Source: Prasinococcaceae sp. CCMP 1430 (taxonomy: Eukaryota; Plantae; Prasinodermophyta). Taken from it: DNA of 64,000 nt. Shown here in pieces: positions 1 through 64,000 of this stretch. The DNA is taken from the NCBI GenBank assembly GCA_013416795.1, contig RQSC01001302.1, positions 1 through 64,000 of the forward strand, given 5' to 3'. The translations under genes and the position numbers were made by a program. Positions within the stretch are counted from its first letter, which is position 1, and each line of letters opens with the position of its first letter. The notes beneath the pieces were generated by a model that saw nothing but the letters and a program-made list of their open reading frames with translations, was not told where the DNA came from and did no database searches.

Positions 1-1524
1 GCCAACATGAGCGTCGAGTACCAGCTGAGCGGCCTCACAGCGGGTGCAGAGGTTCCGTACTACTGCATGGAAGACGGCGATGCGTGGCCGTCGGTAGCGG
101 AACCGCAGCCCGTTGTCGGGTCATTCAACGTGAGCAACGCCGTCAAGATCGGCGAGAGCTACGACGCGGCGACCGGCGTGACCATCCGCGAGTTCAGCGT
201 TGATATCGAGATTACCGACGACGAATACATGATGCTCACTGATGGCGGCGAGCCAGACGAAGACTTTGGTGGCCTGATGAACGTGCGCTACTTTGACGAG
301 AAGGAGAGCCTGCACCCGGTGATGATGACGTTTGGTCCCAACATCACTATGGTGATCAACACCTTCTACGAGGAGAGCGTCGATCTTGAAGACTGGCGCA
401 CGCCCAGCAACTGCATTGCGGACGACCCCTACGCCTCGCACACGCCCACTATGATGGGCGAGGATCCGTACATGTTCGACCACAAGCGCCGCAGGCAGTT
501 GCTCGGCCTCATCCCCGTGGAGAACTACGGCGACTTCGTCAACGAGACGTACACCGCGGAGCCCTTTTACGTGCCTGAATGGTTCGACCCATCATTTTCG
601 GGCATCGGGGAAGACGACGACGAATACGACATCACGTACGGCTATGATCTCGTAGAGGGCGAATACATCGAAGGCGAATACACCTATGTCTGGGAGCCCG
701 ACGAGCGTCGCAGCCTGAGCGAAATCGATGCGATCGATGCCGACCTCGCGCTCTGGGACGGGGACCAATCCTCTGACCTAGTGGACGACGTGTTCGCGGA
801 CGGCCCCGCAGCCCTGCGCGAGCAACAGTCGGAATCTCAGGAGGTGAGGGCGCGAAGCCTCCTTGGTCGCAAGAGGAAGAAGAAGAATAAGAGCAAGAGG
901 AAGCGCAACAAGAGGAAGAAGTCGAAGAAGAGTGGACGCAAGTCATCTTCCCCACCGTCGTCGAGCTGCCCCGACTGGTTCCCCACGAACGAGTGCTATC
1001 CCACGGCCATTTCTTATGAGAGGGATTTTGAGTTCAGCAAATTCGAGGTCGAGATTATCACCTGGAAGGACAACTGCGGTATCAAGGAGGCGAAGGCCCA
1101 GGGTGGCAGGTGCCCTGGCGGCGGCGAGCTGTACGGGACCTGCGGTGGGTCGACGCCCCTGCTCTGCCGCGGCAGCTGGGGCTTCCGCTGCGCCATCGGC
1201 TGCGAGTGGAGCTTCGAAGATTTCCTTCCCAACAGTATTAGGAAACATCTCTACAAGTGGTTCAATCTGGACGCCACGCTCTTTATCGAGCTCGGCTATA
1301 CGTACCCCAGCGTCCTTGACATCAAGGGCGGCGGCAAGATCGGCAAAATCAAGAAAGTGTGGTGGGGCGGAAAGAAGGGTGCCGAGGTAGGCTTCGAGGC
1401 CCAGGGCACCCTCGACGTCGCCAAGAAGAAGCTCGGCTTCAAGCTTTCCGTCGGCGGCAAGGCGTGCTGGGGCGGTTGCATCAGTCTGAGCTTCACCGTG
1501 CTCAACCTGTCGCAGAGGTTTTAG
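1..1524 (+). CDS. Paralogue A (5'-partial) of an uncharacterised EF-hand/TM-anchored, RxxL-processed, Cys-rich C-terminal protein family
   Basis: The open frame runs in from the window edge. The protein aligns along its full length with the C-terminal ~500 aa of the 18816..21760 gene, sharing blocks such as FYEESVDLEDWRTPSNCIADDPYASHTPTMMGEDPYMFDHKRRRQL and PLLCRGSWGFRCAIGCEW. The 3' UTR is also homologous to 21761-21910. Confidence 0.85.
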   Translation, partial: ANMSVEYQLSGLTAGAEVPYYCMEDGDAWPSVAEPQPVVGSFNVSNAVKIGESYDAATGVTIREFSVDIEITDDEYMMLTDGGEPDEDFGGLMNVRYFDEKESLHPVMMTFGPNITMVINTFYEESVDLEDWRTPSNCIADDPYASHTPTMMGEDPYMFDHKRRRQLLGLIPVENYGDFVNETYTAEPFYVPEWFDPSFSGIGEDDDEYDITYGYDLVEGEYIEGEYTYVWEPDERRSLSEIDAIDADLALWDGDQSSDLVDDVFADGPAALREQQSESQEVRARSLLGRKRKKKNKSKRKRNKRKKSKKSGRKSSSPPSSSCPDWFPTNECYPTAISYERDFEFSKFEVEIITWKDNCGIKEAKAQGGRCPGGGELYGTCGGSTPLLCRGSWGFRCAIGCEWSFEDFLPNSIRKHLYKWFNLDATLFIELGYTYPSVLDIKGGGKIGKIKKVWWGGKKGAEVGFEAQGTLDVAKKKLGFKLSVGGKACWGGCISLSFTVLNLSQRF

Positions 1525-2553
1525 AACAGCGCAGACACGTCGGCGAGAGTTGAGCGAGGTTTTTTGGCAGGGGGTGTCGGCGCTCTGTGTGCGCGGCTCG
1601 GCTCGGCAGGGCCCTTTGGGCTTCAGCAGCACGCATGCGGGCGGCGGCGCCTTAGGAGCTGTCTCGGGCGGATGAAGTCTCCACCACATTGCCAATCTTT
1701 ACTGTAACACACCTACTGTATGTCTTGTGTGTGCAGGATTGCCGCAGCGTCGCGGTCGCGTGCGTACTCTTCCCGCGCCTGCCTTTTTTTCCGCCTTTCT
1801 TGCCGGCCTTTGGCCGCCTGTGTCGCAACACCGCGGCAGACGATCTCACCGCGAGAGCGTTTTTATTTTTGGTACGCTCCAAAACGCCATCAAAAAGCAC
1901 GCATACCCGGCAACGCTCGAACGAACCGCACGCCTGCGCGGTCTAACAGGTGCCAAGATTCTCCAAGATTTTCCACGCTTCACCGGAGAGGATCACCCAA
2001 CAAGCCAACACGGATTTTTGAGAGTGTGACGTCATTGTTATGGCGCTGGGACACGTGGCTCCGCGGGACGTAGCAGAGCGCGTAATGAGCACTCCCTCAC
2101 AACGGGCTCCTGCGAAGCCTACACAGTCGTGCCAACGGCGCGTTCCTGTCCCTGTCCCCCCGCCACGCATGGTGCATGAGTCCCCCGTGGGTACGTCATC
2201 CGTCGGGGCGCATCCGTCGGATGCGTACGCCCGCTCAGCTCACGCCGCCGCGCCGCGACGCCGCAGCGGCCGCGGCCGTTCCCCGACGCGCGGTCGCGCG
2301 CGCGCAATTTTTCGGTTTGCCCGGCCTGGCGCTGTCGCGTGGTCTTGCACGCACGGCATGTGCTGCTGCGAAGGGTGCGATCACAGTGCGGCATGTGCAA
2401 GTAGGGCGTCCGAGGGATCGCCCCGAGGTGTCCTTTGGCGTGTTTGTTCTCGTCGCGGTGGGCGTGAGAGGGTGGGACTGCGGCGGGGGGAGGTTCGGGT
2501 GTGGATTTCGTTTTTTGTGTGGCGGTTGGGGGGACGGCCGCGGCGCGGCGTTC

Positions 2554-3773
2554 CACGGCGCCGTGGAACGGCGTCGCGCGGGCTTTGGGGTGTCAGGAGG
2601 GTTTGTTGGCGGCTCGAAGAGCGTGCGTGCAGACGTGCGACCTTCGCACGCCTGGGTTTGGGTTGGGACGGAGGCCTGCGCGCAGCGAGGCCGGCGCGCG
2701 CCCTCCCAAGGGCTGGTGCAGCGCGCCGGCGTCGGCGCCGGCCCCCCGGCCGGTGGCGCCTCCGGCGAGGAAGCATCCCCCTCCCCCCCACCCCTCCGGC
2801 GGCGAATGGCCGCGCTACGAGCTCGGAAGCGTGCGAGCGCGCGTGCTGGCGCGTGTCGGCGGGGCAGGAGACGAGACGTGGCGTGTGCGCGTGCGCGCGC
2901 GCCGGGGCGCACGCGCACGCGCGTGGTACGGGCGGGCCGGACGCTTTCTATCTCCCCCCAAATGTTCTCGGCCGGCCGCAGACGGCACGGCCCGCACTCG
3001 CCGTAGTGCGCGCGCGTGCCACAGCGCGCCGCAGGCGCGCGCGCGGCGGCTCGGCACCCCTGCCGCAGCTGCTCGCCCGCAGTCAGCCATGGGGAGGTCG
3101 TCGAGCGATGGGTTCTCGCCTGCGATCGCCTCGATGATCGCGGAGGAGGCCGGCGTGGAGCTCACTCCCGTGCTGGTCGCGGCGCTGGCCGCCAAGGCCA
3201 ACGAGGGGGCCAGCCACGTCGAAATGGGTGAGGGCGCGAGCGCCGGAGCCGCGCACTCGGCTCGCGCGCGTCTGCTGCGCAGCTCCTATTGCTGCGCGCG
3301 CGCGTGGATGGCCGCACGGATGCACGGGGCGGATGCGTGCGCGCGCGCTTGGCCGGCTGCGCGCGCAATGGTGGCGCTCGGCGCTGACGCGTGCGCGCAT
3401 ACGCCGCCTGCCCTCGACGCTCCTCTCCAGTCTCCCTCGCGAGAGAGCTCGGCGCACACTCGACAGGCAAGTCTGCTAGCATGAAGCTCGATTCGTTCCC
3501 GCCGGCGGTGCAGGAGATGCTCCTGGCCTTCGACCAGGACGGCGACGGCACGGTGGATCCCCATGAGATTGGGCGCGCTGCGGAGCTGTACCACCAGTCC
3601 AAGCAGAAGACCAAGCAGCTGGGTCGGCTGGTCTTCTTCCTGTTGATCATGCTCTTGCTCATGCTGGCGGCCATCACGGGCACGACCTTTGCGGTCGTGG
3701 AGCTGAGCAAGGAGACCCACACCTCGAGCGACGGCGTGACGACCGTCGCCGGCCAGGAGGGCGTGGTGGCCAA
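2554..3773 (+). repeat. Segmental duplication, near-identical to 18281..19674 (upstream region, exon 1, intron and start of exon 2)
   Basis: Direct sequence match at offset 15727 (offset 15901 after the extra intron copy). Only a few substitutions in exon 1 and one 55-nt complemented patch differ. Confidence 0.95.
3089..3773 (+). CDS. Paralogue B (3'-partial, runs into the N gap): exon 3089-3227, intron 3228-3430, exon 3431->3773
   Basis: ATG at 3089 (MGRSSSDG...), GTGAG donor at 3228, ctcctctccAG acceptor at 3430, and the frame is preserved into MKLDSFPP. It has an EF-hand-like loop DQDGDGTVDPHE and a hydrophobic helix LVFFLLIMLLLMLAAITGTTFAVV. Positions 3481-3773 are identical to 19382-19674. 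Confidence 0.75.
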
Positions 3774-4484
3774 NNNNNNNNNNNNNNNNNNNNNNNNNNN
3801 NNNNNNNNNNNNNNNNNNNNNNNNNNNNNNNNNNNNNNNNNNNNNNNNNNNNNNNNNNNNNNNNNNNNNNNNNNNNNNNNNNNNNNNNNNNNNNNNNNNN
3901 NNNNNNNNNNNNNNNNNNNNNNNNNNNNNNNNNNNNNNNNNNNNNNNNNNNNNNNNNNNNNNNNNNNNNNNNNNNNNNNNNNNNNNNNNNNNNNNNNNNN
4001 NNNNNNNNNNNNNNNNNNNNNNNNNNNNNNNNNNNNNNNNNNNNNNNNNNNNNNNNNNNNNNNNNNNNNNNNNNNNNNNNNNNNNNNNNNNNNNNNNNNN
4101 NNNNNNNNNNNNNNNNNNNNNNNNNNNNNNNNNNNNNNNNNNNNNNNNNNNNNNNNNNNNNNNNNNNNNNNNNNNNNNNNNNNNNNNNNNNNNNNNNNNN
4201 NNNNNNNNNNNNNNNNNNNNNNNNNNNNNNNNNNNNNNNNNNNNNNNNNNNNNNNNNNNNNNNNNNNNNNNNNNNNNNNNNNNNNNNNNNNNNNNNNNNN
4301 NNNNNNNNNNNNNNNNNNNNNNNNNNNNNNNNNNNNNNNNNNNNNNNNNNNNNNNNNNNNNNNNNNNNNNNNNNNNNNNNNNNNNNNNNNNNNNNNNNNN
4401 NNNNNNNNNNNNNNNNNNNNNNNNNNNNNNNNNNNNNNNNNNNNNNNNNNNNNNNNNNNNNNNNNNNNNNNNNNNNNNNNNNNN
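3774..4484. other. Assembly gap (711 N)
   Basis: Run of N. Confidence 1.
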
Positions 4485-4758
4485 GGCGGGGCGGGGGCGG
4501 GGGCGGGGTCAGGGGCGGCGTACCCCGTCCTGCCGCGACGCGGCGCGGAGGGCGCGCACGAGAGCACGCGCGAGGCCGAGCGGCCCGCGCTGTGCGCATC
4601 AAACCCGACGGCAGCCGTGTGCACCGAGCGCGGGCGCTTCCTGGCCGCGGGCGGCACTGCCGCCGAGTACGACCGCGAACACAACGAGCGGTGCTACGAG
4701 ACGCGGCCGCTCTGGCAGTGCATCTACGCGTAGCGCGGCCGCGCGCAGGGGACACGCG

Positions 4759-6733
4759 ATGGCGGTGGCGCACGCGTTCGTGCAGCGTGTGGTCATGAGC
4801 GCACCGGCGGCGCTGAGCGCCTGCCTCGCGTTGGCAGCGGCGGTGCTCACGCCCGGCGTGGGCGCCGCGCTCGCTCTTCCGCCGCGCGGGCCGCTGTGGG
4901 CGCTCGCCGTCGCGTACGCCGGTGCGCGCGCAGGCGGCGCAGCCGCCGCAGCCGCGCGCGCGCCGCCGCTCGTTGGCATGCTCCTCGCAGGCGCGCTACT
5001 ACGCAATGCGGCGCCCGCGGCATCCGCGCTGCGTGACGGCATGCCCGCCGCGCTGGCGTCCTTCGCCCGATCGCTCGCCCTCGCCGTCATCCTCGTGCGT
5101 GCCGGCCTCGCGCTCGATGCTGGCGCGGTGCGCGCACTCGGTGGCGCGTGCGCGAGGCTCGCCGCGTTGCCCGCACTCGCCGAGGCTGCCGCAGCGGGCG
5201 GAGTGGCCTCCGCGCTCTTTGGCATGGACGCTGCGTGGGCCGGCGCGGCGGGCTTCATGCTTGCGGCCATCTCGCCGGCCGTCGTCGTGCCGGGTGCGCT
5301 TGCGCTCGCCGCCGAAGGCTACGGCGGCCGCGCGGATGGCGGCGACGTGCTCGCACTCGTTACGGCGGCCACGCCGCTCGACGACGCGCTCGCCATTGCA
5401 GGCTTTGGCACGTGCCTCGCACTCTCGAGCGCCGGCGCGGGCGGCGGAGCGGCCGCGGCCGCGCTCGCGCCTGCAAAGTTGCTCGCGGGCATCGCCTCAG
5501 GGATCGCGCTCGGCGGGGCGGTCGCACTCGCGCTGCCGCCCGACGGTGAAAGTGACAGCGTTGGCACCGACCGACCGGCAGAAGCAGCAGTAGGGGGATG
5601 GCGAGCGCGCTCGCGTGCGCTTGCGTGCGCCGCGCTGCACGGGGCGCGCGCCGCTCGCGGCGACGAGGTGGCGTCGCCGTCGGCGTTGGCGTCGGCGCGG
5701 TGCGCGCTGCTGTCTCTCGCCGCGCTGGCAGGAGTGCTCGCCAGCGCCGAGCTCGACTTTGGCGGCGCTGGCGCGCTTGCCGCGCTCGCGGCGGCCGTCG
5801 TCGCCTCGGCCGCGTGGGGCGGCGCCGCGAGCGACCCCACGCGCGCCGTCGCTGCACGCGCCGCCGCGCTGTGGAACGGTGCCGTCGGACCTTTGCTCTT
5901 CGGACTCGTAGGCGCCAGCGTCGACGTGGGCGTCCTCGATGGGACGACGGTTGCGCGCGGGCTCGCCGTGCTCGNCTCCGCCGCTGGCCCTTCCCGCCCG
6001 CTCGTACATGGCGGCCGTCGCCGCCTCGGCCGCGTGGGGCGGCGCCGCGAGCGACCCCACGCGCGCCGTCGCTGCACGCGCCGCCGCGCTGTGGAACGGT
6101 GCCGTCGGACCTTTGCTCTTCGGACTCGTAGGCGCCAGCGTCGACGTGGGCGTCCTCGATGGGACGACGGTTGCGCGCGGGCTCGCCGTGCTCGCCGTGG
6201 GCGCCGCCACGCGCTTTGGCGCCGTGATGCTCGCGACGACGCGGGCGCGCCTGTCTTCCCGGGAGCGCCTCTTCGTTGCCCTCGCGTGGATCCCAAAGGT
6301 GCGCGCGCGCGCGAGCGACTTGCCGTGCGAAAAGCACCAGAGGCTCTCTGCGCGGCACTGACAGGTTCTCGCCACCACCGACGCACCCATCGTGCAGGCG
6401 ACCGTGCAAGCCGCGGTCGGCGGCGCGGCGCTTGAGGCCGCGCGCGACATGGCAGAGAGGGCCGTGGCGAGGGGTGATGCGACCGCTGTTGTCGTCGCCG
6501 AGCGCGCCGAGGAGCTCGGCCTCGTCCTGCTCCAGCTATCAGTCCTGGCCATCGTGCTCACCGCACCTGTGGGCGCAATTGCCATCGCCGTGGGTGGGCC
6601 CAGGTTGCTGGAGCAGAAAGGGAGCGGCTGCGACGACGAAGAGGTGGGCGGGGCCACTGAGATCACAGCAAAATGCGACAGCGACGGTGCCCGCGAGGAC
6701 GGCTCCACCACATCCAGCGCGGAGCGGCTGTAG
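4759..6733 (+). CDS. Na+/H+ antiporter, SLC9B/NHA2-like (CPA superfamily); intron 6299-6397; true start may lie in the gap
   Basis: Motifs GMLLAGALLRN, LALAVILVRAGLALD, LAAISPAVVVP, GYG, TPLDD, LLFGLVGASVD, ERLFVALAWIPK|ATVQAAVGG and VLAIVLTAPVGAI match the NHA family. The GT..AG intron restores PKATVQAA. The frame is broken by a duplicated read overlap at the N at 5975. Confidence 0.8.
5790..6194 (+). repeat. 185-bp direct duplication (5790-5974 = 6010-6194) around the single N at 5975; probable scaffolding overlap artefact
   Basis: The two copies are near-identical at offset 220 and are separated by an N plus 34 unrelated nt. Confidence 0.85.
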
Positions 6734-6962
6734 CAAACGATGGCGACCAGAGAGTGGGAAACGGCGCCTTGGGCCGGCGAGCTAGCTCGCGTCGACGAAA
6801 TGACCAAACTCCCACGTGGCTCTGGGTCGCGAGAATGCCCACGCTCGCGCTCTGATCTGGGCAGCCTGCGTGTGTACAAACATCACATGTTGATTACATA
6901 CTGTACATACAGCCCATTGTACAACGCGCAAGACGGCGCTCCACACGCGCGCATGCTGGCGC

Positions 6963-8272
6963 TCACGCCGCCCATAGGCTAGGGACCTCGACGATGACAC
7001 AATCGTCGGGCAGCTGCGCGCGTAGTTCCGCACCGAGCTGGCAGCCGACGGAGACGGCGGCAACCAGCGACACGCGCTCCTGGTCACACAGCGCGGCGAG
7101 CGACCGCCCCACAGACGATGGCGAGCCTCCGCCCGCCGACTCTGCGTGGGGCACGATTGGTGCGGCGACACGCGCACCCAGCGAGCTTTGCGACAGGTGG
7201 GACGGGGTCTGCGGCGAGTCCACGCTGCCACCGCTTTGCAGCTGATACGGCCAGAGCGCGGAGGCGGCATACGAGAACCCCCTGCCTGTGGCAATAGCCG
7301 CTACCGGTGCGGCGGCCGCCACAGCGCGCGCCAACGCGCCCGCTGCCACGCCAGCAGCCATGCCACCCGCCGAGACCGCCGAGCTCGCGGCAGCGCCTGA
7401 CATTCCGGCGGCCGCGTGCAGGACGGTGGCGGCCCTTCCCGCACCCGAATACCTACAGGCAGCGCATTGCGGCAGTGTCAGCAGCAACGACTGCATTCGA
7501 AGCGGATGCCTTCACACGCGGCGCACCGCACGTACTCTGCAAATGCCCCCACGGCCATGCCAGTCGCGTCTGCCGTGAGTTTCACGGCCGTTGCCGTCGC
7601 CGCAGCAGCTGCGCTCGCCGACGCGCTCGCCGTCGCCGCTGCCGCCTCAACTGAGAGTGCCGCTGCAGCGCCGAGCGCCGTCGACGCCGCGGCAGTGGCT
7701 GCGGAGCGCGCTGCTGCACTCGTGCTCGTAGGCACGGGCGCCATGAGCGCACGCGGCCGCGAGCCGTTCGCGACGGCCTTGCACGGGCTTGCCCCACGCG
7801 AGTCGTCGAGCGTGACTGTGCGGCACGCTGTGGACTGCGGCAGCTCGCTCGTAGTCACACACTCTCCCTCAGTTTCCGCGCCCCCGCTAAACAGCGAGGA
7901 GAGCTCCGAGCCGCTTGTTCCAGCAGGCCCGGCGCTCGCACGCACAGAGGCCACATCACCGCCGTCACTGCCCCCGCCAAGGCTGCTGCTGCTGTCCCCG
8001 CTGCGCTCGCCCACGTCGCGCCGCAGCCAAAGCGGAGCGGCGCCGAGCGCGGCCAGCGCCGCGGCCACGCGCCGCGCACCGGCGCACCCCACAACTACCA
8101 CGCCACCCCCGCGCAGAGCAGCGCCGCCCGCAGGCGACAGGAAGGCAGGCAGCAGCTCCGCGAGCGCGCGCTGCGCGCACGCGAGCTCGGCCTCCAGGTG
8201 TGCTGCCTCCCCTCCCGCCTCCCCGTCGGCGCTTGCTCGCCGGCGCGGCTGCTCAGCCGGCGCCTCGGGCAC
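6963..8272 (-). CDS. Hypothetical Ala/Ser/Gly-rich protein (two overlapping ORFs needing a frameshift or intron near 7480-7500)
   Basis: ORFs 7478..8272 and 6963..7496 have coding-like codon use. No family was confidently recognised. Confidence 0.3.
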
Positions 8273-8450
8273 GGCCGCACGCGGTACACGCGCGGCCGGG
8301 CCGCAAGCGGCGAGCTATGCAGCAGACGCTGGACATGCTCATTCAGCTGAGCAGCCCGATGGACGACTGGTATGACTCCGACGGTCCCGACGAGTACTTC
8401 GAGAATGCTGAGGCCGNGCCGGTGGCGCCGCAGAGCGCTGGCGGCGCCGC

Positions 8451-9257
8451 ATGTGGACGCCGCGCGACAGGTGGCACGCGCACGCCCTCCTCGGCGGTGC
8501 GTCGGTGGCCTCCGCGGGTGCGGTGTGCGCTGCGTGGGCGTGGGCGGACGCCGCGGCACTGCTTGCGCTCCCGCCGGCGCTGCCGCAGGCCGTTGAGCTG
8601 GAGGCGCCTCTCTCGCTCGTATCGCTGTCAACGGGACTGCTCTGCGCCGCTGCCGGCGCACCGCTGTGCCGCACGGCGCGCAAGGCCGAGCTCTCCGCGC
8701 GGTCGGCAGCGCTGCTCACGGCTCTGTCGCTCGAGGGCGCACGGCTACTTCCTGGCGCCGCGGGCGCCTCCTTCGCCGCCGCGGACGGCTGGATTATGTA
8801 TGCAGCGGCGCTTCCGCTCGTGTGGCAGTGCGCGACGAGCGCGTACATCATCGCAAGGGCTGGCGAGACGGGCGACGACCGCCGCGCAGCCATCGGGGTG
8901 CTTGCCGGCGTCGCGCTGCTGGCGCTGCAGCTGCTGCCGATTGCGTACGCGGCGGGGCTCTCCCCGGGGGCGTCGGTCGACGCCGTGCGCGCGGCGCGCC
9001 CGGGGCTCGCGGAGACGTGGCTGCACGGCTCGGTGGGCGCCGCGGGGGTCGTCGGCTGGAGCACGCTGGGCGCGTCGGCGCGCTCGCGCGGCGTTATCGG
9101 CGATGCCGACTTCCTCGCCGGCTTCGTCCTTCGCCCGTCGGCGGCTTGGCTGGCGCTCTTTGCGCTCGACTGCGCCGCGAGGTGCCCGTGGAGCTCCGCG
9201 GGCGAGTACCTCGCGACGGCCGCAGGCGCCCTGTCGGGATCCCTGCCGCCGCTGTGA
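8451..9257 (+). CDS. Hypothetical multi-pass membrane protein
   Basis: A 268-aa ORF with several hydrophobic segments (e.g. AAIGVLAGVALLALQLLPIAYAAG, WIMYAAALPLVWQCATSAYII). The 5' end is uncertain because of the N at 8417. Confidence 0.4.
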   Translation: MWTPRDRWHAHALLGGASVASAGAVCAAWAWADAAALLALPPALPQAVELEAPLSLVSLSTGLLCAAAGAPLCRTARKAELSARSAALLTALSLEGARLLPGAAGASFAAADGWIMYAAALPLVWQCATSAYIIARAGETGDDRRAAIGVLAGVALLALQLLPIAYAAGLSPGASVDAVRAARPGLAETWLHGSVGAAGVVGWSTLGASARSRGVIGDADFLAGFVLRPSAAWLALFALDCAARCPWSSAGEYLATAAGALSGSLPPL

Positions 9258-9844
9258 GCCCGTGGGGCACTGCAGGCGAGCACGTCACGCGCGCCACCAC
9301 GGCCGCCGGCGCCGTGTCGGGGGATCCCCCTGCCGCCGCCCGCAGAGCACCCGCGCGCGCCTGCGTGCATTTTGACATACACATTAAACCCTAATACGTT
9401 AACCTCAAAACCCACACCCAAAGCCGCGCAGTTTTTTCTTTTCGCGCGAATTTCAATCGCAAAATCTTTTTTTTATAGCCGCCCGGCCGAGATCTCGGGG
9501 ATCCCCGCGGCGCGCCGGCGCTGGGTTCCATGCGCGTCCGGCGCTCTCCCGTGGTTTATCACATGTGTTTAAACCACATAATGGATTCAACTGTACATGG
9601 ATTCCATCTTTCAAAATGGAACCCATCCCTTATCCACTTCCTACAGGGCGCGCACGCGAGCGCCAGGCGGGCGAGATTGGGGGGTGGGGGCGGCGGGGCG
9701 GCGCGCTGNGCGCAGCGGTTGTGCGCCGCAGCCTGCCGCCTGGTGCAGGCGGCGAGGTCTCTGGGGACCTGAGAGGCTCGGGGACAGCGCTCGATGGTCG
9801 CTGACCCTCGCGCGTGGGCGCGCCCGCGCATACGCGCCCAACAG

Positions 9845-10828
9845 GACCCGCGCGACGTGACTGAGGTGACCATGCAGCCCGTCCGCCGCTACGACATCGA
9901 CGCGGCCATCCTGTTTTCGGACATCCTCGTGGTCGCGGAGGCCCTCGGCACGCGCGTCGAGATGCCCGGCGGCGTGGGCATCCAGGTGCCCGAGCCGCTG
10001 CTCTCGCCAGCCGACATGTCTAAGATTGCCATGGACGGCGTGGACGTGCGGGACAAGCTGGGCTATGTGGTCGAGTCCGTCGAGAGCATCGTGGGCGCCA
10101 TCGCCGCCGAGGGGCGCGGCGTGCCGCTCATCGGCTTCAGCGCGGCGCCCTGGACGCTCTTCTACTACATGGTGGGCGGATACGGCGCGCGCAACACGGA
10201 CGCGGGGATGCGCTGGCTGCGCGAGTACCCGGCGGACGCGAAGATGCTCATGGAGGTGCTCACCGTCACCGTCATTGAGTACCTCGACGAGCAGGCCAAG
10301 GCCGGCGCCGAGATGCTGCAGGTGTTCGAGGCGATGGGCAAGCACATCACGCCCGAGGCCTTTGACGACTTCGCGCTCCCCTACCTGCAGCGCATCGCCG
10401 CGGAGATGAAGGAGCGCCACCCGGACGTGCCGCTGCTCGTGTTCACACGCGACGCCATGTACGCCAACACGCGCATGCAGGAGGCCGGCTACGACGTCGT
10501 CACGCTGGACCTCTTTGCGGGGCGCGAGGAGACCCGCGCGGCGCTCGCCGCCGAGGCGGCGGCGCGCGGCGCCCCGCCCGCGGCCGTGCAGGGAAACTTC
10601 GACCCCAAGCTGCTGTACATCGAGGGCGGTGCCACGGACGCCGAGCTCGAGGCGGCCGTGCGCGGCATGCTGGGCGACTTCGGCCCGCAGGGTCTCATCG
10701 CCAACCTTGGCGAGGGGCTCAGCGGCAAGGAGGACCCCGCCAAGGTCGACAAGTTCGTCAAGCTCGTGCACAGCGTCTCGGAGGAGCTCATCGCGGAGAT
10801 GGGCGCCAAGGCGGGCATCGCCGCCTGA
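9845..10828 (+). CDS. UROD: Uroporphyrinogen decarboxylase, 5'-partial (N-terminal RQAGR exon absent)
   Basis: Motifs [51 protein letters not shown] and IANLGEGL. Acceptor aacAG at 9844 with a CTGAC branch upstream. The upstream exon was probably lost at the N at 9709. Confidence 0.9.
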
Positions 10829-12372
10829 GAGGCGCGACGGGGGGGTGAGGGCGGCGGCGGCAGCGCCAGAAAGAGGAGGCGGGCGCCGCCGCGCGTACAT
10901 AATTGATTTTGTTGGGCGCAGCGGCGCGCGCGGCAGCGTCGGCGCCGCCAGGGCCAACGCAGGTCCGCCTGGCCCGCAGGCGCGCGTTTCAGGTGAGGAG
11001 GGGTCTCAGTAGTGAGGGTGTGGCGCGGTCTGTACGAGTGGTGGCCCGGTCCGCAGCGCTCCCGCGCGCGCCAGACCAGCCAGGGGATCGCGATCCCGGC
11101 GATTTGCGCGGCCGCGAATTCGCGCGGCGGGACCGCGCCCGCGTCCGACCCAGAATCACATCCGAAACGGGACGCGCGCGCGCCGCGCGCGCGCGCGCGC
11201 GCGGCGTGGGATGTTCGACAGGGGCATGGGATTGGGTGGGGGCATGCGCCCGACCGCCTGGCTGTCGCGCGGCCGGCGTCAATCAATCATTATTCAATCA
11301 AACACGGACAGACGGATGCTCGTTCGTTCGTTCCGCCGGACGGACGGACGGGCGCCGCAACGCAACGCAACGCACCGACGAACCAACCAATGATGATGCA
11401 TTGGACTGGACCAAGACACGATGCCATAAAATGAGTCTTTACGGTATGGAATACCCGGGCTTACTTAAGGATGCCCGGGTTTACATAAGCTAAATCCCAT
11501 CCTAAAGCCGAAATGTCCATGGCCCACTCGAACACCAGCTTAAGGGATAGGGAGGGTGGGATGCTGCGGCGCGCGCTCTAGGGCACTCTAAGTCTCCCGT
11601 TGGTACGTGAGGAGGCGCGCGGAGGCGCGCTCGCCTGCGCTGTGGCGTCTGCCCCGCGCCCCCCGCTCCCCCCCGGCCGCTCGCCCGCGCCGGGCCGTGC
11701 CCCAGGCGCCGTTCCCCGATCGCGGCGCACGTCGCAAAACAACGGTTGAGATTTGCGTTGTTTCTGCGCTCGTTTCGATTTGTGAACATCAAATCGCATC
11801 CAGAGGCAGGTTACCCGGTCCGGTTCCCCGGCAGAACAGCAAGTCATGACTTCATGCGCACAGCCGCCGCCGCCGCCGTCCCGCCCGCCCCCGCCAAAAA
11901 AACATCACCAGCGCCACGCATTCAGCTTGCACGTGGGGGTCGGCGCCTGCCCTTGGGGAGGCCGGTGGGGCGCGGAGAGAGGGCGTCTGACATGGCGCGA
12001 GCGCCTCGGGAGTCCGCCGGATGCCGCAAGGTTCCGCTCGCTTGGGTGGGTGGGGCGCGTCGGGCGGCGCCGCAGGCGACAACAAAATCCAAAAACAAAA
12101 GTATGAACACACTCGGGGAACAGCGGGCGCCGGCGAAGCGGCGCGGAGGCGCACGGCCCCGCCGGCTCCACCGCACATCTCTTCATCAGACTTGGGTGCG
12201 AGCGGGCGCGCGCGTCCGCGAAGGGGCGCGGCGGCGCGGGCAAGCGCGACGAAGCGCCCGCATTTGTGATGTCATTGACGAGCGCCCGGTACGCACGCGC
12301 GCGCACGCCCAGGGGGCCGCGCCCAACCCTCCTGGCCCACACTTCGGCGCCCTCGGTGCCGACTCGGGCGCC

Positions 12373-15300
12373 ATGGCGCCCCGCAGCAAAGGCAACGGCG
12401 CGAAGGACACCGAGACGCCCGCCGCGCCGGGGCCGGAGCAAGTGAGCCCAAGCGTGGCTTCGGCCCTGGTGCGTGGCGATGGCGCGCGGCCGCCCCGCAT
12501 GCGCCGCAAGCCGGCCCGGACGCCCGTCTGAGGCCGCCGGCCGCAATCCACACGTACCCTTTCCGTGCCCCGCCGCCCCGCCGCCCGGCCGCTGCGAGCG
12601 AGCGAGCGCCCCATACGTCTTCTTCCGGCGCCTCCGGCGCGGCCTCGTTCCTGGCCACCGGCTGACTCTCCCCGCACCGCGACCACGCGAATGCGCAGCG
12701 CCGCTTCGACACCTTCAAAGGCGACGACGACGAAGCCCTTGCCGCCGAGTTGAAGGACGCGCACGAGACCGCCAGCATGCTCAAGAACGCGCAGCGGAAC
12801 GACGGCTCCATCGAGCTGCAAGCCTTCCCCGCGGCGGTCCGAAGCATTCTGGAGGCCTTCGACGTCGACGGCGACGGGAGCGTGGCACCTGTGGAGCTCG
12901 CGCGCGCCGGCGAGCTCTATCAGGCGGAGAAGCAGCGCTCCGGTCGCCTCAAGCAGCTGGCGATCGCCCTCGCGGTTCTGATGGCCTTCGTGCTGGCGGC
13001 CGTCACCGGCCTCACCTTCTCGGTGGTCGAGCTGAGCAAGGAGACCCACACGCGGGAGGACGGCGTGACGTTGGTGGCGGGCACTGGTGGCAGCAGCACC
13101 GGCACCGTGGCCAAGATGGCGCCCGTCGCGCAGCCGCAGGTCCTGTCGAGCTGGCTGCCCGACGAGGCGTTCGCCACGCTCGAGACCTTCAAGGCCACCA
13201 GCCCAGGCGGCTCCCACCTCGAGATGGACGTGCTCGGGTGGTACCGCGTGAACGAGACCGACTCGGAATGCAACATGTACGTGAGCATCGTCACCTACTC
13301 GGGCGTCATCCGCCTCAAGGGCGAGGTGATGACCTTCGAGCCGCTGGTTGGCAACGCCTTTGCAGAGGCTGGCTTTGAGGTCGACGCCAGCGGCCGCCGC
13401 TTGGCGTCGGTGTACGACCTCATTGGCCTCTTCAATTCGATCGAGGAGTGGGTCATGCTCGACCCCTGCGCAGACAATCGGCCGCCTTCCTTTGGCAGGA
13501 CCGATTTCGTGATGGAGTACGACGTCGAGTACAAATGCTGGGGAGATGAGTGCACGGACATCGAGGGCCACGCGCACGGCGCGATGAATGCCGACGGCAC
13601 TGCGCTTGTGGTCAGCCACCGCGCCGAGTACGATCTGCACATCGGGGCGGTGCTCGAGTCCTTCACCAACCAAGAGTTCAGGGGCTACGAGGGTGCGGCG
13701 TCGCGTCAGTATATCTACAAGCACGCAGGCGTCGAACTCGAATACCAGCTCACCGACGGCGATGGTACGTTGCTGTGCCTCTCGGCGCTGCCTCTGGACT
13801 CGCTCGCACGGGCGAGCACCCGCACAGCACGGCGCCGCGCCCTCGATGCGTGTGTGCCTGTTCGCGCACCGATCTAACCCCCATCGCTCCGACGCCCCCT
13901 TGTGCACAGCGTTCTACTGCAAGTCATCCATCGACGAAGAGGCCGTCGCTCGGGCGGCGGAGTCCACGCCGGGAATCGCTGGTGATTTCGACGTCTCGAA
14001 GGCGGTGCAGGTGTCGCGCAAAGTGGCCGATGATGGGCGCGTCCTCCGCAAGTTCGAGATCGTCGTCGAAGTCGATGCCGTCGAGTACGCGTTGCTGACG
14101 AATGACGGCGACGGACGGAACTTTGACGCAAACCAGACCTTCCTTAACCATACCATCGTCTACATTGACGAGGCCGAGACGGGCAACCCGGTGGAGTTCC
14201 GCCTAACTGAGAATATCACCATGAAGGTGACCAGCTATTTTGAGTACCCTGTCGACCTCAGCAGCCATGCGATGCCCAACTGCGTCGAATGCAGTGCCTA
14301 CAAGCCTGAGTGCCCCTCCAAGCTGCCCCAGACAGCGTACCTGTTCGACTTCAAGCGCCACGATCAGGAGGCTGGCATTATCGACGCCGAGTTACTACAA
14401 GCGTACAGGGACGGTACCTCCGCTGTCATGCCGTACTATGCGAAAGACCTGATCGACGACGTCGTGGAGGGTAGGATCCATCCTGTTCCGAATGCGACAC
14501 GGCGCAGGCTCGTCGAGGACACGCTCGACGGCGAGCCCGAGGAGCTCCAGGACCGCGGGCTGGACGTGGCCACTGCGCGCCAGCCCCGCAAGCGCGCTCG
14601 GCGCGCAACCAGCCGACGCGGGAGGAATCTGAGCTTTTTCAAGAAGAAAAAAAAGAAGAAATCAGCATCCCCCTCTGGATCAGATGTGAATGTTGGCATC
14701 GTCAACGATTATCTTTTCGCAGAAGACCAGGGTTTTGATGATCCCTACCCATTCCCCCCTCCTGTATGCCAGTCAATGTCGTATATTATATGTCCGTGGG
14801 ACGGCGTCGGCGACGCTCTACTGAACACCGGCGCTGACTTAGTCGGCGACTGGATCGACGAACAAGAGGCCAAGTTCAGCGCCTCTGGTCAGGACTTTTG
14901 GTCGACGGTGGTCGGCACGGCAGGTGACGCACTCACAGACACGATGGAAAACTTTGGTGTTGGAAAGTGCTGGGGAAGTAACCACTTGCCCGTTGATCCC
15001 GATCCAGAACCAGAAGAAGTTAATCTTGGTCTCGTGAAGCTCGAGATGCAATACTACAAGGGCGCTGCCTGGTGTGGAGTCCACAACGTCGATATTTCCG
15101 GTGGGCAGTGCCCGTGGGGGGGCGTGGTATTCGCCTCATTCACAGGCAAGACGCCGGCGTTGTGCGGCGTTACGACGTGCAACATGAAGCTAGAGGCGGA
15201 GCTGGGTTGCAGGTGGGACTTGATGCAAATTTTCAAGAGCAAGGCCCCCGCCCTTGTCAAGCCCTTAGAAAAAGCCGGGGCCCAGGCAACGCTCGAGTTC

Positions 15301-15555
15301 AAGTTGACATACGAGTACCCCGCCAGCCTCGGCCTGGCGGTGGAGGGCGAATTCAAGTTGTTGAAATGGTTCAAGATACCTTTCACCAAGAAATATCTTG
15401 AAACGGGCATTCACGTCAGCTTCGAAGCAAGCGGCACAATTAACTTGGCTGATCGGTACTTGCAATTGAGGGCCGGTTTCGGCGGCAGGGCATGCATTGC
15501 CGGGATCTGTTTCGGCGTTTCTATCACCTTGGCGTCGCCGGCATTCACTTTTTAG
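12373..15555 (+). CDS. Paralogue C (divergent) of the EF-hand/TM proprotein family; exons 12373-12441, 12699-13764, 13910-15555
   Basis: The GTGAG..CAG and GTACG..CAG introns join the ORFs in frame. EF-hand loop DVDGDGSVAPVE, TM LAIALAVLMAFVLAAVTGLTFSVV, the same ELSKETH...DGVT motif as B and D, RRL/RNL sites, and a Cys-rich C-terminal domain (GGQCPWGG, CRWD, RACIAGICFG). Confidence 0.85.
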
Positions 15556-16049
15556 GTATTGTTACTCGCGGCACGGCCCTTTCGCCGCAATACAGACCGC
15601 TGCCTGCTCCGACAGGCTACTACTTTGAGCCCAGGCGCGTGCGCTAACGCACAGGCCGTAAGACATCGACACTTATGGCAGCGTGCGGCAAGCTCAGTCG
15701 AGCTGGAGTCGACAGAAGACGACAGACTGAAAGATGCAATCGTTCGCCGCGCGCCTCCCGGCAGCCGCGTGGCAGTTGGATGCGGCCCGGACGTGGCATG
15801 CATCGGCCGACGACGCAGCACAGCTGCGGCTGGCTCGCCGCGCGGCAGCAGCGGTGGACGTCAGCCCTTTTGTTTTACATGCCTGAACTGTGTGTAGTAC
15901 TGCTGTCACGTACGGCGCACGGGAGTGCATCGAAGTACCCTGTGACTCAGGCATGACGCGCCTGCGCGCGCGTGCGGGCGTGCGGGCGTACCAACGCGTG
16001 CGCGCGTGCGCGCACAACTGGCCGCACGTTCCCTTCCCCCTTCCCCATC

Positions 16050-16960
16050 AATTTAGAGAACGTATCCACGCGCACGACGCGCTCCTCGACGCCCATGGAC
16101 GGGTAGCTCGGCGGCAGCGCCGCGTCGGGCGTGGACGCCGTGGAGGCGTGCGACGCCAGGCGTGGACGCCGTGGAGGCGTGCGACGCCAGGCCGTACCAT
16201 CCTGGCATCGCCGCCTCGTTCGCAGCGTTTCCGCTCTCGCCCTCGGCGGCGGCGTCGGTGCACTTTGGCCATTCGCCGCCCGTCTTTCCGAACGCTGCGT
16301 ACAAGGACGGGTCGTCCTCCAGCAGCAGCAGGTCCTCCTCGCACGCGGCCGCATATGTTGCACGGCGCGTCTCCGCCGACGCCGACACGCCGGTGGGGTT
16401 GTGCACCGTCGGGATGACGCAGTAGGCCTTCGGGCGCGGGCCGCGCGCGCGCAACGCGGCGCACGCGTCGCGCACGGCGCGGGCACAGTGCGTGCGCACA
16501 AACGCGACGGTCACGCCGCGCGCCTGATGCGGGCGGAGCGCGCTTATCGACGTGAGGAAGTTGCTCTCCTCGACGAGCAGCACATCGCGGGGGGCAAGCA
16601 GCGCCACGAGCACCTTGTCGAGCGCGTCCGAGTTGCCGCACGTGCGCAGCACGCGTTCCTCGAGGGGCGCGGGTCCGGCCGCGCCGCCTCCCTCGGGCGG
16701 CGCGTGCAGCATGCGCACGTGCGCGCACACCCAGTCGAACAGCGCCTGATAGCACCTGAAGATCATCTGGTACTGCTGCATCTTGTAGGCCTCGTCGTTC
16801 CTGCCGGCGTGTCCGCCCGCCGCCGCGCCGACGTGCGCGTCGCATGCATCATCTTGATGCGCAGCGACGCGAGCGGAAAGGCGTCGCTCGGCGGGGTCCC
16901 GCCCGCGAGCCACACGGAGCGCGGGTCGGCGAGCATTGGCACGAGCGAGAGCGACAGCAG
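16050..16960 (-). pseudogene. PLP-dependent class I/II aminotransferase (2-aminoadipate/aromatic transaminase-like), frameshifted and C-terminally truncated
   Basis: Motifs VWLAGGTPPSDAFP, GNSDALDKV, VLLVEE, IPTVHNPTG, LLLLEDDP and RVVRVDTFSK are split over three frames. There is a frameshift near 16850 and a 31-bp tandem duplication at 16128-16189. No PGLR-type continuation follows FSK. Confidence 0.6.
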
Positions 16961-17800
16961 GCTCGCGCGCGCCGCCGCAACGGGCGCCAACGGGCCCGCA
17001 TGGCGCGCGCGCCACGCCCCGGCGCCCGGCACCACAAGCGCACGAGAGCTCTCTCTCACACACCGTCTCCTTTCAGCGCACGCCTGGGCGTGGCGTGCCA
17101 CTGCCACGGTGCGTGCCCGCCGCTCGCGCGCAGGGGCGACGCGCGCGGCCCGCGCTTCCCTGCCGTCGGAGGGGCGTGTGGCCCCGCGCGTGGGCGCTCG
17201 CACCTCTGCCAGTGCCGCCCGCGCGCTCGCCCCTGTGGCCCACCGACGGCCCTGCCCCTGCTCTGCCCCCTCCTCCGCTCCGCTCAATTCGTTTTGACGG
17301 CGTGATCCAAACGCAGGCACACAAACGTCGCAGCCAGGCGTGTGCCGCGGGCGCTGCCTCCTTCGCCCGACCCTGGATATCAGAAGATCTAAAATATGCT
17401 CAAAGACACCCACGGCTGCCTCCGATTCCTCGTGTGGATCGACGTGTGGATTCGTTCGATTGCACTGCGTTCCCGTGCGGCCTCTCAGTCAGGGTCCGAA
17501 CACGCACGCATCCGCATCCAGTAGTGATCGTGGCTGGGCAGGCTGGGTTGGTTGGTGTGCCCAGGTTGTGCTCGTGCACCCGACCGTTTCACGCCCTTCC
17601 CCTCCCACCCTGCGCCAGGGCCGCGTGCCGGCCGGGCTGGCGTGAGGGACGGACGGCTCCCACCAGCCAGTGCCGCGGCGCCTGGCCGCGCGGGCCGCGC
17701 GGCGCCCGTATTCAGCGCGTGACGAGCCTACGATGCACTGCGTCAAACATATGCGTCGCGCGGCGCCGTCCCTTCGCCCCACCATCGGGCCGGATGCAGG

Positions 17801-17985
17801 CTCGACGTGCGTTCTGACGACGCGTTTCACTCTAGCGTTCTTTTTGATGTGCTGTGCGTGCTCGACGTGCATTCTGACGACGCGATTCACTCTAGCGTTC
17901 TTTTTGATCTGCTGTGTGTGCTCGGCGTGCATTCTGATGACGCGTGTCGCCATTGCTTTCGTTTTGATGGGTCGTGGCCACGTGC
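17801..17985. repeat. 60-bp minisatellite, about 3 units (third degenerate)
   Basis: ctcgacgtgc(g/a)ttctga(c/t)gacgcg... recurs at 17801, 17861 and 17921. Confidence 0.9.
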
Positions 17986-18815
17986 GCGCCGCGACGGTGT
18001 GCGAGCATAACAACCGCAACGGGCGAGACGTCATTTGGCATGCGAGCGCCCGCGCGCGCGCGACGAACGAAACGCGGCGTTCCCCGACGCGTGCGCGCGC
18101 GCGCGCGATTTTTTGGCACCGCGTCCGATGCTCTTGCCTTTGGGGTGTGTGCCCGAAGGGCTTCCCCATGGCGTTCTGAGGGCGCCTTTTGACGTGTGCA
18201 CAGGATCGACGGCAAGAGTGGGAGGTGGGGCGAGGTTTGGGTTGACGGGCGCCGCGCCGCGACGCCGTGGCGTGGCGTAGCACGGCGCCGTGGCACGGCG
18301 TCGCGCGGGCTTTGGGGTGTCAGGAGGGTTTGTTGGCGGCTCGAAGAGCGTGCGTGCAGACGTGCGACCTTCGCACGCCTGGGTTTGGGTTGGGACGGAG
18401 GCCTGCGCGCAGCGAGGCCGGCGCGCGCCCTCCCAAGGGCTGGTGCAGCGCGCCGGCGTCGGCGCCGGCCCCCCGGCCGGTGGCGCCTCCGGCGAGGAAG
18501 CATCCCCCTCCCCCCCACCCCTCCGGCGGCGAATGGCCGCGCTACGAGCTCGGAAGCGTGCGAGCGCGCGTGCTGGCGCGTGTCGGCGGGGCAGGAGACG
18601 AGACGTGGCGTGTGCGCGTGCGCGCGCGCCGGGGCGCACGCGCACGCGCGTGGTACGGGCGGGCCGGACGCTTTCTATCTCCCCCCAAATGTTCTCGGCC
18701 GGCCGCAGACGGCACGGCCCGCACTCGCCGTAGTGCGCGCGCGTGCCACAGCGCGCCGCAGGCGCGCGCGCGGCGGCTCGGCACCCCTGCCGCAGCTGCT
18801 CGCCCGCAGTCAGCC

Positions 18816-21760
18816 ATGGGAAGGTCGTCGAGCGATGGGTTCTCGCCTGCGATCGCCGCGATGATCGCGGAGGAGGCCGGCGTGGAGCTCACTCCCGTGC
18901 TGGTCGCGGCGCTGGCCGCCAAGGCCAACGAGGGGGCCAGCCACGACCAAATGGGTGAGGGCGCGAGCGCCGGAGCCGCGCACTCGGCTCGCGCGCGTCT
19001 GCTGCGGAGCTCCTATTGCTGCGCGCGCGCGCTTGGCCGGCTGCGCGCGCAATGGTGGCGCTCGGCGCTGACGCGTGCGCGCATACGCCGCCTGCCCTCG
19101 ACGCTCCTCTCCAGCCACGTCGAAATGGGTGAGGGCGCGAGCGCCGGAGCCGCGCACTCGGCTCGCGCGCGTCTGCTGCGCAGCTCCTATTGCTGCGCGC
19201 GCGCGTGGATGGCCGCACGGATGCACGGGGCGGATGCGTCGCGCGCGCGAACCGGCCGACGCGCGCGTTACCACCGCGAGCCGCGACTGCGCACCGCGCA
19301 TACGCCGCCTGCCCTCGACGCTCCTCTCCAGTCTCCCTCGCGAGAGAGCTCGGCGCACACTCGACAGGCAAGTCTGCTAGCATGAAGCTCGATTCGTTCC
19401 CGCCGGCGGTGCAGGAGATGCTCCTGGCCTTCGACCAGGACGGCGACGGCACGGTGGATCCCCATGAGATTGGGCGCGCTGCGGAGCTGTACCACCAGTC
19501 CAAGCAGAAGACCAAGCAGCTGGGTCGGCTGGTCTTCTTCCTGTTGATCATGCTCTTGCTCATGCTGGCGGCCATCACGGGCACGACCTTTGCGGTCGTG
19601 GAGCTGAGCAAGGAGACCCACACCTCGAGCGACGGCGTGACGACCGTCGCCGGCCAGGAGGGCGTGGTGGCCAAGACGGGCCCCGTAGCGAGGCCGACCA
19701 AGCTGAGCAGCCTGCTTCCCGACAGCGCCTTCCAGTCGCTGGACATCTTCGTGGTGGACTCGCCGACGGGCGCGCACCTGGAGCTCAACGTGCTCGGATG
19801 GTACCGCGTGAAGCCCACCGACAGCATCTTCGACGAGTACGTCACCATCATCACCTTCTCGGGCAACATCAAGCTCAAGGGCGAGTCTATGCAGTTCGAG
19901 CCGCTGGTTGGGAACGCCTTCGTGGAGGCTGGCTTCGAGGTGCGCGCCGGCGGACGCAAGCTGCACGGCGTGTACGAGATCATCGGCCTCTTCAACTCGA
20001 TCGAGGAGTGGGAGGGCCTCGACGTTGGCGAGGGGCCGCCCATGTTCGGCCAGTCGGACTTTGTGATGGAGTACGACGTCTTCTACAAGTGCAACGACAG
20101 GTGCTACACCGAGGTCTTCGAAGACACCCTGAAGTCAATGGTAACCACCGAGGACGGCGACACCGCCGTAAAGATCTCGCGCACGGCGCATCACGACGTG
20201 CACATCGGCGCGGTGCTCGAGTACACGGTGAACCCCGAGTTTGAGTACAGCACCAAGGTGAGCTACATGGCTGCCAACATGAGCGTCGAGTACCAGCTGA
20301 GCGGCCTCAGTCGCCCACGTCTCCAAGGCATGATGACGTACCTTCTGCCGCTACGCACCGGCAGAGCCTCGGAGCCGCAGCCCGTTGTCGGGTCATTCAA
20401 CGTGAGCAACGCCACCAAGATTGGCGAGAGCTACGACGAGGTGACCGGCGTGACGATCCGCGAGTTTAGCATTGACGTTGGGATCAACGAAGCCGAATAC
20501 ATAATGCTCACTGATGGCGCCGAGCCAGGCGACGACTTTAAAGGCCTGTTGACCTTGACCTACTTTGACGAGAAGGAGAGCCTGCACCCGGTGAAGATGA
20601 AGATTGGCCCCAACATCACTATGGTGTTCAACACCTTCTACGAGGAGAGTGTCGATCTTGAAGACTGGCGCACGCCCAGCAACTGCATTGCGGACGACCC
20701 CTACGCCTCGCACACGCCCACTATGATGGGCGAGGATCCGTACATGTTCGATCACAAGCGCCGCAGGCAGTTGTCCGGCCTCGTGCCCGTGGAGAACTAC
20801 GGCGACGCCGCCAACGAGACGTACATCGCAAAGCCCTTCTACTTGCCTGACTGGTTCGACCCATCGTTCCCAGGCATTTTGTCGGACTACGACGACTACA
20901 CCTATGACTACGCGGATGACGGCGAGGCCGTGCGCCGCACCCTGAGCGAAATCGATGCGATCGATGCCGACCTCGCGCTCTTGCTCGGTGACTCACCGTC
21001 TGACATGCTGGATGACGAGTTTGCGGACGGCCCCGCGGCCCTGCGCGAGCTTGATTCGGCGTCTCAAGAGGTGAGGGCGCGGAGTCTCCTCGGCAGGAGG
21101 AGGAGGAGTCGGAACAAGAACAAAAGGAATCTGCAGTTTTTCAAGAAGGCGGCCAAAAAAGCGATGAAAAAAGCGGTTACCAACCCAACCACGCCTTATT
21201 GCCCGGACGATTGGCCAGCGGACACGTGCTATCCAGACTTAAGTCATACTGAGAAGGGTTGGCAATTCGGCAATTTCGAGTTTGAGATGCACACCTGGAA
21301 CGGCGGATGCTTTATCAAGGAGGCGAAGGTCTCCGGTGGCCGGTGCCCTGGTGGGGGCACGCTGTACGGGACCTGCAGTGGAACGACGCCCCTGCTCTGC
21401 CGCGGCAGCTGGGGCTTCCGCTGCGCCATCGGCTGCGAGTGGACCTTCGAGAACTTCCTCCCTAACTGGATCGTCAATGCTCTGAAAGGCGTTGGCCTGA
21501 ACCTGGACGCGACGCTCTTCGTCGAGCTCGGCTATTCGTACAAAAGTACCTTTGACCTCAAAGGCGGCGGCTCGATTGGCAAAATCAAGAAGGATTGGAC
21601 GGGCTGGACGAGTGGCGCCGAGGCAAGCTTCGAAGTACAGGGTAGCATCAACGTTGCTACCAGGAAGCTCGGGGTCAAGTTTGCCATCGGCGGCAAGGCG
21701 TGCTGGGGTGGGTGCGTCTCTCTGAGCTACACCGTGGTCGACCTTTCGCAGAGCTACTAG
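18816..21760 (+). CDS. Paralogue D (complete) of the EF-hand/TM proprotein family; exon 18816-18954, duplicated intron region 18955-19331, exon 19332-21760
   Basis: Same exon 1 and splice sites as B, followed by a long open exon with EF-hand, TM, RKL/RRQL/RRTL/RSLL/RNL sites and a Cys-rich C-terminal domain. Confidence 0.85.
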
Positions 21761-22506
21761 AGCAGCGAAGGGTTGGCAAAAGCTGAGTGAGTGACGGGCT
21801 GGGCAGCGGGTGTCGGCGCTCCGAGCGGCTTGGCGGGCCCTTGGGGTGTCGACAGCGCGCATGCGCTCGGCGGCAGCTGAGGAGCTGTCGTGGTGGGGGG
21901 AAGTCTCCGCAGTATTCCACGCAACTGAACATCATTATCTTATAATCTTCTTAGTGACTATAATATAATAATGACTATGCATCTTCCCCGCGTCTTGCCC
22001 GAGCACCAACGCGCCCTCTAGCCAGCAGCGACACCAGCCGACCGGGCCAAGCAAGCCAGGCCGCGTCGTCCGTCAGGGGAGTGGCGTGCGCGAACCCGGC
22101 GCTCCTGCCGAGGCCCGTCGGCGCGTGAACCCACCCCTCGCGGCAGGCGTGCGTCCTCCGCGCTCACGCCGGGCCGGGCGAGCCCTCCCCGTGCGCTCCC
22201 GTGCGACCTCGCAGGCGGTGAGACGACGTCGCAGGGTTTCTCGCAGGCGACGGAGGAACACACATCGATATGACACGCACATCACATGCCCTTTCGAAGC
22301 ATTTCCCAACGATCCTAATTTTCGTGGAGGACTTCCGCGAAATAGGGCCGTTCGGTTGGCTTTCATTGGTGGTTTTGAACCTGCGGTTCGGGCGGAGGGC
22401 CGTTCGGCGCTTGCGTTTTCGAGGCGGATCGCGATCCGCGCCCCGGCCGCGGCGTCAACAACCGACGGCCGCAGATCCCTGCGGCGCTGCGCGCGTGCAG
22501 CGCGGG

Positions 22507-22543
22507 GTGTGTGCGTGCGTGCGTGCGTGTGCGTGCGTGTGTG

Positions 22544-22587
<44 letters not shown>

Positions 22588-22662
22588 CGTGTGTGTGTGT
22601 GTGTGTGCGTGCGTGTGTGTGTGTGTGTGTGTGTGTGCGTGTGTGCGTGCATGTGCGTGTGT
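22507..22662 (+). repeat. (GT)n/(GTGC)n microsatellite, intronic
   Basis: Seen directly in the sequence. Confidence 0.95.
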
Positions 22663-22702
22663 CAGCACGTCAAAGGCAGTGGTCAGCCCGCCTGCTCTGC
22701 AG

Positions 22703-23091
22703 CGACCGCCCCCGCGGCGCGCGCGGGCGTGCACCCCTCGGCGGTGGTGCACGAGTCCGCGTCGCTCGGCGAGGGCGTCGAGGTGGGGCCGCTGTGCGTG
22801 GTGGGTGAGGGCGCCGTCGTGGGCGCGCGCTGCAGACTCATGGCGGGGTGCGTCATCTCCGCAGGGGGGGTCACGCTGGGCGAGGACTGCGTCGTACACC
22901 CGCACGCCGTCATCGGCGACGAGAGCGTCCCCGGGTTGACCGTCCTCGGCGACGGCAACATCGTCGGCGCCAGCGCCGTCGTCGGCGCGCGCTGCCAGGA
23001 CCTCAAGTACGTGCCGGGGAGCGACTGCCACCTGCGCATCGGAGACCACAACGACATACGCGAGTTCGCATCCATACACCGCTCCTCCAAG
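22703..23091 (+). CDS. lpxA: UDP-N-acetylglucosamine O-acyltransferase (LpxA), single internal exon; rest of the gene not assembled
   Basis: Hexapeptide repeats VHPSAVVHESASLGEGVEVGPLCVVG, followed by GARCQDLKY and NDIREFASIHRSSK, closely resemble plant LpxA. Bounded by ctgcAG (22702) and GTGCG (23092). Confidence 0.85.
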
Positions 23092-23129
23092 GTGCGGAGG
23101 GACAGCGCGCGGGCGGACGGATGGTGGTG

Positions 23130-23303
<174 letters not shown>

Positions 23304-23682
23304 GTTGTGTTCATCTTTTTTGTGTGCGTGTGTGTATGTGCAAGTGTGTGTGTGCGTGTGTGCACACACGTGTGTGTTTGAGTGCGTGTGCGGGCGCTTC
23401 TTCCCGCCGCTGCTGCTGCTCGCACGTGCACACGGGCGGGGCAGCGCGCGGTGGGCGCGAGAAGTTTTCCGGCGCCGCGCGCGGTGTGCGGCGTGCGTGC
23501 GTGTGTGTGTGCGCGCGCGCGCGCGCGCGGGCGGCACACGCGCGTCCGCAGCGCACGCACACACGGGCGGACGGGGCCGTACACGCGCACGCGCACACGC
23601 CCTTCGTGTGTGGCGTGGTGTGGGGAGAGAAGGGGCGGTCGGCAAACCTCCAGGCGGAGGAGCGAGGCCAACAACAGCAGCG

Positions 23683-24123
23683 ATGGTGCGCACGAACCGC
23701 GTGTCGGTGGGCGCGTCGCGCGTCAAGAAGGGCAAGGCCGGCGGCAAGGGGGCGACGCGCCACGCCGTGGAGCGCCCGCTGTACTACGACCCGGTGGAGG
23801 GGGGCAAGACGCGCTCCGCCAAGGAGCGCCACGTCGGGCCGCAGACCGCGTCGGTGCTGCAGGAGAAGTTCGTGAAGATGTGCGTGGACGCCGTGCGCGC
23901 CGCGGGCGGCAACGGCGCCACCGTGGACGAGGTGGAGGTGTGGTGCCAGCGCAACTTCGGCCGGTACGGCGTGGAGCCGCAGCAGTTCCGCTCGCGCTTC
24001 CGCGGCAAGCAGCTGCTCACGCGCGAGCTGCCCACGCGCGGCCTCGTCGCCAAGGTGGAGGCGCGCGACCACTCGAGCGGCAGCGCCGCGCGCTACGCGC
24101 TCACGCCCGCGGTGGCCTACTAA
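23683..24123 (+). CDS. Small basic protein with a linker-histone H15-like winged-helix domain
   Basis: 146 aa with strong codon bias and a K/R-rich N-terminus, then FVKMCVDAVRAAGGNGATVDEVEVWCQRNF...GLVAKVE...SGSAARYAL, which fits the H1 globular-domain helix/wing pattern by eye. Confidence 0.55.
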   Translation: MVRTNRVSVGASRVKKGKAGGKGATRHAVERPLYYDPVEGGKTRSAKERHVGPQTASVLQEKFVKMCVDAVRAAGGNGATVDEVEVWCQRNFGRYGVEPQQFRSRFRGKQLLTRELPTRGLVAKVEARDHSSGSAARYALTPAVAY

Positions 24124-24433
24124 GGCGCCGGCACCGCGCCCCCCTCCCCATCGCCCCAACACCCACCACACGCGGGTGGGCGGGTGGGTGCGTAGGCGGG
24201 AGCACGCACCACGGCAGCGCGAGCGATCGCAGCGTTGCCGCCACAGTACCAACAGACACCCGCAGTAAACTTTCGGCGACCGAGTGCTGCGAGCACCGAG
24301 TGCGCAGCACAATGCGTCGTGTGGCAAAGGCGCTCACTGCGGCGTACCGCGCCGGACTCGTTTCGCTCGCGCCGCGCGCGCGCGCGCGCGCGCTCGCGCG
24401 CGCGGCTCGCGGACGCACCACGACGAAAATCGC

Positions 24434-27431
24434 TTACGGAGGCGGTGGTGCCGCCGCGGCAGGGGGCGGATGCGCCGCAGCCGCAGCCGCCGCGGGCGCG
24501 GGCGCGCTCCCCCTGACCACCCCGATGGCCTTGTCCATGTCGACGGCACCCCCCTCCTCGAGCTGTTTGAAAATCTCTTTGCCGAGCGCGGCGCCGTCCA
24601 CCGCCGCGCCGGGCGCGGCGAGCGCCACCTGCGCGAGGATGGCCTGCAGCTGCTCCATGGACATGTTTGTGGTGCCCGGCGCGGGCGTGGGCTGCGCCGC
24701 CGCCGGTGTGGGCGCTGCGCTCGCCGGGTTGAGGAAAGAGTCGGCGAGCAGCTCGTCCATGGTGATGCGTGTCCGCGGGTCGCGGTCGAGACAGCGCCGG
24801 ATGGTGTGCATGAGCTGCGCGTTGGGCAGCTCGGGGAAGGCGATGGCGTGCTTGGGGTCGGTGATGGCGTGCAGCTTCTGGATGAAGGCCAGGTGCGAGA
24901 AGGGCGTGCGTCGGTACGCCATCTGGTACAGGATGCACCCCAGCGACCACACGTCGCTCGCGCGCCCCACCTTGATGGGCGCGCCACCCGGCCCCGCGTT
25001 GCCGCTGAGGATGGCCTCCGGGCTCATGTAGTTGAGCGTGCCCACCTGCCCCTCGCGCACAATGGACGTGGTGTTGTCGTTGATGCGCTTGGCGATGCCG
25101 AAGTCGATGAGCTTCAGCGTGCCCTCCACGAACAAAAAGTTGGCGGGCTTCAAGTCCGAGTGCACGATGCGCGCCTCGTGGATGGTTTGCACGGCCTCGA
25201 GCATCTGCTGCCAGTACAGGCGCAGGAAGTTCTCATCGACTGCGCCGTTGCGCTCGCGGTCGCGCCGCGAGAGGAGCCGCGCCAGGTCGATCTCGCCGTA
25301 CTCAAGCACCACAAAGATGAGGCCGTGGCGCTTGATGACGTCGTGCGCGATCAGCTGGATGATGTTGCTCTTCCCGCGCAGGCGCTTCAGCAGCGTTATC
25401 TCGTCCAGGAAGCCCGCAGCGCTCTCGGCGTCGCGGCCCGAGAGCTTGATGCGCTTCATCGCGTAGATCTTGCGATTGGGCGCCATCACCTTGTACACCT
25501 TGCTAGAGCCACCCTTGCCGACGCACTCGAGCTTGGCGTACTTGACGCCTGCCACCACCACGCTGTTGTCGTCCTCGTGGAAGGGCAGCTTGACCGCGCC
25601 AGACACCGCCTTGTCCGCTTTGGCGCCCGAGCGCGCCTTGGGGTTCACCCGCACGTCTTCTGGAGATGGCGAGCGCTTCCCCCCCGGCTGCTGCTTTTGT
25701 TGCTCCTGCCCCTGCTGCTTCTGTTGTCGTTGCTGCTGCTGCGCCTGCTGCTGCTGTGCTCGTTGCAACGGCTCAGCCTTCTGCGCTTGAGCTGCTGCCT
25801 GCTGCGAGCGGTGCTGCGCGAGCTTCTCCTCAGCGCGCTGCTTGGCGGCGCCCTGCGCCTGTGCTGTCGCCGCGGCCGCGGCCGCGTGCTCCTTGCGGTT
25901 GGTCTCCACGGCACCGTGCAGCTCGCCCACCGCATCGACGTACGTGTTCATCGCGCTCACAGCACGCGAGGCGATGGCCAGCACGGGTGTCTTTCCATCC
26001 TTGCCGTCGTTGTTGGTGTGCACCTTCTTTTTGGCCTTCCCGAGGCCAGCGCTTTTGCCCGGCGTCATCTGGGCGACGGCGCGAACGCAGCCGTGCACGC
26101 GAGCGCGCGTCAGCTTGGCGCTCGACACACCACTCCGCGCGCTGGGGCGCGGGCCGCGCGAGCACGCACGCACGCACCTTGCGCTTCATTGCAGCTGCCA
26201 TCTCCTCGTCGGGATCCTCCGCGATGGGCGAAGGGGTGGCCCCGACGCTAGGCACAGGCGCGGGCGCGGGCAGCTCCTCACCAGGGCGCACGCGGCGGGC
26301 GGGACCGCCCAAGCCTCCGAGGCGGCGCAGGCTACCAGCTTTCTTAGTGCTTGACGTCGGCGCGGGTGTGCTCAACGACGCCGCAGGCCTGGAGGGCGTC
26401 ACCATCGCCGTCGCCGTCCGCGCCGCGGGTGAAGGCGCCAATGGAGGGAGCGCCGCGGCTGTCGCGGCCTGCCGCCTGCCGCCGACCCTGTTCGTGCGAA
26501 TCATGACGGTGTCATCTTCGGCGTCCGCCGCTTCCGGCACCGGCGCAGGCGCAGTCGCGGTCGCGGTCGCCGGCACCGCCGCGGGTGCGGGGGCGGGGGC
26601 GGCGGGGGGCCTGGCGGCGGTCGCCCCCCTCGCGGCGCGCGGTTTGACAAACACGGTGTCATCGTTGTCGTTCGGGGTGAAACGGGCTGGCGCGGCGGCC
26701 GGGTCAGGCGCACGGCGCGCCCGGCTCGAGCGGCGGCCGCTTGCGGGACGGATGGTGATGGTGTCGTCGCCGTCGATGAGCATTGGCGACGGTTGCGGCT
26801 CGGGTAGCGGCGCGCTCGCCACAGCGGCAACGCGGGAGGGCGTCGCGGCCACCTTTGCGGGCGTGGGGGCATCTGGCGGCCCCTCCACGGTGGCCCTCGC
26901 CAGCACGGAGGGATCGATGGCGCCGCCGCTTTGCAGCTGCGCGCGGGCCTCCTCGATCGCCTCGGCTGGGGCGGCTCCCCTGTCGCTGCCCTTGCGGAGG
27001 ATGCCCTCGGCCTTGCCGGTGTTGCCGGCGAAGCTCTCGAGCAACGCCCAGGCGACGTACAGCAGCGCGAATTCCTCGCCAACGTGCTGCGCCTTGAGGC
27101 ATCGGAAGGTGTCGCGCGCGTCCTCCTCAGACTCAACCATCTGTTGCAGCGCGTATCCGACCCACAGGCGCAGGTAGTCGGCGTTCTTGCTCATGCCGGA
27201 GCGCGGGACCGTCTTGACCGCCCAGCCGTACAGGCGCAACAGCTCGGACGGCCGCCCGCCGGTGCCCTCCTCGTGCTCGAGGAAGGCGAGCCACGCGCGC
27301 GGGCGCGCCGCATCTGACATGAGCGAGGCCGCGAGCGTGGCGCGCTCGGCGGCTGCGGCGCTCTCGTCGGCGTCGCCGTCTGAGCGAGCGCGGCGGGCGC
27401 GCGCGCGGCCGAGCGGCGTCGCCGCGGCCAT
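24434..27431 (-). CDS. MPS1: Mps1/TTK spindle-checkpoint kinase with N-terminal TPR domain; intron 26069-26177
   Basis: Kinase motifs VGKGGSSKVYKV, LEYGEIDL, WQQMLEAV, IVHSDLKPANFL, LKLIDFGIAK, QVGTLNYMSPE and DVWSLGCILYQM are Mps1-specific. The TPR-like segment is YLRLWVGYA..EDARDTF..FALLYVAWALLE..GNTGKAEGILRKG. Confidence 0.92.
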
Positions 27432-28046
27432 CGCGCTCGCCAAGGCGCGCTCGCCGCGGGCGGCGCCGCGGCCGCTGCGCGCGCTCTGGAGCGAAACGCC
27501 TCTCTCCCCCACACCCCCCCTCCCCCACCCACACACACCCGCTCACCCGCTCGCCGCCCGCGCACACGCGCGCTCGTGCGCGCGCGCACGATTCCCGCAC
27601 GCATCAACTTTCATCGCCGCGAGTCTGCGCGAGTACCATATTCGTACCATCTAAAATGCACGCAAAGATACCTTTTTTAGAAACGCAAACCGAAAAATTC
27701 CAATCGAACTTTCGAGTTTGCAACGGCCATGCGGTTTTCGTTGTCTTGCACCCAATGCTTTTTGATGTACAAGTGAATCGACACGTCAAAACGCATTCGG
27801 GCCTCGCGGGGCGCGCGCGCTGGGTAACAACGCCCGCGCGCGCGCGCGGTTTGGGGTTGGCGCTCCTTCGTCCAAAAACGCATGCGTTCTATCGGCGTCG
27901 AAAAACGCGCGCATTTGAGGTTTGCACCATGAGTTGGTGTGCCCCCTTTGGATGTAGGGTTTGTGGTGTGGGTCGAACGCTGGCGCCGCCGGCGGCGCCG
28001 CTGTGGCGCCGCCACGCGGGCGGGGGGGAGGGGGGTGGGGGCAGAG

Positions 28047-29318
28047 ATGAGTCAGAAGGGAACGCAGCTCACACGCAGCGCGCGCTCTGCTGCCGCCAGC
28101 TCGCAAGCCGGCGCAGCAGGGTTCGCGGCGGCAGAGGCCCGGGCGCGCGAGCGCGGGCGCCTGCGGCCGGCGGCGCGGCGAACGAACGCACTTGCGCTTG
28201 AGCGTCTGAATGAACGCCTCAACCTCCGCCTCGAGCTGCTCCGAGAGCGCCATCGCGCCCCCTCCCCTCCCTCGCCTTGCCCGCCTGCGCCGCGGCCGCC
28301 ACACCTCCGCCCTCGCGATTCAAGCGCCACCGCGGCGGCGGCGACGGCGGCTGCCAAGGTTGCCAAGGCTGCCGCGGCCGGGGCGGCGTCCGCAGCGACG
28401 CGCGGCGTGCGCCGCGTGATGCCCGCGCCCCCGCGACACTGGGTGGGCAACGGTTTTCACGTGTACCCCGTCTTCGAGCGGCTGGCGTTCACCGAGGAGG
28501 TGAGCCCCTGGCTCATGTTTGACTACGCGGCGCCCAAGGACTTCCCGCCGGCGAAGCGCGCGGGCGAACGGCGCGGCGTGGGCCGGCACCCACACCGCGG
28601 CTTCGAGACGGTGACCATCGCCTTCCAGGGCGAGGTGGAGCACGCCGACTCGACGGGCAACCGCGACGTCATCGGCCCCGGCGACGTGCAGTGGATGACC
28701 GCCGGTCGAGGCATCGTGCATGAGGAGTTCCACAGCGAGGCGTTCGCTGCCAGCGGCGGGACATTCGAGATGTGCCAGCTTTGGCTCAACCTGCCCGCCG
28801 CAAAGAAGATGACCAAGCCCAACTACCAGCCCATCCTGGCTGGGGACATCCCTGAGGTGGCGCTTCCCGCGGAGGGCGGCGCGGGCGGCGAGGCGGGCTC
28901 GGTGCGCGTCATCGCCGGCTCGTATGGCGGCGCGGCCGGGCCGGCGCGCACGCACTCCCCCGTGGAGCTATGGGATGTCGCGCTTGGACCCAAGGGCGCC
29001 TTCAGCCGCCTTGAGCTGCCAGACAGCCACAACGTTGTGGTATTCGTGCGCAGGGGGGAGGTGCTGCTCGGCGCCGAAGGGGAGGAACGCGTTGTCAAGG
29101 CGCAGGGGGTGGCGCTCATGGAGCGCGGTGGCGCGGGCGGAGAGGGTGCCACGTCGAGCGTGCGCCTCGCGGCAAACCAGCGCGGCACACAGGTGCTGCT
29201 GCTCGCAGGCGAGCCGCTGGACGAGCCCATCGCCGCGCAGGGACCCTTCGTGATGAACACACAGAAGCAGCTGCACCAGGCGATGGATGACTACTACAGC
29301 GGCAAAATGGGGAGGTAA
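28047..29318 (+). CDS. Pirin family (bicupin) protein; start uncertain (conserved part from ~28400)
   Basis: Motifs HWVGNGFHV, PWLMFDY, HPHRGFETVT, HADSTGN, GDVQWMTAGRGIVHEE, QLWLNLP and GEPLDEPIAAQGPFVMNT. Confidence 0.92.
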   Translation: MSQKGTQLTRSARSAAASSQAGAAGFAAAEARARERGRLRPAARRTNALALERLNERLNLRLELLRERHRAPSPPSPCPPAPRPPHLRPRDSSATAAAATAAAKVAKAAAAGAASAATRGVRRVMPAPPRHWVGNGFHVYPVFERLAFTEEVSPWLMFDYAAPKDFPPAKRAGERRGVGRHPHRGFETVTIAFQGEVEHADSTGNRDVIGPGDVQWMTAGRGIVHEEFHSEAFAASGGTFEMCQLWLNLPAAKKMTKPNYQPILAGDIPEVALPAEGGAGGEAGSVRVIAGSYGGAAGPARTHSPVELWDVALGPKGAFSRLELPDSHNVVVFVRRGEVLLGAEGEERVVKAQGVALMERGGAGGEGATSSVRLAANQRGTQVLLLAGEPLDEPIAAQGPFVMNTQKQLHQAMDDYYSGKMGR

Positions 29319-29444
29319 GTAAAGGCCTCGCGCTCCCGGCTGGTGGCATAGTCCGCCGCGCGCGCGCGCGCGCGCTTCGGCCGTGCGATGCCCGTCGCTG
29401 TTTGAACGATGCGCGAGCGCACGGCGTACGTCTTACGACACGCG

Positions 29445-32400
29445 TCACACGCTCTTGTAATGCACGGACATGAACATGTCAACGCGATCGGCGAGCGTCT
29501 TGCCCTTGCAAAGCAGCCACGCGAGGTACGCCACGCCCGCCTTGAACTCGGACAGGCTCATCTCCTGGTCGCCTCCCCGCACCCCGCCCCGCCCGGCCTT
29601 TGAGCTGCCGCCCAAATCCTCTATGTGCATCAGCGCGTCCTGAGGCTCGGCCGCGTGCAGGTCCGGCGCGGGCGGGGGTGGTGCGGCGGCGGCCGACGGC
29701 GGCGGTAGCATGGTGGCGATGACCTCGATAGCCTCGCTCTCGATCTCCTCCTCCTCGTCTATGTTTGCCTCGACAGCGGCGCGGCGCAGCGCCTCGAGCC
29801 GCGCCTCAACCACGTCGTCGTCCTCCTCCTCCTCGAACATTGCGGCCTCCTCGAAATTCTGCACCGCCTTGGTGGGTGTCTCGTCCTTGAGGAAGAAGGG
29901 CAGCTTGCCGCGGTCATCATCGGCGAACTGCACGTAGACTGAGCGCGCCTTCATAATGGACACCTTGTTGCCCGTGCAACGCCAGTCCTTGCACATGGTC
30001 ACGAAGGCACCGAGTCCCACGGCCCGGCCGCCGGTCTTGCGCGAGTCCCACGCGCGCTTGAGGTCTCGCGCATCCCTCGCGTTGTATTTGAACTTTTTAA
30101 AGGCCCTCTCGAAGGCCTCGTCCATCTCCAACCGCTCCGCGCGCGGGGCAACCACCTCCTCCATGAAGAGCGCCAGGGCGTACCCCACGCCGCGGCGCGT
30201 GTGCGGGAACGCATTCACGCTGAGGTGACCGCGCTTGCCAACCAGCCAGGAGAGGCGCACCAGCAGGTCCATGAACTCGTCGAACGTGATGGCGTCGTCG
30301 ACCTTCTTGTTCGGGTCGGGGCGGAGGCCGCCGGCAACCTGCCCCTTCTGATCGATCTTGAGCGAGGTCATGACCGGCCCATTGACCACGCCGAACATGG
30401 CGTTGACTGTCGGGTTCTGCGGTTCCGAGAGGGCGTCGGGCAGCCGCAAACTCCTCATGAAGTCGTCCAGCTATCGCAGGTTGTGCGCGCGAGTGCATTA
30501 GCGCACGTCCTCGCGCGTCAGCATCGAAACTTTGTCGCAAGGGCTGGAGCGCGCGCGGTGCGAGCTCCCGCGCCACAGCGCACGCGCGCGCACTAAGTAC
30601 CTGAATGAGGGTCATCTGGAACGGGTTGTTCTCGCCCACGCTCCCGGCGCTGCAGTAGTACTGGAAGATCGACTTGGCCATGGCGTAGCAGCGAACCAGC
30701 TGCATGCCGATGTCCTTGTCGGGAGGGAGCGGCCTCGGCAGGACCAGGTCGGCGGGCCCTTTGCCAGGCGCCACGTCGGCATCGAGCTCGAGCGGGATGC
30801 GCATCTTGTTGTGCCCCTCCGCCGCAGCGACGATGTTGTATAGGCCGCCGCTCTGCGCGCCGAAGGTGTATGTGCCATCCTCGCCACACACCGTGCGCAT
30901 CTTTATCTTCCCATTGCGCTTCAGCCACACGACGGCACCGCTGAGCCCACCCGTGCCGGCGTTAATGCTGAATACTCGGCCACTCACATTGAATTTCACG
31001 CACTCGAGCGCTGCGTCGACGCCTTCGATGTCACCATCCACAATGGGCGCCGGGATGTCCACGGCCTTGAAGAAGCCGGTCGCCTCGACGTGCACGGTGT
31101 AATTGGCGCACAACAGGTCCTCGAAGGCATACTCACCGCCCTCGCCGGTGCGCGCGTCAGCCATCTGGTCGCCGGTCGCTCCCAATAGCACCACGCGCAC
31201 ATCGTGCAGCGCGTCGCCGCTCTCAGCGTCCGACACGCGGCCGTACACAGCGTAGCGAGTGAGCGACACGCTGGCGTCAAGCTCGATGTCCTCGAAGGGC
31301 ACCTCGACGGTCGTCGTGTTGGTTGTGTATCGGTCAGCGTCAAACTTGGCAAAATACCAGCCTGGGCGCACTCCCTCGATGCGGAAGGTGCCGTCCTCTG
31401 CGGACATCCCCGTCTTGCGCGATGGCTTCAGTGCAGCGCCTCGCTTCTTGCCGCCGCCGGCCGGGTTGAGGGTGATGGATGCGGCAGGAACGGGCACGAT
31501 CGTGTTCTCGGTACTGTTCAAGAGATCTTTGACGGTGCCGTACACAGCGAATGCGATCTCAGCGAGCTTGAAGTTCTGATCAACATCGCCACCGTCGACA
31601 ACCAGCGGCACCACGCTCGGATGGTAGCCGCTGGCTGACGCGCGCAGCGCGTACGTGCCCTCGTTCAGCTCCAGGCCGTAGCTCCCGAAGCCGTCCGAGA
31701 CGGTGGTCGCAACCTCGGTGCCATTCCCGTCAAGGAGCGTGATCTCGGCGTCCTCGACGTAGCCACCTTGTTCGCCGGCGCTCTCGACCATGCCGCGGAG
31801 GACGAGCGTCGCTGTCTGCAAGACGATCTCGGGCATGACCATGCTCGCTACGGCGGCGGCCGCGCCAGCAGCGCTGTCGGCAGGGTCGGCATCATCGGCC
31901 TGTCCTGCCGCGGCGTCCGCCACAGCCCTGCGGCGGGCGTCCGCCTCGACGCCGACGCTCAATGGCACCGCGACGGCCGAGTACCCATCCAGCGTGACGC
32001 GCGCCTTGTACTCACCCGCGCGCGCTTTGAAGTTGTACTCGCCATCGTCGTCAGCATAGGTTCGCCCCATGACATCACCGTCGCTGTTCACCAGGACGAC
32101 CTCGGCGCCCGACAGTCTGTAGTTTGTTTCCGCGTCGCTGAGGCAACCTTCGACAGTGTACACAGTCGGCTTGAGCTCGTCATTGACAATGGCGTCGCCG
32201 TTTTGCAACTGCACCGTATCCTCAACCGTGTCAAAGTCCGGCGCCGACACGCGCCGCGTATATGCCGCCGGCGGGGCGGCGAGTGAGTACTCGCCGGCCT
32301 CGTTGGTGACCGCGCTGGCGACAACTGCACTTTCAGCATCCAACAGCTCGACGGTGGCGCCGGCGAAGGGACCGTCGCCGTCCACCTCGGTGATGGTGCC

Positions 32401-35400
32401 CGACACTTCGTTTTTCTCGATCTCGAGCTCGATGTTGCAGTTCGCGGCGTCCTCAACGACGGCGACGGTCGCGTAAGCGTTGTCATAGCCCGGGCAAACC
32501 ACTCGGCGCGTGTACTCGCCAGCAGGCAAGCGCACCTCATACTTTCCCTCAGTGTCAGTAGTGACGAGTGTCTCCTCACTGTCCGCATCAAGGAACGCGA
32601 GCTCGGACCCGCCGATCGGTTCACTGTCCCTGGAGTCAACAACGCACCCGCTCAGATCGTACTTGAGCGTCACAGCGCGTAGATCGTCGACCGCGACATC
32701 GTCGTCGTCCACGTCCGCTGCAGCTTCAGCTGAGGCGTGCGAGGTTGCGCTAGCCACTAGCGTGACCTTTGGGTGCTTTCCGTGCGCCACCGCCACGGTG
32801 TAGTTGCCGTCTTTGTCAGTCGTGGCAGTGGCAAGAAACTCGCCACTGCCCGCGTCTAGAGCCTTGACCTCAGCGCCCTCGAGAGGTCGATCTGACTCGG
32901 AGGAGCGCACTCGGCCCGATAGAAGGATGGGCTCGCGCACCAATTCAACGTCAAGTGCGCCGCCTGGCCCGACCGGGCCAGCGAGAGTCTCCTTGAGTGA
33001 CGCGGTGCCTTCTCTGTACCTCTCGGCGCGTACCACCGCGTGCACCGCTGCCGACGGCGGAAGCTTCCCGCAGCTCCACTCCCCCTCCGTGTTGGTGTCA
33101 CACTCCATGAGACCAGCGGCGGTGGTCACCGTGACGAGGGCGCCAGATATGGGCTTGCCTGTGGCAGCGTCAACCACCCTCCCCCCTACTGGGTAAACGA
33201 TGAATTCGAGCTCGAGGATGATTCCTCCACTAGGCGCCACTTGGCCTTTCTTCGGAGCGCTGCACGCTTGCACCAGCGGCCGGAACCCCTCCATTGATGC
33301 GCGCAGCACGCTCACGGCCCCGGCGCGTAGCTCGACGACGAAGATTCCGTCGGCGTCGGCTGTCACCGTATCGGCCTTGCCTTTGCCAAGGGACACGAGC
33401 GCCCCCGCAAGGGGTTGCCCTGTGCCAGCATCCTGCACGGTGCCAGTGACGCTAACCTTCGCTCCCCCGCGACGTACAAACAGCACCGCTCCGGCTGCCA
33501 ACAGCAGGCCCCCCACGGCACCGCCGGCGATCGGACCCAGGGGAAGGCCAGCTCCGGCAGTGGACTCATCGTCGATCGTGGGGCAGATATTGTGCACATC
33601 GCACTGCGAAGGCAGCAGCGTCTGCTGGCTGTCGGCACAGCAGCGCACAGACTGGCACATTTCGAGGTAGAAGTCGTAGATCAGCGCTGTATCAGCTCGG
33701 GGGTCATCAACCGTGATCTTTTGTACGGCCTCGACGAAGCTCTTGCGCGCGCCCACCCTGTCAATTGAAGCAATGAAGGCAGCATCACAGGTACATGATG
33801 CTGCCTGCCCACTGAACCAGGAGCGGAGCACGTGCTCCTCGTCGGTGCCCCCGACGCACTTCGACCGCATGATCGACACCGCCGTCATGCCATCATCGCC
33901 GTCCAGCATTCCAGTTCCTAAGCCAGTCCTCTGCGCCGACCCCCCGCCTGCGTCTGCACCCTCAGCCTCAGGCAGTGATGATGGGTCTGGCAGGAAGCCA
34001 CCCCACCATGGAAGGGGTGGGCTCGGGGGAGGAGTCGGCGGCGGAGACGGGGGCGGTGAAGGAGGCGGCAAAGGAGGCGGCGAAGGCGGGCTCGATGGCG
34101 GTGGCAGTGGCAGTGGTGGCTGTAACGGCGGTGGTGGGCCAGGAGGAGGTGGTGTCCAGAGCTCTGCCGGGCGGTCGTAGCGGTCTGCCTTTCTCGTGAA
34201 CCAGACAACGGCGGTATTGGATTTCCATCCGAGCACATAAACGATGCGGTCATTAGGATGCACTGCGACACCATGGACGGGAGCACTTCCCGCTGGTAAC
34301 TGTCCGGCATACTTGATTCGGCCGTCCATGGAACGCACCAGCGCGACGACAGTGCTCGCCTCGCCGCCAGGCACGTAAAGATTGCGCCCATCGCGCGTCG
34401 CCGCGATGCTCTGGACGTCATCAGAGAAGTCGGCAGAATTGGGCAGCTTCACTTGGGTAATGCGCTCGAGATTGCCGCGCCAATCCAGGTTCGAGCCGCG
34501 CTGGAACACGTCAACGTACGAGTTGGCGCCATTACGGAGGGCCAACACGTAAACGAACGACGGCGACATAGGCTTCATGGTGTGGTGGTTGCGGGTGGGA
34601 ACTTCGACAGCAGCCAGCGGCCTGTCCTTGACCTGCATGGTGTCGACATTTTGGTAGAAGATTGCACCCGTGCCGGCGTCTCGCGGATACGCCACCAGCA
34701 CGCCAGCGTCGTAGCCCAGCGCATACACGTACCTGCCGTCCGCACTCACCACCACCGATCGCGCATGGCGGGTGATATTTGTGACTGCGTTCCGGCTCTC
34801 ATCCACGGCGAGACACCTCCCATCCTCCAGAAGGTACTCTGAGCCGGGCATGGAGGGCGGCGGCGTCGGCGGCGGGTGGGGCGGCAGACTCGGGGGAGGC
34901 GGGATCGGCGGAGGTGGATGCGGCGGTGGGGACGGCGGCGGAGAAGGCGGTGACGACGGCGGTGGAGTGGGTGGCGGGCTTGGCGGCGGGCTCGGCGGGG
35001 GGCTCGGCGGAGGCCTTGGTGGCAGACTCGGCGGGAGGCTTGGCGGCGGGCTCGGCGGGGGGCTCGGCGGGCTGGGTGGTGGCGGCGAGCACAATCCCGT
35101 AGCTACGCACGGCGGCGGCGGACTCGGCGGCGGCCAGGGGGGTAACGGAGGCAGAGGTGGCGGGCTTGGCGGTGGCGAGGGCGGCGCGTTCGGCGGCGGG
35201 CTCGGAGCGTCCTTCAGTTGCGACCCCGCCGACGGCGTGGGCAACGCCGGCGTGGGCCCCGAGGCGGTGGGCTGGGCGGCGGGCTGGGTGGCGGGCTGGG
35301 CGGCGAGCTCGGAGGCGGGCTCGGAGGCGGGCTTGGGGGTACGGACGGAGGTGGGGATGGTGGTGGGCTTGGTGGTGGGCTTGGTGGTGGGCTTGGTGGT

Positions 35401-38005
35401 GGGTTCGGCGGTGAGGGGGGAGGCATCGGCCAGCCGAGAGCACCTGGTGGCAAAGGGGGCGGTGGGCTCGGCGGAGGACTTGGAGGCGGGCTTGGCGGTG
35501 GGCTCGGCGGCGGTGGGCTCGGCGGCGGTGGGCTCGGCGGAGGTGGGATTGGCGGAGGTTGGCTCGGCGGCGGGCTCGGCGGGGGTGGGCTCGGCGGCGG
35601 GCTCGGCGGAGGCGAAGTCGGAGGCATGCTCGGCACGGAGCTTGGAGGCGGGGGCGACGGAGAGTTCGGAGGAGGCGACGGGAACCCAATGTTTTGGAGC
35701 CTCGGAGGTGGACCCGACGGTGGCGATTGATAGTAGTAGTAGTCGTTCGGAGGCGGACCCGACGGTGGCGATTGATAGTAGTAAGAGTCGTAGGGTGGGG
35801 GGGCAGATCGAGTCGTCGCATTGCCAATGGTTGGTGTGTACTCATCAGCAGGACGTTCGAACACAAACGCGCTGCCTTCGCCGTCGCTGCCGCCAGACCC
35901 GTACGAGATCTTGTCATGAAATGCCCCAATCACTGCGGTGTCACCGGCCAAGGCGACGGCGTGGCCGAAATTGTCCGACGCCGCCCCGTTGTAGTAGTCG
36001 GTCGTTATCTCGTCCTTGTAGCGCCACTCCGTGCCATTCCGGTCGTAAGCATAGGCCGAGCCGCTGGCCGGTCCCCACACCCAGTGCGAGGGAGCCCCCA
36101 CGAGGAGCGTATCGCCAAACAACGCCACGGAGTACCCGAAACGATCGCCCTCATTGGGGTCGAAGGCCCGGACAATATCCTGTTTCCTCCACGTCGCGTC
36201 AGCTGCGCGCACAAAGATATGCACGCTGCCGGGGCTGCTCGCGTTGAAGTGATAGGCATGTTTGTGCGGCGCCACACCCACGGCAACTGTGTCTCCGTGA
36301 GCAGCGACGGCGACCTCGAAATCTCCGCCTGCCTGGTCGCTGACTGTCAAATTCGCCTCGTGACTCCAGTTGCCCTCGGTACCCCCTGGTGAACGCCGAA
36401 AGATGTAGGCCCGGGCGCGCTTCGGGTCGGCCGTTGGGTCTTGGGATGTTGACCCCGTGAAACGATTGTTTGTTCCGACCACGATGGTCTTCTTGTAGAG
36501 CGCCAGAGAGTGGCCGAATCGGTCATGCTTCTCGGGGGAGGATGCCACCAGCTTCTTCATGACGGACCACGTGGAGCCATCGCGATGGAAAACGTATGTG
36601 GCGCCTGCGTCTTCCAGACCGTTGTGGCGGTGCCTGGGGGCACCAACCACTGCGTACTTCGCAGACAGCGCCACAGCGTACCCAAAGTTGTCGCTTGTCT
36701 GCTCGTCCGAGGCCACGAGCTTCGCCTGCTGTGTCCATGCGCCGCCGCTGCGCTCGAAGACGTACGCGCAACCACCAGGGCCACAGCCAGTAGCACCGAT
36801 CAGCACCGTGCTGCCATCGGCCGTGATGGCAGAGCTCGCGCCAAAGTAGTCAAAGCGCGCCCCGTCCGTCGCGTTGAGCCTGGCTTCCTCGCTCCATGTT
36901 GCATCGGTCCCTGTTGTCGGCCGCACGAACACATACGCGCTGCCTGGCTTCAGACCAACGCCCGAACCAGCGTACGCCGTGACAATTGCGGTCTTTGCAT
37001 CGTCAGAGATTGCAACGCTGTTGCCAAAGTTGTCTCCCTGGCCCGCGTCGCTCGCGGTGAGCTTGGACCTTTCCTCCCAGACCAGCTGATACCATCTGTC
37101 GTACGGAGGAAATCCGTCCCGGACGTCGCTCGGCGCTTCCCACCAGGGAGGAGGAGCGCTCGGCGGCTCCGGGGGGGAAGGGGGCGCATCTGCTCTGGAG
37201 GAGACGAAGGCTGACTCAGGTACAAGCTGATGTCGATGGAGCTATCGAGTCCAGCGCCGTCCTGGATTTTAACATCGCTGTTGCTTTCGTTGGTCGACAT
37301 CACGGTCGTGATGAGCTCCACGGCGATGCTTCCAGCTGGGCCCGGCCAATGCGAGCCATCGCCTTGGCGGCGTCGCAGGTGCCCGACTGCCGCCCACGTG
37401 GAGTCCCCAATGCTGTCGGTGGTGAAATACACGTCGTGCCCGTCCGGGCTGACAGCCAGGCTGGTTGGATTCGCGAGGCACACGCTGCGGTTGTCCCCTC
37501 CTCTCACGTCGTAAGTCACTACCTGCGACTGACGGAGCTCGCCAAGGCCGTTTCGTGCGAGCGCCGCCAGCCTGCCTTTGCCATCACTGTCCGCACCCGC
37601 CAGGAAGAGGTAGGCTCCGTCTGGCGAAAACGCTATCGCTCGCGCGCTAGCGAAGCCATCCGGTAGGTAGCGCACGAGTTGCTTGGCTTCGCCAATTCCG
37701 TGGCCAATGCTCTCCTCCACCTCTGCCTTGACAACTTTGCCTTCGCCGAGCGCGGTGTGCAGCTCGAGACCCTCGGGGCTTACTACGCCACCCACAACAG
37801 TGATGTTGTCGGTGTCGTCGCTGTAGAGCAAGTGGTCTTTGTATGTGAGCGACGCACGCGCGCTGCGCGCAGACGCCGCAAGGGTGAGCGCCGCTGCGGC
37901 CACCACGGCAGCCCACACCGTGCCACCGAGCCGCGGCCTCCCACGAGAACCGGCGGCCCTGCAAGGGCAGAACGCCTTGGGCTCTGCCGCTCTGGCTCGC
38001 ACCAT
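29445..38005 (-). CDS. Giant (~2,800 aa) receptor/adhesin-like protein: signal or anchor - beta-propeller - FG-GAP propeller - extensin-like (SPPP)n - second propeller - Cys-rich segment - TM - 10 Cna-B/CarboxypepD_reg-like repeats - helical EF-hand-like tail
   Basis: Four collinear ORFs (36950..38401, 35214..36932, 30097..35244, 29445..30458). The intron at 30471-30600 joins in frame. Frame breaks occur near 37195 and 35265. FG-GAP units are DNFGYAVALS...VVGAP and DRFGYSVALFGDTLLVGAP. Propeller units are AFSPDGAYLF, AVSPDGHDVY and VVSADGRYVY. Confidence 0.7.
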
Positions 38006-38342
38006 CCCGCGAGCGCTGCCTGCGGCGGCGCGCGGCGCCGCCCGCCACGCTTGCAGGGAGCTATGGCCCGCGCGTGCCAAGCCACGGCGTCGCCTCCACT
38101 CTTGGCGGCGTGATCCCGCGCGCCGCGCGCCGCACGCGCGGAGCCCTCGAAGAAGGCGCAGTTCGACATCGCGGCAGGCGGGCAGCCGCGAGCGCGCCCG
38201 GACGGCGGGGGAACACAGCGCCGCCAACCGCCTCGCAGCGCGGCGCATGCCCAGCTCCCAAATCCGGCACGTCGAGACGGGAGGCTGCAGTGCGACACAT
38301 ATGTAAATAAATATCAAGTCACAATCGACCACGGGAGCGTAA

Positions 38343-39340
38343 TTACCGACCACCTGACTTCTTGGACGTCGCTGCATATCGGTATGGTGTCGGAATGTCA
38401 ATTAGACCCTGATATTCTAACCCTATTCCTGTATTTACTGTTAAGTGTCCGGCGTGAACCCTAATTATGGCGGGGCGTCGCGCAGCGCCTCGCGCCAGGC
38501 GCCCTCCCAGGCGCCCTCCCACGCGCCCTCCCCGGCGGCGCCCGGCGGCGGCTGCGCTGCCGCGGCCGTTGCCATCACCTCCTGCACCGGCGCCGGCTCC
38601 ACCCGCGCCGCCGTCTGTGTCGTCGCTTCCTGTGGTGCCGTACGAGTCGCTCCAACCCGACCCAGCCGCCGACGCGGCCTGCACAAGCCGGTGACGCAGA
38701 GTGACCTTGGTGCTGCTGCGCACGTCCCAGATGATCGTGGACGCGTCCTTGCTGGCCGTGGCCAGCATGGTGCCGCCATGGCTGAATTGCAGGTGCCACA
38801 CCTCGTCCGTGTGCCCCTCGAGCACCTGCGCGGTGACGTTCGGGATGTACGAGCCACTGTCTGTAGCGTCGGTCAGGAGCGAGAGGTGCGCGCGCGGCAC
38901 CCACGGGCAGGCCGCCTGCCTCGTCGCCAGTTGCGACTCGAGCAGCTCTTCGAGGCGCTGCTCGGGAAGGACGAGGTGGGGGGGCAGCAGCTCACGGAGG
39001 CGATCGAGTAGGGCCATGCGCCCAGCCTCCCCCGCGCCCTTCCATCCGAGCATCCTGGCCGCCGCCGAGCGCTCGAGCGCCTTGCCGCCTTTGGTGGCCA
39101 TGCACAGCGCGAGCTGTGCCATGGTAGGCAGCGCGGACCCCGTGGGCGGCGCATCAACCTCGGGCGAGCAGCCCTGCCTGAGCAGCCTCGCCAGCGCCAG
39201 CTCATCAACGTTGGCGGCCGCCTTGGCGGCAGCGGCCGCGGGGGCGAGCTCCTGGCGCAGGCACCTCATCGCCGCCGCCGTGTCACCCGAGTACAGCGCC
39301 TCGAGGTACTTCTGCTGCAGCAGGGCGAACCGCGCGGCGG
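38343..39340 (-). CDS. WDR26: WDR26/GID7-like CTLH-WD40 protein fragment (truncated at both ends)
   Basis: Motifs RFALLQQKYLEAL..G....AMRCLRQEL, LRELLPPHLVLPEQRLEELL and VLEGHTDEVWHLQFSHGGTMLATASKDASTIIWDV. The 5' end abuts the N at 39374, and no further WD repeats follow ~38700. Confidence 0.7.
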
Positions 39341-39386
39341 CCGCCGCAGCGGGCGGGTGCGCGCGCGCTCCCGNGGCGCAGGCGCG

Positions 39387-41011
39387 ATGGCCGCGCCTGG
39401 CGAGGCGTCCGAGGGCTTCCCGGCGGCGGCTGCGGCGCTGCGTGAGGCGGGCGACGCGTTCGTCGCCGTTGCGGCTGACGAGCTTGAGCTCGAGCGGGGC
39501 ACGACGGGCGGAGACGAGGCCGTGGAGGCGGCTGCGGGCCTCAGGGCGGCGTTCGGGGGCGTGGATGCAATCGCGGCTCTCTGCGAAGGCGCCGAGGGCG
39601 GAGTCGACGAGGTGGAGGCGTGCGCGCAGGCGGCGGAGCGCTGTGCGGCGGCTGCGTGGTTGGTCGCGCGCTCCGGCGCGGGCTGGTCGTCGCCCGCTTG
39701 GCGGGAGGCCTTCGTGCTGGGCTCTTGTTGCGGCGCGCTGGCGCGCGCGGCGCTCGCCCGACGAGCGAGGGAACGAGGGGAGGAGTGTGCCGGTGCGGAG
39801 GGGTGGGGCGCCCGCGCCCGTGCAGCGCTACGCGCGCTTGACACGGCCAGCGTGATGGGCGCACCGGCTGAGCTCTTCCTGCCGCTGGCGAGCGCGGTAG
39901 CCCCCCTCGTCGCCGCTGCTTCCGTCACCTCGGATGCGGACGGCCCGGACAGGGTATGCGACGCCTCCGACCGTCCCACCGAGCAGCCTGAGACCATTCC
40001 CTCGGAGCTCATGGACGCCGACGCGCCGGCGCTGTCTCTGCCGCCTGTGGCGGCGATCGAGCCAGAGGCAGCGGGGGGCGGAGGCCCGCGCGTGTACCCC
40101 GCCTCCGCGCTGAGGCCCTTCTGGGAGTCGGACTCACCGGTGGTCATGCGCGGTCTCGCCGCGCACTGGCCTGCCGTGCGAAAGTGGGCCGACCTGCGCT
40201 GGTGGACGCGCGAGCACGGCGCCCGCACGGTGCCCCTCGAGCTCGGCGAGCACGGCGGCGGGGAGTGGCGCGAGGAGCTGAGCACGCTGGGCGACTTCGT
40301 CGCGGCGTACCTCGCGCCCAGCGCGCGCGCAACCGCGGGCGAGGCGCCCGCGCGTGTGGGCTACATGGCGCAGCACCACCTGCTCGAGCAGCTGCCCTCG
40401 CTCATGGACGACATCGAGGTCCCCGATGCGTGCGCCGTGGGCGACTTGAGCAAGATCAACGCGTGGCTGGGCACCAAGGGCACGGTGTCGCCGTGCCACT
40501 TCGACTCGTACGACAACGTCTTCGTGCAGGTGTGCGGCTTCAAGCATATGCGGCTATACCCCTCAAGCCAGTCCAAGTACCTGTACCGCTGCAAGGGCGG
40601 CTGGAAGGGACAGCGCGCGTGGCCAAGTCCGGAGGAGCAGGCGAAGGTGCGCATGCGCGGGCGCGCCCGCCGGCGAGCGCGCGCTGGCGGGGGCGGAGCG
40701 TGCCGCGTGCCCGCGCGCCCCCGACCACCACCACCACCCGCGCGTGCTGCGCTTGCGCGCGCGACGCATCCCGCTGACATCGTCGATCCGCCGGCCTCGT
40801 GCAGGCGGCGGCGCAAGGAGGCGCCGCGCGCAAGGGGACCATATCTGCGGTCGACGTCGAGGCGCCCGACCTGGAGATGTTCCCGCTGTTCGCACAGGCC
40901 AAGGGCGTGGACGTGCTGCTCGCCCCGGGCGACGCGCTGTACCTCCCCGCGCGCTGCTGGCACCACGTGCGCGCCTGCACCGCAAGCATCTCGCTGAGCT
41001 TCCACATGTGA
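39387..41011 (+). CDS. JMJD5: JmjC 2-oxoglutarate oxygenase, JMJD5/KDM8-like; intron 40647-40804
   Basis: Motifs [72 protein letters not shown] and [15 protein letters not shown]. The H-x-D...H Fe ligands are present. Confidence 0.88.
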
Positions 41012-41466
41012 TCGGTGCCCGAGGCCGCGCCAACGGCGGCGCTGTAGCTCTCTCTAGTACTAGACTAGAGCTAGCTAGACTGCATGTAGACTAGAGTGCA
41101 CTCATGGTGATCGTAGGTACCACGCGCGCGAGATGGAAGCGACAGGGCAGCCTCGACGCGCCCGCCAGCCCTCAAGCCCGGCCGGCCTGCCGGCCCCAGA
41201 GTGCCTCGCCGCTTGACCTCTGCAGCGTGGCGCGCGGGGAGCGCTGAGGTGCCCTTTTCCTCCCCCCTCCGGGAGTGGGCGCAGCACAGGCCGCGCCCCG
41301 CCCGCGCGCGTGCGATTTTGAACTGTCGCGTACGTTGCGCCGTTCCCCCAGCGCGCGCGCGCGTGCGCTGGTGCGGCGCGGCGGCGGCGCGCCCCACACG
41401 CGGGCGCGGGCGCGCGTGCGTGCTTCGCGCCCGAGCGGGGGGAGGCAGAGCTCCATCGCGGCTGCG

Positions 41467-43851
41467 ATGTGCGAGACGCGGTCGTCGGAGCGCCGGCGCG
41501 AGCGCGCCGGCGCGAGCCCGCGGTGCCGGGAGCTGCCGGTGCCCGCTTTGGGCGCAGAGACGGAGGTTACGGGCACGCGACGCAGGCGGTCCGAGGTGCC
41601 GCAGCAGCTCGCCGTCACGCGCACGGCGATGCACGCGCGCGTGGCGCCTGTGGCCGATCGTGGCGCGCGGAAGCACCCCGCGCCGCGTTGCGCTTTTGGA
41701 CGCGCGGTGGTCACGCGTAAGGGCGGCGCGCGGGCGCGCCTCGGTGCCTCCGGCACCGCCGCCGCTGGTGAGGCGCCCGCCGCGGGGCGCGATGTTGACG
41801 CGCCCCTGAGCGCAGCCGAGTGCATCGCACTCTGGCCGCCGCTTGCAGACGCGTCGCCTGTCGAGCTCGGACACGCCCAGGCACACACAGATGGCGACGA
41901 GGGCTCGGCGGCTGCCTCTTGTACTGGTAGGCGATGGAGCTTCGGCCGCGTGACCATCCGCGCTGACTTCGAGAGCGCCAACCTCGCGCGGGTGCGCGCG
42001 CTCACCGAGAGGCAACGCGAGCGAATGGCACGCACAGCGGCAGAGGCGGCCGTCGCTGCCGGCGTGGCGCGCCGCTCAGCGGCGCTTTCGTCGCGCGCGC
42101 GCGCCGGCGTGCGCGGCGCACCCTCAGCAGTGGGCGGCGCTCCTCCAGCACTGGCGGGCGCGCCGAGCGGACCGCGATCCTTCCAGCTGTGGACGGCGCC
42201 CGACGCCGCGGGCTCGCCTTTTGAGACGACCCACCGCACGTGGTTTTGCTTTGGCGTGGCCGGCGCTGCGCTCGGAGAAACGCTGAGCTTCTCTGTGATG
42301 AACATGAACAAGCAGGGCAAGCTCTACAAGCACGGCTTCCGGCCAGTGTACAGGCACGCGAAAGCGCCGGCATCAACCCCGTGGCGGCGGCTGCGGCTGC
42401 CGGTGACTTTTGCGTCGAACGCCGATACCGGCATGGGCGTGCTCAAGTTCCGTCACAAGTTCGACCAGGAGGTCGGCGTTGATGCGCAAGCGAGCGCCAC
42501 GCCCTCAGCAGGAGGCACCTGCGGCGAGGTGCTCTTTGCCTTCGCCGTGCCATGGACCACTGTGGACGCTGCGCGCTCGCTCTCTGCGGCCATGCGCGTG
42601 CTGAGCGGTGAGAGCGTGACACTGCGCGAGCTCGTGTCGTGCGAGATGCCAACACACGAGCGTGGAAACGGCCAGCGCGCGGGCGAGCGTATGGGCGCAG
42701 GCGAAGGGGTGGACGGGGGCGCGCGGGCGGGCAATGAAAACAGCGACACTACGAATGTGGGAACCGTCTCGGGGAACACAAGCACTGGTGGCGCGCCTAA
42801 ACTGACACCCACGCCGCCGCCGGCCACACAAGCGACATGCGCAGCCGCGGGCGTGTCGGTGTCGCGCCGTGTGCTCGCGCGCTCGCTGCAGGGCCGCGAG
42901 GTGGAGCTCATTACCATCACCGAATCGGGATGCGACGCAGACGTCGACACGCGGCCGTCGTTCATCCTGACGTCGCGAGTGCACCCGGGCGAGACGCCGG
43001 CGTCGCACCTCTTCAACGGCGCCCTGTCCTTCCTGTTGCGCTCAGCACATGTCGACCCGCGCGCGGCTGAGCTGCGGCGACGCTTCGTGTTTGAGCTCGT
43101 GCCGATCCTCAACCCCGATGGCGTCGCGCTTGGCCACTACCGCTGCGACACGCGCGGCGCAAACCTCAATCGTACGTACGACGACCCCGATCCGTCAAAC
43201 GCGCCGGCCATAGCGGCGGTCAAGGCACTCGTCGCGCAACGGGCGGCGCAGGGGCGGTTGGGATTCTACCTGGACCTCCACGCGCACGCCAACAAGCGCG
43301 GAGTGTTTGCATACGGCAATGACCTGTCGGGTGGTGGCGATGGCGATCGGACTGGGGTTGCCGACGCCCACATTGAGAACGTGCTGTGGGCAAAGGTGGT
43401 GAGCCTAGGATGCGCACACTTTGACTTCGGGGCGTGCAACTTCTCTGAGCGCAACATGTGCTCAGTGGACAAGAGCGGCGAGTCCAAGGACGCAGCCGGG
43501 CGCGTGGTGTTTGCGCGCGAGTTTGGCTTGACGCACTGCTACACCATTGAGTGCAACTACGACTCCGCGAGGCTGATGAACGTCGTCGCGCCGGCGCGGG
43601 GGGAGGGCGCAAACAGAGGCGCCTCGCCGCCTTCCAGGACGCGCGTTCCCGTGCGCTTCGATGCGGCGATCATGCAATCAGTGGGGCGCGCGCTGCTCAT
43701 TGGCGTGCTCGAAGCGCGCGGCCTCAACCCATGGAGTCGCATCGCGGGGGGCGACTTCGGCTCCCTCTCAAAAGTGCGGCGGTGGGTTTCGGGCTCGCTG
43801 CTCGCTCGGCAGGAGCGGCGCAGCAACAAGCCCGTGCAGGTCATGGTATGA
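41467..43851 (+). CDS. AGBL5: Cytosolic carboxypeptidase 5 (tubulin deglutamylase, M14); start uncertain
   Basis: Motifs DFESANL, FQLWTAPDAAG..FET.HRTWF, SRVHPGETPASH, PILNPDGVALGHYRCDTRGANLNR, DLHAHANKRG, CNFSERNM and YTIECNY. The Zn ligands and catalytic Glu are present. Confidence 0.85.
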   Translation: MCETRSSERRRERAGASPRCRELPVPALGAETEVTGTRRRRSEVPQQLAVTRTAMHARVAPVADRGARKHPAPRCAFGRAVVTRKGGARARLGASGTAAAGEAPAAGRDVDAPLSAAECIALWPPLADASPVELGHAQAHTDGDEGSAAASCTGRRWSFGRVTIRADFESANLARVRALTERQRERMARTAAEAAVAAGVARRSAALSSRARAGVRGAPSAVGGAPPALAGAPSGPRSFQLWTAPDAAGSPFETTHRTWFCFGVAGAALGETLSFSVMNMNKQGKLYKHGFRPVYRHAKAPASTPWRRLRLPVTFASNADTGMGVLKFRHKFDQEVGVDAQASATPSAGGTCGEVLFAFAVPWTTVDAARSLSAAMRVLSGESVTLRELVSCEMPTHERGNGQRAGERMGAGEGVDGGARAGNENSDTTNVGTVSGNTSTGGAPKLTPTPPPATQATCAAAGVSVSRRVLARSLQGREVELITITESGCDADVDTRPSFILTSRVHPGETPASHLFNGALSFLLRSAHVDPRAAELRRRFVFELVPILNPDGVALGHYRCDTRGANLNRTYDDPDPSNAPAIAAVKALVAQRAAQGRLGFYLDLHAHANKRGVFAYGNDLSGGGDGDRTGVADAHIENVLWAKVVSLGCAHFDFGACNFSERNMCSVDKSGESKDAAGRVVFAREFGLTHCYTIECNYDSARLMNVVAPARGEGANRGASPPSRTRVPVRFDAAIMQSVGRALLIGVLEARGLNPWSRIAGGDFGSLSKVRRWVSGSLLARQERRSNKPVQVMV

Positions 43852-43956
43852 CATCGCATGGTACTACTGAATCATACTGTAGCCCTCTTACGCGGTCGTA
43901 GTGTACAGAGTGCCAGCGTGCGCGCGCGCGCCGTTGAAAAGGTTGCGCAAATGGCA

Positions 43957-44980
43957 TCACTCGCTCTCGCGTTTGCGCGCTGCCTCAAACTCGGCGTCGT
44001 CCTCAGGAGAGTATCTGTCCTTGTTCTCGCCAAGCGCGAGCCGCCGCGCGACCTTGGCGAGCAGCCGCGGCGGGGTGAGGAACTCGATGCGCTCGTGTCC
44101 GCGCGCAGAAGCTGCGGCGCGGCTGAGCGAGTTCTCGCCTGCGGTTGGGTTCAAGGGATGCGGGATGAGAGTGTGCGATTCGCGTGAAGAGGGATCGTCA
44201 GCAGCGTGGCGCGATAGGCAGAATGCAGGTGCGGAGGGGAGGCGCCCGTCCGCCACGAGCGCACCTTCGAGCTCGGACATGTCGCCGCCTCGTGCGACTC
44301 GCACGACACGCGGCGCGAGGTAAGCTGCTACGTCCTCGGGCTCTTCGGCGACGGCATTGACGAAGAAGCGACCCGTGGAGCCGAAGGCGTCCGCGCCGGG
44401 CGAGGTCATTTCAGTGCGTACGAGGCCCGGCGAGAGCGCGTGCACTTTCTGCGAGCTGCCGGACGCCTTGAGCTCGGAGTTGAGCGAGGAGATGAGCTGC
44501 CTGTAGCCCGCCTTGGAGTAGCCGTAGGCGGCATACTTGCGGGTGGGCTCGCCGCCTGAGCCCGCACCCTCCATCAGGAAGACGTGCGCGGCGCCGCCGC
44601 GTAGCGCCTCGCGCGCACATAGCAGCGTGCCGACGGAATTGGCAGCGACCACGGCAGCGACAGTGGCGGCATCCATGTCAACGAGATCAGCGTAGACGTA
44701 GCCGTTGGTACCCGCATTGCACACCCATGCGGCGGGCGGCGCGCCGAAGGCTTGCAGTGCCGCCACACCGAGCGCCTCGACCGACGCGGCGTCGCCGACG
44801 TCGCATGCGCACGCATGCGCGCGAGCGCGCGCGCCAGCTGCGGCGGCAGAGTTCAGGCTCTCTGCGGCCTCTGCGGCGGCCGCACCGTCGCGGCCGGTCA
44901 CGAGCACATCGGAGCCCTCGGCGAGGATCGCCGCCGCGAGAGCGCGTCCGATGCCGCGGGTGCCGCCCGTCACGACAACC
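43957..44980 (-). CDS. NOL: Short-chain dehydrogenase, chlorophyll b reductase NOL/NYC1-like; 5' exon(s) not resolved
   Basis: Motifs TGGTRGIG, WVCNAG, GTLLCAREA, HVFLMEGAGSGGEPT...AAYGYSK (YxxxK) and VHALSPGLV resemble NOL/NYC1. It could be a paralogue. Confidence 0.7.
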
Positions 44981-45072
44981 CCTGACGCGCGTGGCGCAGC
45001 GCTGTGGGCGCAGGTGACAGCGCGCGCGGGGCGGCGGTGCCAGGGGCTTGGGGCTCAATGTCTTCTTGTAAT

Positions 45073-45123
<51 letters not shown>
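45073..45123 (+). repeat. Poly-G tract (51 nt)
   Basis: Seen directly in the sequence. Confidence 0.95.
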
Positions 45124-45124
<1 letters not shown>

Positions 45125-45463
45125 GGCAGCCGACGCATCGATGGGTGCAGGTGTGCAGCGTCAGATGCGTGGGCAAGGCGATGTTGGAGGCGTCGCACCC
45201 TCGCGCGCACCGCCAGGGGAGAGTGCCGGGGTGGCGCGCGGGTGCGGTGGGGTGCAGCACTGCGAAGGCCACGATGAGGGGAGGAGCGCACGCACCGCCT
45301 GCTGCCGCTGCCCCCGCCGCTGCTGCTCCTACTCCGCAGCGCGCGGCGCGCGCCCTGCACCGCCGCCGGCGCCGGACAGCACGCGCGGAGCTGAGTGCCA
45401 GGCCGCGGGGCCCGAGGCGGAGCACGCTCGGGGTCAGTCACTTCTCAAGTGGTTGCGGCCAAG

Positions 45464-48331
45464 ATGCGTGCGTCCGCGGCGATGAGGCTACCGCCACCGC
45501 CGGCTGCGAGGAGTCTGCGGGCAGCAACGAAGCAACGCCGCCCTCGCGGCCTGCTCGGGGCGCGCAGCGCGGCTGTGGCGGGGCGAGGCAGCGTCCGTCC
45601 CGCTAGCGGCGCGGGCGCGAAGGTAGCTGCCAGCGCGAGGCCTCGACGCGCCGTCGCGACGGCAGTGGTCCCAGAAAGTATTTCAGGTGCCACGGCGCTC
45701 GGGGTCGGCTTCATCGTGGCGACTCCCTTGCTGGTGTTGGTCCTGGCCGTCATCCAGGGTGGCATACCTCGCTCGAAAACAGCCGCACGCCTCTTACCCG
45801 GTCGCAAGCAGAGCCTTGCGAGCGAGGATTCAGATCCGAAGGGGCGCGAAGAGGAAGTCGCGAAGAGGAGGCTGCAGTACCCTGTGAGAAAGGGCGTCGT
45901 GTACGACTTTGACGGCGGGCAGGGGAACTCGAAGGGCAAACCGGTGCCGTACTCAACGCCCAATTCAGCCAACGTGCAGCACGTCATGCCCAGCGTGACG
46001 TTCGTCGACGTGGCTGGGCCGGACGGCCAGTCGCTCGGCAGTGGCTACGTGCCCGAGGATCAAAAATATACTATAACGTACCAGTACAAGAACGTCCAGG
46101 CGCTCATCAACCTCTTCGTTGGTCGCCTCGGACTCGTTGGCGCGTTCGACAACGCCGGCAAGGCAATCGCCGATGCAGCCCGGACGCTGATATCACTGCT
46201 GACGAAGCCACTGGGGATACAGGCCGACACCTTCGACAGCCTCGACACGTACGCCGGGCTCTACAGCAGGGCGGTGGGCCCGCCGAAGGCACTTGAGGGC
46301 GGGTACTGGAACAACGACACGTATTTCGGCACGCAGCGTCTGTCCGGAGTCAACCCCGTGATGCTCAAGCGCGTCAAGTCCCTGCAATCTTCCGAGATCG
46401 ACAGCAACAAGCTACGAGCGGCGTCCGCGGCGCCGGGTTGCGACGGTGCCTCGCTGAAGGCACTCGCTGCCAAGGGCGATCTGTACGTCGTCGACTACGC
46501 CAAGATCCTCCAGGCTGACACGCCCGTGCCACACAGCTACTGCACGCTCTCCGACGCCGATATCTACCGCACTAGGAGGCACCTGCCAACCCCTTTCGTT
46601 CTCCTCGAGCACGGCACCGACGACGAGGTGTTCAGCGTGCTGAGGCCGCTGGCTATCGTCATCGAGGGCGAGGCCTTCTGGCCGACGATGGGTCGAGGCG
46701 AAGAGCCGCACCCTGCGTGGCAGGTGGCAAAGCAGTACGTCCAGGCGGCCGACGGTACCGTCCACGAGGGACGCAGCCACCTCGGACGCACCCACTTGGT
46801 AATCGAGCCCATCGCCGCAGCCTTCGCGCGCAACATGCCGCCGGCGCACCCGCTCTTCCAGCTCATGGCCGTCCACACTCAGATGATGGTTAGCAAGAAC
46901 AGGGATGCGGTGTACGCTCTCGCACAGCCCGGGGGCTTCGTCAATGAACTCCTTGGCCCGCCCGTCATGACCGAGACATACGCCGCAGTGGACGAGTCTG
47001 TCGCTACATGGTCCATCAACCAGGTGCGGACGCCGCGCTGCGTCGTTGCTGAGGAACCACCACCCTACACTGTGATCTCATTTGTGCACGCGTCACGCAT
47101 TGCATCAGCACTGACACTCAGCACCACGGTCGGTGCGCGCGCGCGTGCAGTACGCACTGTACAATGAGCTGTCCAATCGTGGCTTCGACTGCAAGCACGA
47201 GTCTACCGCAGACCACACGCACAAGATTGTCGCTCCTGAGGACGGCCTGTCGTACCCATACCGCGACGATGGCATCGACATGTGGAATTGCATCAACCGC
47301 TACGTCAAGGCAGTAGTAGACAACATCTACGAGGACGACGCCGCGATGCGAGCCGACGACGAACTCAAAAATGTGATCGACGATTTCCGCGACACTGGAG
47401 ACGAAGGGTGCACCGTCTACTGGGATGGCGTGAAGGGCGATTACGCGGACAACCGCGATCCTAATTCCATGGAACTGTTCCCCGAGCTCGCGTCGCTCTC
47501 GAAGGTGGACCTATGCCTCACGTTGACGACTGCCATCTACACCTCAAGCTATTACCACTCGGTCGTGAATTATGGTCAGTACGAGGCATTCGTGTACACG
47601 CCATCGCAGCCTCTTGCCGTTTTCCGCGAAGGCGACTACATCAAGAGTCTGAAAGACTGCGCAGATCTTGCCGCAATCGACGACCAGGCCGTGGCCGAAC
47701 GTTATGCCCTCCCGCCACTGCCTCCTGCTCGTAGCGCGAGGGTTGTCGTCACAATCATCGACGTGCGTTGCTCGCGCGATCAGACCGCCGATAGGACGCT
47801 TCTTTCAGGCCCGCCCCCGGAGCCATCTCGCGCTGACAGGACCCTGCCGCCCCGCCCGCCTTTGCGCGATCTGTGAAACAGGCGTTGACGGCGTTCCGCT
47901 ACGACAGGCTGGGCTTTCAACGTGCGTTCGAGCGCAGCAACGTCGATAGCCTGGGCGCTCCCCTTCCGTACCCCCGCATCTCCCGCGCGCGTGTGCCATG
48001 CAACGCCCTGACGCACGAGCTCGCCACTCCTTTCCATTCTGTGACGCGCCCCGACGCACCAGCCTATGGACCCTTTTTGCCTTTCAACGGGCTTTTCCGG
48101 CTCTTTCCCGACTGGGTCGTGCAGGCGAGCGTCAAGGCGGCCAGGCTCATCCAGCCATCGAACGCGCGTGGGTGGCAGGGCTCCAAGCTCGAGGACCCCT
48201 CGAGAGAGCTCACGACGGAGCTTGCAGAGCTCGAGAAGGAGTTCACCAGCCGGAACGAAAAGCGGCACCCGCAGTTCAACCAGTTCCAGGTCGGGCTTCC
48301 CAGCAACGTTCTCAACTCCATATCCATTTGA
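45464..48331 (+). CDS. LOX: Lipoxygenase; intron 47024-47150 and a second intron ending at 47881 (donor ~47690-47742, uncertain)
   Basis: Motifs QRLSGVNP, WQVAK, HEGRSHLGRTHL..EP, LPPAHP-like MPPAHPLFQL, YPYRDDG, HSVVNYGQY and the C-terminal NSISI. All Fe ligands are present. Confidence 0.9.
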
Positions 48332-48491
48332 ATGAGCGAGGGTTGCAAACGCGAAGCTGCCCATGCACCTGCAGAAATGGTGTACACCTCCACGTCGGTA
48401 GGTAGCAAACGAGCGAGCGAGAAAGCAGGCAGTGCTACAATGGGCCATATACACGTACACGCAAATATACATCGCAGCGGACTCTAGAGAT

Positions 48492-50159
48492 CTAACCCGA
48501 GTAGCACATATCGTTGTCCGAGTCGCTGCTATCACCTCTGTCCTCCTCGGCAGTCGGCGCAAGCATGCGCTGCTGCAGCCTTTTCGCACGCTTCAGCAGG
48601 GCGCCGAGCCCAGGCAGCTGCGGCAGCACGGCATCGCGCTCGCGGCGCGAGGCGTCGCCGAACAGTCGCACCACCTGCGCGTGGAGACGCACAAGCGACG
48701 TCCGGGGCACAGGCGCGTCGCGAGAGTCCCCACAAACGCGAAGAACGCGACGTTCACAGCCGTCAGCTTGAAAGTTGGCTCGCACACGTAGCGCAGAGGC
48801 GCGCGGGCGCCCCGCGCGGCACAATCGCCGCGATGCGCAAACGATTTCTGCGCCATCGTACCTCGTCTGAGCCCTCCGCATCGAGAAGCTCCCCCCTCCG
48901 CCACACGATGACCGCCGCGAGCACGTACACGAAGAGAGACTCAGGCGCTGTCGTTGCGTCGAGCTCCTCAGGCGAGCGGTCCGCGCGAGGAGCAGGACTA
49001 CCACTGTCGGCTCGCTCCTGCGCGTCGAGTGCGCTGAGCCTGTCGTGCGCCCACACGCACTCCCACAGGCGGCACGTGCCCTCAAGGCTAAGCTCGCGGC
49101 GCAGATGCACGAGCGCCATGCGAAACGCGAAGAGACACTCGGGGCAAGCGCCCTTTGCGAGCAAAGCACGATGCAGATGCGGGTCCAGCCGGGCGAGTAT
49201 CTCATTGAGGCGACCGAGCATCGCTCGCATACCGGCACCGTTGGTCGCGAAGCCGTCGCGCGCGGCGGGCGGCGCAGGCGGGGAGCACATGAGGGCGCGA
49301 AAGCATGCAAGCGCGCCGGCTTCGTCGTCAGGCAGTGCTGCGAGAAAGGGCGACAGAAGATCTGACATGCCCTGACAATAGCCTGCGTGCACCCATGCAC
49401 GAGGTGGTTCGACGTGAAAGAACAAGCACGCGCACACGTCAGCGACAGCAAATAGCATCAGCGGCGATTGCGCGAACATTTGCGCTCTGTTTCGCACGCA
49501 GTTGCGCGCGTGCGTGACAGAAGGTGTGAAAGCAGGAGACCAGGGAGTAGCCGCACCTGTCTCAGCATCCGAGGCAGCATATGCTGTGAGCACACGCTCG
49601 ACACGCGCGGAGAAGGCTGAGTGGTGCGCAGCCTCCTCGGCGTCGGTGTCGATGCGCTCGCCGTACGCCTCCTCGCTCAACCCGAGCGCGGCCGCGCGCG
49701 CGCCGTCACGAGTGCGAGCTGCATCCAGGCGGATGATGCGCGCCTCGGTCGTCGCACGGCTGTCATCACCGCTCTTTACCTGCACCTGCCGCGTCACGAG
49801 CAGCTCTCTGTAGGCGCGCGCGAGCAAGTGTGTGCGCACATGCGTGAGCGACACGAGGGGCACGCGAGCAAGGCGCATGCGCACACGCACGCCCAACCCC
49901 CTCCCTTCCCCCCTTTGGCGCACCTGTAGAGCTCCGCTTGTCGCTTCTCGAGAGTGCCTGCGGCCGCGGCGCTCGCGCGCGGGGGCGCGACCCCGAGGAG
50001 GATCGGCCACGCGCGTGCACGTGCGGGCTGAGCAAGGCCACGGTAGGCGGCAGCGCGCAGGGCGGCACGCTCATCGCCACCAGCCTCAAGTGCTTCCCAG
50101 TCGGCCAGTGTGAGCGCTCCTGACGCGGGCAACGTGTCTTGTTCCTCGTAGAGCCTCAT
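48492..50159 (-). CDS. TBC-domain Rab GTPase-activating protein (TBC1D15/Gyp7-like), multi-exon; 5' end uncertain
   Basis: Motifs RARAWPILLG, IIRLDAART (IxxDxxR), DAETG|YCQGMSDLL (YxQ across an intron), LDPHLH and LFAFRMALVHLRRELS....RLWE..W. Confidence 0.8.
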
Positions 50160-50888
50160 GCCGGACTCGTACGCGACCTATGGACGCCCCACCATGACAG
50201 CAGGCGCGCGAGAACACGCACAGTGAGGGCCCGAGCCAAACAGACGAGCCCGCGGATGTATTGTCAGCGCAGTGGTCCGCCGCAGGCCCCAAGCAGCGCA
50301 GACACGCGACGGGCGTCGGGACCTCGGTGCAGTGCAGAGCGCGCGCGGGTGGAGCGCAAGAGGTGCCCGCGCGTGCGGCCGTGGTGGCCGCGCATGCCCG
50401 CACCATCCCAGCGTACGCCGCGCCTCCGGCGAGGCCACTAGAGGATTGCGTCCATCTCAGCGTTGTGCAACCGCAGGCCGGCTCGCGCGACTTTCACGCG
50501 AGCCGCCCGTGACGGCGCTTGCGCTCGCCGCCAGCCGCTTCAACAGCGCGGGAGGCTCGAAGGGCGGCATAGGCGCCATCGAGGCCGCCGCCAGCGCCCC
50601 GGCCAGCGGGGCGGCGCCGGGCGCGCCGCAGCGACTGGCAGCACCGCTGTGGCGACAGGGGGTGACGCCTCTTTTTTTCCCCCCCCGACGCCGGCTCAGA
50701 ACGCGCGACGCTCGCCAAACCGCGTCCAAGCGCATGTGCGAACCCTAAGGCGCATACCGGGGTAGATGGCTGCACTTTTCCCAACCTAAACCCGGTCTGT
50801 CGAGGACGCGGTGGACCCGGGCGGCGGAGGCGCAGGCACGGGCCCCGCATGGGTAGGCGCTACAGTGCGCGCGCGGAGCGTGCCTTCC

Positions 50889-50889
<1 letters not shown>

Positions 50890-50924
<35 letters not shown>

Positions 50925-51170
50925 ACGTGCATGCGTGTGTGCGTGCGTGCGTGTGCGTGTGCGCTCGCGCGCCCGTGAGCGCGCGGATGCGCGCGTGCGC
51001 CATGGCGCGGCCGGTGCGGCGAACGCGGGGCGTGCGGTGTGGTCCACGCACACACACACACACACACACATACACACACACACGCACACACACGCACACG
51101 CACGCACGCACACACGCATGCACGCACACGCACACGCACGCACGCACACGCACACGCACACGCACACGCG
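50890..51170 (+). repeat. Poly-C (35 nt) followed by (GT/GC)n and (CA)n microsatellites
   Basis: Seen directly in the sequence. Confidence 0.9.
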
Positions 51171-51284
51171 CGCGCGCTCCCGCTGCTGCGCCACCGTGCG
51201 CGCGCCGAGCCTCAACGGATAAGGCGCCGCCATCACTTCCCATTGCGAAATTCCATCCCCATCAAAAGCCGTGCATTCTTCATA

Positions 51285-51608
51285 ATGGACCCTACCCATT
51301 ATCCCCCGGCCTTTCACGAAGAAAAGCATGCACACAAACCGACGCCAAAAACCTTAAATGTGAAACCCTATCCTCTGGCTGGGCATTCGCCGGCGCTGGC
51401 GCGCGCGGGCGCGCATGCCGACGGCCGGGCGGCCGCCGAGTACGCAGACCTTGTGGAGGACACGCACGCGCTCAAAGATCTGCTGCGCTCGTACAACATC
51501 GGACGCGGCGAGGAGGTGCAGCGTAAGGGCCACTTAGAGGACACCGCGGCCTATGTGGGCCTGAAGATGCCCATCACGCCCGGCGAGGAGGGCGCCAAGG
51601 CGAACTGA
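51285..51608 (+). CDS. Small hypothetical protein or terminal exon
   Basis: Positions 51430-51608 have strong coding-like codon bias (EYADLVEDTHALKDLLRSYNIG...). The 5' end is unclear. Confidence 0.35.
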   Translation: MDPTHYPPAFHEEKHAHKPTPKTLNVKPYPLAGHSPALARAGAHADGRAAAEYADLVEDTHALKDLLRSYNIGRGEEVQRKGHLEDTAAYVGLKMPITPGEEGAKAN

Positions 51609-51965
51609 GTGAAGGTTGGCGCGTTGCTCAGCTCGGCGGCGCGGTGCATTCAGATTGTGCCGGGGAGTGGAGGTATTACGCTGCTGCAACGACGCAGCAG
51701 CCCGCGCGTGCCCCCCCTGGCGACACCCGTTCGTGCACCTCGCAAGATCGATTGCCCTATTTTTTGCTGTGTGTCAGGCGCAGGCGCAGGCGCCACGCGC
51801 AGGCGCGCCTTGTGCCTCGCAGCGGAGTGTCCGCACGCGTACATGCGACGGCCATCGACAATTTTTTGTAGTACATGCATATACAACAGCGTGTGGTGAA
51901 CACTACGGCGCGCGGCCGCAAGCACGGCGCACGTAGCGCACATTGCTATCGAGCTCTCGTGGGCG

Positions 51966-53396
51966 TCACCTCGCCTCGTCGGCCATCCTCTCGCGAATGT
52001 AAGCGTCGGTGTCCTCGACAGCGCCGCGCAGGGCGTCGAACAGCTCGTCGAGCTCGGCTTCAGTGATGATGAGCGCCGGCGACACGGCGATGATGTCGCC
52101 AACACTGCGTACGAGAACGCCGCGGGCGCGCGCCGCGTCGCCGCAGAATGCGCCCACCTTCCACTCGGCTGGAAAAGCCTCGAACCTGTCGGGGTTGCGG
52201 CTCCACTCCATCGCGCCCAGGAAGCCCATCGAGCGCACATTCGCAGCATAGGCCGACCCCTTGGCGGCGATATGCAGCCTGGTGTTGAAGCCGTTGGCCA
52301 TAGAGGCCACACGCCCAGGGAGGTCGCGCTCCTTGTATATCGACATGGCCTCGAGCGCGACCGCGCAAGCCACCGGATGTCCGGCGTAGGTAAAACCGTG
52401 GCCGAGCATGCCGATTTCCTCCGAGTGCTCGTCGATAGCAGCGGCAATTTTCGGTGAGATCATCGCCGCGCCGAGCGGCACGTACGCCGATGTGATGCCC
52501 TTCGCAAGCACCACTGCGTCTGGGTGCATGCCGACCGCATCGCTGCCGAACATGCTCCCCACTCGGCCAAAGCCGGTGACCACCTCGTCGGCGACCAGCA
52601 GGACGTCGAACTCTTTGAGCGTCTTCTGTACCGCCTCCCAGTAGCCCTGGGGGGGGATGATGACGCCACCTGCGCCCTGCACGGGCTCGGCCCAGAGCGC
52701 AGCCACGGTGTCAGGGCCTTCGTCGAGGATCCGCTGGCGCAGATCGGCGGCCATGCGGGCGCCAAACCCGGCCTCGGTCTCGCCGAGCTGGCGATGGCGG
52801 TAGAAGTCGGGGCAGCCGACGTGCACCACGCCGTCCATCGGCAGGTCGAATGACTTGTGCAGGTGCGGCAGGCCGGTGAGGCTCGCCGAGGCAAACGTCG
52901 AGCCGTGGTAGCCGCGGTCGCGCGCGAGCAGCTTCTTCTTGTTCGGTCGTCCAAGGGCGTTGTTGTAGTAGCGAATGAGCTTGACGAGCGTGTCGTTGGC
53001 CTCCGAGCCACTGCTGGTGAAGGTCACGCGCGCCATATGACTCGCAGTGTACATCTCGCGCAGCTCGTCGGCGAGCTTTTCGGCGGGGTTGGTCGCCATG
53101 CCCCAGAAGTTGTGGAAGTACGGCATCTCGTCCATCTGCTTCGTCGCGGCGGCCTTGAGGCGCGGCTCCGAGCCGCCGAGGAGGGTGGACCACAGGCCTG
53201 CCAGCCCATCCAGGTAGCGATCGCCCTTGTCGCTGTAGAGCATCACGCCCTCGGAGCGAGCGATGTTGAGGTGTGCCGAGCTACCGCCCACGGCGAAAGG
53301 CGTGAGATGCGAGCGGCGCGTGGCGGCGGCCGCCGCGTCCGCGGCGACAGGTGCTGCCTGCGACACCAGGCGCGTTGAGGATGCCCAGGACGCCAT
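51966..53396 (-). CDS. GABA-T: Gamma-aminobutyrate transaminase, plant POP2-type (class III aminotransferase), intronless
   Basis: Motifs YLDGLAGLWS.LLGGSEPRL, SGSEANDT, YYNNALGRPNKKK, YHGST, AEPVQGAGGV, ADEVVTGFGR, LAKGITSAYVPLGA and HGFTYAGHPVAC. Confidence 0.92.
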   Translation of the reverse strand: MASWASSTRLVSQAAPVAADAAAAATRRSHLTPFAVGGSSAHLNIARSEGVMLYSDKGDRYLDGLAGLWSTLLGGSEPRLKAAATKQMDEMPYFHNFWGMATNPAEKLADELREMYTASHMARVTFTSSGSEANDTLVKLIRYYNNALGRPNKKKLLARDRGYHGSTFASASLTGLPHLHKSFDLPMDGVVHVGCPDFYRHRQLGETEAGFGARMAADLRQRILDEGPDTVAALWAEPVQGAGGVIIPPQGYWEAVQKTLKEFDVLLVADEVVTGFGRVGSMFGSDAVGMHPDAVVLAKGITSAYVPLGAAMISPKIAAAIDEHSEEIGMLGHGFTYAGHPVACAVALEAMSIYKERDLPGRVASMANGFNTRLHIAAKGSAYAANVRSMGFLGAMEWSRNPDRFEAFPAEWKVGAFCGDAARARGVLVRSVGDIIAVSPALIITEAELDELFDALRGAVEDTDAYIRERMADEAR

Positions 53397-54446
53397 CGCG
53401 CCTCCGAGATCGCGGGATTCGAACCCACCACGCGCTGCCCTCCGCCTCTCGGTCGCCCGCAGCTGCTTCCCCCTTCCGCGGCCGCAGCGCCAGCGGATGC
53501 CCGCTGCGTGATTCGAACGCGCGCCGCCGCCCTCGGCGCGCTGCGTGCGCCGCGAGCGAGGCCGCGCGGGCAGCGGCGCGCGGGCGCGCGAGCCGGGGCG
53601 CGGGGGGCACCTGTCGCGCACTCTCGCGCGCTGTGCCGGACTGTCGCGAGCGGCGCGCAGCGCGTGCGCCTTGTGCCCCCCCTCCCCTTCTTGGCAGCGC
53701 CCCCGCCAGCGCGAGCGCCCGCGGCTCGCACACATGATGTCAAGCGTCCCCATCCCCCAAGAGAGCCCCCAACCCCAACCCCAACGCCACCCTCCCCGCC
53801 AGCGCTCCTCAGTACAGTATGTAAATGCACGCACGATGTGGATGTGTCGGCGCTTTCATAAACCCTACACAGAACCGAGTGTGGCGCTGCTCCCCGCGGA
53901 AGCGCCGCCGCGGCCGGAACATCTTCTTCAGCCGACCGTCAGATTCAGACGTACGCGCCGACGCGGTGGCACCCGACCGAACACGTGTTGGGGACGAATG
54001 GATCGGGATACCGCCGCATGTCGGGGTTGTGTGCTGAGGGGCCCGCGGAAAGGCCAGCGAGGCGGTTCGGTTCCGGAGTGCCCTTCTCCGTCCCCCCCCC
54101 CGCGGGGGGGGCACGCCGCGGCCGCGCGTGCGGGGGGGGTGCATCAAGCACCTCCGCGCGCACGGGGCGAAGCGCAGCAGCAGCGGCGGCGGCGGCGGCG
54201 CCCGCAGCAGTGGCTGTGAAAGCAGCGGGACCAGGGGGCGCAGCTGCAGAGGTACGGCGGGCGCAAAGCAGAGTGTGGAAGGAAGCACCACTTGTTACCA
54301 CGGGCTCGTACGAGTTCGTACTGCGAAGCGTACTTAGTCTCTGTCGCGCCCGCGGCCCACACCAGCGCCCGTCCCCATGCCGCCGACATGTTGATCCACG
54401 TGCGCGCACCACCACGTTGAGAAGTGCGCGTGTGCGCTAGCGCTAG

Positions 54447-56345
54447 CTAGCTCGACACTTTTGTCCGTTTAGAGGGCTGTGTGCGGGCCAGCATCATGAG
54501 AATGAAGAGGGGCCCCATGACGAGGAGGCGGGCGCTCCGAACGTCGCAGTTCGCCGAGGCGAGCGCCAGCGCGCCGCCGGGCGCATCCGCGCCAGCAGCG
54601 GGCTTCGATCCTGAAATGGCACTGTTCAGCGGTCCCGAAAGGGGCGAAAGGATGAGAGTATGCCCCACATACCTCGCGAACAAGATGCCTCGAAGCGATA
54701 CGCCAGGCATCACCTTGAGATCGACAAATCGCTCCATGCGTTTCCAGGACACGAGGCGCGCAGCGGTTGCCATCAAGAAGCTGCTCATCAGCAAGGGCCG
54801 GCTCCGATCATCCAGCAGATGCGGCCGCATCAGTAGGCCCAATGGCACGCTCACCGTGGAGATGACCAAGTAGATGACCTCGTAGGTAAGAGGCCGATGG
54901 AACAGAACCTCATGATTGCAGGCTGGATCATAATTGTCGAACACGAACAACATGCCAAGCGCCATGCGCGCTTGCTCGCAGAAGAGTGGCACCAGCGCCC
55001 AGAAGCCGTGCCAGACCCTCTCATCGAGGAGGCCGGAAGCTCCCGCTGCCAGCGACATCACCTGGCAAATGTTGAACGTGATGAAAATGATGCGAGCGCG
55101 CCAGATGATGCGACGTGTGTGGATGTCGATCAGCGCCCCCTTGTCGCTCTCGCTGCCGGACGGCCTGCCATCACCCCCCGCGGATTCGCCCCCGCCCTCC
55201 AGTGCCAACACCGCGTCGCCGCCGTTGCCACTGCCCATTCCCTCGACCATAACTGCACGGTTGATCCGCTCCTGTTGGTATATGTACCCAAGAAGACGCA
55301 GCAAGCTCGCGCTTTTCGTGGCCCGCCAGCTCATCCAAAAATGGAACACAAAAATAAGAAGGAACCAGAGCACGACAATCCTGTGGTCCAGCCGAGCTTG
55401 AACGCCCTGAAGGTCAGGCGACCAGCTCTCGGTCTCTGAGAGTAGGTCGCGTCCACCCGTCGGGTCCCATGCCAGCAACGTGTCTATGTAGGCGCCATCG
55501 GCCCCCGCAAAGATGTCGTAACCCGCCTTCAGCACGGTCGCGGCAACGAATCCGCTGGCCGCGCCCGAAACCAGATCGAAGCCCCCGCTCACTCGCGCAT
55601 CGGCGTACAGGTCCGACTCGGAGGTCGTGCCCGACTCCGTGTGCGCGCCCGACCCGCCCGACGAGCTCGAAGGAGGGCGAGGAACTCCGAAAGAAGTGAC
55701 ATCCATAAAGATATTTTCCGAGGGTTCCAAGAATGTCGTGGGTGGCACGAACGGGTCCAGGACCGCGCTTTCAATCGCGCTTTGCGTCGCGCTCGCGCTC
55801 GGTGATGCAGACATGGTGCGCGCCCTGCTCACCGACCCGTCGGTCAACTCTGGGTTCGCCCGCATGCGCTTGCCTTTGCGTCTAGCTCGCACCGTTGCGA
55901 CGTGGCATGCCACGGGTCCGCCGGAACACTGGCACATCCTGGCGCAAACGGTGCAGAAGGATGCGGTCTTCATCTTCCGGCTCTTCTTGTCAGCATTTGT
56001 TGCAGTGCCGCCGTTTCGGCCAGCCGCCACGCGCGCCTGGGCGAGCATGACGGCAACGGCCTTGCCCTCCTCGCCACCCATCTCGACCACCTTTGTGCAG
56101 CGCGCGCCGCAGTCGTACGAGTGCCGGGACGTGCCGCAGACGTCGCAGCGCACGAGAGGGCGCTCCGGCTTGCCCACCTGCCCGCACTGGTGACACGTCT
56201 GACCGCGCGCACTGCGCTGGTTGGTCTTCCTCGAGACCACCGCCGGCGGGACGCCGGGGTCTTTCGACGTGGTGGCCATGAGTTCCCCCCCCGCCGCAGC
56301 GTCACATGAGCCCTCGCCAGGGGGTGCGCCCGCCGACTCTCCCAT
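54447..56345 (-). CDS. Hypothetical protein: N-terminal zf-4CXXC_R1-like Cys cluster plus C-terminal polytopic (~6-7 TM) membrane region
   Basis: Intronless 632-aa ORF with GQTCHQC..RCDVC..DCGARC..FCTVCARMCQCS...CH. The hydrophobic helices start at IVVLWFLLIFVFHFWMSW. Confidence 0.65.
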   Translation of the reverse strand: MGESAGAPPGEGSCDAAAGGELMATTSKDPGVPPAVVSRKTNQRSARGQTCHQCGQVGKPERPLVRCDVCGTSRHSYDCGARCTKVVEMGGEEGKAVAVMLAQARVAAGRNGGTATNADKKSRKMKTASFCTVCARMCQCSGGPVACHVATVRARRKGKRMRANPELTDGSVSRARTMSASPSASATQSAIESAVLDPFVPPTTFLEPSENIFMDVTSFGVPRPPSSSSGGSGAHTESGTTSESDLYADARVSGGFDLVSGAASGFVAATVLKAGYDIFAGADGAYIDTLLAWDPTGGRDLLSETESWSPDLQGVQARLDHRIVVLWFLLIFVFHFWMSWRATKSASLLRLLGYIYQQERINRAVMVEGMGSGNGGDAVLALEGGGESAGGDGRPSGSESDKGALIDIHTRRIIWRARIIFITFNICQVMSLAAGASGLLDERVWHGFWALVPLFCEQARMALGMLFVFDNYDPACNHEVLFHRPLTYEVIYLVISTVSVPLGLLMRPHLLDDRSRPLLMSSFLMATAARLVSWKRMERFVDLKVMPGVSLRGILFARYVGHTLILSPLSGPLNSAISGSKPAAGADAPGGALALASANCDVRSARLLVMGPLFILMMLARTQPSKRTKVSS

Positions 56346-58137
56346 GCGCGCACGGCGAGAGAGCGGTCACGCGCGGCCGGGAGGTTTGGGAGGGAGGACG
56401 GCCTCCGAGGACCAGAGAGGTGGCCGCAGGGGGAAGGGGGTGCGCGCGCGTGCCGGTAAGGGTGGGGGCGCGGCGCGCTCCCTTCAGCCACCCCCGAGGT
56501 CGTGGCGCGCCTGGGCGCGTCGCTCGCACGGATCTCGCCTCGCAGCGGAGGCGATGCCCCCGTGCGTGCTCGGCGCGAGCACGAGGTCGCCGTCGAGGTG
56601 CGGCCCGGTCGCCGCCCTCGCTCTCGCTGCTATCGCCGCTGCCTGTGCCGCGCCGCCCGCGGCTGGCGGACCGCCCACGGTGCGCGACGGCGTGCCTCGC
56701 GAGGCGTCGCGAGCGGCGGTGCCGTCGCGCGACGTCGCTCCGCTGGGGCCATCGCCGGCATCGCGCGTCCAAAAAAAAAAAAAACGAGACACCCGCAGCC
56801 GTCGCTCCGCTCCTCGCCCGCGCGCGCGTGCGCGAGCGTTTTGATTGAAATCCGGACGGGAATCCGTCGCGTGGGTTTCGCAGGGTTCCGCGCCGCCCCG
56901 GAACCCGCGGGCGATCGCGCCCGGAAAAAACGGGGGAAAAGGTGGTAATCTAAATAGTATGAACAAGGCGGCCGTTACGGATAACGGCCGCGCACCTAAC
57001 CAACACGGTGCGTAATGGTCATTTCGCCGAAATAGAGGTTACCTGCAAACCCTAACCCTATCCCGGCCGCCCGCGCGGAGAACCCGGCGAGGCAACAACG
57101 GGGGACGAGGATCTGGAGGATCCGTTCCCCAACGCAACCCTAGGGTACGCGCGCGCGGCGGTCGTGCCAGTTCTGCTGCTCGCGACGCTGTGCGTCGCTC
57201 GCCCACCGTGGGTGGGAAAAGCTCACCCGGTTTAAACTTCATTTTGTGTAAGGCTCCAAACCGTATGTGACAAGTGAGAGGTGCTCATTGCTCTCCACAT
57301 TTCCCGAAGGCCCGTCCGGGTAGGCTTTTCGGGCGCCCGGCGGCGCCCCGCGGGGGTGTTGCCGGCACGAATATCGACCCAAAAAATCGACAAAAAAAGA
57401 AACAACAAAAATCACTCGCCCGTGGGGACGAGGGCGCCGGGGGCGCGTCAAACGGAGAGGAGCTCGATGCGGGTCGAGGGGCAATGTGTAAAGGGAAACG
57501 AGGTCAACCGTTTGACGTAGAATTTGCATGCTTGTCCCGAGTTGGGGTTGGAACCGGTTTATATCAAATTGAGAGAGCCTTCGGAAGGATTTAGTGTAAA
57601 CCCTTCTAGCAAAATGACAGATCAAAACACAGGAAAATGAGGACGGAGGGGACCAAAAAATGGCTTGGTCAACTGTGAAGTAACCCGAACTCGCAGCAAA
57701 ATGAATCAAAATGAATCAAAATGAACCTAAATGATACATATAAATGCATTAAATCTCGAACCCTAAAACCCGAATGCGCACGCCCCCAGACGTTAGCAAC
57801 AAAAAACAACAAAAAGATTTACGCGTCCCTCTACACGCATTCTGACTTATCAATTCTTTTTGTTTTTGACGCTATCGGTATTTTGAGCCGACTCTTATTA
57901 CGTCACAATTGGTTGGGGCCCGCGCAGCGCGCGCGCTCACATGAACACGCAGCGCACTCACATGAACACGCGCGCCACGCGACAGCGGATCGCGCGCGCC
58001 CACGAGGAGGGCGGGCGCGGGAGGGACGGACGCAGCGGCATCCGAGCAGGGTGGAAGGAGCGCGATGCCGCGCGCCGCCGCCGCGCCGAGAGGCGGTCCG
58101 CAGCGAGGCGGTCCGCAGCGAGGCGCGCGGCGGCATC

Positions 58138-60382
58138 ATGGGGGCGTGCGCGAGCGCGCCCAGCGCCGACGGAGGGAACAGCGCCTTCGGGCCCGAGGAA
58201 ACGCACTTCGATCTGCCTGAGGAGGGCGCGAACCGTGCGACGCCCCACTACGATTGGCCCGGGCGGCGCAGGACGGGCGCGTCGCGCGGCAACGGCTCGA
58301 AGCAAACGCATGGCGAGGGGCGAGCCAACAGCGGCGTGCGCTCCGGCAGCAGCGACGGGCGCCACTCGCTTCGCGCCGGCAGGCGCGAGCGGCGGAAGAG
58401 CCCGGGCTTGCCCGGCGAGGCGATGGGCGGCGGGCTCGACTCGGGCGACGCACGTCGCAACCTGCGGCTGCAGTCATCGCGCAGCCACCGCCTGCTGGGC
58501 GACTTTCTCCAGGAGACTGCCCGGGGCGTAGTGCACAGCCAACACCAGGAACGCCTCATGGTCAAGCTCTTCGGCGGCGCGCGAGGCAGCAACGAGACGC
58601 AGCCGCTGCAGGTGCAGACGCGATCGACGAGTCGGCTGCGCTTCCCCAGTGGCGTGGCGCCAGCCGGCGAGGACAACGATGAGGTCGGCGGGGACCTCCG
58701 CATGAGCGTCAGCTCGGCGGGCTACATTACCGACGAGAAGGAGATGGCGCGGTGGTCCATTGGATCGCGCGACCATGAGATTCTGCTGCACCAGGTGTTC
58801 CCGCCGTCGATCGCACGGCGGCTGGAGAGCTCCGGCTTCGCCAACCTGTCCGAATCAAACGAGTGCGTGAGCCTGCTCTTCGCCGACATCACGGGCTTCA
58901 CGAGGTGGAGCTCTGGGCACTCGCCGCAGCGCGTCGTCGACACTTTGACGGTCTTTTTCACGCTGCTGGATGACCTCGCAGAGGAGCACAACGTGTACAA
59001 AGTCGAGACAGTTGGGTACGTGGTGCTCCAGCGGCCCTGGAACGCGGACTGAGCGCGTACTACTTTCAGCTCGATGTTTTCCATGCGCCGCCTCCGCACG
59101 CGCGCACGTTCAGCTCCCCTACAGATCTCGCGCGAGCAGACACGTGAGCAGCGCTGACAGGGTTGGCCGCGCCGCCTATCACGGCGCGAGCCGAAATAGG
59201 GACTGCTATGTCGCAGTCGCAAACGCTCCCTCGCACGACGCCGATCACGCGCCTAATATGGCGCGCTTTGCGCTGGATGTGCTGGCCGTCAACTCAATTA
59301 TGCCGCACATCTTTGATGATAGCGAGATCGGTGTGCGCATCGGCGTGCACTGCGGGCCGGTCATCACCGGCGTCATCCGCGCCGACCGGCCCCGCTGGCA
59401 GATTTTTGGCGACACGATGAACACCACCTCGCGCATCGAGGCGACCAGCAAGGCGGGCAAGGTGCAGGTCAGCCAGGCGTTTCGCGACCTCCTGCTGCAG
59501 TCCGACGAGGACAGGCCGGGTGGTGGGACGTTTCACATGGTACAACGCGACGAACCCGTGAACGCCAAAGGCAAGGACAGGCTGACGACGTATTGGCTCC
59601 AGAGCTACGTAGAGAGCCGGAACGACGACTCTTTCTCCACCTGCTCGTCGATGGCAGACCTAGAATCGGCGCCAGCGGGGGCCGGCTCGCACGATGAGGG
59701 CACCGAGAGCTTGGAGGGCTCCCTTCGCGGCAGCCGCGGCCGCTCGCGGCGCACGTCGCTCTCTGAGGTCACGCAGCGATCTTTCACCTCAACAGGTGCC
59801 CGCACCCCCGATTCGCTCGAGCGACCGAGCCGTTTGAGCGCCGAATCGGGCGACTCATTCTGCTGCGATGGCAGCGACCTCTCGGGAAGCGACCACGCCC
59901 CGCTCAACGACAGCAGCGACTGCATTTTGTCGCCTACGGCTTCCGAATTTGTGAGCAGCGAGTGCCCGCGCGTGATGGTGGTGCATGACCGGCTGGTCGA
60001 GCTGCTGCAGCTCGCGCGCGTGCTCAAGCAGGCCGGGTACGAGGTGGACGCGGCACTGTCATGTGCTGAGGCGCTGCGTGGTCTGCGCAGCGTGCCCCAT
60101 GCGGCGATGGTGGTGCAAGCGGGTGTGGCGGACAGCGAGCTCCTACGCGGTGACCTGCGCAAGCTGGAAGCCTCAGGCGCCGCAGCGCCGGCGCTCGTCA
60201 TGTACGACGCGCCTGAGGCAGCCGCGGCAGTCAACAAGCGCGGTGGAGCCGACGTGGGCGGCGCTGCTGCCAGCTGGGAGGAGCTCGGTGCCTACCCCCT
60301 GTGGTTGAGCGAGGAGTCAACCAAGCGCACTGTGCTCGCAGCAATTCGCCGCTCGATGCGGAAGCGGCTCCGGGTGCTATAG
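58138..60382 (+). CDS. Class III adenylyl/guanylyl cyclase with an N-myristoylation motif and C-terminal pseudo-receiver; intron 59016-59199
   Basis: Starts MGACAS. Motifs LLHQVFPPSIARRL, LLFADITGFT, VYKVETVG|DCY, RIGVHCGPV..GV and RWQIFGDTMNTTSRIE. The tail RVMVVHD...GYEVDAA..CAEAL resembles a REC fold. Confidence 0.88.
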
Positions 60383-60743
60383 CTGGGGGAGGTGGAGGAG
60401 GGGGGAGGAGACAGGAGGGGGCCGGGCGCGCGGAAAATGATAATAATCGCAATGATTCTAATAACGAACGGAAAAACATGAGGAAAAAAACGTAGATGGC
60501 CACGCACACACCGCGCGCGATGCTCGCGGCGGGCGCGCAGGCGCACGGCGCGCGGGCGTCGCTGCCGCTTTCGCTGCCGCGGGCCCTGTCGCTAGAGAGG
60601 TGAGGAACGCATCCTCCCTGTGTGTCGCCGTGGCCGCGCACGCTGCTCACGCTGACGCTCCGCGGGCGCGCCCTCACCCGCGCGTTCGCAGCAGGCGCGC
60701 GCCGCGACCGCGGCCGCGCTCTACGGGCGTGCACGCGCGAGCG

Positions 60744-61148
60744 ATGGCCGATGGGGCGCTGCTGCGTGTCCTTGCGTTCGAGGACTCCTATGACATGAAA
60801 GAGATCCTTGCCGCCGGTGGCGGGAGCCTGGAGCTCGCGGGCATTGAGTTGGGGCGCATCTCGCTCAGTCAGAGGTGGAGCTCGCACGCCTACCTGGATG
60901 AGATCAGGGAAGTGCAGCCCGACGTCCTGCTCTTGGACTTTTACATGCCCCCGCACACCGGCTTGGAGGTTCTTCGCGGCGTCAATGCTGCCGTGTTGTC
61001 TGGTGAGCTCGTCCGCCCGTCCGCGGTGTTGGGCATGAGCTCCGAGCCTCGGTGCAATCAGCAAATGCTCGCCGCCGGCGCGGATGCAGCCTTCGTCAAG
61101 TGGGACGTTTGGCGATGGGAGGGATTCGACGGTGTGCGCGCCGACTAG
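60744..61148 (+). CDS. Stand-alone receiver (CheY-like response regulator) protein
   Basis: 134 aa with RVLAFED (acidic pocket), PDVLLLDFYMP..TGLEVL (phospho-Asp), GMSS (S/T) and AGADAAFVK (Lys). All canonical REC residues are present. Confidence 0.8.
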   Translation: MADGALLRVLAFEDSYDMKEILAAGGGSLELAGIELGRISLSQRWSSHAYLDEIREVQPDVLLLDFYMPPHTGLEVLRGVNAAVLSGELVRPSAVLGMSSEPRCNQQMLAAGADAAFVKWDVWRWEGFDGVRAD

Positions 61149-61227
61149 CTAGCAAAGTCGAATGTACGATGAATCGATTTTGTACACACGAACACATGCG
61201 GCTCGCGACGCGCCTACCCAGAGTCAC

Positions 61228-63063
61228 TTACGCCTCGCGAGTCATGCTGCCGACGGCACGTAGGTTGCTCTCCGCGAACACACGGCGGCAAACGTCGCGT
61301 ACCTCACCCGGCGTGGTCGCCTCGCTGCGTTCCGCGCGCTCAACGAGCTCTCGCCAGCCGAGGTCGCTACCAAGAGCCTCAGAGCTGGCGAGCGCGCCTG
61401 CACACGCCGAGTTGGACGCCAGAGCGCGGCGTCTCGCGGCGCGGCTCTGCCGCTTGGCCCTCGCGAGGCCATTCTCGAGTGCGCGCGGCGCACGCGGTTT
61501 GAGCACCATGTCCACCTCGCGAACGAGCTCACTGCGTAGCTTGCCGATGCTCTGGCCCTCGACTGGAAGGCCAATGAGCAGCGACATCGTGCCGTGCTTC
61601 TCGCCGGGGAAGGTCGGCGTGAGCGCCGCCGCGAGCGCCCGACGTGGCTCGACGAGATCAGTGTAGAACGGTGAGGTGCGCCCGTTGCTCAGAAGCGAGG
61701 CAAACAGCGAGATTGGGATGGCATCGGGTGACGTGCGCGAGCCGCGCTCGTATCCCATGTACAAAAGGGGTGATGCAGGCGCCGCCATTGAGATTTCCGC
61801 AGGCGAGCGTCGGACGGTACGCGGCGATGGTGTACGTGCAGGCGCGGCTGCGGAGGGAGGCTCGAAGGCAGGATTTGGCTCCCATGAGCCAAAGTACTCC
61901 TCCGCCAGCCGTTGCACTTGCTCTGGTGTGATGTCTCCCGCTATGGCCACCGTCATTGCTCCCGGGCCGTACTTGCGCTGGAAAAAGTCGCACACTTCCT
62001 CACGTCCGAGCTGGTCGAAGTCGTGCTCGTAGCCGATGATGGGCCTCCTGTAGGGCGAGTCGAAGGCAGCCTCCAGGAATGCCTGCTGGAACTTGCCCTG
62101 CGGTGAGTTGTCAACGCGCAGCCGCCGCTCCTCCTCGATGACCCCCTTCTCAGCGTACATGCCGCGGAAGACGGGCGCACGCAGGCGGTCGCTCTCGAGC
62201 GCAAACCAGAGCTCGAGCTTATTGCTGGGAAGCGAGCAGTAGAACACGGTGGAGTCGAAGGAGGTCTCGGCGTTGAGGCCTACGCCGCCCTCGCGCTTGA
62301 GCGTGGCACCGTACGCGTTTGGCAGCTCGTACACGGCCGCGGCTGCTTCGGTGCGCGCGAGCGCCTCCCGAAGCTCGCCCACTCGCCCCGCTGGCGCGCC
62401 TTGGGCCACGGCGTCTCGTAGCGCATAGAAGGCCGCGTCGCAGTCGTCCAGCGCCAGGCGCTCTGCAGCAAAGTCGGTCGTGCCCAGCGTCTGCGTGCCC
62501 TTGAACGCCAGGTGCTCGAGCAGGTGCGCGACGCCCGTCTCGCCCTCGCGCTCGTCGTACGCCCCCACGTCGGCATACATCTGCACTGAAAAGATGGGCG
62601 CCTGGTGACGCTCGCACACAACGAAGCGCATGCCGTTGGGCAGCGCGAAGGTGGACACGCGCGACTCAAGTGCGAGCAACGTGGGCGAGCGCTCGACGGC
62701 GGCCATATCCCCCGCCATCCTCTCGGCTGCAGCCGCAGGACTTGCCCCCGAGAGCACCGCCGCGGCCGCTGCGGCCGCAGCTGCCCCGCCTGCTTCGCGC
62801 CGCGTCACGCCGCTTTTGCCACCGCCCCCGCCCCCGACGCCGCAGCATGCTGGCGCGCGACGGAGGGGGGGAAGGAGGCGAAGGGATCGAGGGAGGAAGG
62901 AGGTGGCGGCGGCGGTGGTGGGGAGGCTGCTAGCGCAGCGAGCAGCGCGCGCTGCTCGAGAAGTGCTGCTAAGTAACGCGCCACGTTTGCACCCGATAGC
63001 TTCGCCAGTGTCGACATGGTGATCGACGTTCGAGCGCTGGCTGGCGGGGAGTTTGAGCGCCAT
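61228..63063 (-). CDS. M16B zinc peptidase (insulinase family, cyanobacterial-like), probable organellar targeting extension
   Basis: Motifs LPNGMRF, VGAYDE..GETGVAHLLEHLAFKGT (HxxEH), GLNAETS, LPSNKLELWFALESDR, VIEEERRLRVDN and YRRPIIGY. Confidence 0.85.
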   Translation of the reverse strand: MALKLPASQRSNVDHHVDTGEAIGCKRGALLSSTSRAARAARCASSLPTTAAATSFLPRSLRLLPPLRRAPACCGVGGGGGGKSGVTRREAGGAAAAAAAAAVLSGASPAAAAERMAGDMAAVERSPTLLALESRVSTFALPNGMRFVVCERHQAPIFSVQMYADVGAYDEREGETGVAHLLEHLAFKGTQTLGTTDFAAERLALDDCDAAFYALRDAVAQGAPAGRVGELREALARTEAAAAVYELPNAYGATLKREGGVGLNAETSFDSTVFYCSLPSNKLELWFALESDRLRAPVFRGMYAEKGVIEEERRLRVDNSPQGKFQQAFLEAAFDSPYRRPIIGYEHDFDQLGREEVCDFFQRKYGPGAMTVAIAGDITPEQVQRLAEEYFGSWEPNPAFEPPSAAAPARTPSPRTVRRSPAEISMAAPASPLLYMGYERGSRTSPDAIPISLFASLLSNGRTSPFYTDLVEPRRALAAALTPTFPGEKHGTMSLLIGLPVEGQSIGKLRSELVREVDMVLKPRAPRALENGLARAKRQSRAARRRALASNSACAGALASSEALGSDLGWRELVERAERSEATTPGEVRDVCRRVFAESNLRAVGSMTREA

Positions 63064-63299
63064 CTCCACGGCCGCGCCGCCCGCCGTACGTGCACGGCCA
63101 GGCACGAGCTCTGACAACATCACAACGACCAGCGCGCGCGCGCGCGCGCCGCGCAACGCGAGACTTCCTACCGGCGCAATAATAACAAAAAGCGTACCGC
63201 ATATTCAACAAAGAGGCCGCCTCGCAGCCTCGCGCTCACGCAACCGCACGCAGCCCTCGCAACCGCCCCTGCTCGACCTCTTGCCGGCATTAGGGGAAT

Positions 63300-64000
63300 C
63301 TACTGCGGGGGAAGGAACTTGTTCCACCAGTTGCTGTCGTACTTGTCGTACACCGCCGACCACTCGTCCTTGTACCCCTTCGCAGTGCGCTCCGGCCCCG
63401 GAGGCGGCGTCGCCTCGGGCGTGCGGTTGGCAGCAGTCAGCGTGGGGTTGGTGTCGTTCGACCTGAGCACATCCGCCACTTCGCCCGACGCAGTGAACTC
63501 CGCCTTGAGCACGCGATCCATGCGGAGTTTGATGAAGCTGCAAGCGCGCGTGCGTGCGAGCGGGCGGGCCCGCGCGGCAGCGTCGACGGTTGGAGAGCGG
63601 CACATCCGTCGCGCAGGCACCGCAGGCCACGAGAGTGGCAGGGGTCAGCACATGGCGGGAACTTCGGCACACGCGTCGGTGGCACATGCACAGCAGCAGC
63701 GCGACTGCCGTGCCGGCGTCGAGGGGGATGTGGCGTGCTGGGCACCGCAACAGGGGTGCAGCACCGCGCGCAGCGCGAGCGCGTGCACATAGGGTTTGCC
63801 CGGGCCCGAACGGGGCAGCCTGGGCTGGGGCGGCACGCCGGCAGCACGCGCATCGGGAGGCGATTCGCGCGCTCGCACTCACGTGAGCCACTCCTCATCG
63901 GTGGAGACGAAGGCCGCGCACGGGCGTGCGACGCGCTTGGCGACCTCGGGCATCGCGTCGAGGAAGGCCGGCTCGGGGACCACCCAGAAGTTCTGCTCGA
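63300..64000 (-). CDS. YCF54: Ycf54 (Mg-protoporphyrin monomethyl ester cyclase accessory subunit), 5'-partial; exon >64000-63883, intron 63538-63882, exon 63537-63300
   Basis: EQNFWVVPEPAFLD.MP...KRVARP.AA.VST...WLT|FIKLRMDRVL and the C-terminal W.A.Y.KY...WW..FLP match the Ycf54 pattern. The intron splices in frame. Confidence 0.88.

Follow-up and report, generated by a model that had tools for sequence, protein, structure and literature searches.

Among the closest described counterparts of the proteins encoded at this locus are the substrates of S1P-type subtilases. RKLL and RRLL are processing motifs of plant pro-pectin methylesterases, and RALF23 is processed by S1P (10.1101/2022.07.28.501549); S1P-like subtilases are found across Archaeplastida, and bZIP17 and bZIP28 are cut by an S1P-like subtilase (PMC6713707). 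In these plant S1P/SBT6.1 substrates (with bZIP17 and bZIP28 as type II proteins), R-[RK]-L-[L/x] lies in exposed lumenal segments, and the motifs of the animal SKI-1/S1P substrates (ATF6; arenavirus GP-C with RRLL) are likewise found in exposed lumenal segments. The algal family shares with them this placement of the motif, the nature of a secretory or type II membrane protein and the presence of several sites between folded domains. However, there is no sequence homology, cleavage in the algal family is predicted only, the algal motif sits in a conserved module common to ~1,500 protein clusters, and what faces the cytosol is an EF-hand, not a transcription factor. Further parts of the architecture have counterparts elsewhere. 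LolA, LolB, LprG and RseB, EPDR1 and the sponge carotenoprotein EPD-BCP1 match an unclosed beta-barrel of ~230 residues in the algal model; autotransporters are laid out as anchor or signal, passenger and C-terminal beta domain, which is reminiscent of the algal protein; and, much as precursors of the pro-defensin type combine an anionic propiece with a cationic mature part, the algal protein has an acidic segment, then a strongly basic one and, at the C-terminus, a domain rich in disulfides.

In the window (the whole stretch of DNA analysed, 64 kb), a tblastn search with relatives found four family segments, 1-1521, 3454-3771, 12696-15552 and 19355-21757, and no others. The gene family is real, and its copies A to D align mutually and with relatives. 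Of the four-member cluster seen by the first-pass annotation, C and D are complete, but A is a 3′ part and B consists of 160 codons before an assembly gap.

1 to 1524, plus strand: copy A, last 507 codons and stop (translation), with the LolA-like domain remainder, acidic linker, polybasic run and C-terminal domain
2533 to 3088, plus strand: 5′ region and 5′ UTR of copy B, a duplicate of 18261-18815 upstream of D (98.6% identity)
3089 to 3227, plus strand: copy B exon 1 (MGRSSSDGF...), starting with the first ATG of the RNA contig
3228 to 3430, plus strand: copy B intron 1 (GT..AG), spliced out in the metatranscriptome contig X17
3431 to 3773, plus strand: copy B exon 2, cut off by the gap, with EF-hand, transmembrane helix and first ectodomain residues
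3774 to 4484, no strand: unbridged assembly gap, from contig comparison
12373 to 15555, plus strand: copy C, complete gene, three exons, 926 aa
12373 to 12441, plus strand: copy C exon 1 (inferred), GT donor at 12442, in-frame join
12699 to 13764, plus strand: copy C exon 2, with a degenerate and a canonical EF-hand, transmembrane helix, juxtamembrane domain, SGRRLAS loop and start of the LolA-like domain
13910 to 15555, plus strand: copy C exon 3, with the LolA-like remainder, linker, polybasic run and Cys-rich C-terminal domain
18816 to 21760, plus strand: copy D, complete gene, two exons, 855 aa
18816 to 18954, plus strand: copy D exon 1, by homology to B exon 1, with an identical donor
19332 to 21760, plus strand: copy D exon 2, a single ORF through the stop codon
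20310 to 20364, no strand: assembly artefact of 55 nt, exact plain (unreversed) complement of A 38-92
19240 to 19294, no strand: second 55-nt plain-complement patch, complement of B 3339-3393, inside the D intron

Copy A is truncated by the start of the window, and its 5′ part lies outside. A full-length A-type protein (P0002) is encoded by the TARA metagenome scaffold L003, to which copy A is 98% identical. The Logan contigs L001 and L002 code for P0001 and are 95% identical to exon 2 of copy D; A-type and D-type genes are both present in other strains. The aberrant 20-aa stretch of D is due to the plain-complement artefact at 20310-20364. The introns of copy C were placed by GT..AG boundaries and homology and have no RNA support. 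A marine metatranscriptome contains an A-type mRNA from which an intron has been spliced: the 2,858-nt contig X17 starts at 3021 in the B region, carries B-like exons with the intron removed (splice joint 3226/3430, cut +1, 203 nt skipped) joined to the coding region of A, and covers copy A to 1713. The source of the DNA is a marine green alga that can be cultured.

Copy B (3089-3773) comprises the first 160 codons only and is nearly identical to D, and its reading frame runs into the gap without a stop; 2533-3773 is 96 to 98.6% identical to 18261-19674, and 3394-3693 is 100% identical to 19295-19594. None of the contigs compared spans 3774-4484; one same-organism DNA contig extends 463 nt past 3773, another has 540 nt before 4485, and the right flank of the gap shows no homology to the family. 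The gap is estimated at 711 N, and copy B would still need ~2.1 kb, too much to fit. Copy B therefore does not qualify as an independent member of full length.

The first-pass annotation had proposed a diversifying effector with a conserved pro-region and a divergent start of the mature domain. Diversifying selection found no support: dN/dS between A and D is 0.4 to 0.84 in every region and nowhere exceeds 1, and values of 0.3 to 0.6 were obtained for the folded domains of A-type and D-type genes across strains. The contrast between a conserved 5′ side and a divergent 3′ side is real, but it extends to synonymous sites. Because dS between A and D is ~0.03-0.12 on the 5′ side and climbs to 0.34-0.52 on the 3′ side, the pattern reflects, at least in part, a mosaic or gene-conversion history. 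The paralogues may have arisen by local duplication; gene conversion or recent duplication would have kept their 5′ halves similar, while the 3′ halves diverged under purifying to relaxed selection.

The N-terminal part of the proteins is built from an EF-hand and a signal anchor.

19433 to 19468, plus strand: EF-hand loop of D, DQDGDGTVDPHE
12861 to 12896, plus strand: canonical EF-hand loop of C
19529 to 19600, plus strand: transmembrane helix (signal anchor) of D
12957 to 13028, plus strand: transmembrane helix of C

The loops DQDGDGTVDPHE (B and D) and DVDGDGSVAPVE (C) match every position of D-x-D-x-D-G-x-[IV]-x-x-x-E. The EF-hand family (PF00036/PF13499) is a 12-residue Ca2+-binding loop flanked by helices; D (18.4 bits) and C (13.1 bits) both score below the Pfam gathering threshold of 25.4 bits, and the relatives P0005 (39.7 bits), P0043 (38.9 bits) and P0014 (32.2 bits) score above it. 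The single transmembrane helix (KD19 score 2.7) has basic residues on its N-terminal side, and all sequons and all cysteines are C-terminal of it; in relatives, WSC, CUB, Hint and LamG domains, which are of the extracellular type, are placed after the common module. The EF-hand-like loop, the one helix and the type II topology described earlier are thereby borne out, and the cluster proteins are type II single-pass membrane glycoproteins whose N-terminus, with the EF-hand, is cytosolic. Gating of the proteins by Ca2+ is speculation.

The family profile matched 1,529 clusters (defined at 50% identity) at E ≤ 1e-3, commonly over profile positions ~30-280, a span that runs from the EF-hand through the transmembrane helix and the conserved juxtamembrane domain to the RRL loop. 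Most of them are green-algal, with Prasinoderma, Pycnococcus/Pseudoscourfieldia, Pyramimonas, Cymbomonas and Gonium as named sources; diatoms are a weaker lead. Cytosolic EF-hand, transmembrane helix and RRL loop are constant, and the ectodomains vary. Together, the EF-hand/transmembrane/juxtamembrane module and its nearly invariant R-[RK]-L loop mark out a large superfamily of surface proteins that is unannotated and uncharacterised.

The ectodomains of the cluster proteins comprise the following parts.

20000 to 20701, plus strand: LolA/ependymin-like domain of D (AF2 model, Foldseek, VIA, Atlas)
20702 to 21091, plus strand: disordered acidic linker of D (model, sequence)
21092 to 21172, plus strand: polybasic run of D
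865 to 942, plus strand: polybasic run of A (GRKRKKKNKSKRKRNKRKKSKKSGRK)
14587 to 14661, plus strand: polybasic run of C
952 to 1521, plus strand: Cys-rich all-beta C-terminal domain of A, ending in F
about 14767 to 15552, plus strand: Cys-rich C-terminal domain of C, longer, ending in F
21185 to 21757, plus strand: Cys-rich all-beta C-terminal domain of D, 10 Cys, ending in Y

In AF2, P0001 was modelled over residues 95-560, with a pLDDT above 90 in most of the folded parts and below 50 at residues 473-560. What had been read as a single long acidic region from the transmembrane helix to the polybasic run contains, in the model, ~345 residues of folded domains, including the LolA/ependymin-like one. 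For the latter, Foldseek returned LprG, EPDR1, RseB and LolA at E values of 5e-5 to 1e-3 with a probability of 1.0, VIA gave Z scores of 11.7 (2yzy), 10.3 (EPD-BCP1) and 10.2 (LolA) over model residues 113-346, and Atlas matched LolA clusters (TM 0.64-0.66, by the match) and LppX clusters. The Pfam families LolA, LppX_LprAFG and Ependymin gave no match at E ≤ 1, and neither did a PDB sequence search with the family profile for the LolA-like part. The ectodomain is therefore predicted to hold a LolA/ependymin-like half-barrel (an unclosed antiparallel beta-barrel), alike by fold only, at 6-13% identity. As in ependymins, the domain would be extracellular and glycosylated; unlike the LolA/ependymin proteins, it belongs to a larger protein of several domains that is anchored in the membrane.

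The beta-rich C-terminal domain was confirmed. It has ~190 aa, 10 conserved cysteines and ~10 long strands in an all-beta prediction, arranged as a disulfide-rich meander. The sequences of A, C, D, P0003, P0186, P0015, P0035 and P0023 end in F or Y, and those of P0028, P0050, P0008 and P0033 do not end in an aromatic residue. A Foldseek search with its model (from 15 sequences, moderate pLDDT of 74) gave no family-level match (best E 0.1), and no Pfam or PDB profile matched the domain. By VIA, the nearest shapes are membrane beta-barrels (Z 8-10, with 10 to BrkA and KdgM), namely, bacterial outer-membrane barrels and autotransporter beta-domains (BrkA, AIDA-I, EspP), with 130-156 residues aligned at 4-5.5 Å. 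Autotransporter beta-domains resemble the algal domain in their long, amphipathic, antiparallel strands and in ending with an aromatic residue. However, they have no sequence relation, the algal domain has ten conserved cysteines behind a eukaryotic type II signal anchor, and its ~10 strands, predicted at moderate model confidence, compare with 12 in the closed autotransporter barrel. The eukaryotic secretory pathway has neither an outer membrane nor BAM machinery. Membership in a bacterial or organellar outer-membrane protein family was rejected on account of the missing profile match, the signal anchor and the cysteines. It is conceivable, if rather improbable, that the domain is a new disulfide-stabilised, OMP-like beta-barrel that, freed by proteolysis from the acidic linker and the LolA-like carrier, would insert into the membrane of a competitor, grazer, virus or mating partner as a pore-forming or anchoring effector, with the EF-hand/transmembrane/RRL module as a general Ca2+-linked launch pad for displaying and releasing many ectodomains.

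Candidate cleavage sites lie in a juxtamembrane loop and in the linker.

19949 to 19969, plus strand: GGRKLHG loop of D, candidate subtilase cleavage loop (model and superfamily alignment)
13389 to 13409, plus strand: SGRRLAS loop of C
484 to 501, 706 to 717 and 847 to 864, plus strand: R-x-x-L sites KRRRQL, RRSL and RARSLL of A
20756 to 20773, 20933 to 20944 and 21074 to 21091, plus strand: linker sites KRRRQL, RRTL and RARSLL of D
14500 to 14517, plus strand: linker site RRRLVE of C

The juxtamembrane loop, of the form G-R-[RK]-L-x-G, is the best conserved site, with R in 92, R/K in 86 and L in 90 of 95 sequences. GGRKLHG and SGRRLAS fall in low-pLDDT coil (for GGRKLHG, a block of 60 between blocks of 77 and 88 in AF2), and KRRRQL, RR[ST]L and RARSLL fall in the disordered linker. 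In the parts of 58 relatives that follow the module, R[RK]L was counted 71 times versus 12.5 ± 3.5 in shuffles (5.7-fold) and R[RK]L[LM] 20 times versus 1.1, the control being a composition-preserving shuffle and not the same organism's other secreted proteins; the reversed motif L[RK]R was not enriched (17 versus 12). The R-x-x-L sites of the first-pass annotation are thus present above chance and suitably exposed, in a low-confidence loop or disordered linker, and their enrichment supports, without proving, processing by an S1P-type subtilase.

The best explanation, to which we give about an even chance, is an uncharacterised type II glycoprotein superfamily that is processed by an S1P-type protease and sheds its ectodomain. 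An S1P/SBT6.1-type subtilase would cut the R-[RK]-L loop in the secretory pathway, and the ectodomain would be shed from the EF-hand/transmembrane stub, or the halves may stay associated. Cuts at the linker sites, perhaps with kexin-type cuts in the polybasic run, would separate the LolA-like domain, which by analogy may carry a hydrophobic ligand, from the amphipathic Cys-rich beta domain, which may bind a membrane or cell wall. Candidate sites for the originally proposed release of the Cys-rich domain do exist, but a cut at the best conserved, juxtamembrane one would shed the whole ectodomain, not only that domain.

A possible but doubtful alternative is that the proteins are intact, unprocessed type II receptors or adhesins, which would work as one piece: the R-[RK]-L loop would have a structural role or contact a ligand, and a lipid- or wall-binding ectodomain would be coupled to the cytosolic Ca2+-binding tail. 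The flanks of the loop are also conserved (F..AGF before, G-[LF]-F-N after), as would be expected for a structural element, and WSC, CUB and LamG of the relatives are adhesion- or sensor-type domains. However, the loop is modelled as flexible coil, and a single structural role is insufficient to account for a tripeptide that is ~6-fold enriched at many non-homologous linker positions, including insertions within the C-terminal domain.

Kexin/furin-type convertases may instead cut dibasic sites in the polybasic run and release the Cys-rich domain only, with the acidic linker as a charge-neutralising propiece as in pro-defensins. The run (14 K/R in 36 residues, net charge +14) lies right before the domain in A, C and D, it follows a linker of ~130 aa with a net charge of −18, and [KR]R is enriched 1.9-fold in the ectodomains of relatives. 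Nevertheless, we consider this route unlikely: the run, although present as first described, shows the weakest conservation of all segments (A and D are 36% identical) and is not universal, being absent in the Cymbomonas relative, and the R[RK]L enrichment is far stronger and order-dependent. Unlike in pro-defensins, the C-terminal domain is near neutral (net −1), has ~190 aa and is preceded by the basic run as a separate linker.

ATF6 and bZIP17/28 are type II proteins cut by an S1P-type protease. That the juxtamembrane cut is, as there, the first step of regulated intramembrane proteolysis, freeing the EF-hand tail to the cytosol as a signal, is very unlikely: the type II topology with an R-x-L-type lumenal site is alike and EF-hand, transmembrane helix and RRL loop are constant while ectodomains vary, but the site is ~120 residues from the membrane, not ~20-40, and Pfam shows neither a DNA-binding nor any other effector domain in the tail.

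In sum, the membrane-anchored protein of this undescribed family combines a tail that binds calcium with a domain resembling lipid carriers and a beta domain rich in cysteine. It would place a LolA/ependymin-like lipid-carrier fold on the green-algal cell surface, and the Cys-rich beta domain, closest in shape to membrane barrels, is a new one. Should the loop prove to be cut by a subtilase, the module would be a common way for these algae to display and shed varied ectodomains, and proprotein processing of the S1P type, so far a feature of land plants and animals, would be extended to early-diverging green algae.

The family to which copies A to D of the window belong has an EF-hand, a TM helix, a juxtamembrane domain with an R-[RK]-L loop (RRL loop), a putative LolA/ependymin-like domain, an acidic linker, a polybasic run and a Cys-rich C-terminal domain. 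The window is GC-rich (58 to 73% in 2-kb bins) with eukaryotic, spliced genes, and marine sequencing runs contain its sequence. Searches by tblastn with relatives located family segments at 1-1521, 3454-3771, 12696-15552 and 19355-21757 and nowhere else in the window. The first-pass annotation had described a cluster of four paralogs; C and D are complete, but A and B are fragments.

Family copies in the window
18816-18954, 19332-21760: copy D, 855 aa; a short exon, then one long ORF
12373-12441, 12699-13764, 13910-15555: copy C, 926 aa; boundaries predicted from GT..AG signals, the reading frame and homology
1-1524: copy A, final 507 codons by translation; the gene starts left of the window
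3089-3227, 3431-3773: copy B, first 160 codons only

Unrelated genes are interspersed among the copies, such as that for uroporphyrinogen decarboxylase at 9794-10825 (+), which is located between B and C; its ORF matches URO-D over the full length (E = 3e-81). Directly 3' of D, an ORF at 22270-24120 (+) has a hexapeptide-repeat (PF00132) match and overlaps G-rich short-period tandem repeats (22444-22706 and 23069-23363; GC skew of +0.18). No protease gene was found within the cluster.

Copy B does not qualify as a separate full-length paralog. From the promoter through exon 1 and the intron into the first part of exon 2, it nearly duplicates D, since 2533-3773 and 18261-19674 are 96 to 98.6% identical, and the remainder of a B gene needs ~2.1 kb, for which the estimated 711 N of the adjacent gap (3774-4484) are too short. 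Contigs of a DNA run from the organism and of three runs with RNA or RNA-like data were compared with window positions 1-5974, and none of them spans the gap; one DNA contig adds 463 nt beyond 3773, another has 540 nt before 4485, and no family similarity was found right of the gap. A marine metatranscriptome contig of 2,858 nt (X17) contains, in this order, 3021-3226, 3430-3773, 598 nt absent from the window and 1-1713. The 598-nt stretch matches the spacing of the corresponding points in D, and therefore, X17 is an A-type mRNA of a related strain, with 32 differences in 1,713 nt. A GT..AG intron of 203 nt is spliced out in X17 (acceptor at 3430/3431), which demonstrates transcription and splicing of the family, and the first ATG of this mRNA is that at 3089, in frame with the main ORF. 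B and A may represent separate genes in tandem or a single gene that mis-scaffolding or the collapse of a tandem repeat has split; X17 fits either.

Twenty residues of the D ORF match no relative, because 55 nt of D (20310-20364) correspond exactly to the plain complement of 38-92 in A, without reversal; the 20 residues are not due to a compensated frameshift. A second stretch of 55 nt in the D intron (19240-19294) is the exact plain complement of 3339-3393 in B, and D agrees with its relatives once both patches are read as complement. The two patches are data-processing artifacts, and the plain complement points to assembly or polishing software; the same artifact may recur elsewhere in the genome, breaking other ORFs. 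The D intron also has a 174-nt tandem duplication (18937-19065/19111-19239) that B and the related contigs L001 and L003 lack, and 43 nt of the B intron (3296-3338) are missing from L001/L003 and from a DNA contig of this organism. Both adjoin the 55-nt patches, and therefore, the local assembly is unreliable. A 185-nt direct repeat with 99% identity (5790-5974/6010-6194) lies on either side of a single N at 5975, and single N's are also found at 8417, 9709, 23248 and 39374; these positions look like stitched contig joins.

In the numbering of the related protein P0001 (that is, D from the Met at 19382), the EF-hand at residues 18-29, DQDGDGTVDPHE, satisfies all canonical loop positions. Pfam, applied to all copies and relatives, gave a significant EF-hand in relatives and only a subthreshold one in the window copies, with ectodomain and C-terminal domain unmatched. 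The TM helix (residues 50-73) is the sole hydrophobic segment, with Lys/Arg before and acidic residues after it. Every sequon and every Cys is C-terminal of this helix and relatives have extracellular-type domains, which argues for the type II (N-in) topology of the first-pass annotation; judged by these sequence features, it is well supported. N-myristoylation of MGRSSSD was set aside, since the PROSITE pattern disallows Arg directly after Gly.

What had been taken for a long acidic pro-region appears to be mostly folded, since two folded domains are modeled in it; an acidic, disordered linker of ~130 residues with a net charge of −18 does exist. The AF2 model of residues 95-560, based on a 101-sequence alignment, had a mean pLDDT of 76 and >90 over most of the folded part. 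It predicts, in this order, a small beta domain plus helix, the coil loop GGRKLHG, the helix VYEIIGLFNS and a beta-rich domain (207-440). The block of the loop had a pLDDT of 60, compared to 77 and 88 in the flanking blocks, and residues 473-560 were disordered (<50). Foldseek with residues 207-440 retrieved LprG, EPDR1, RseB, LolA and VioE (E = 5e-5 to 1e-3), VIA gave Z scores of 11.7 (2yzy), 10.3 (sponge EPD-BCP1) and 10.2 (LolA), and ESM Atlas gave LolA and LppX clusters; the ESM Atlas feature search with the LolA-like part returned nothing usable. Neither Pfam nor a PDB profile search with the ectodomain alignment (E ≤ 1) gave a sequence-level match to the LolA-like domain. By its predicted fold, the region 207-440 is probably a LolA/ependymin-like domain.

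The C-terminal domain has ~190 aa and 10 Cys, six of them invariant or nearly so in 15 sequences, and the final residue is F or Y among the closer relatives. Its AF2 model (pLDDT of 74 overall and 80 to 86 over the final 80 residues) shows some ten long strands in antiparallel arrangement, in which hydrophobic residues alternate with polar or small ones, as read from the sequence. Foldseek with this model found no match at E ≤ 1e-3 in the PDB or among viral models, a PDB sequence-profile search with the C-terminal alignment none at E ≤ 1, and the ESM Atlas feature search unnamed clusters only. In VIA against 48,161 chains, the top matches were exclusively membrane beta-barrels (BrkA and KdgM, Z = 10.0; AIDA-I, OmpG, FhaC, PapC and TamA/BamA, Z = 8 to 9.6), and the Atlas search agrees. 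On this moderate model, the domain would resemble the barrels in shape class only, with no sequence relation, and the likeness is not membership. The dimer prediction score of 0.01 (mark, 0.32) speaks neither for nor against oligomerization.

The juxtamembrane loop is the most conserved element of the N-terminal module and reads [G/R]-R(92)-[R71/K15]-L(90)-[L/A/Q/S]-G(60)/S(19) in 95 aligned superfamily members. Downstream of it, 58 relatives (37,400 aa) contain 71 R[RK]L motifs, compared to 12.5 ± 3.5 in composition-preserving shuffles, and 20 R[RK]L[LM] motifs, compared to 1.1; for the reversed L[RK]R, the respective numbers are 17 and 12. Leu following R[RK] is 3-fold overrepresented, and further R-x-L sites are present in nonhomologous linkers, including an insertion within the C-terminal domain of the relatives P0028, P0033 and P0050. 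The S1P (site-1-protease-type subtilase) site of Lassa GP-C is RRLL. Plant pro-pectin-methylesterases have the processing motifs RKLL, RRLL and RRKL, and RALF23 is a substrate of S1P/SBT6.1 (10.1101/2022.07.28.501549); S1P-like subtilases are reported throughout the Archaeplastida (PMC6713707). In view of the enrichment and the known motifs, R-x-x-L as an S1P-type motif is well founded, but the strongest site adjoins the membrane anchor, and therefore, cleavage is predicted to yield the whole ectodomain first. Subtilase-type processing is plausible from these motifs, with about an even chance of being correct; of the original reading, the part on a released, diversifying Cys-rich effector is the less likely.

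Along the protein, the amino acid identity of A and D falls from 85% (LolA-like domain) to 72% (linker) and 36% (polybasic run), with 63% for the C-terminal domain. The postulated contrast of a conserved pro-region and a divergent mature domain is thus real, but dS rises in parallel (0.12 in the LolA-like domain, 0.45 in the linker, 0.34 to 0.52 in the C-terminal domain), and selection alone does not account for it; in the 5' module, dS between A-type L003 and D-type L001 is 0.03. The pattern reflects a mosaic history (gene conversion or a recent 5' duplication) as much as selection. By region, dN/dS of A versus D is 0.4 to 0.87 throughout; at this resolution, the data give no support for positive selection on the C-terminal domain (maximum dN/dS of 0.84 to 0.87). 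Between strains, dN/dS of the folded domains is ~0.3 to 0.6 in the A-type and the D-type, and therefore, both are maintained.

Two relatives are encoded by single, uninterrupted ORFs on contigs of 3 kb, namely, P0001 (792 aa, with 93% identity to D) and the A-type P0002 (804 aa; TARA scaffold L003). Identity is 58% for P0003, 45 to 55% for the PRCOL paralogs and 32 to 34% across the full architecture for P0186 (KAK3254773.1, 864 aa) of Cymbomonas tetramitiformis. Word-based homolog searches with the N-terminal module and the C-terminal domain brought no gain over close relatives. The family profile matched 1,529 of 1.84 billion cluster representatives at E ≤ 1e-3 and 576 at E ≤ 1e-10. Matches with a named source come from Prasinoderma coloniale, Pycnococcus provasolii, Pseudoscourfieldia marina, Pyramimonas, Cymbomonas and Gonium pectorale; further matches are a single record from Symbiodinium and some short contigs labeled "bacterial MAG," which are probably mis-binned. 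The ESM Atlas feature search indicated diatom clusters (score of 0.96), and diatom membership is a lead only. The distant relative P0033 has four tandem ~45-aa Cys-containing repeats (~525-722) after its C-terminal beta domain, with the consensus C.A.CY.NRYADLK..LGNDIA.AK.HW.D.G..EGR.PTC.

Nearly all profile matches cover only positions ~30-280, that is, EF-hand, TM helix, juxtamembrane domain and RRL loop, and about half of the local relative set reaches through the domain after the loop. The parts downstream of the module differ among relatives (WSC, CUB, Hint, Laminin_G_3). Hint (C-terminal), WSC, CUB or Laminin_G_3 domains were seen in P0005 (PRCOL_00002424), P0014/P0168 (PRCOL_00004389), P0054, P0032 and P0046. 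In sum, the family is real, expressed and lineage-restricted, with a newly resolved architecture, and it belongs to a superfamily with a constant anchor module and variable ectodomains.

Follow-up and report, generated by a model that had tools for sequence, protein, structure and literature searches.

The closest described relative of the structure reported here is the misassembly that repeats induce in short-read de Bruijn-graph assemblies, with its chimeric joining of paralogues, its contig overlaps left unmerged and its bubbles placed in series. The likeness lies in paralogues that share exact repeats exceeding k in length, in a chimera of two of the copies (A and D), and in breakpoints placed on branch vertices of the graph; within the same 20 kb there are also single-N joins, a 711-N gap and a duplicated overlap of 185 nt. 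An ordinary misassembly, however, delivers correct sequence in the wrong order or from the wrong copy. In the present case it is the k-mer at the junction that is abnormal: it has been complemented without reversal, a form with no chemical meaning.

A true inversion resembles the present case in its complementary letters, but inversion yields the reverse complement, while the patches described here keep their letter order. Errors in SOLiD colour-space data can likewise turn a run of bases to its complement, between two colour errors; such errors nevertheless predict all three letter swaps, at arbitrary lengths and positions, whereas here only the complement is seen, at 55 nt, on graph vertices. 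Natural mirror repeats (H-DNA, homopurine/homopyrimidine) offer a further comparison: set against the opposite strand of its paralogue, a patch is reversed and not complemented. Mirror repeats are, however, local, of low complexity and symmetric about a centre; a patch is complex sequence, and its copy lies 16-20 kb away, at the homologous position.

Two complemented patches in paralogue D

The window, by which is meant the whole stretch of 64,000 nt that was analysed, carries three members of the family. The 3' part of paralogue A occupies 1-1524; copy B, at 2533-3773, comprises the upstream region and the first 291 coding nt and then runs into the 711-N gap; copy D lies at 18261-21908. The features to which the argument refers are these:

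19240-19294, no strand: patch 1, a same-order complement; when un-complemented it is a merge vertex (two predecessors) of the k = 55 graph
3339-3393, + strand: the patch 1 sequence as it stands in copy B, in native orientation
19023-19077, + strand: the patch 1 sequence, again in native orientation, where it lies in the short-form intron unit immediately upstream
20310-20364, no strand: patch 2; when un-complemented it is a fork vertex (two successors) of the k = 55 graph
38-92, + strand: the patch 2 sequence as it stands in paralogue A, in native orientation
19240-20364, + strand: the 1,125 nt from the start of patch 1 to the end of patch 2; its comparable coding part (aa 13-328) is A-type, not D-type
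19382-21760, + strand: paralogue D as an open reading frame, starting with MKLDSF and 792 aa long; as assembled, an A/D chimera that includes patch 2
3774-4484, no strand: scaffold gap of 711 N, cutting copy B 380 nt past the native copy of patch 1
18937-19331, + strand: two tandem units, each an exon end plus a putative intron (short form 18937-19110, long form 19111-19331)

Patch 1 had been picked out in the sequence-only reading as a 55-nt same-order complement of 3339-3393 and of 19023-19077, and script comparison bears this out: complemented base by base without reversal, 19240-19294 equals both at 55/55 positions. The complement relation stops exactly at both ends. From there the sequence is simply identical to copy B, for 129 nt leftward (3210-3338 = 19111-19239) and for 380 nt rightward (3394-3773 = 19295-19674), up to the N gap. 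The two other window copies of the site agree with each other; copy D is the outlier. For the first 10 nt of the patch, (CG)5 against (GC)5, a 1-nt slip is an alternative reading; the other 45 nt are complex sequence.

A true inversion at patch 1 was considered and rejected, as the letter order is retained whereas an inversion would present the reverse complement; the reverse complement of the patch has no match above background in a search of the window against itself.

The patch lies about 90 nt 5' of the D start codon. The stretch that contains it has GT...AG boundaries and would link an in-frame upstream exon, so that it is plausibly an intron, to judge from these sequence signals. The motif GCTGAC, a putative branch point, is present in both normal copies, and CGACTG stands at the same place in the patch.

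A scan for same-order-complement matches had also been proposed. Here the window was searched against itself in both letter orders, forward and reversed, for identity and for each of the three letter swaps. Homopolymers and microsatellites apart, the scan returned exactly one further complex case: 20310-20364 is the same-order complement of 38-92, again over exactly 55 nt, with 37 identical bases on its left that reach to the window start. The other complex same-order-complement matches in the window reach 15-17 nt at most, and in five simulated sequences of the window's length and composition (first-order Markov) the longest were 16-18 nt. Against that background a complement match of 55 nt excludes chance. 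Under the A<->C/G<->T and A<->G/C<->T swaps the window holds no complex blocks, only microsatellites. Both patches in the window are therefore of one constant length, and that length is a plausible k.

Patch 2 falls inside a coding exon of paralogue D, where the conserved TAGAEVPYYCMEDGDAWPS is replaced by SRPRLQGMMTYLLPLRTGR. The motif TA(G/D)AEVPYYC..AWPS, or a close variant of it, occurs in 16/16 related proteins that cover the site, and the patch translation in none; at this site SRPRLQGMMTYLLPLRTGR belongs to window D alone. When 20310-20364 is un-complemented, the conserved residues return in window D. A window D protein with the patch translation is absent from the protein collection, in which gene models may differ from the one used here.

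Graph vertices, independent sequence and the D gene

One way to ask what fixes the patch ends is to consider the window as a de Bruijn graph. Both patches were un-complemented in silico, and the window 55-mers with more than one predecessor or successor were listed. Of the 63,946 window positions, just 43 start a branching 55-mer; 19240 is one of them, and 20310 another. The vertex at 19240 is preceded by T at 3338 and at 19239 and by C at 19022; the vertex at 20310 is succeeded by G at 93 and by A at 20365. Patch 1 is the first 55-mer common to three copies after they diverge on the left, its right end being set by length alone; patch 2 is the last 55-mer common to A and D before they diverge on the right, and here it is the left end that length alone sets. 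With one patch anchored at a merge and the other at a fork, the two provide independent estimates, and each gives k = 55.

The chance that both 55-nt blocks start on branching vertices is about 4.5e-7 when the whole window is considered, and about 2e-5 when the calculation is limited to the D copy (18 branching starts in about 3.6 kb). The affected vertex instances in the paralogue copies number 2 of about 32; the error is therefore conditional, for example on orientation or on the type of join.

Sequence assembled by others allows both sites to be read independently. Five contigs were used: L001 and L002 (SRR22824304 and SRR22824306), L004 and L005 (SRR29950796 and SRR29950795), and L003, a Tara metagenome scaffold. 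Identity to the window copies is 93-98%; the DNA that bears on patch 1 is 94-97.5% identical and comes from close relatives, not from the same strain. All five (5/5) have the native orientation at patch 1, including L004 and L005, which share the long intron form of copy D; at patch 2 the native orientation is again found in 5/5. In a k-mer comparison, matching of these contigs to the window by complement only was confined to the two patches. JGI metagenome contigs, searched with S/W-code patterns that fit native and complemented forms alike, gave 0 matches for patch 1 and 0 matches for patch 2.

Two EukProt proteins, P0010 and P0006, match this strain. The first equals window A at 505/505 residues; the second reads the un-complemented translation through patch 2. 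Upstream, P0006 and the window disagree at six sites, which means that the protein has a source other than this stretch of the assembly and amounts to an independent reading. The strain-matching evidence thus concerns patch 2, at the protein level; patch 1 is backed from outside by close relatives, and also by a signature identical to that of patch 2.

The same two proteins reveal that the D gene is composite. Residues 13-328 of window D are identical to the A-type P0010 at 316/316 positions, and to the D-type P0006 at 311/317. Directly after patch 2 the affiliation is exchanged: residues 329-792 match P0006 at 464/464 positions and P0010 at 316/479. The flanks of patch 2 come from different paralogue paths, A-type up to 20364 and D-type from 20365, and the deposited D gene is an A/D chimera whose switch point is the patch 2 boundary. 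The sites at which P0006 departs from the window are residues 107, 253, 256, 260-261 and 270; by this protein comparison, the true D sequence is predicted to differ from the deposited one at these residues. The D protein has an EF-hand-like N-terminus and one hydrophobic stretch, and matched no Pfam family.

Origin of the patches

These observations are best accounted for by supposing that the patches are a software artefact, produced either by a short-read de Bruijn-graph assembler run with k = 55 or by the scaffolding or gap closing that went with it; we put the probability of this at about 0.93. The sequence-only reading had already suggested a k-mer or gap-filling bug with a k of 55, a suggestion now supported by the location of both patches on branching 55-mers, by the wrong-paralogue segment and by the native state of independent sequence. 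Paralogues A, B and D are closely related copies sharing exact repeats longer than k; in resolving them, the program would have put the 1,125-nt piece at 19240-20364, A-type in its comparable coding part, into the D locus; the piece would have been joined to its neighbours through two 55-mers, the graph vertices at its ends; and these two overlap k-mers would have been output as plain complement in place of the correct sequence. One possible route is that a stored reverse-complement k-mer was reversed without being complemented; alternatively, a 2-bit word may have been inverted without being reversed.

We infer that the cause lay in the join step of a k = 55 assembler. A junction k-mer that is complemented but not reversed points to a coding error in the sequence output, something beyond the choice of a wrong path. 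Literature phrase searches found no published account of a complement-without-reversal artefact or of such an assembler bug, and searches for the SRA and Tara accessions likewise yielded nothing relevant.

A different perspective would locate the fault in the letters themselves, without reference to any graph. In two-base encoding a sequence and its complement share the same colours, and one wrong colour flips the bases that follow until a second error occurs. Reasoning from this code, a complement block requires just two colour changes, one at each boundary; under other encodings, complement is the bitwise NOT of the common 2-bit code. A colour-space (SOLiD) slip, or some other slip of encoding or decoding that took no account of graph structure, could in this way yield complement blocks, and a slip of the colour-space kind was indeed among the causes put forward in the earlier reading. 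It should, however, yield the other two letter swaps equally often, and in the window these are limited to microsatellites; it should yield blocks of variable length, and both patches have 55 nt. A decoding slip also gives no reason for ends on branching 55-mers or for a wrong-paralogue segment alongside. With the other swaps absent and the patches seated on graph vertices, we do not favour this explanation and regard it as very improbable. A graph-independent edit of the file after assembly, by a faulty patching, polishing or format-conversion script or through a deliberate or accidental change, ranks above such a slip and is still decidedly unlikely: edits blind to the graph would place both patches on branching 55-mer vertices with a probability of only about 4.5e-7, and would not bracket a paralogue-switched segment.

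The remaining alternative is that the DNA is really so, 55-bp blocks having been replaced by their same-polarity complement through parallel-strand copying at recombination junctions between paralogues. Presence in the deposited assembly is the sole support for this. To our knowledge, no chemistry of replication, repair or recombination copies a strand in parallel polarity, and the lack of any such known chemistry weighs against a real rearrangement from the start. Nor would biology be expected to produce two events of identical length, both on k = 55 vertices. A real patch 2 would destroy 18 conserved residues, yet the strain-matching protein has the normal ones, and all related contigs are normal at both sites. 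The mirror-type rearrangement of an unknown kind that had been envisaged earlier accordingly receives no support from the independent contigs or, at patch 2, from the strain-matching protein, all of which are native. We regard a biological origin as improbable in the extreme; the patches are not a biological feature.

If the artefact arose in assembly, as we hold, it has consequences for users of the sequence. A public assembly contains letter-for-letter complements of the true sequence at places where pieces were joined across repeats. Such patches damage gene models silently: in the present case a conserved protein has 18 residues exchanged, and a putative intron signal disappears. The patches are, in addition, flags for chimeric joins between paralogues. 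Odd features encountered in this assembly should be checked against the complement-patch error before anything else is made of them, and the signature (a same-order complement of k nt, on a branching k-mer) could serve as a simple screen for other assemblies produced by the same program.

The paralogue family and the rest of the window

Relatives of the D protein were found only in marine metagenomes, in Logan assemblies of SRA runs and in EukProt. There is in addition a weak partial match to a protein with a PRCOL_ locus tag, which we take to denote Prasinoderma coloniale. The DNA probably comes from a GC-rich (67%) marine green alga.

The 711-N gap shows that the assembler left the paralogue family unresolved. 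Past the gap there is a different reading frame and a different gene. As the sequence beyond the gap belongs to a different gene, the number and order of the paralogues are not fixed by the assembly.

Another mark of a troubled assembly is the tandem pair of units upstream of D. Copy B and 5/5 independent contigs have one unit only; window D has two. The short form, at 18937-19110, resembles the A-type Tara contig, and the position of patch 1 is the exact point at which the short and long tandem forms rejoin. The pair is probably two alternative graph paths placed in series. Spliced as a 14-nt mini-exon, the tandem unit would disrupt the reading frame.

The upstream exon (...ASHVEM) is in frame, across the putative intron, with the sequence before MKLDSF (19111-19385 and 3147-3485). 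This arrangement suggests that the real protein may carry an N-terminal extension, like its 907-aa relative P0003. The database models P0001 and P0002 start at MKLDSF.

Five single-N joins occur in the window besides the 711-N gap. A 185-nt sequence stands on both sides of the N at 5975, as direct duplicates at 5790-5974 and 6010-6194 with 99.5% identity; this is typical of contig ends whose overlap was left unmerged. A complement patch in the 34 nt after this N was tested and rejected; what is found there is the ordinary duplicated overlap.

Simple sequence is also present. Runs of G and C homopolymer, about 35-50 nt long, lie at 45072-45126 and 50887-50924, and long (TG)n/(CA)n microsatellites at 22537-22645, 23130-23303 and 51048-51124; the single-N join at 23248 interrupts one of these microsatellites.

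Elsewhere in the window, an intact class-III aminotransferase is encoded at 51969-53834 on the - strand, and no patch was seen within it. Its best named relatives are pyruvate-dependent GABA transaminases of land plants and streptophytes, at about 50% identity, and it is 99% identical to a Logan contig, L006, from SRR29950795.

What the first reader, a model, noticed from the sequence alone, without database searches (positions are those of the whole stretch)
20310..20364. Second 55-nt same-order-complement patch, inside the coding exon of paralogue D
Seen: 20273-20309 equals 1-37. Then 20310-20364 (gtcgcccacgtctccaaggcatgatgacgtaccttctgccgctacgcaccggcag) is the exact complement of 38-92 (cagcgggtgcagaggttccgtactactgcatggaagacggcgatgcgtggccgtc), after which normal homology resumes. 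As written it encodes SRPRLQGMMTYLLPLRTGR with no stop. Complementing it back gives TAGAEVPYYCMEDGDAWPS, identical to A and restoring the YC also present in paralogue C (FYC). It has the same 55-nt length as the intronic patch 1,070 nt upstream, so the phenomenon is systematic. Inference: the annotated protein of D would contain about 19 false residues, and such patches would be invisible in single-copy genes.
Basis: seen in the sequence. Interest (0 to 1): 0.85.

Follow-up and report, generated by a model that had tools for sequence, protein, structure and literature searches.

The report
Complemented-not-reversed 55-base assembly error
A 55-base stretch inside an alga's gene is written as the letter-by-letter complement of its true sequence, which is a software error in the assembled genome and not biology, and it puts 19 false amino acids into the predicted protein.

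Summary
Window 20310-20364 is the exact same-order complement (55/55) of 38-92, and the flank 20273-20309 equals 1-37. A second 55-nt patch lies at 19240-19294. The longest other complement-only match in the window is 17 nt.

As written, gene D (19382-21757, 792 aa) stays open but reads SRPRLQGMMTYLLPLRTGR at codons 310-328. Complemented back it reads TAGAEVPYYCMEDGDAWPS.

Five independent contigs (Logan, Tara metagenomes) carry the un-complemented form at both patches. A public EukProt protein (P0006) joins exactly that peptide to 481 D-identical residues downstream. D as written is absent from a 15-billion-protein collection.

Each patch is the 55 nt next to a point where near-identical copies diverge, inside a 92-nt exact repeat. 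Patch 1 sits in a 217-nt tandem duplicate that all independent contigs lack. This points to a contig-joining step of a graph assembler or gap closer, but the program is unknown.

No known polymerase makes a same-polarity complement. The verdict is an artefact, not a real feature. No annotated protein with the false residues was found.

First readers left about 40 similar, unchecked notes elsewhere in this genome (lengths 37-900 nt).

The parts
20310..20364 (+). Patch 2: 55 nt written as the same-order complement of the true sequence, covering codons 310-328 of gene D
   Evidence: 55/55 complement identity to 38-92. Independent contigs L001-L005 match it only after it is complemented back.
38..92 (+). 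Normal-sense copy of the same 55 nt in paralogue A (encodes TAGAEVPYYCMEDGDAWPS)
   Evidence: A's translation is identical to the last 507 residues of EukProt protein P0010.
20273..20309 (+). 37 nt identical to window 1-37. Together with the complemented-back patch it forms a 92-nt exact A/D match that ends at the A/D divergence point 20364|20365.
19240..19294 (+). Patch 1: second 55-nt same-order complement, upstream of the D start codon
   Evidence: Exact complement of 3339-3393 and 19023-19077. Independent contigs match it only after it is complemented back.
19023..19114 (+). 92-nt exact repeat (normal sense) equal to 3339-3430 and, once patch 1 is complemented back, to 19240-19331. It ends at the junction of the spurious tandem duplicate.
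19115..19331 (+). 217-nt tandem duplicate holding patch 1, absent from all five independent contigs. It is probably an unmerged contig overlap.
   Evidence: Alignments of L001-L005 jump from 19114 to 19295 with a 37-nt overlap.
3339..3393 (+). Normal-sense copy of the patch 1 sequence in paralogue B. B 3210-3773 equals D 19111-19674 exactly once patch 1 is complemented back.
19382..21760 (+). Gene D open reading frame (792 aa plus stop): a lineage-specific membrane protein with a weak N-terminal EF-hand
1..1524 (+). 3' part of paralogue A (507 aa plus stop), beginning at the first base of the window

Best explanation
The 55 bases at 20310-20364 are a software artefact of the assembled sequence and are not in the organism's DNA. 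The true sequence of gene D here is the position-wise complement, identical to paralogue A 38-92, and it encodes TAGAEVPYYCMEDGDAWPS. An in-place complement is what results when sequence held on the reverse strand is reversed but not complemented (or the other way round) as it is written out. Inferred, not shown: the error arose where contigs or graph segments were joined. Each patch is exactly the 55 nt of shared sequence next to a branch point between near-identical copies, as a k=55 junction k-mer would be. Each patch also lies inside a 92-nt exact overlap with what looks like a contig end.
For: The complement is exact at 55/55 against a 17-nt background maximum.

There is a second 55-nt patch 1070 nt upstream.

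All five independent contigs carry the un-complemented form. For patch 2 the local alignment score rises from 144-175 to 285-315 after complementing back. For patch 1 it rises from 105-113 to 200-205 (alignment).

A search of the independent contigs against the complement-only window finds only these two places within the 8,875 nt they cover.

Every homologous protein that spans this region (17 of the 21 fetched) has the PYYC motif here, and D as written is the only exception.

P0006 has exactly the complemented-back 19 residues plus D-specific sequence: 481 identical residues downstream.

D as written is not among 15 billion proteins.

Geometry: after complementing back, 1-92 equals 20273-20364 and diverges at 93/20365. 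Likewise 19023-19114 equals 19240-19331 and diverges just left of 19023/19240. In both cases 55 nt of patch lie next to the branch and 37 nt are normal.

Patch 1 lies in a 217-nt duplicate missing from all independent contigs.

The same kind of unmerged overlap sits at the single N at 5975.

By established knowledge, template-directed synthesis is antiparallel. Copying can therefore yield a reverse complement but not a same-order complement.
Against: No raw reads of the sequenced strain could be examined.

The five contigs are 93-98% identical relatives, not the same strain.

The origin of P0006 (transcriptome or another gene model) is not shown, and it differs from D at six other positions.

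The k=55 junction idea does not explain why many other branch points between B and D (98.6% identical) are clean.

Unchecked notes report other patch lengths of 37-900 nt.

That window position 1 is a contig start is inferred only from the matching 92 = 55 + 37 geometry.
Confidence: 0.93

Rival explanations
1. The patches were introduced after assembly by a data-handling step, such as a format conversion, a merging or editing script, or deliberate alteration of the file. In that case they are unrelated to assembly-graph structure. This is still an artefact, but with a different origin.
For: Public proteins from what appears to be the same strain (P0006, P0010) carry the correct residues. Some version of the data is therefore clean. 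Unchecked notes report patches in single-copy conserved genes and of many lengths.
Against: Both patches are flush with branch points of exact repeats and share the 55 + 37 = 92 geometry. Patch 1 sits inside a mis-joined duplicate. Random placement would rarely produce this.
Confidence: 0.06
2. Colour-space (di-base) decoding error. In SOLiD encoding a complemented stretch has the same colours as the true one except at its two ends, so two colour errors could produce an in-place complement.
For: It would explain in-place complements of arbitrary length, and also 'reversed but not complemented' blocks (note s1-399940). This rests on my own knowledge of the encoding.
Against: The other two base permutations that such errors should produce equally often (A<>C/G<>T and A<>G/C<>T) give no match beyond the 13-18 nt seen by chance. 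This holds within the window and against the independent contigs. The test has low power, with only about 8.9 kb comparable. Nothing indicates that SOLiD data were used.
Confidence: 0.03
3. The sequence is real. Gene D truly carries this stretch, made by some unknown mutational process, and encodes SRPRLQGMMTYLLPLRTGR.
For: The frame stays open through the patch.
Against: No known copying mechanism gives a same-polarity complement. All 19 residues of a conserved PYYC-containing segment are replaced. The same thing occurs in non-coding sequence 1070 nt upstream. Every independent sequence has the normal form. One of the three forward frames through the patch contains stops and the D frame does not, so an open frame is weak evidence.
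Confidence: 0.005

Closest known systems
Strand-handling bug in sequence software (complement without reverse, or reverse without complement)
   Same: It produces exactly this signature: an in-register, position-wise complement with perfect flanks.
   Different: I know this as a common scripting error, not from a cited source. A full-text search of about 8.4 million papers and preprints for six phrasings found no description of it as a genome-assembly artefact. The responsible program is unidentified.
Unmerged contig overlaps in scaffolds (artificial tandem duplications at joins)
   Same: Segment 19115-19331 duplicates sequence and is absent from five independent contigs. Segment 5790-5974 is repeated at 6010-6194 across a single N.
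   Different: Ordinary unmerged overlaps keep the correct strand sense, whereas here 55 nt inside the overlap are complemented.
True micro-inversion between paralogues
   Same: It is a short block that fails to align while both flanks align perfectly.
   Different: An inversion gives the reverse complement, and here the reverse complement matches at only 27/55 against 55/55 for the plain complement.

Membership tests
In-place complement artefact | The block is the exact position-wise complement of the homologous sequence, in the same order, with normal flanks | tested here: met
   55/55 at both patches, with flanks identical
In-place complement artefact | Independent sequence of the same locus carries the un-complemented form | tested here: met
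   L001-L005 at DNA level and P0006 at protein level. Reads of the same strain were not available.
In-place complement artefact | Recurs in the same assembly | tested here: met
   Two patches in this window. About 40 unchecked first-reader notes on other pieces of the genome.
de Bruijn-graph junction k-mer (k=55) written in the wrong sense | Fixed length at separate sites | tested here: inconclusive
   55 and 55 here, and one more 55 in note s1-406006. Other notes give 37, 39, 66, 73, 87, 102, 126, 143 and 900 nt (unchecked).
de Bruijn-graph junction k-mer (k=55) written in the wrong sense | One edge is flush with a branch point between near-identical sequences, and the block lies wholly in the shared part | tested here: met
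   Patch 2 ends at the A/D divergence 20364|20365. Patch 1 starts at the divergence left of 19240/19023.
de Bruijn-graph junction k-mer (k=55) written in the wrong sense | The assembler or gap closer used k=55 | not testable with these tools
   The assembly method and the organism are unknown.
Genuine inversion | The block equals the reverse complement of the homologue | tested here: not met
   27/55 at both patches
Colour-space decoding error | Patches of the other two base permutations also occur | tested here: not met
   No A<>C/G<>T or A<>G/C<>T match longer than 18 nt in the window, and none against the independent contigs. The test has low power.
EF-hand protein (Pfam PF00036), for gene D | Score at or above the Pfam gathering cut-off | tested here: not met
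   18.4 bits against a cut-off of 25.4, at residues 10-33

The most novel reading that the evidence does not exclude
The patches are really present in the alga's DNA, made by an unknown process that copies a strand with parallel polarity.
Probability: 0.004. Interest if true: 0.98.

Novelty: not a real feature. Interest (0 to 1): 0.12.

Why it matters
There is nothing biological to learn from the patch itself. In practice it matters in three ways. Gene D's translation from this assembly carries 19 wrong residues across a conserved cysteine motif. The same error type seems to recur across this genome. And it is almost undetectable without a paralogue or an outside homologue, because the reading frame often stays open and base composition and codon periodicity are preserved. 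Anyone using this assembly for proteins, selection tests or motif searches should first screen it. A simple screen is to align transcripts or relatives' sequences, plus strand against plus strand, to the complement-only version of the genome.

Tried and rejected
A strand-symmetric k-mer test of sequence direction (orders 2-5, 55-nt windows) gave z = -1.8 to -2.6 for patch 1 but only -0.1 to -0.9 for patch 2. It therefore cannot find such patches unaided. Its strongest outlier, at about 41043, is a CTAG-rich intergenic stretch and not a patch.

A scan of JGI metagenome contigs used a pattern that accepts either version of the patch (W/S coded) between D-type flanks. It found nothing, so it gives no information. 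The family has no JGI-sourced proteins either.

The colour-space idea was tested by looking for the two other base permutations. None was found.

A literature search for this artefact type returned only unrelated uses of the phrases.

Identifying the organism from uroporphyrinogen decarboxylase gave only about 60% identity to prasinophyte green algae, with similar values for some brown algae. The species remains unknown.

The flanks of the N runs were checked for further complement patches, and none was found.

Full report
**1. The observation**

- Window 20273-20309 is identical to 1-37.
- The next 55 bases (20310-20364) match 38-92 at 0/55 positions as written. They match at 55/55 after position-wise complement, 27/55 as reverse complement and 12/55 reversed.
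- A window-wide scan for same-order complement matches found one other such place. Window 19240-19294 is the exact complement of 3339-3393 and of 19023-19077. It is also 55 nt long and lies 1070 nt upstream.
- Apart from homopolymer and (GT)n runs, the longest other complement-only match in the 64 kb is 17 nt. The longest reverse-only control match is 19 nt. Chance is excluded.

**2. Effect on the gene**

- Gene D is an open frame from the ATG at 19382 to 21757, 792 aa.
- The patch begins at the second base of codon 310 and ends at the second base of codon 328.
- As written these 19 codons read SRPRLQGMMTYLLPLRTGR. Complemented back they read TAGAEVPYYCMEDGDAWPS. All 19 residues differ.
- The frame stays open, but another of the three forward frames through the patch contains stops. 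An open frame is therefore weak evidence of anything.
- D belongs to a small lineage-specific family, with only five clusters found among 5.8 billion proteins. It has a sub-threshold N-terminal EF-hand. From the sequence, it also has a hydrophobic helix and a cysteine-containing body.
- All 17 fetched family proteins that span the region (of 21) have the PYYC motif at the patch position. D as written is the only exception.

**3. Independent sequence**

- Five contigs assembled by others cover the locus at 93-98% DNA identity. They are two Logan contigs from SRR22824304 and SRR22824306, one from ERR11733625, and two Tara Oceans metagenome scaffolds.
- At patch 2 their local alignment score to the 175-nt segment rises from 144-175 as written to 285-315 after complementing the 55 nt back. 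At patch 1 it rises from 105-113 to 200-205.
- The aligned columns show only a few SNPs once the patch is complemented back. L001 and L002 share D's specific downstream sequence.
- I searched all fetched contigs, same strand, against the complement-only window. This picks out exactly the two patches and nothing else within the 8,875 nt of window they cover.
- At protein level, EukProt entry P0006 has precisely TAGAEVPYYCMEDGDAWPS, followed by 481 residues identical to D.
- EukProt entry P0010 is identical to paralogue A over A's 507 residues. Both therefore come from the same strain or a near-identical one.
- D as written is not in the 15-billion-protein collection.
One gap remains: no reads of the sequenced strain itself could be examined. 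The origin of P0006 is also not shown, and it differs from D at six other positions.

**4. Why it cannot be biology**

Template-directed synthesis is antiparallel (established knowledge). Inversion, template switching or gene conversion can therefore give a reverse complement, but never a same-order complement of a non-palindromic 55-mer. The same event in non-coding sequence 1070 nt away, with the same length, also argues against selection or coincidence.

**5. Where the error probably arose (inference)**

- After complementing both patches back, the exact A/D match is 1-92 = 20273-20364. It ends exactly at the right edge of patch 2, because A and D diverge at 93/20365.
- The exact match between the two units of D's tandem repeat is 19023-19114 = 19240-19331, which also equals B 3339-3430. 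It begins exactly at the left edge of patch 1.
- In both cases the patch is the 55 nt of shared sequence next to a branch point, and the remaining 37 nt of a 92-nt exact repeat are normal.
- The far end of that 92-nt repeat is position 19114 in one case. That is the junction of a 217-nt tandem duplicate (19115-19331) which all five independent contigs lack.
- In the other case the far end is window position 1. I therefore suspect position 1 is a scaffold start.
- B 3210-3773 equals D 19111-19674 exactly, apart from patch 1. The same sequence was thus written out twice, once correctly.
- A similar unmerged overlap flanks the single N at 5975.
- This is the pattern expected if a graph-based assembler, scaffolder or gap closer wrote a junction segment from its reverse-strand copy, reversing but not complementing it. 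A k=55 node would fit.

Points against this specific version:
- Many other B/D branch points are clean.
- First-reader notes elsewhere in the genome report patch lengths of 37-900 nt (unchecked).
- I could not learn which programs were used.

**6. Rivals**

- A post-assembly data-handling error cannot be excluded, but it fits the branch-point geometry poorly.
- Colour-space decoding would naturally make complement patches. It should equally make the two other base-permutation patches, and none was found in the window or against the independent contigs. That test has low power.
- A real sequence is set at below 1%.

**7. Detectability**

A direction-sensitive k-mer score did not separate patch 2 from background.

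**8. Context**

- The genome is from a marine alga that other notes call green. Uroporphyrinogen decarboxylase is at most about 61% identical to named prasinophyte proteins.
- Near-identical DNA occurs in Tara and other marine metagenomes.
- The species was not identified.

**9. Verdict**

This is not a real feature of the organism. Its value is as a data-quality warning for this assembly.

Noticed in passing
window 19115-19331: A 217-nt tandem duplicate upstream of gene D that is absent from all five independent contigs. It joins through a 4-nt 'ccag' overlap and looks like two overlapping contigs (one with and one without a 44-nt indel) placed end to end.
   Followed up: partly
window 5790-6194: 185 nt before the single N at 5975 are repeated at 6010-6194 (99.5% identical). 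This is probably another unmerged contig overlap. The 34 nt after the N match nothing and are not a complement patch.
   Followed up: partly
window 9694-11072 and 11073-17838: Seven independent metagenome contigs align at 98.6-99% only from 9694, which is 15 nt before the single N at 9709, and differ upstream of it. Tara scaffold L003 runs from the 11072-equivalent almost directly to the 17839-equivalent. The window therefore has about 6.7 kb extra, including paralogue C. This is either a strain difference or a mis-join.
   Followed up: no
window 1-1524, 2533-3773, 19382-21760: EukProt protein P0010 has D's first 309 residues and then A's 507 residues. B's upstream region is 98.6% identical to D's, and identical from 3210 onward. 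The paralogues therefore share a long near-identical 5' half that the assembly seems unable to resolve. A starts mid-gene at window base 1, and B runs into a 711-N gap.
   Followed up: partly
window 12750-15555: Paralogue C is split into two overlapping frames (12750-13877 and 13588-15555) near the position homologous to patch 2. This could be an intron, a frameshift or another assembly problem.
   Followed up: no
window 45073-45123 and 50890-50924: A 51-nt poly-G run and a 35-nt poly-C run, with long (GT)n/(GTGC)n tracts at 22500-22660, 23120-23360 and 50930-51190.
   Followed up: no
window 41040-41110: A CTAG/TAG-rich, AT-richer stretch just after a coding region. It was the strongest outlier in the k-mer direction test and is not a complement patch.
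   Followed up: partly
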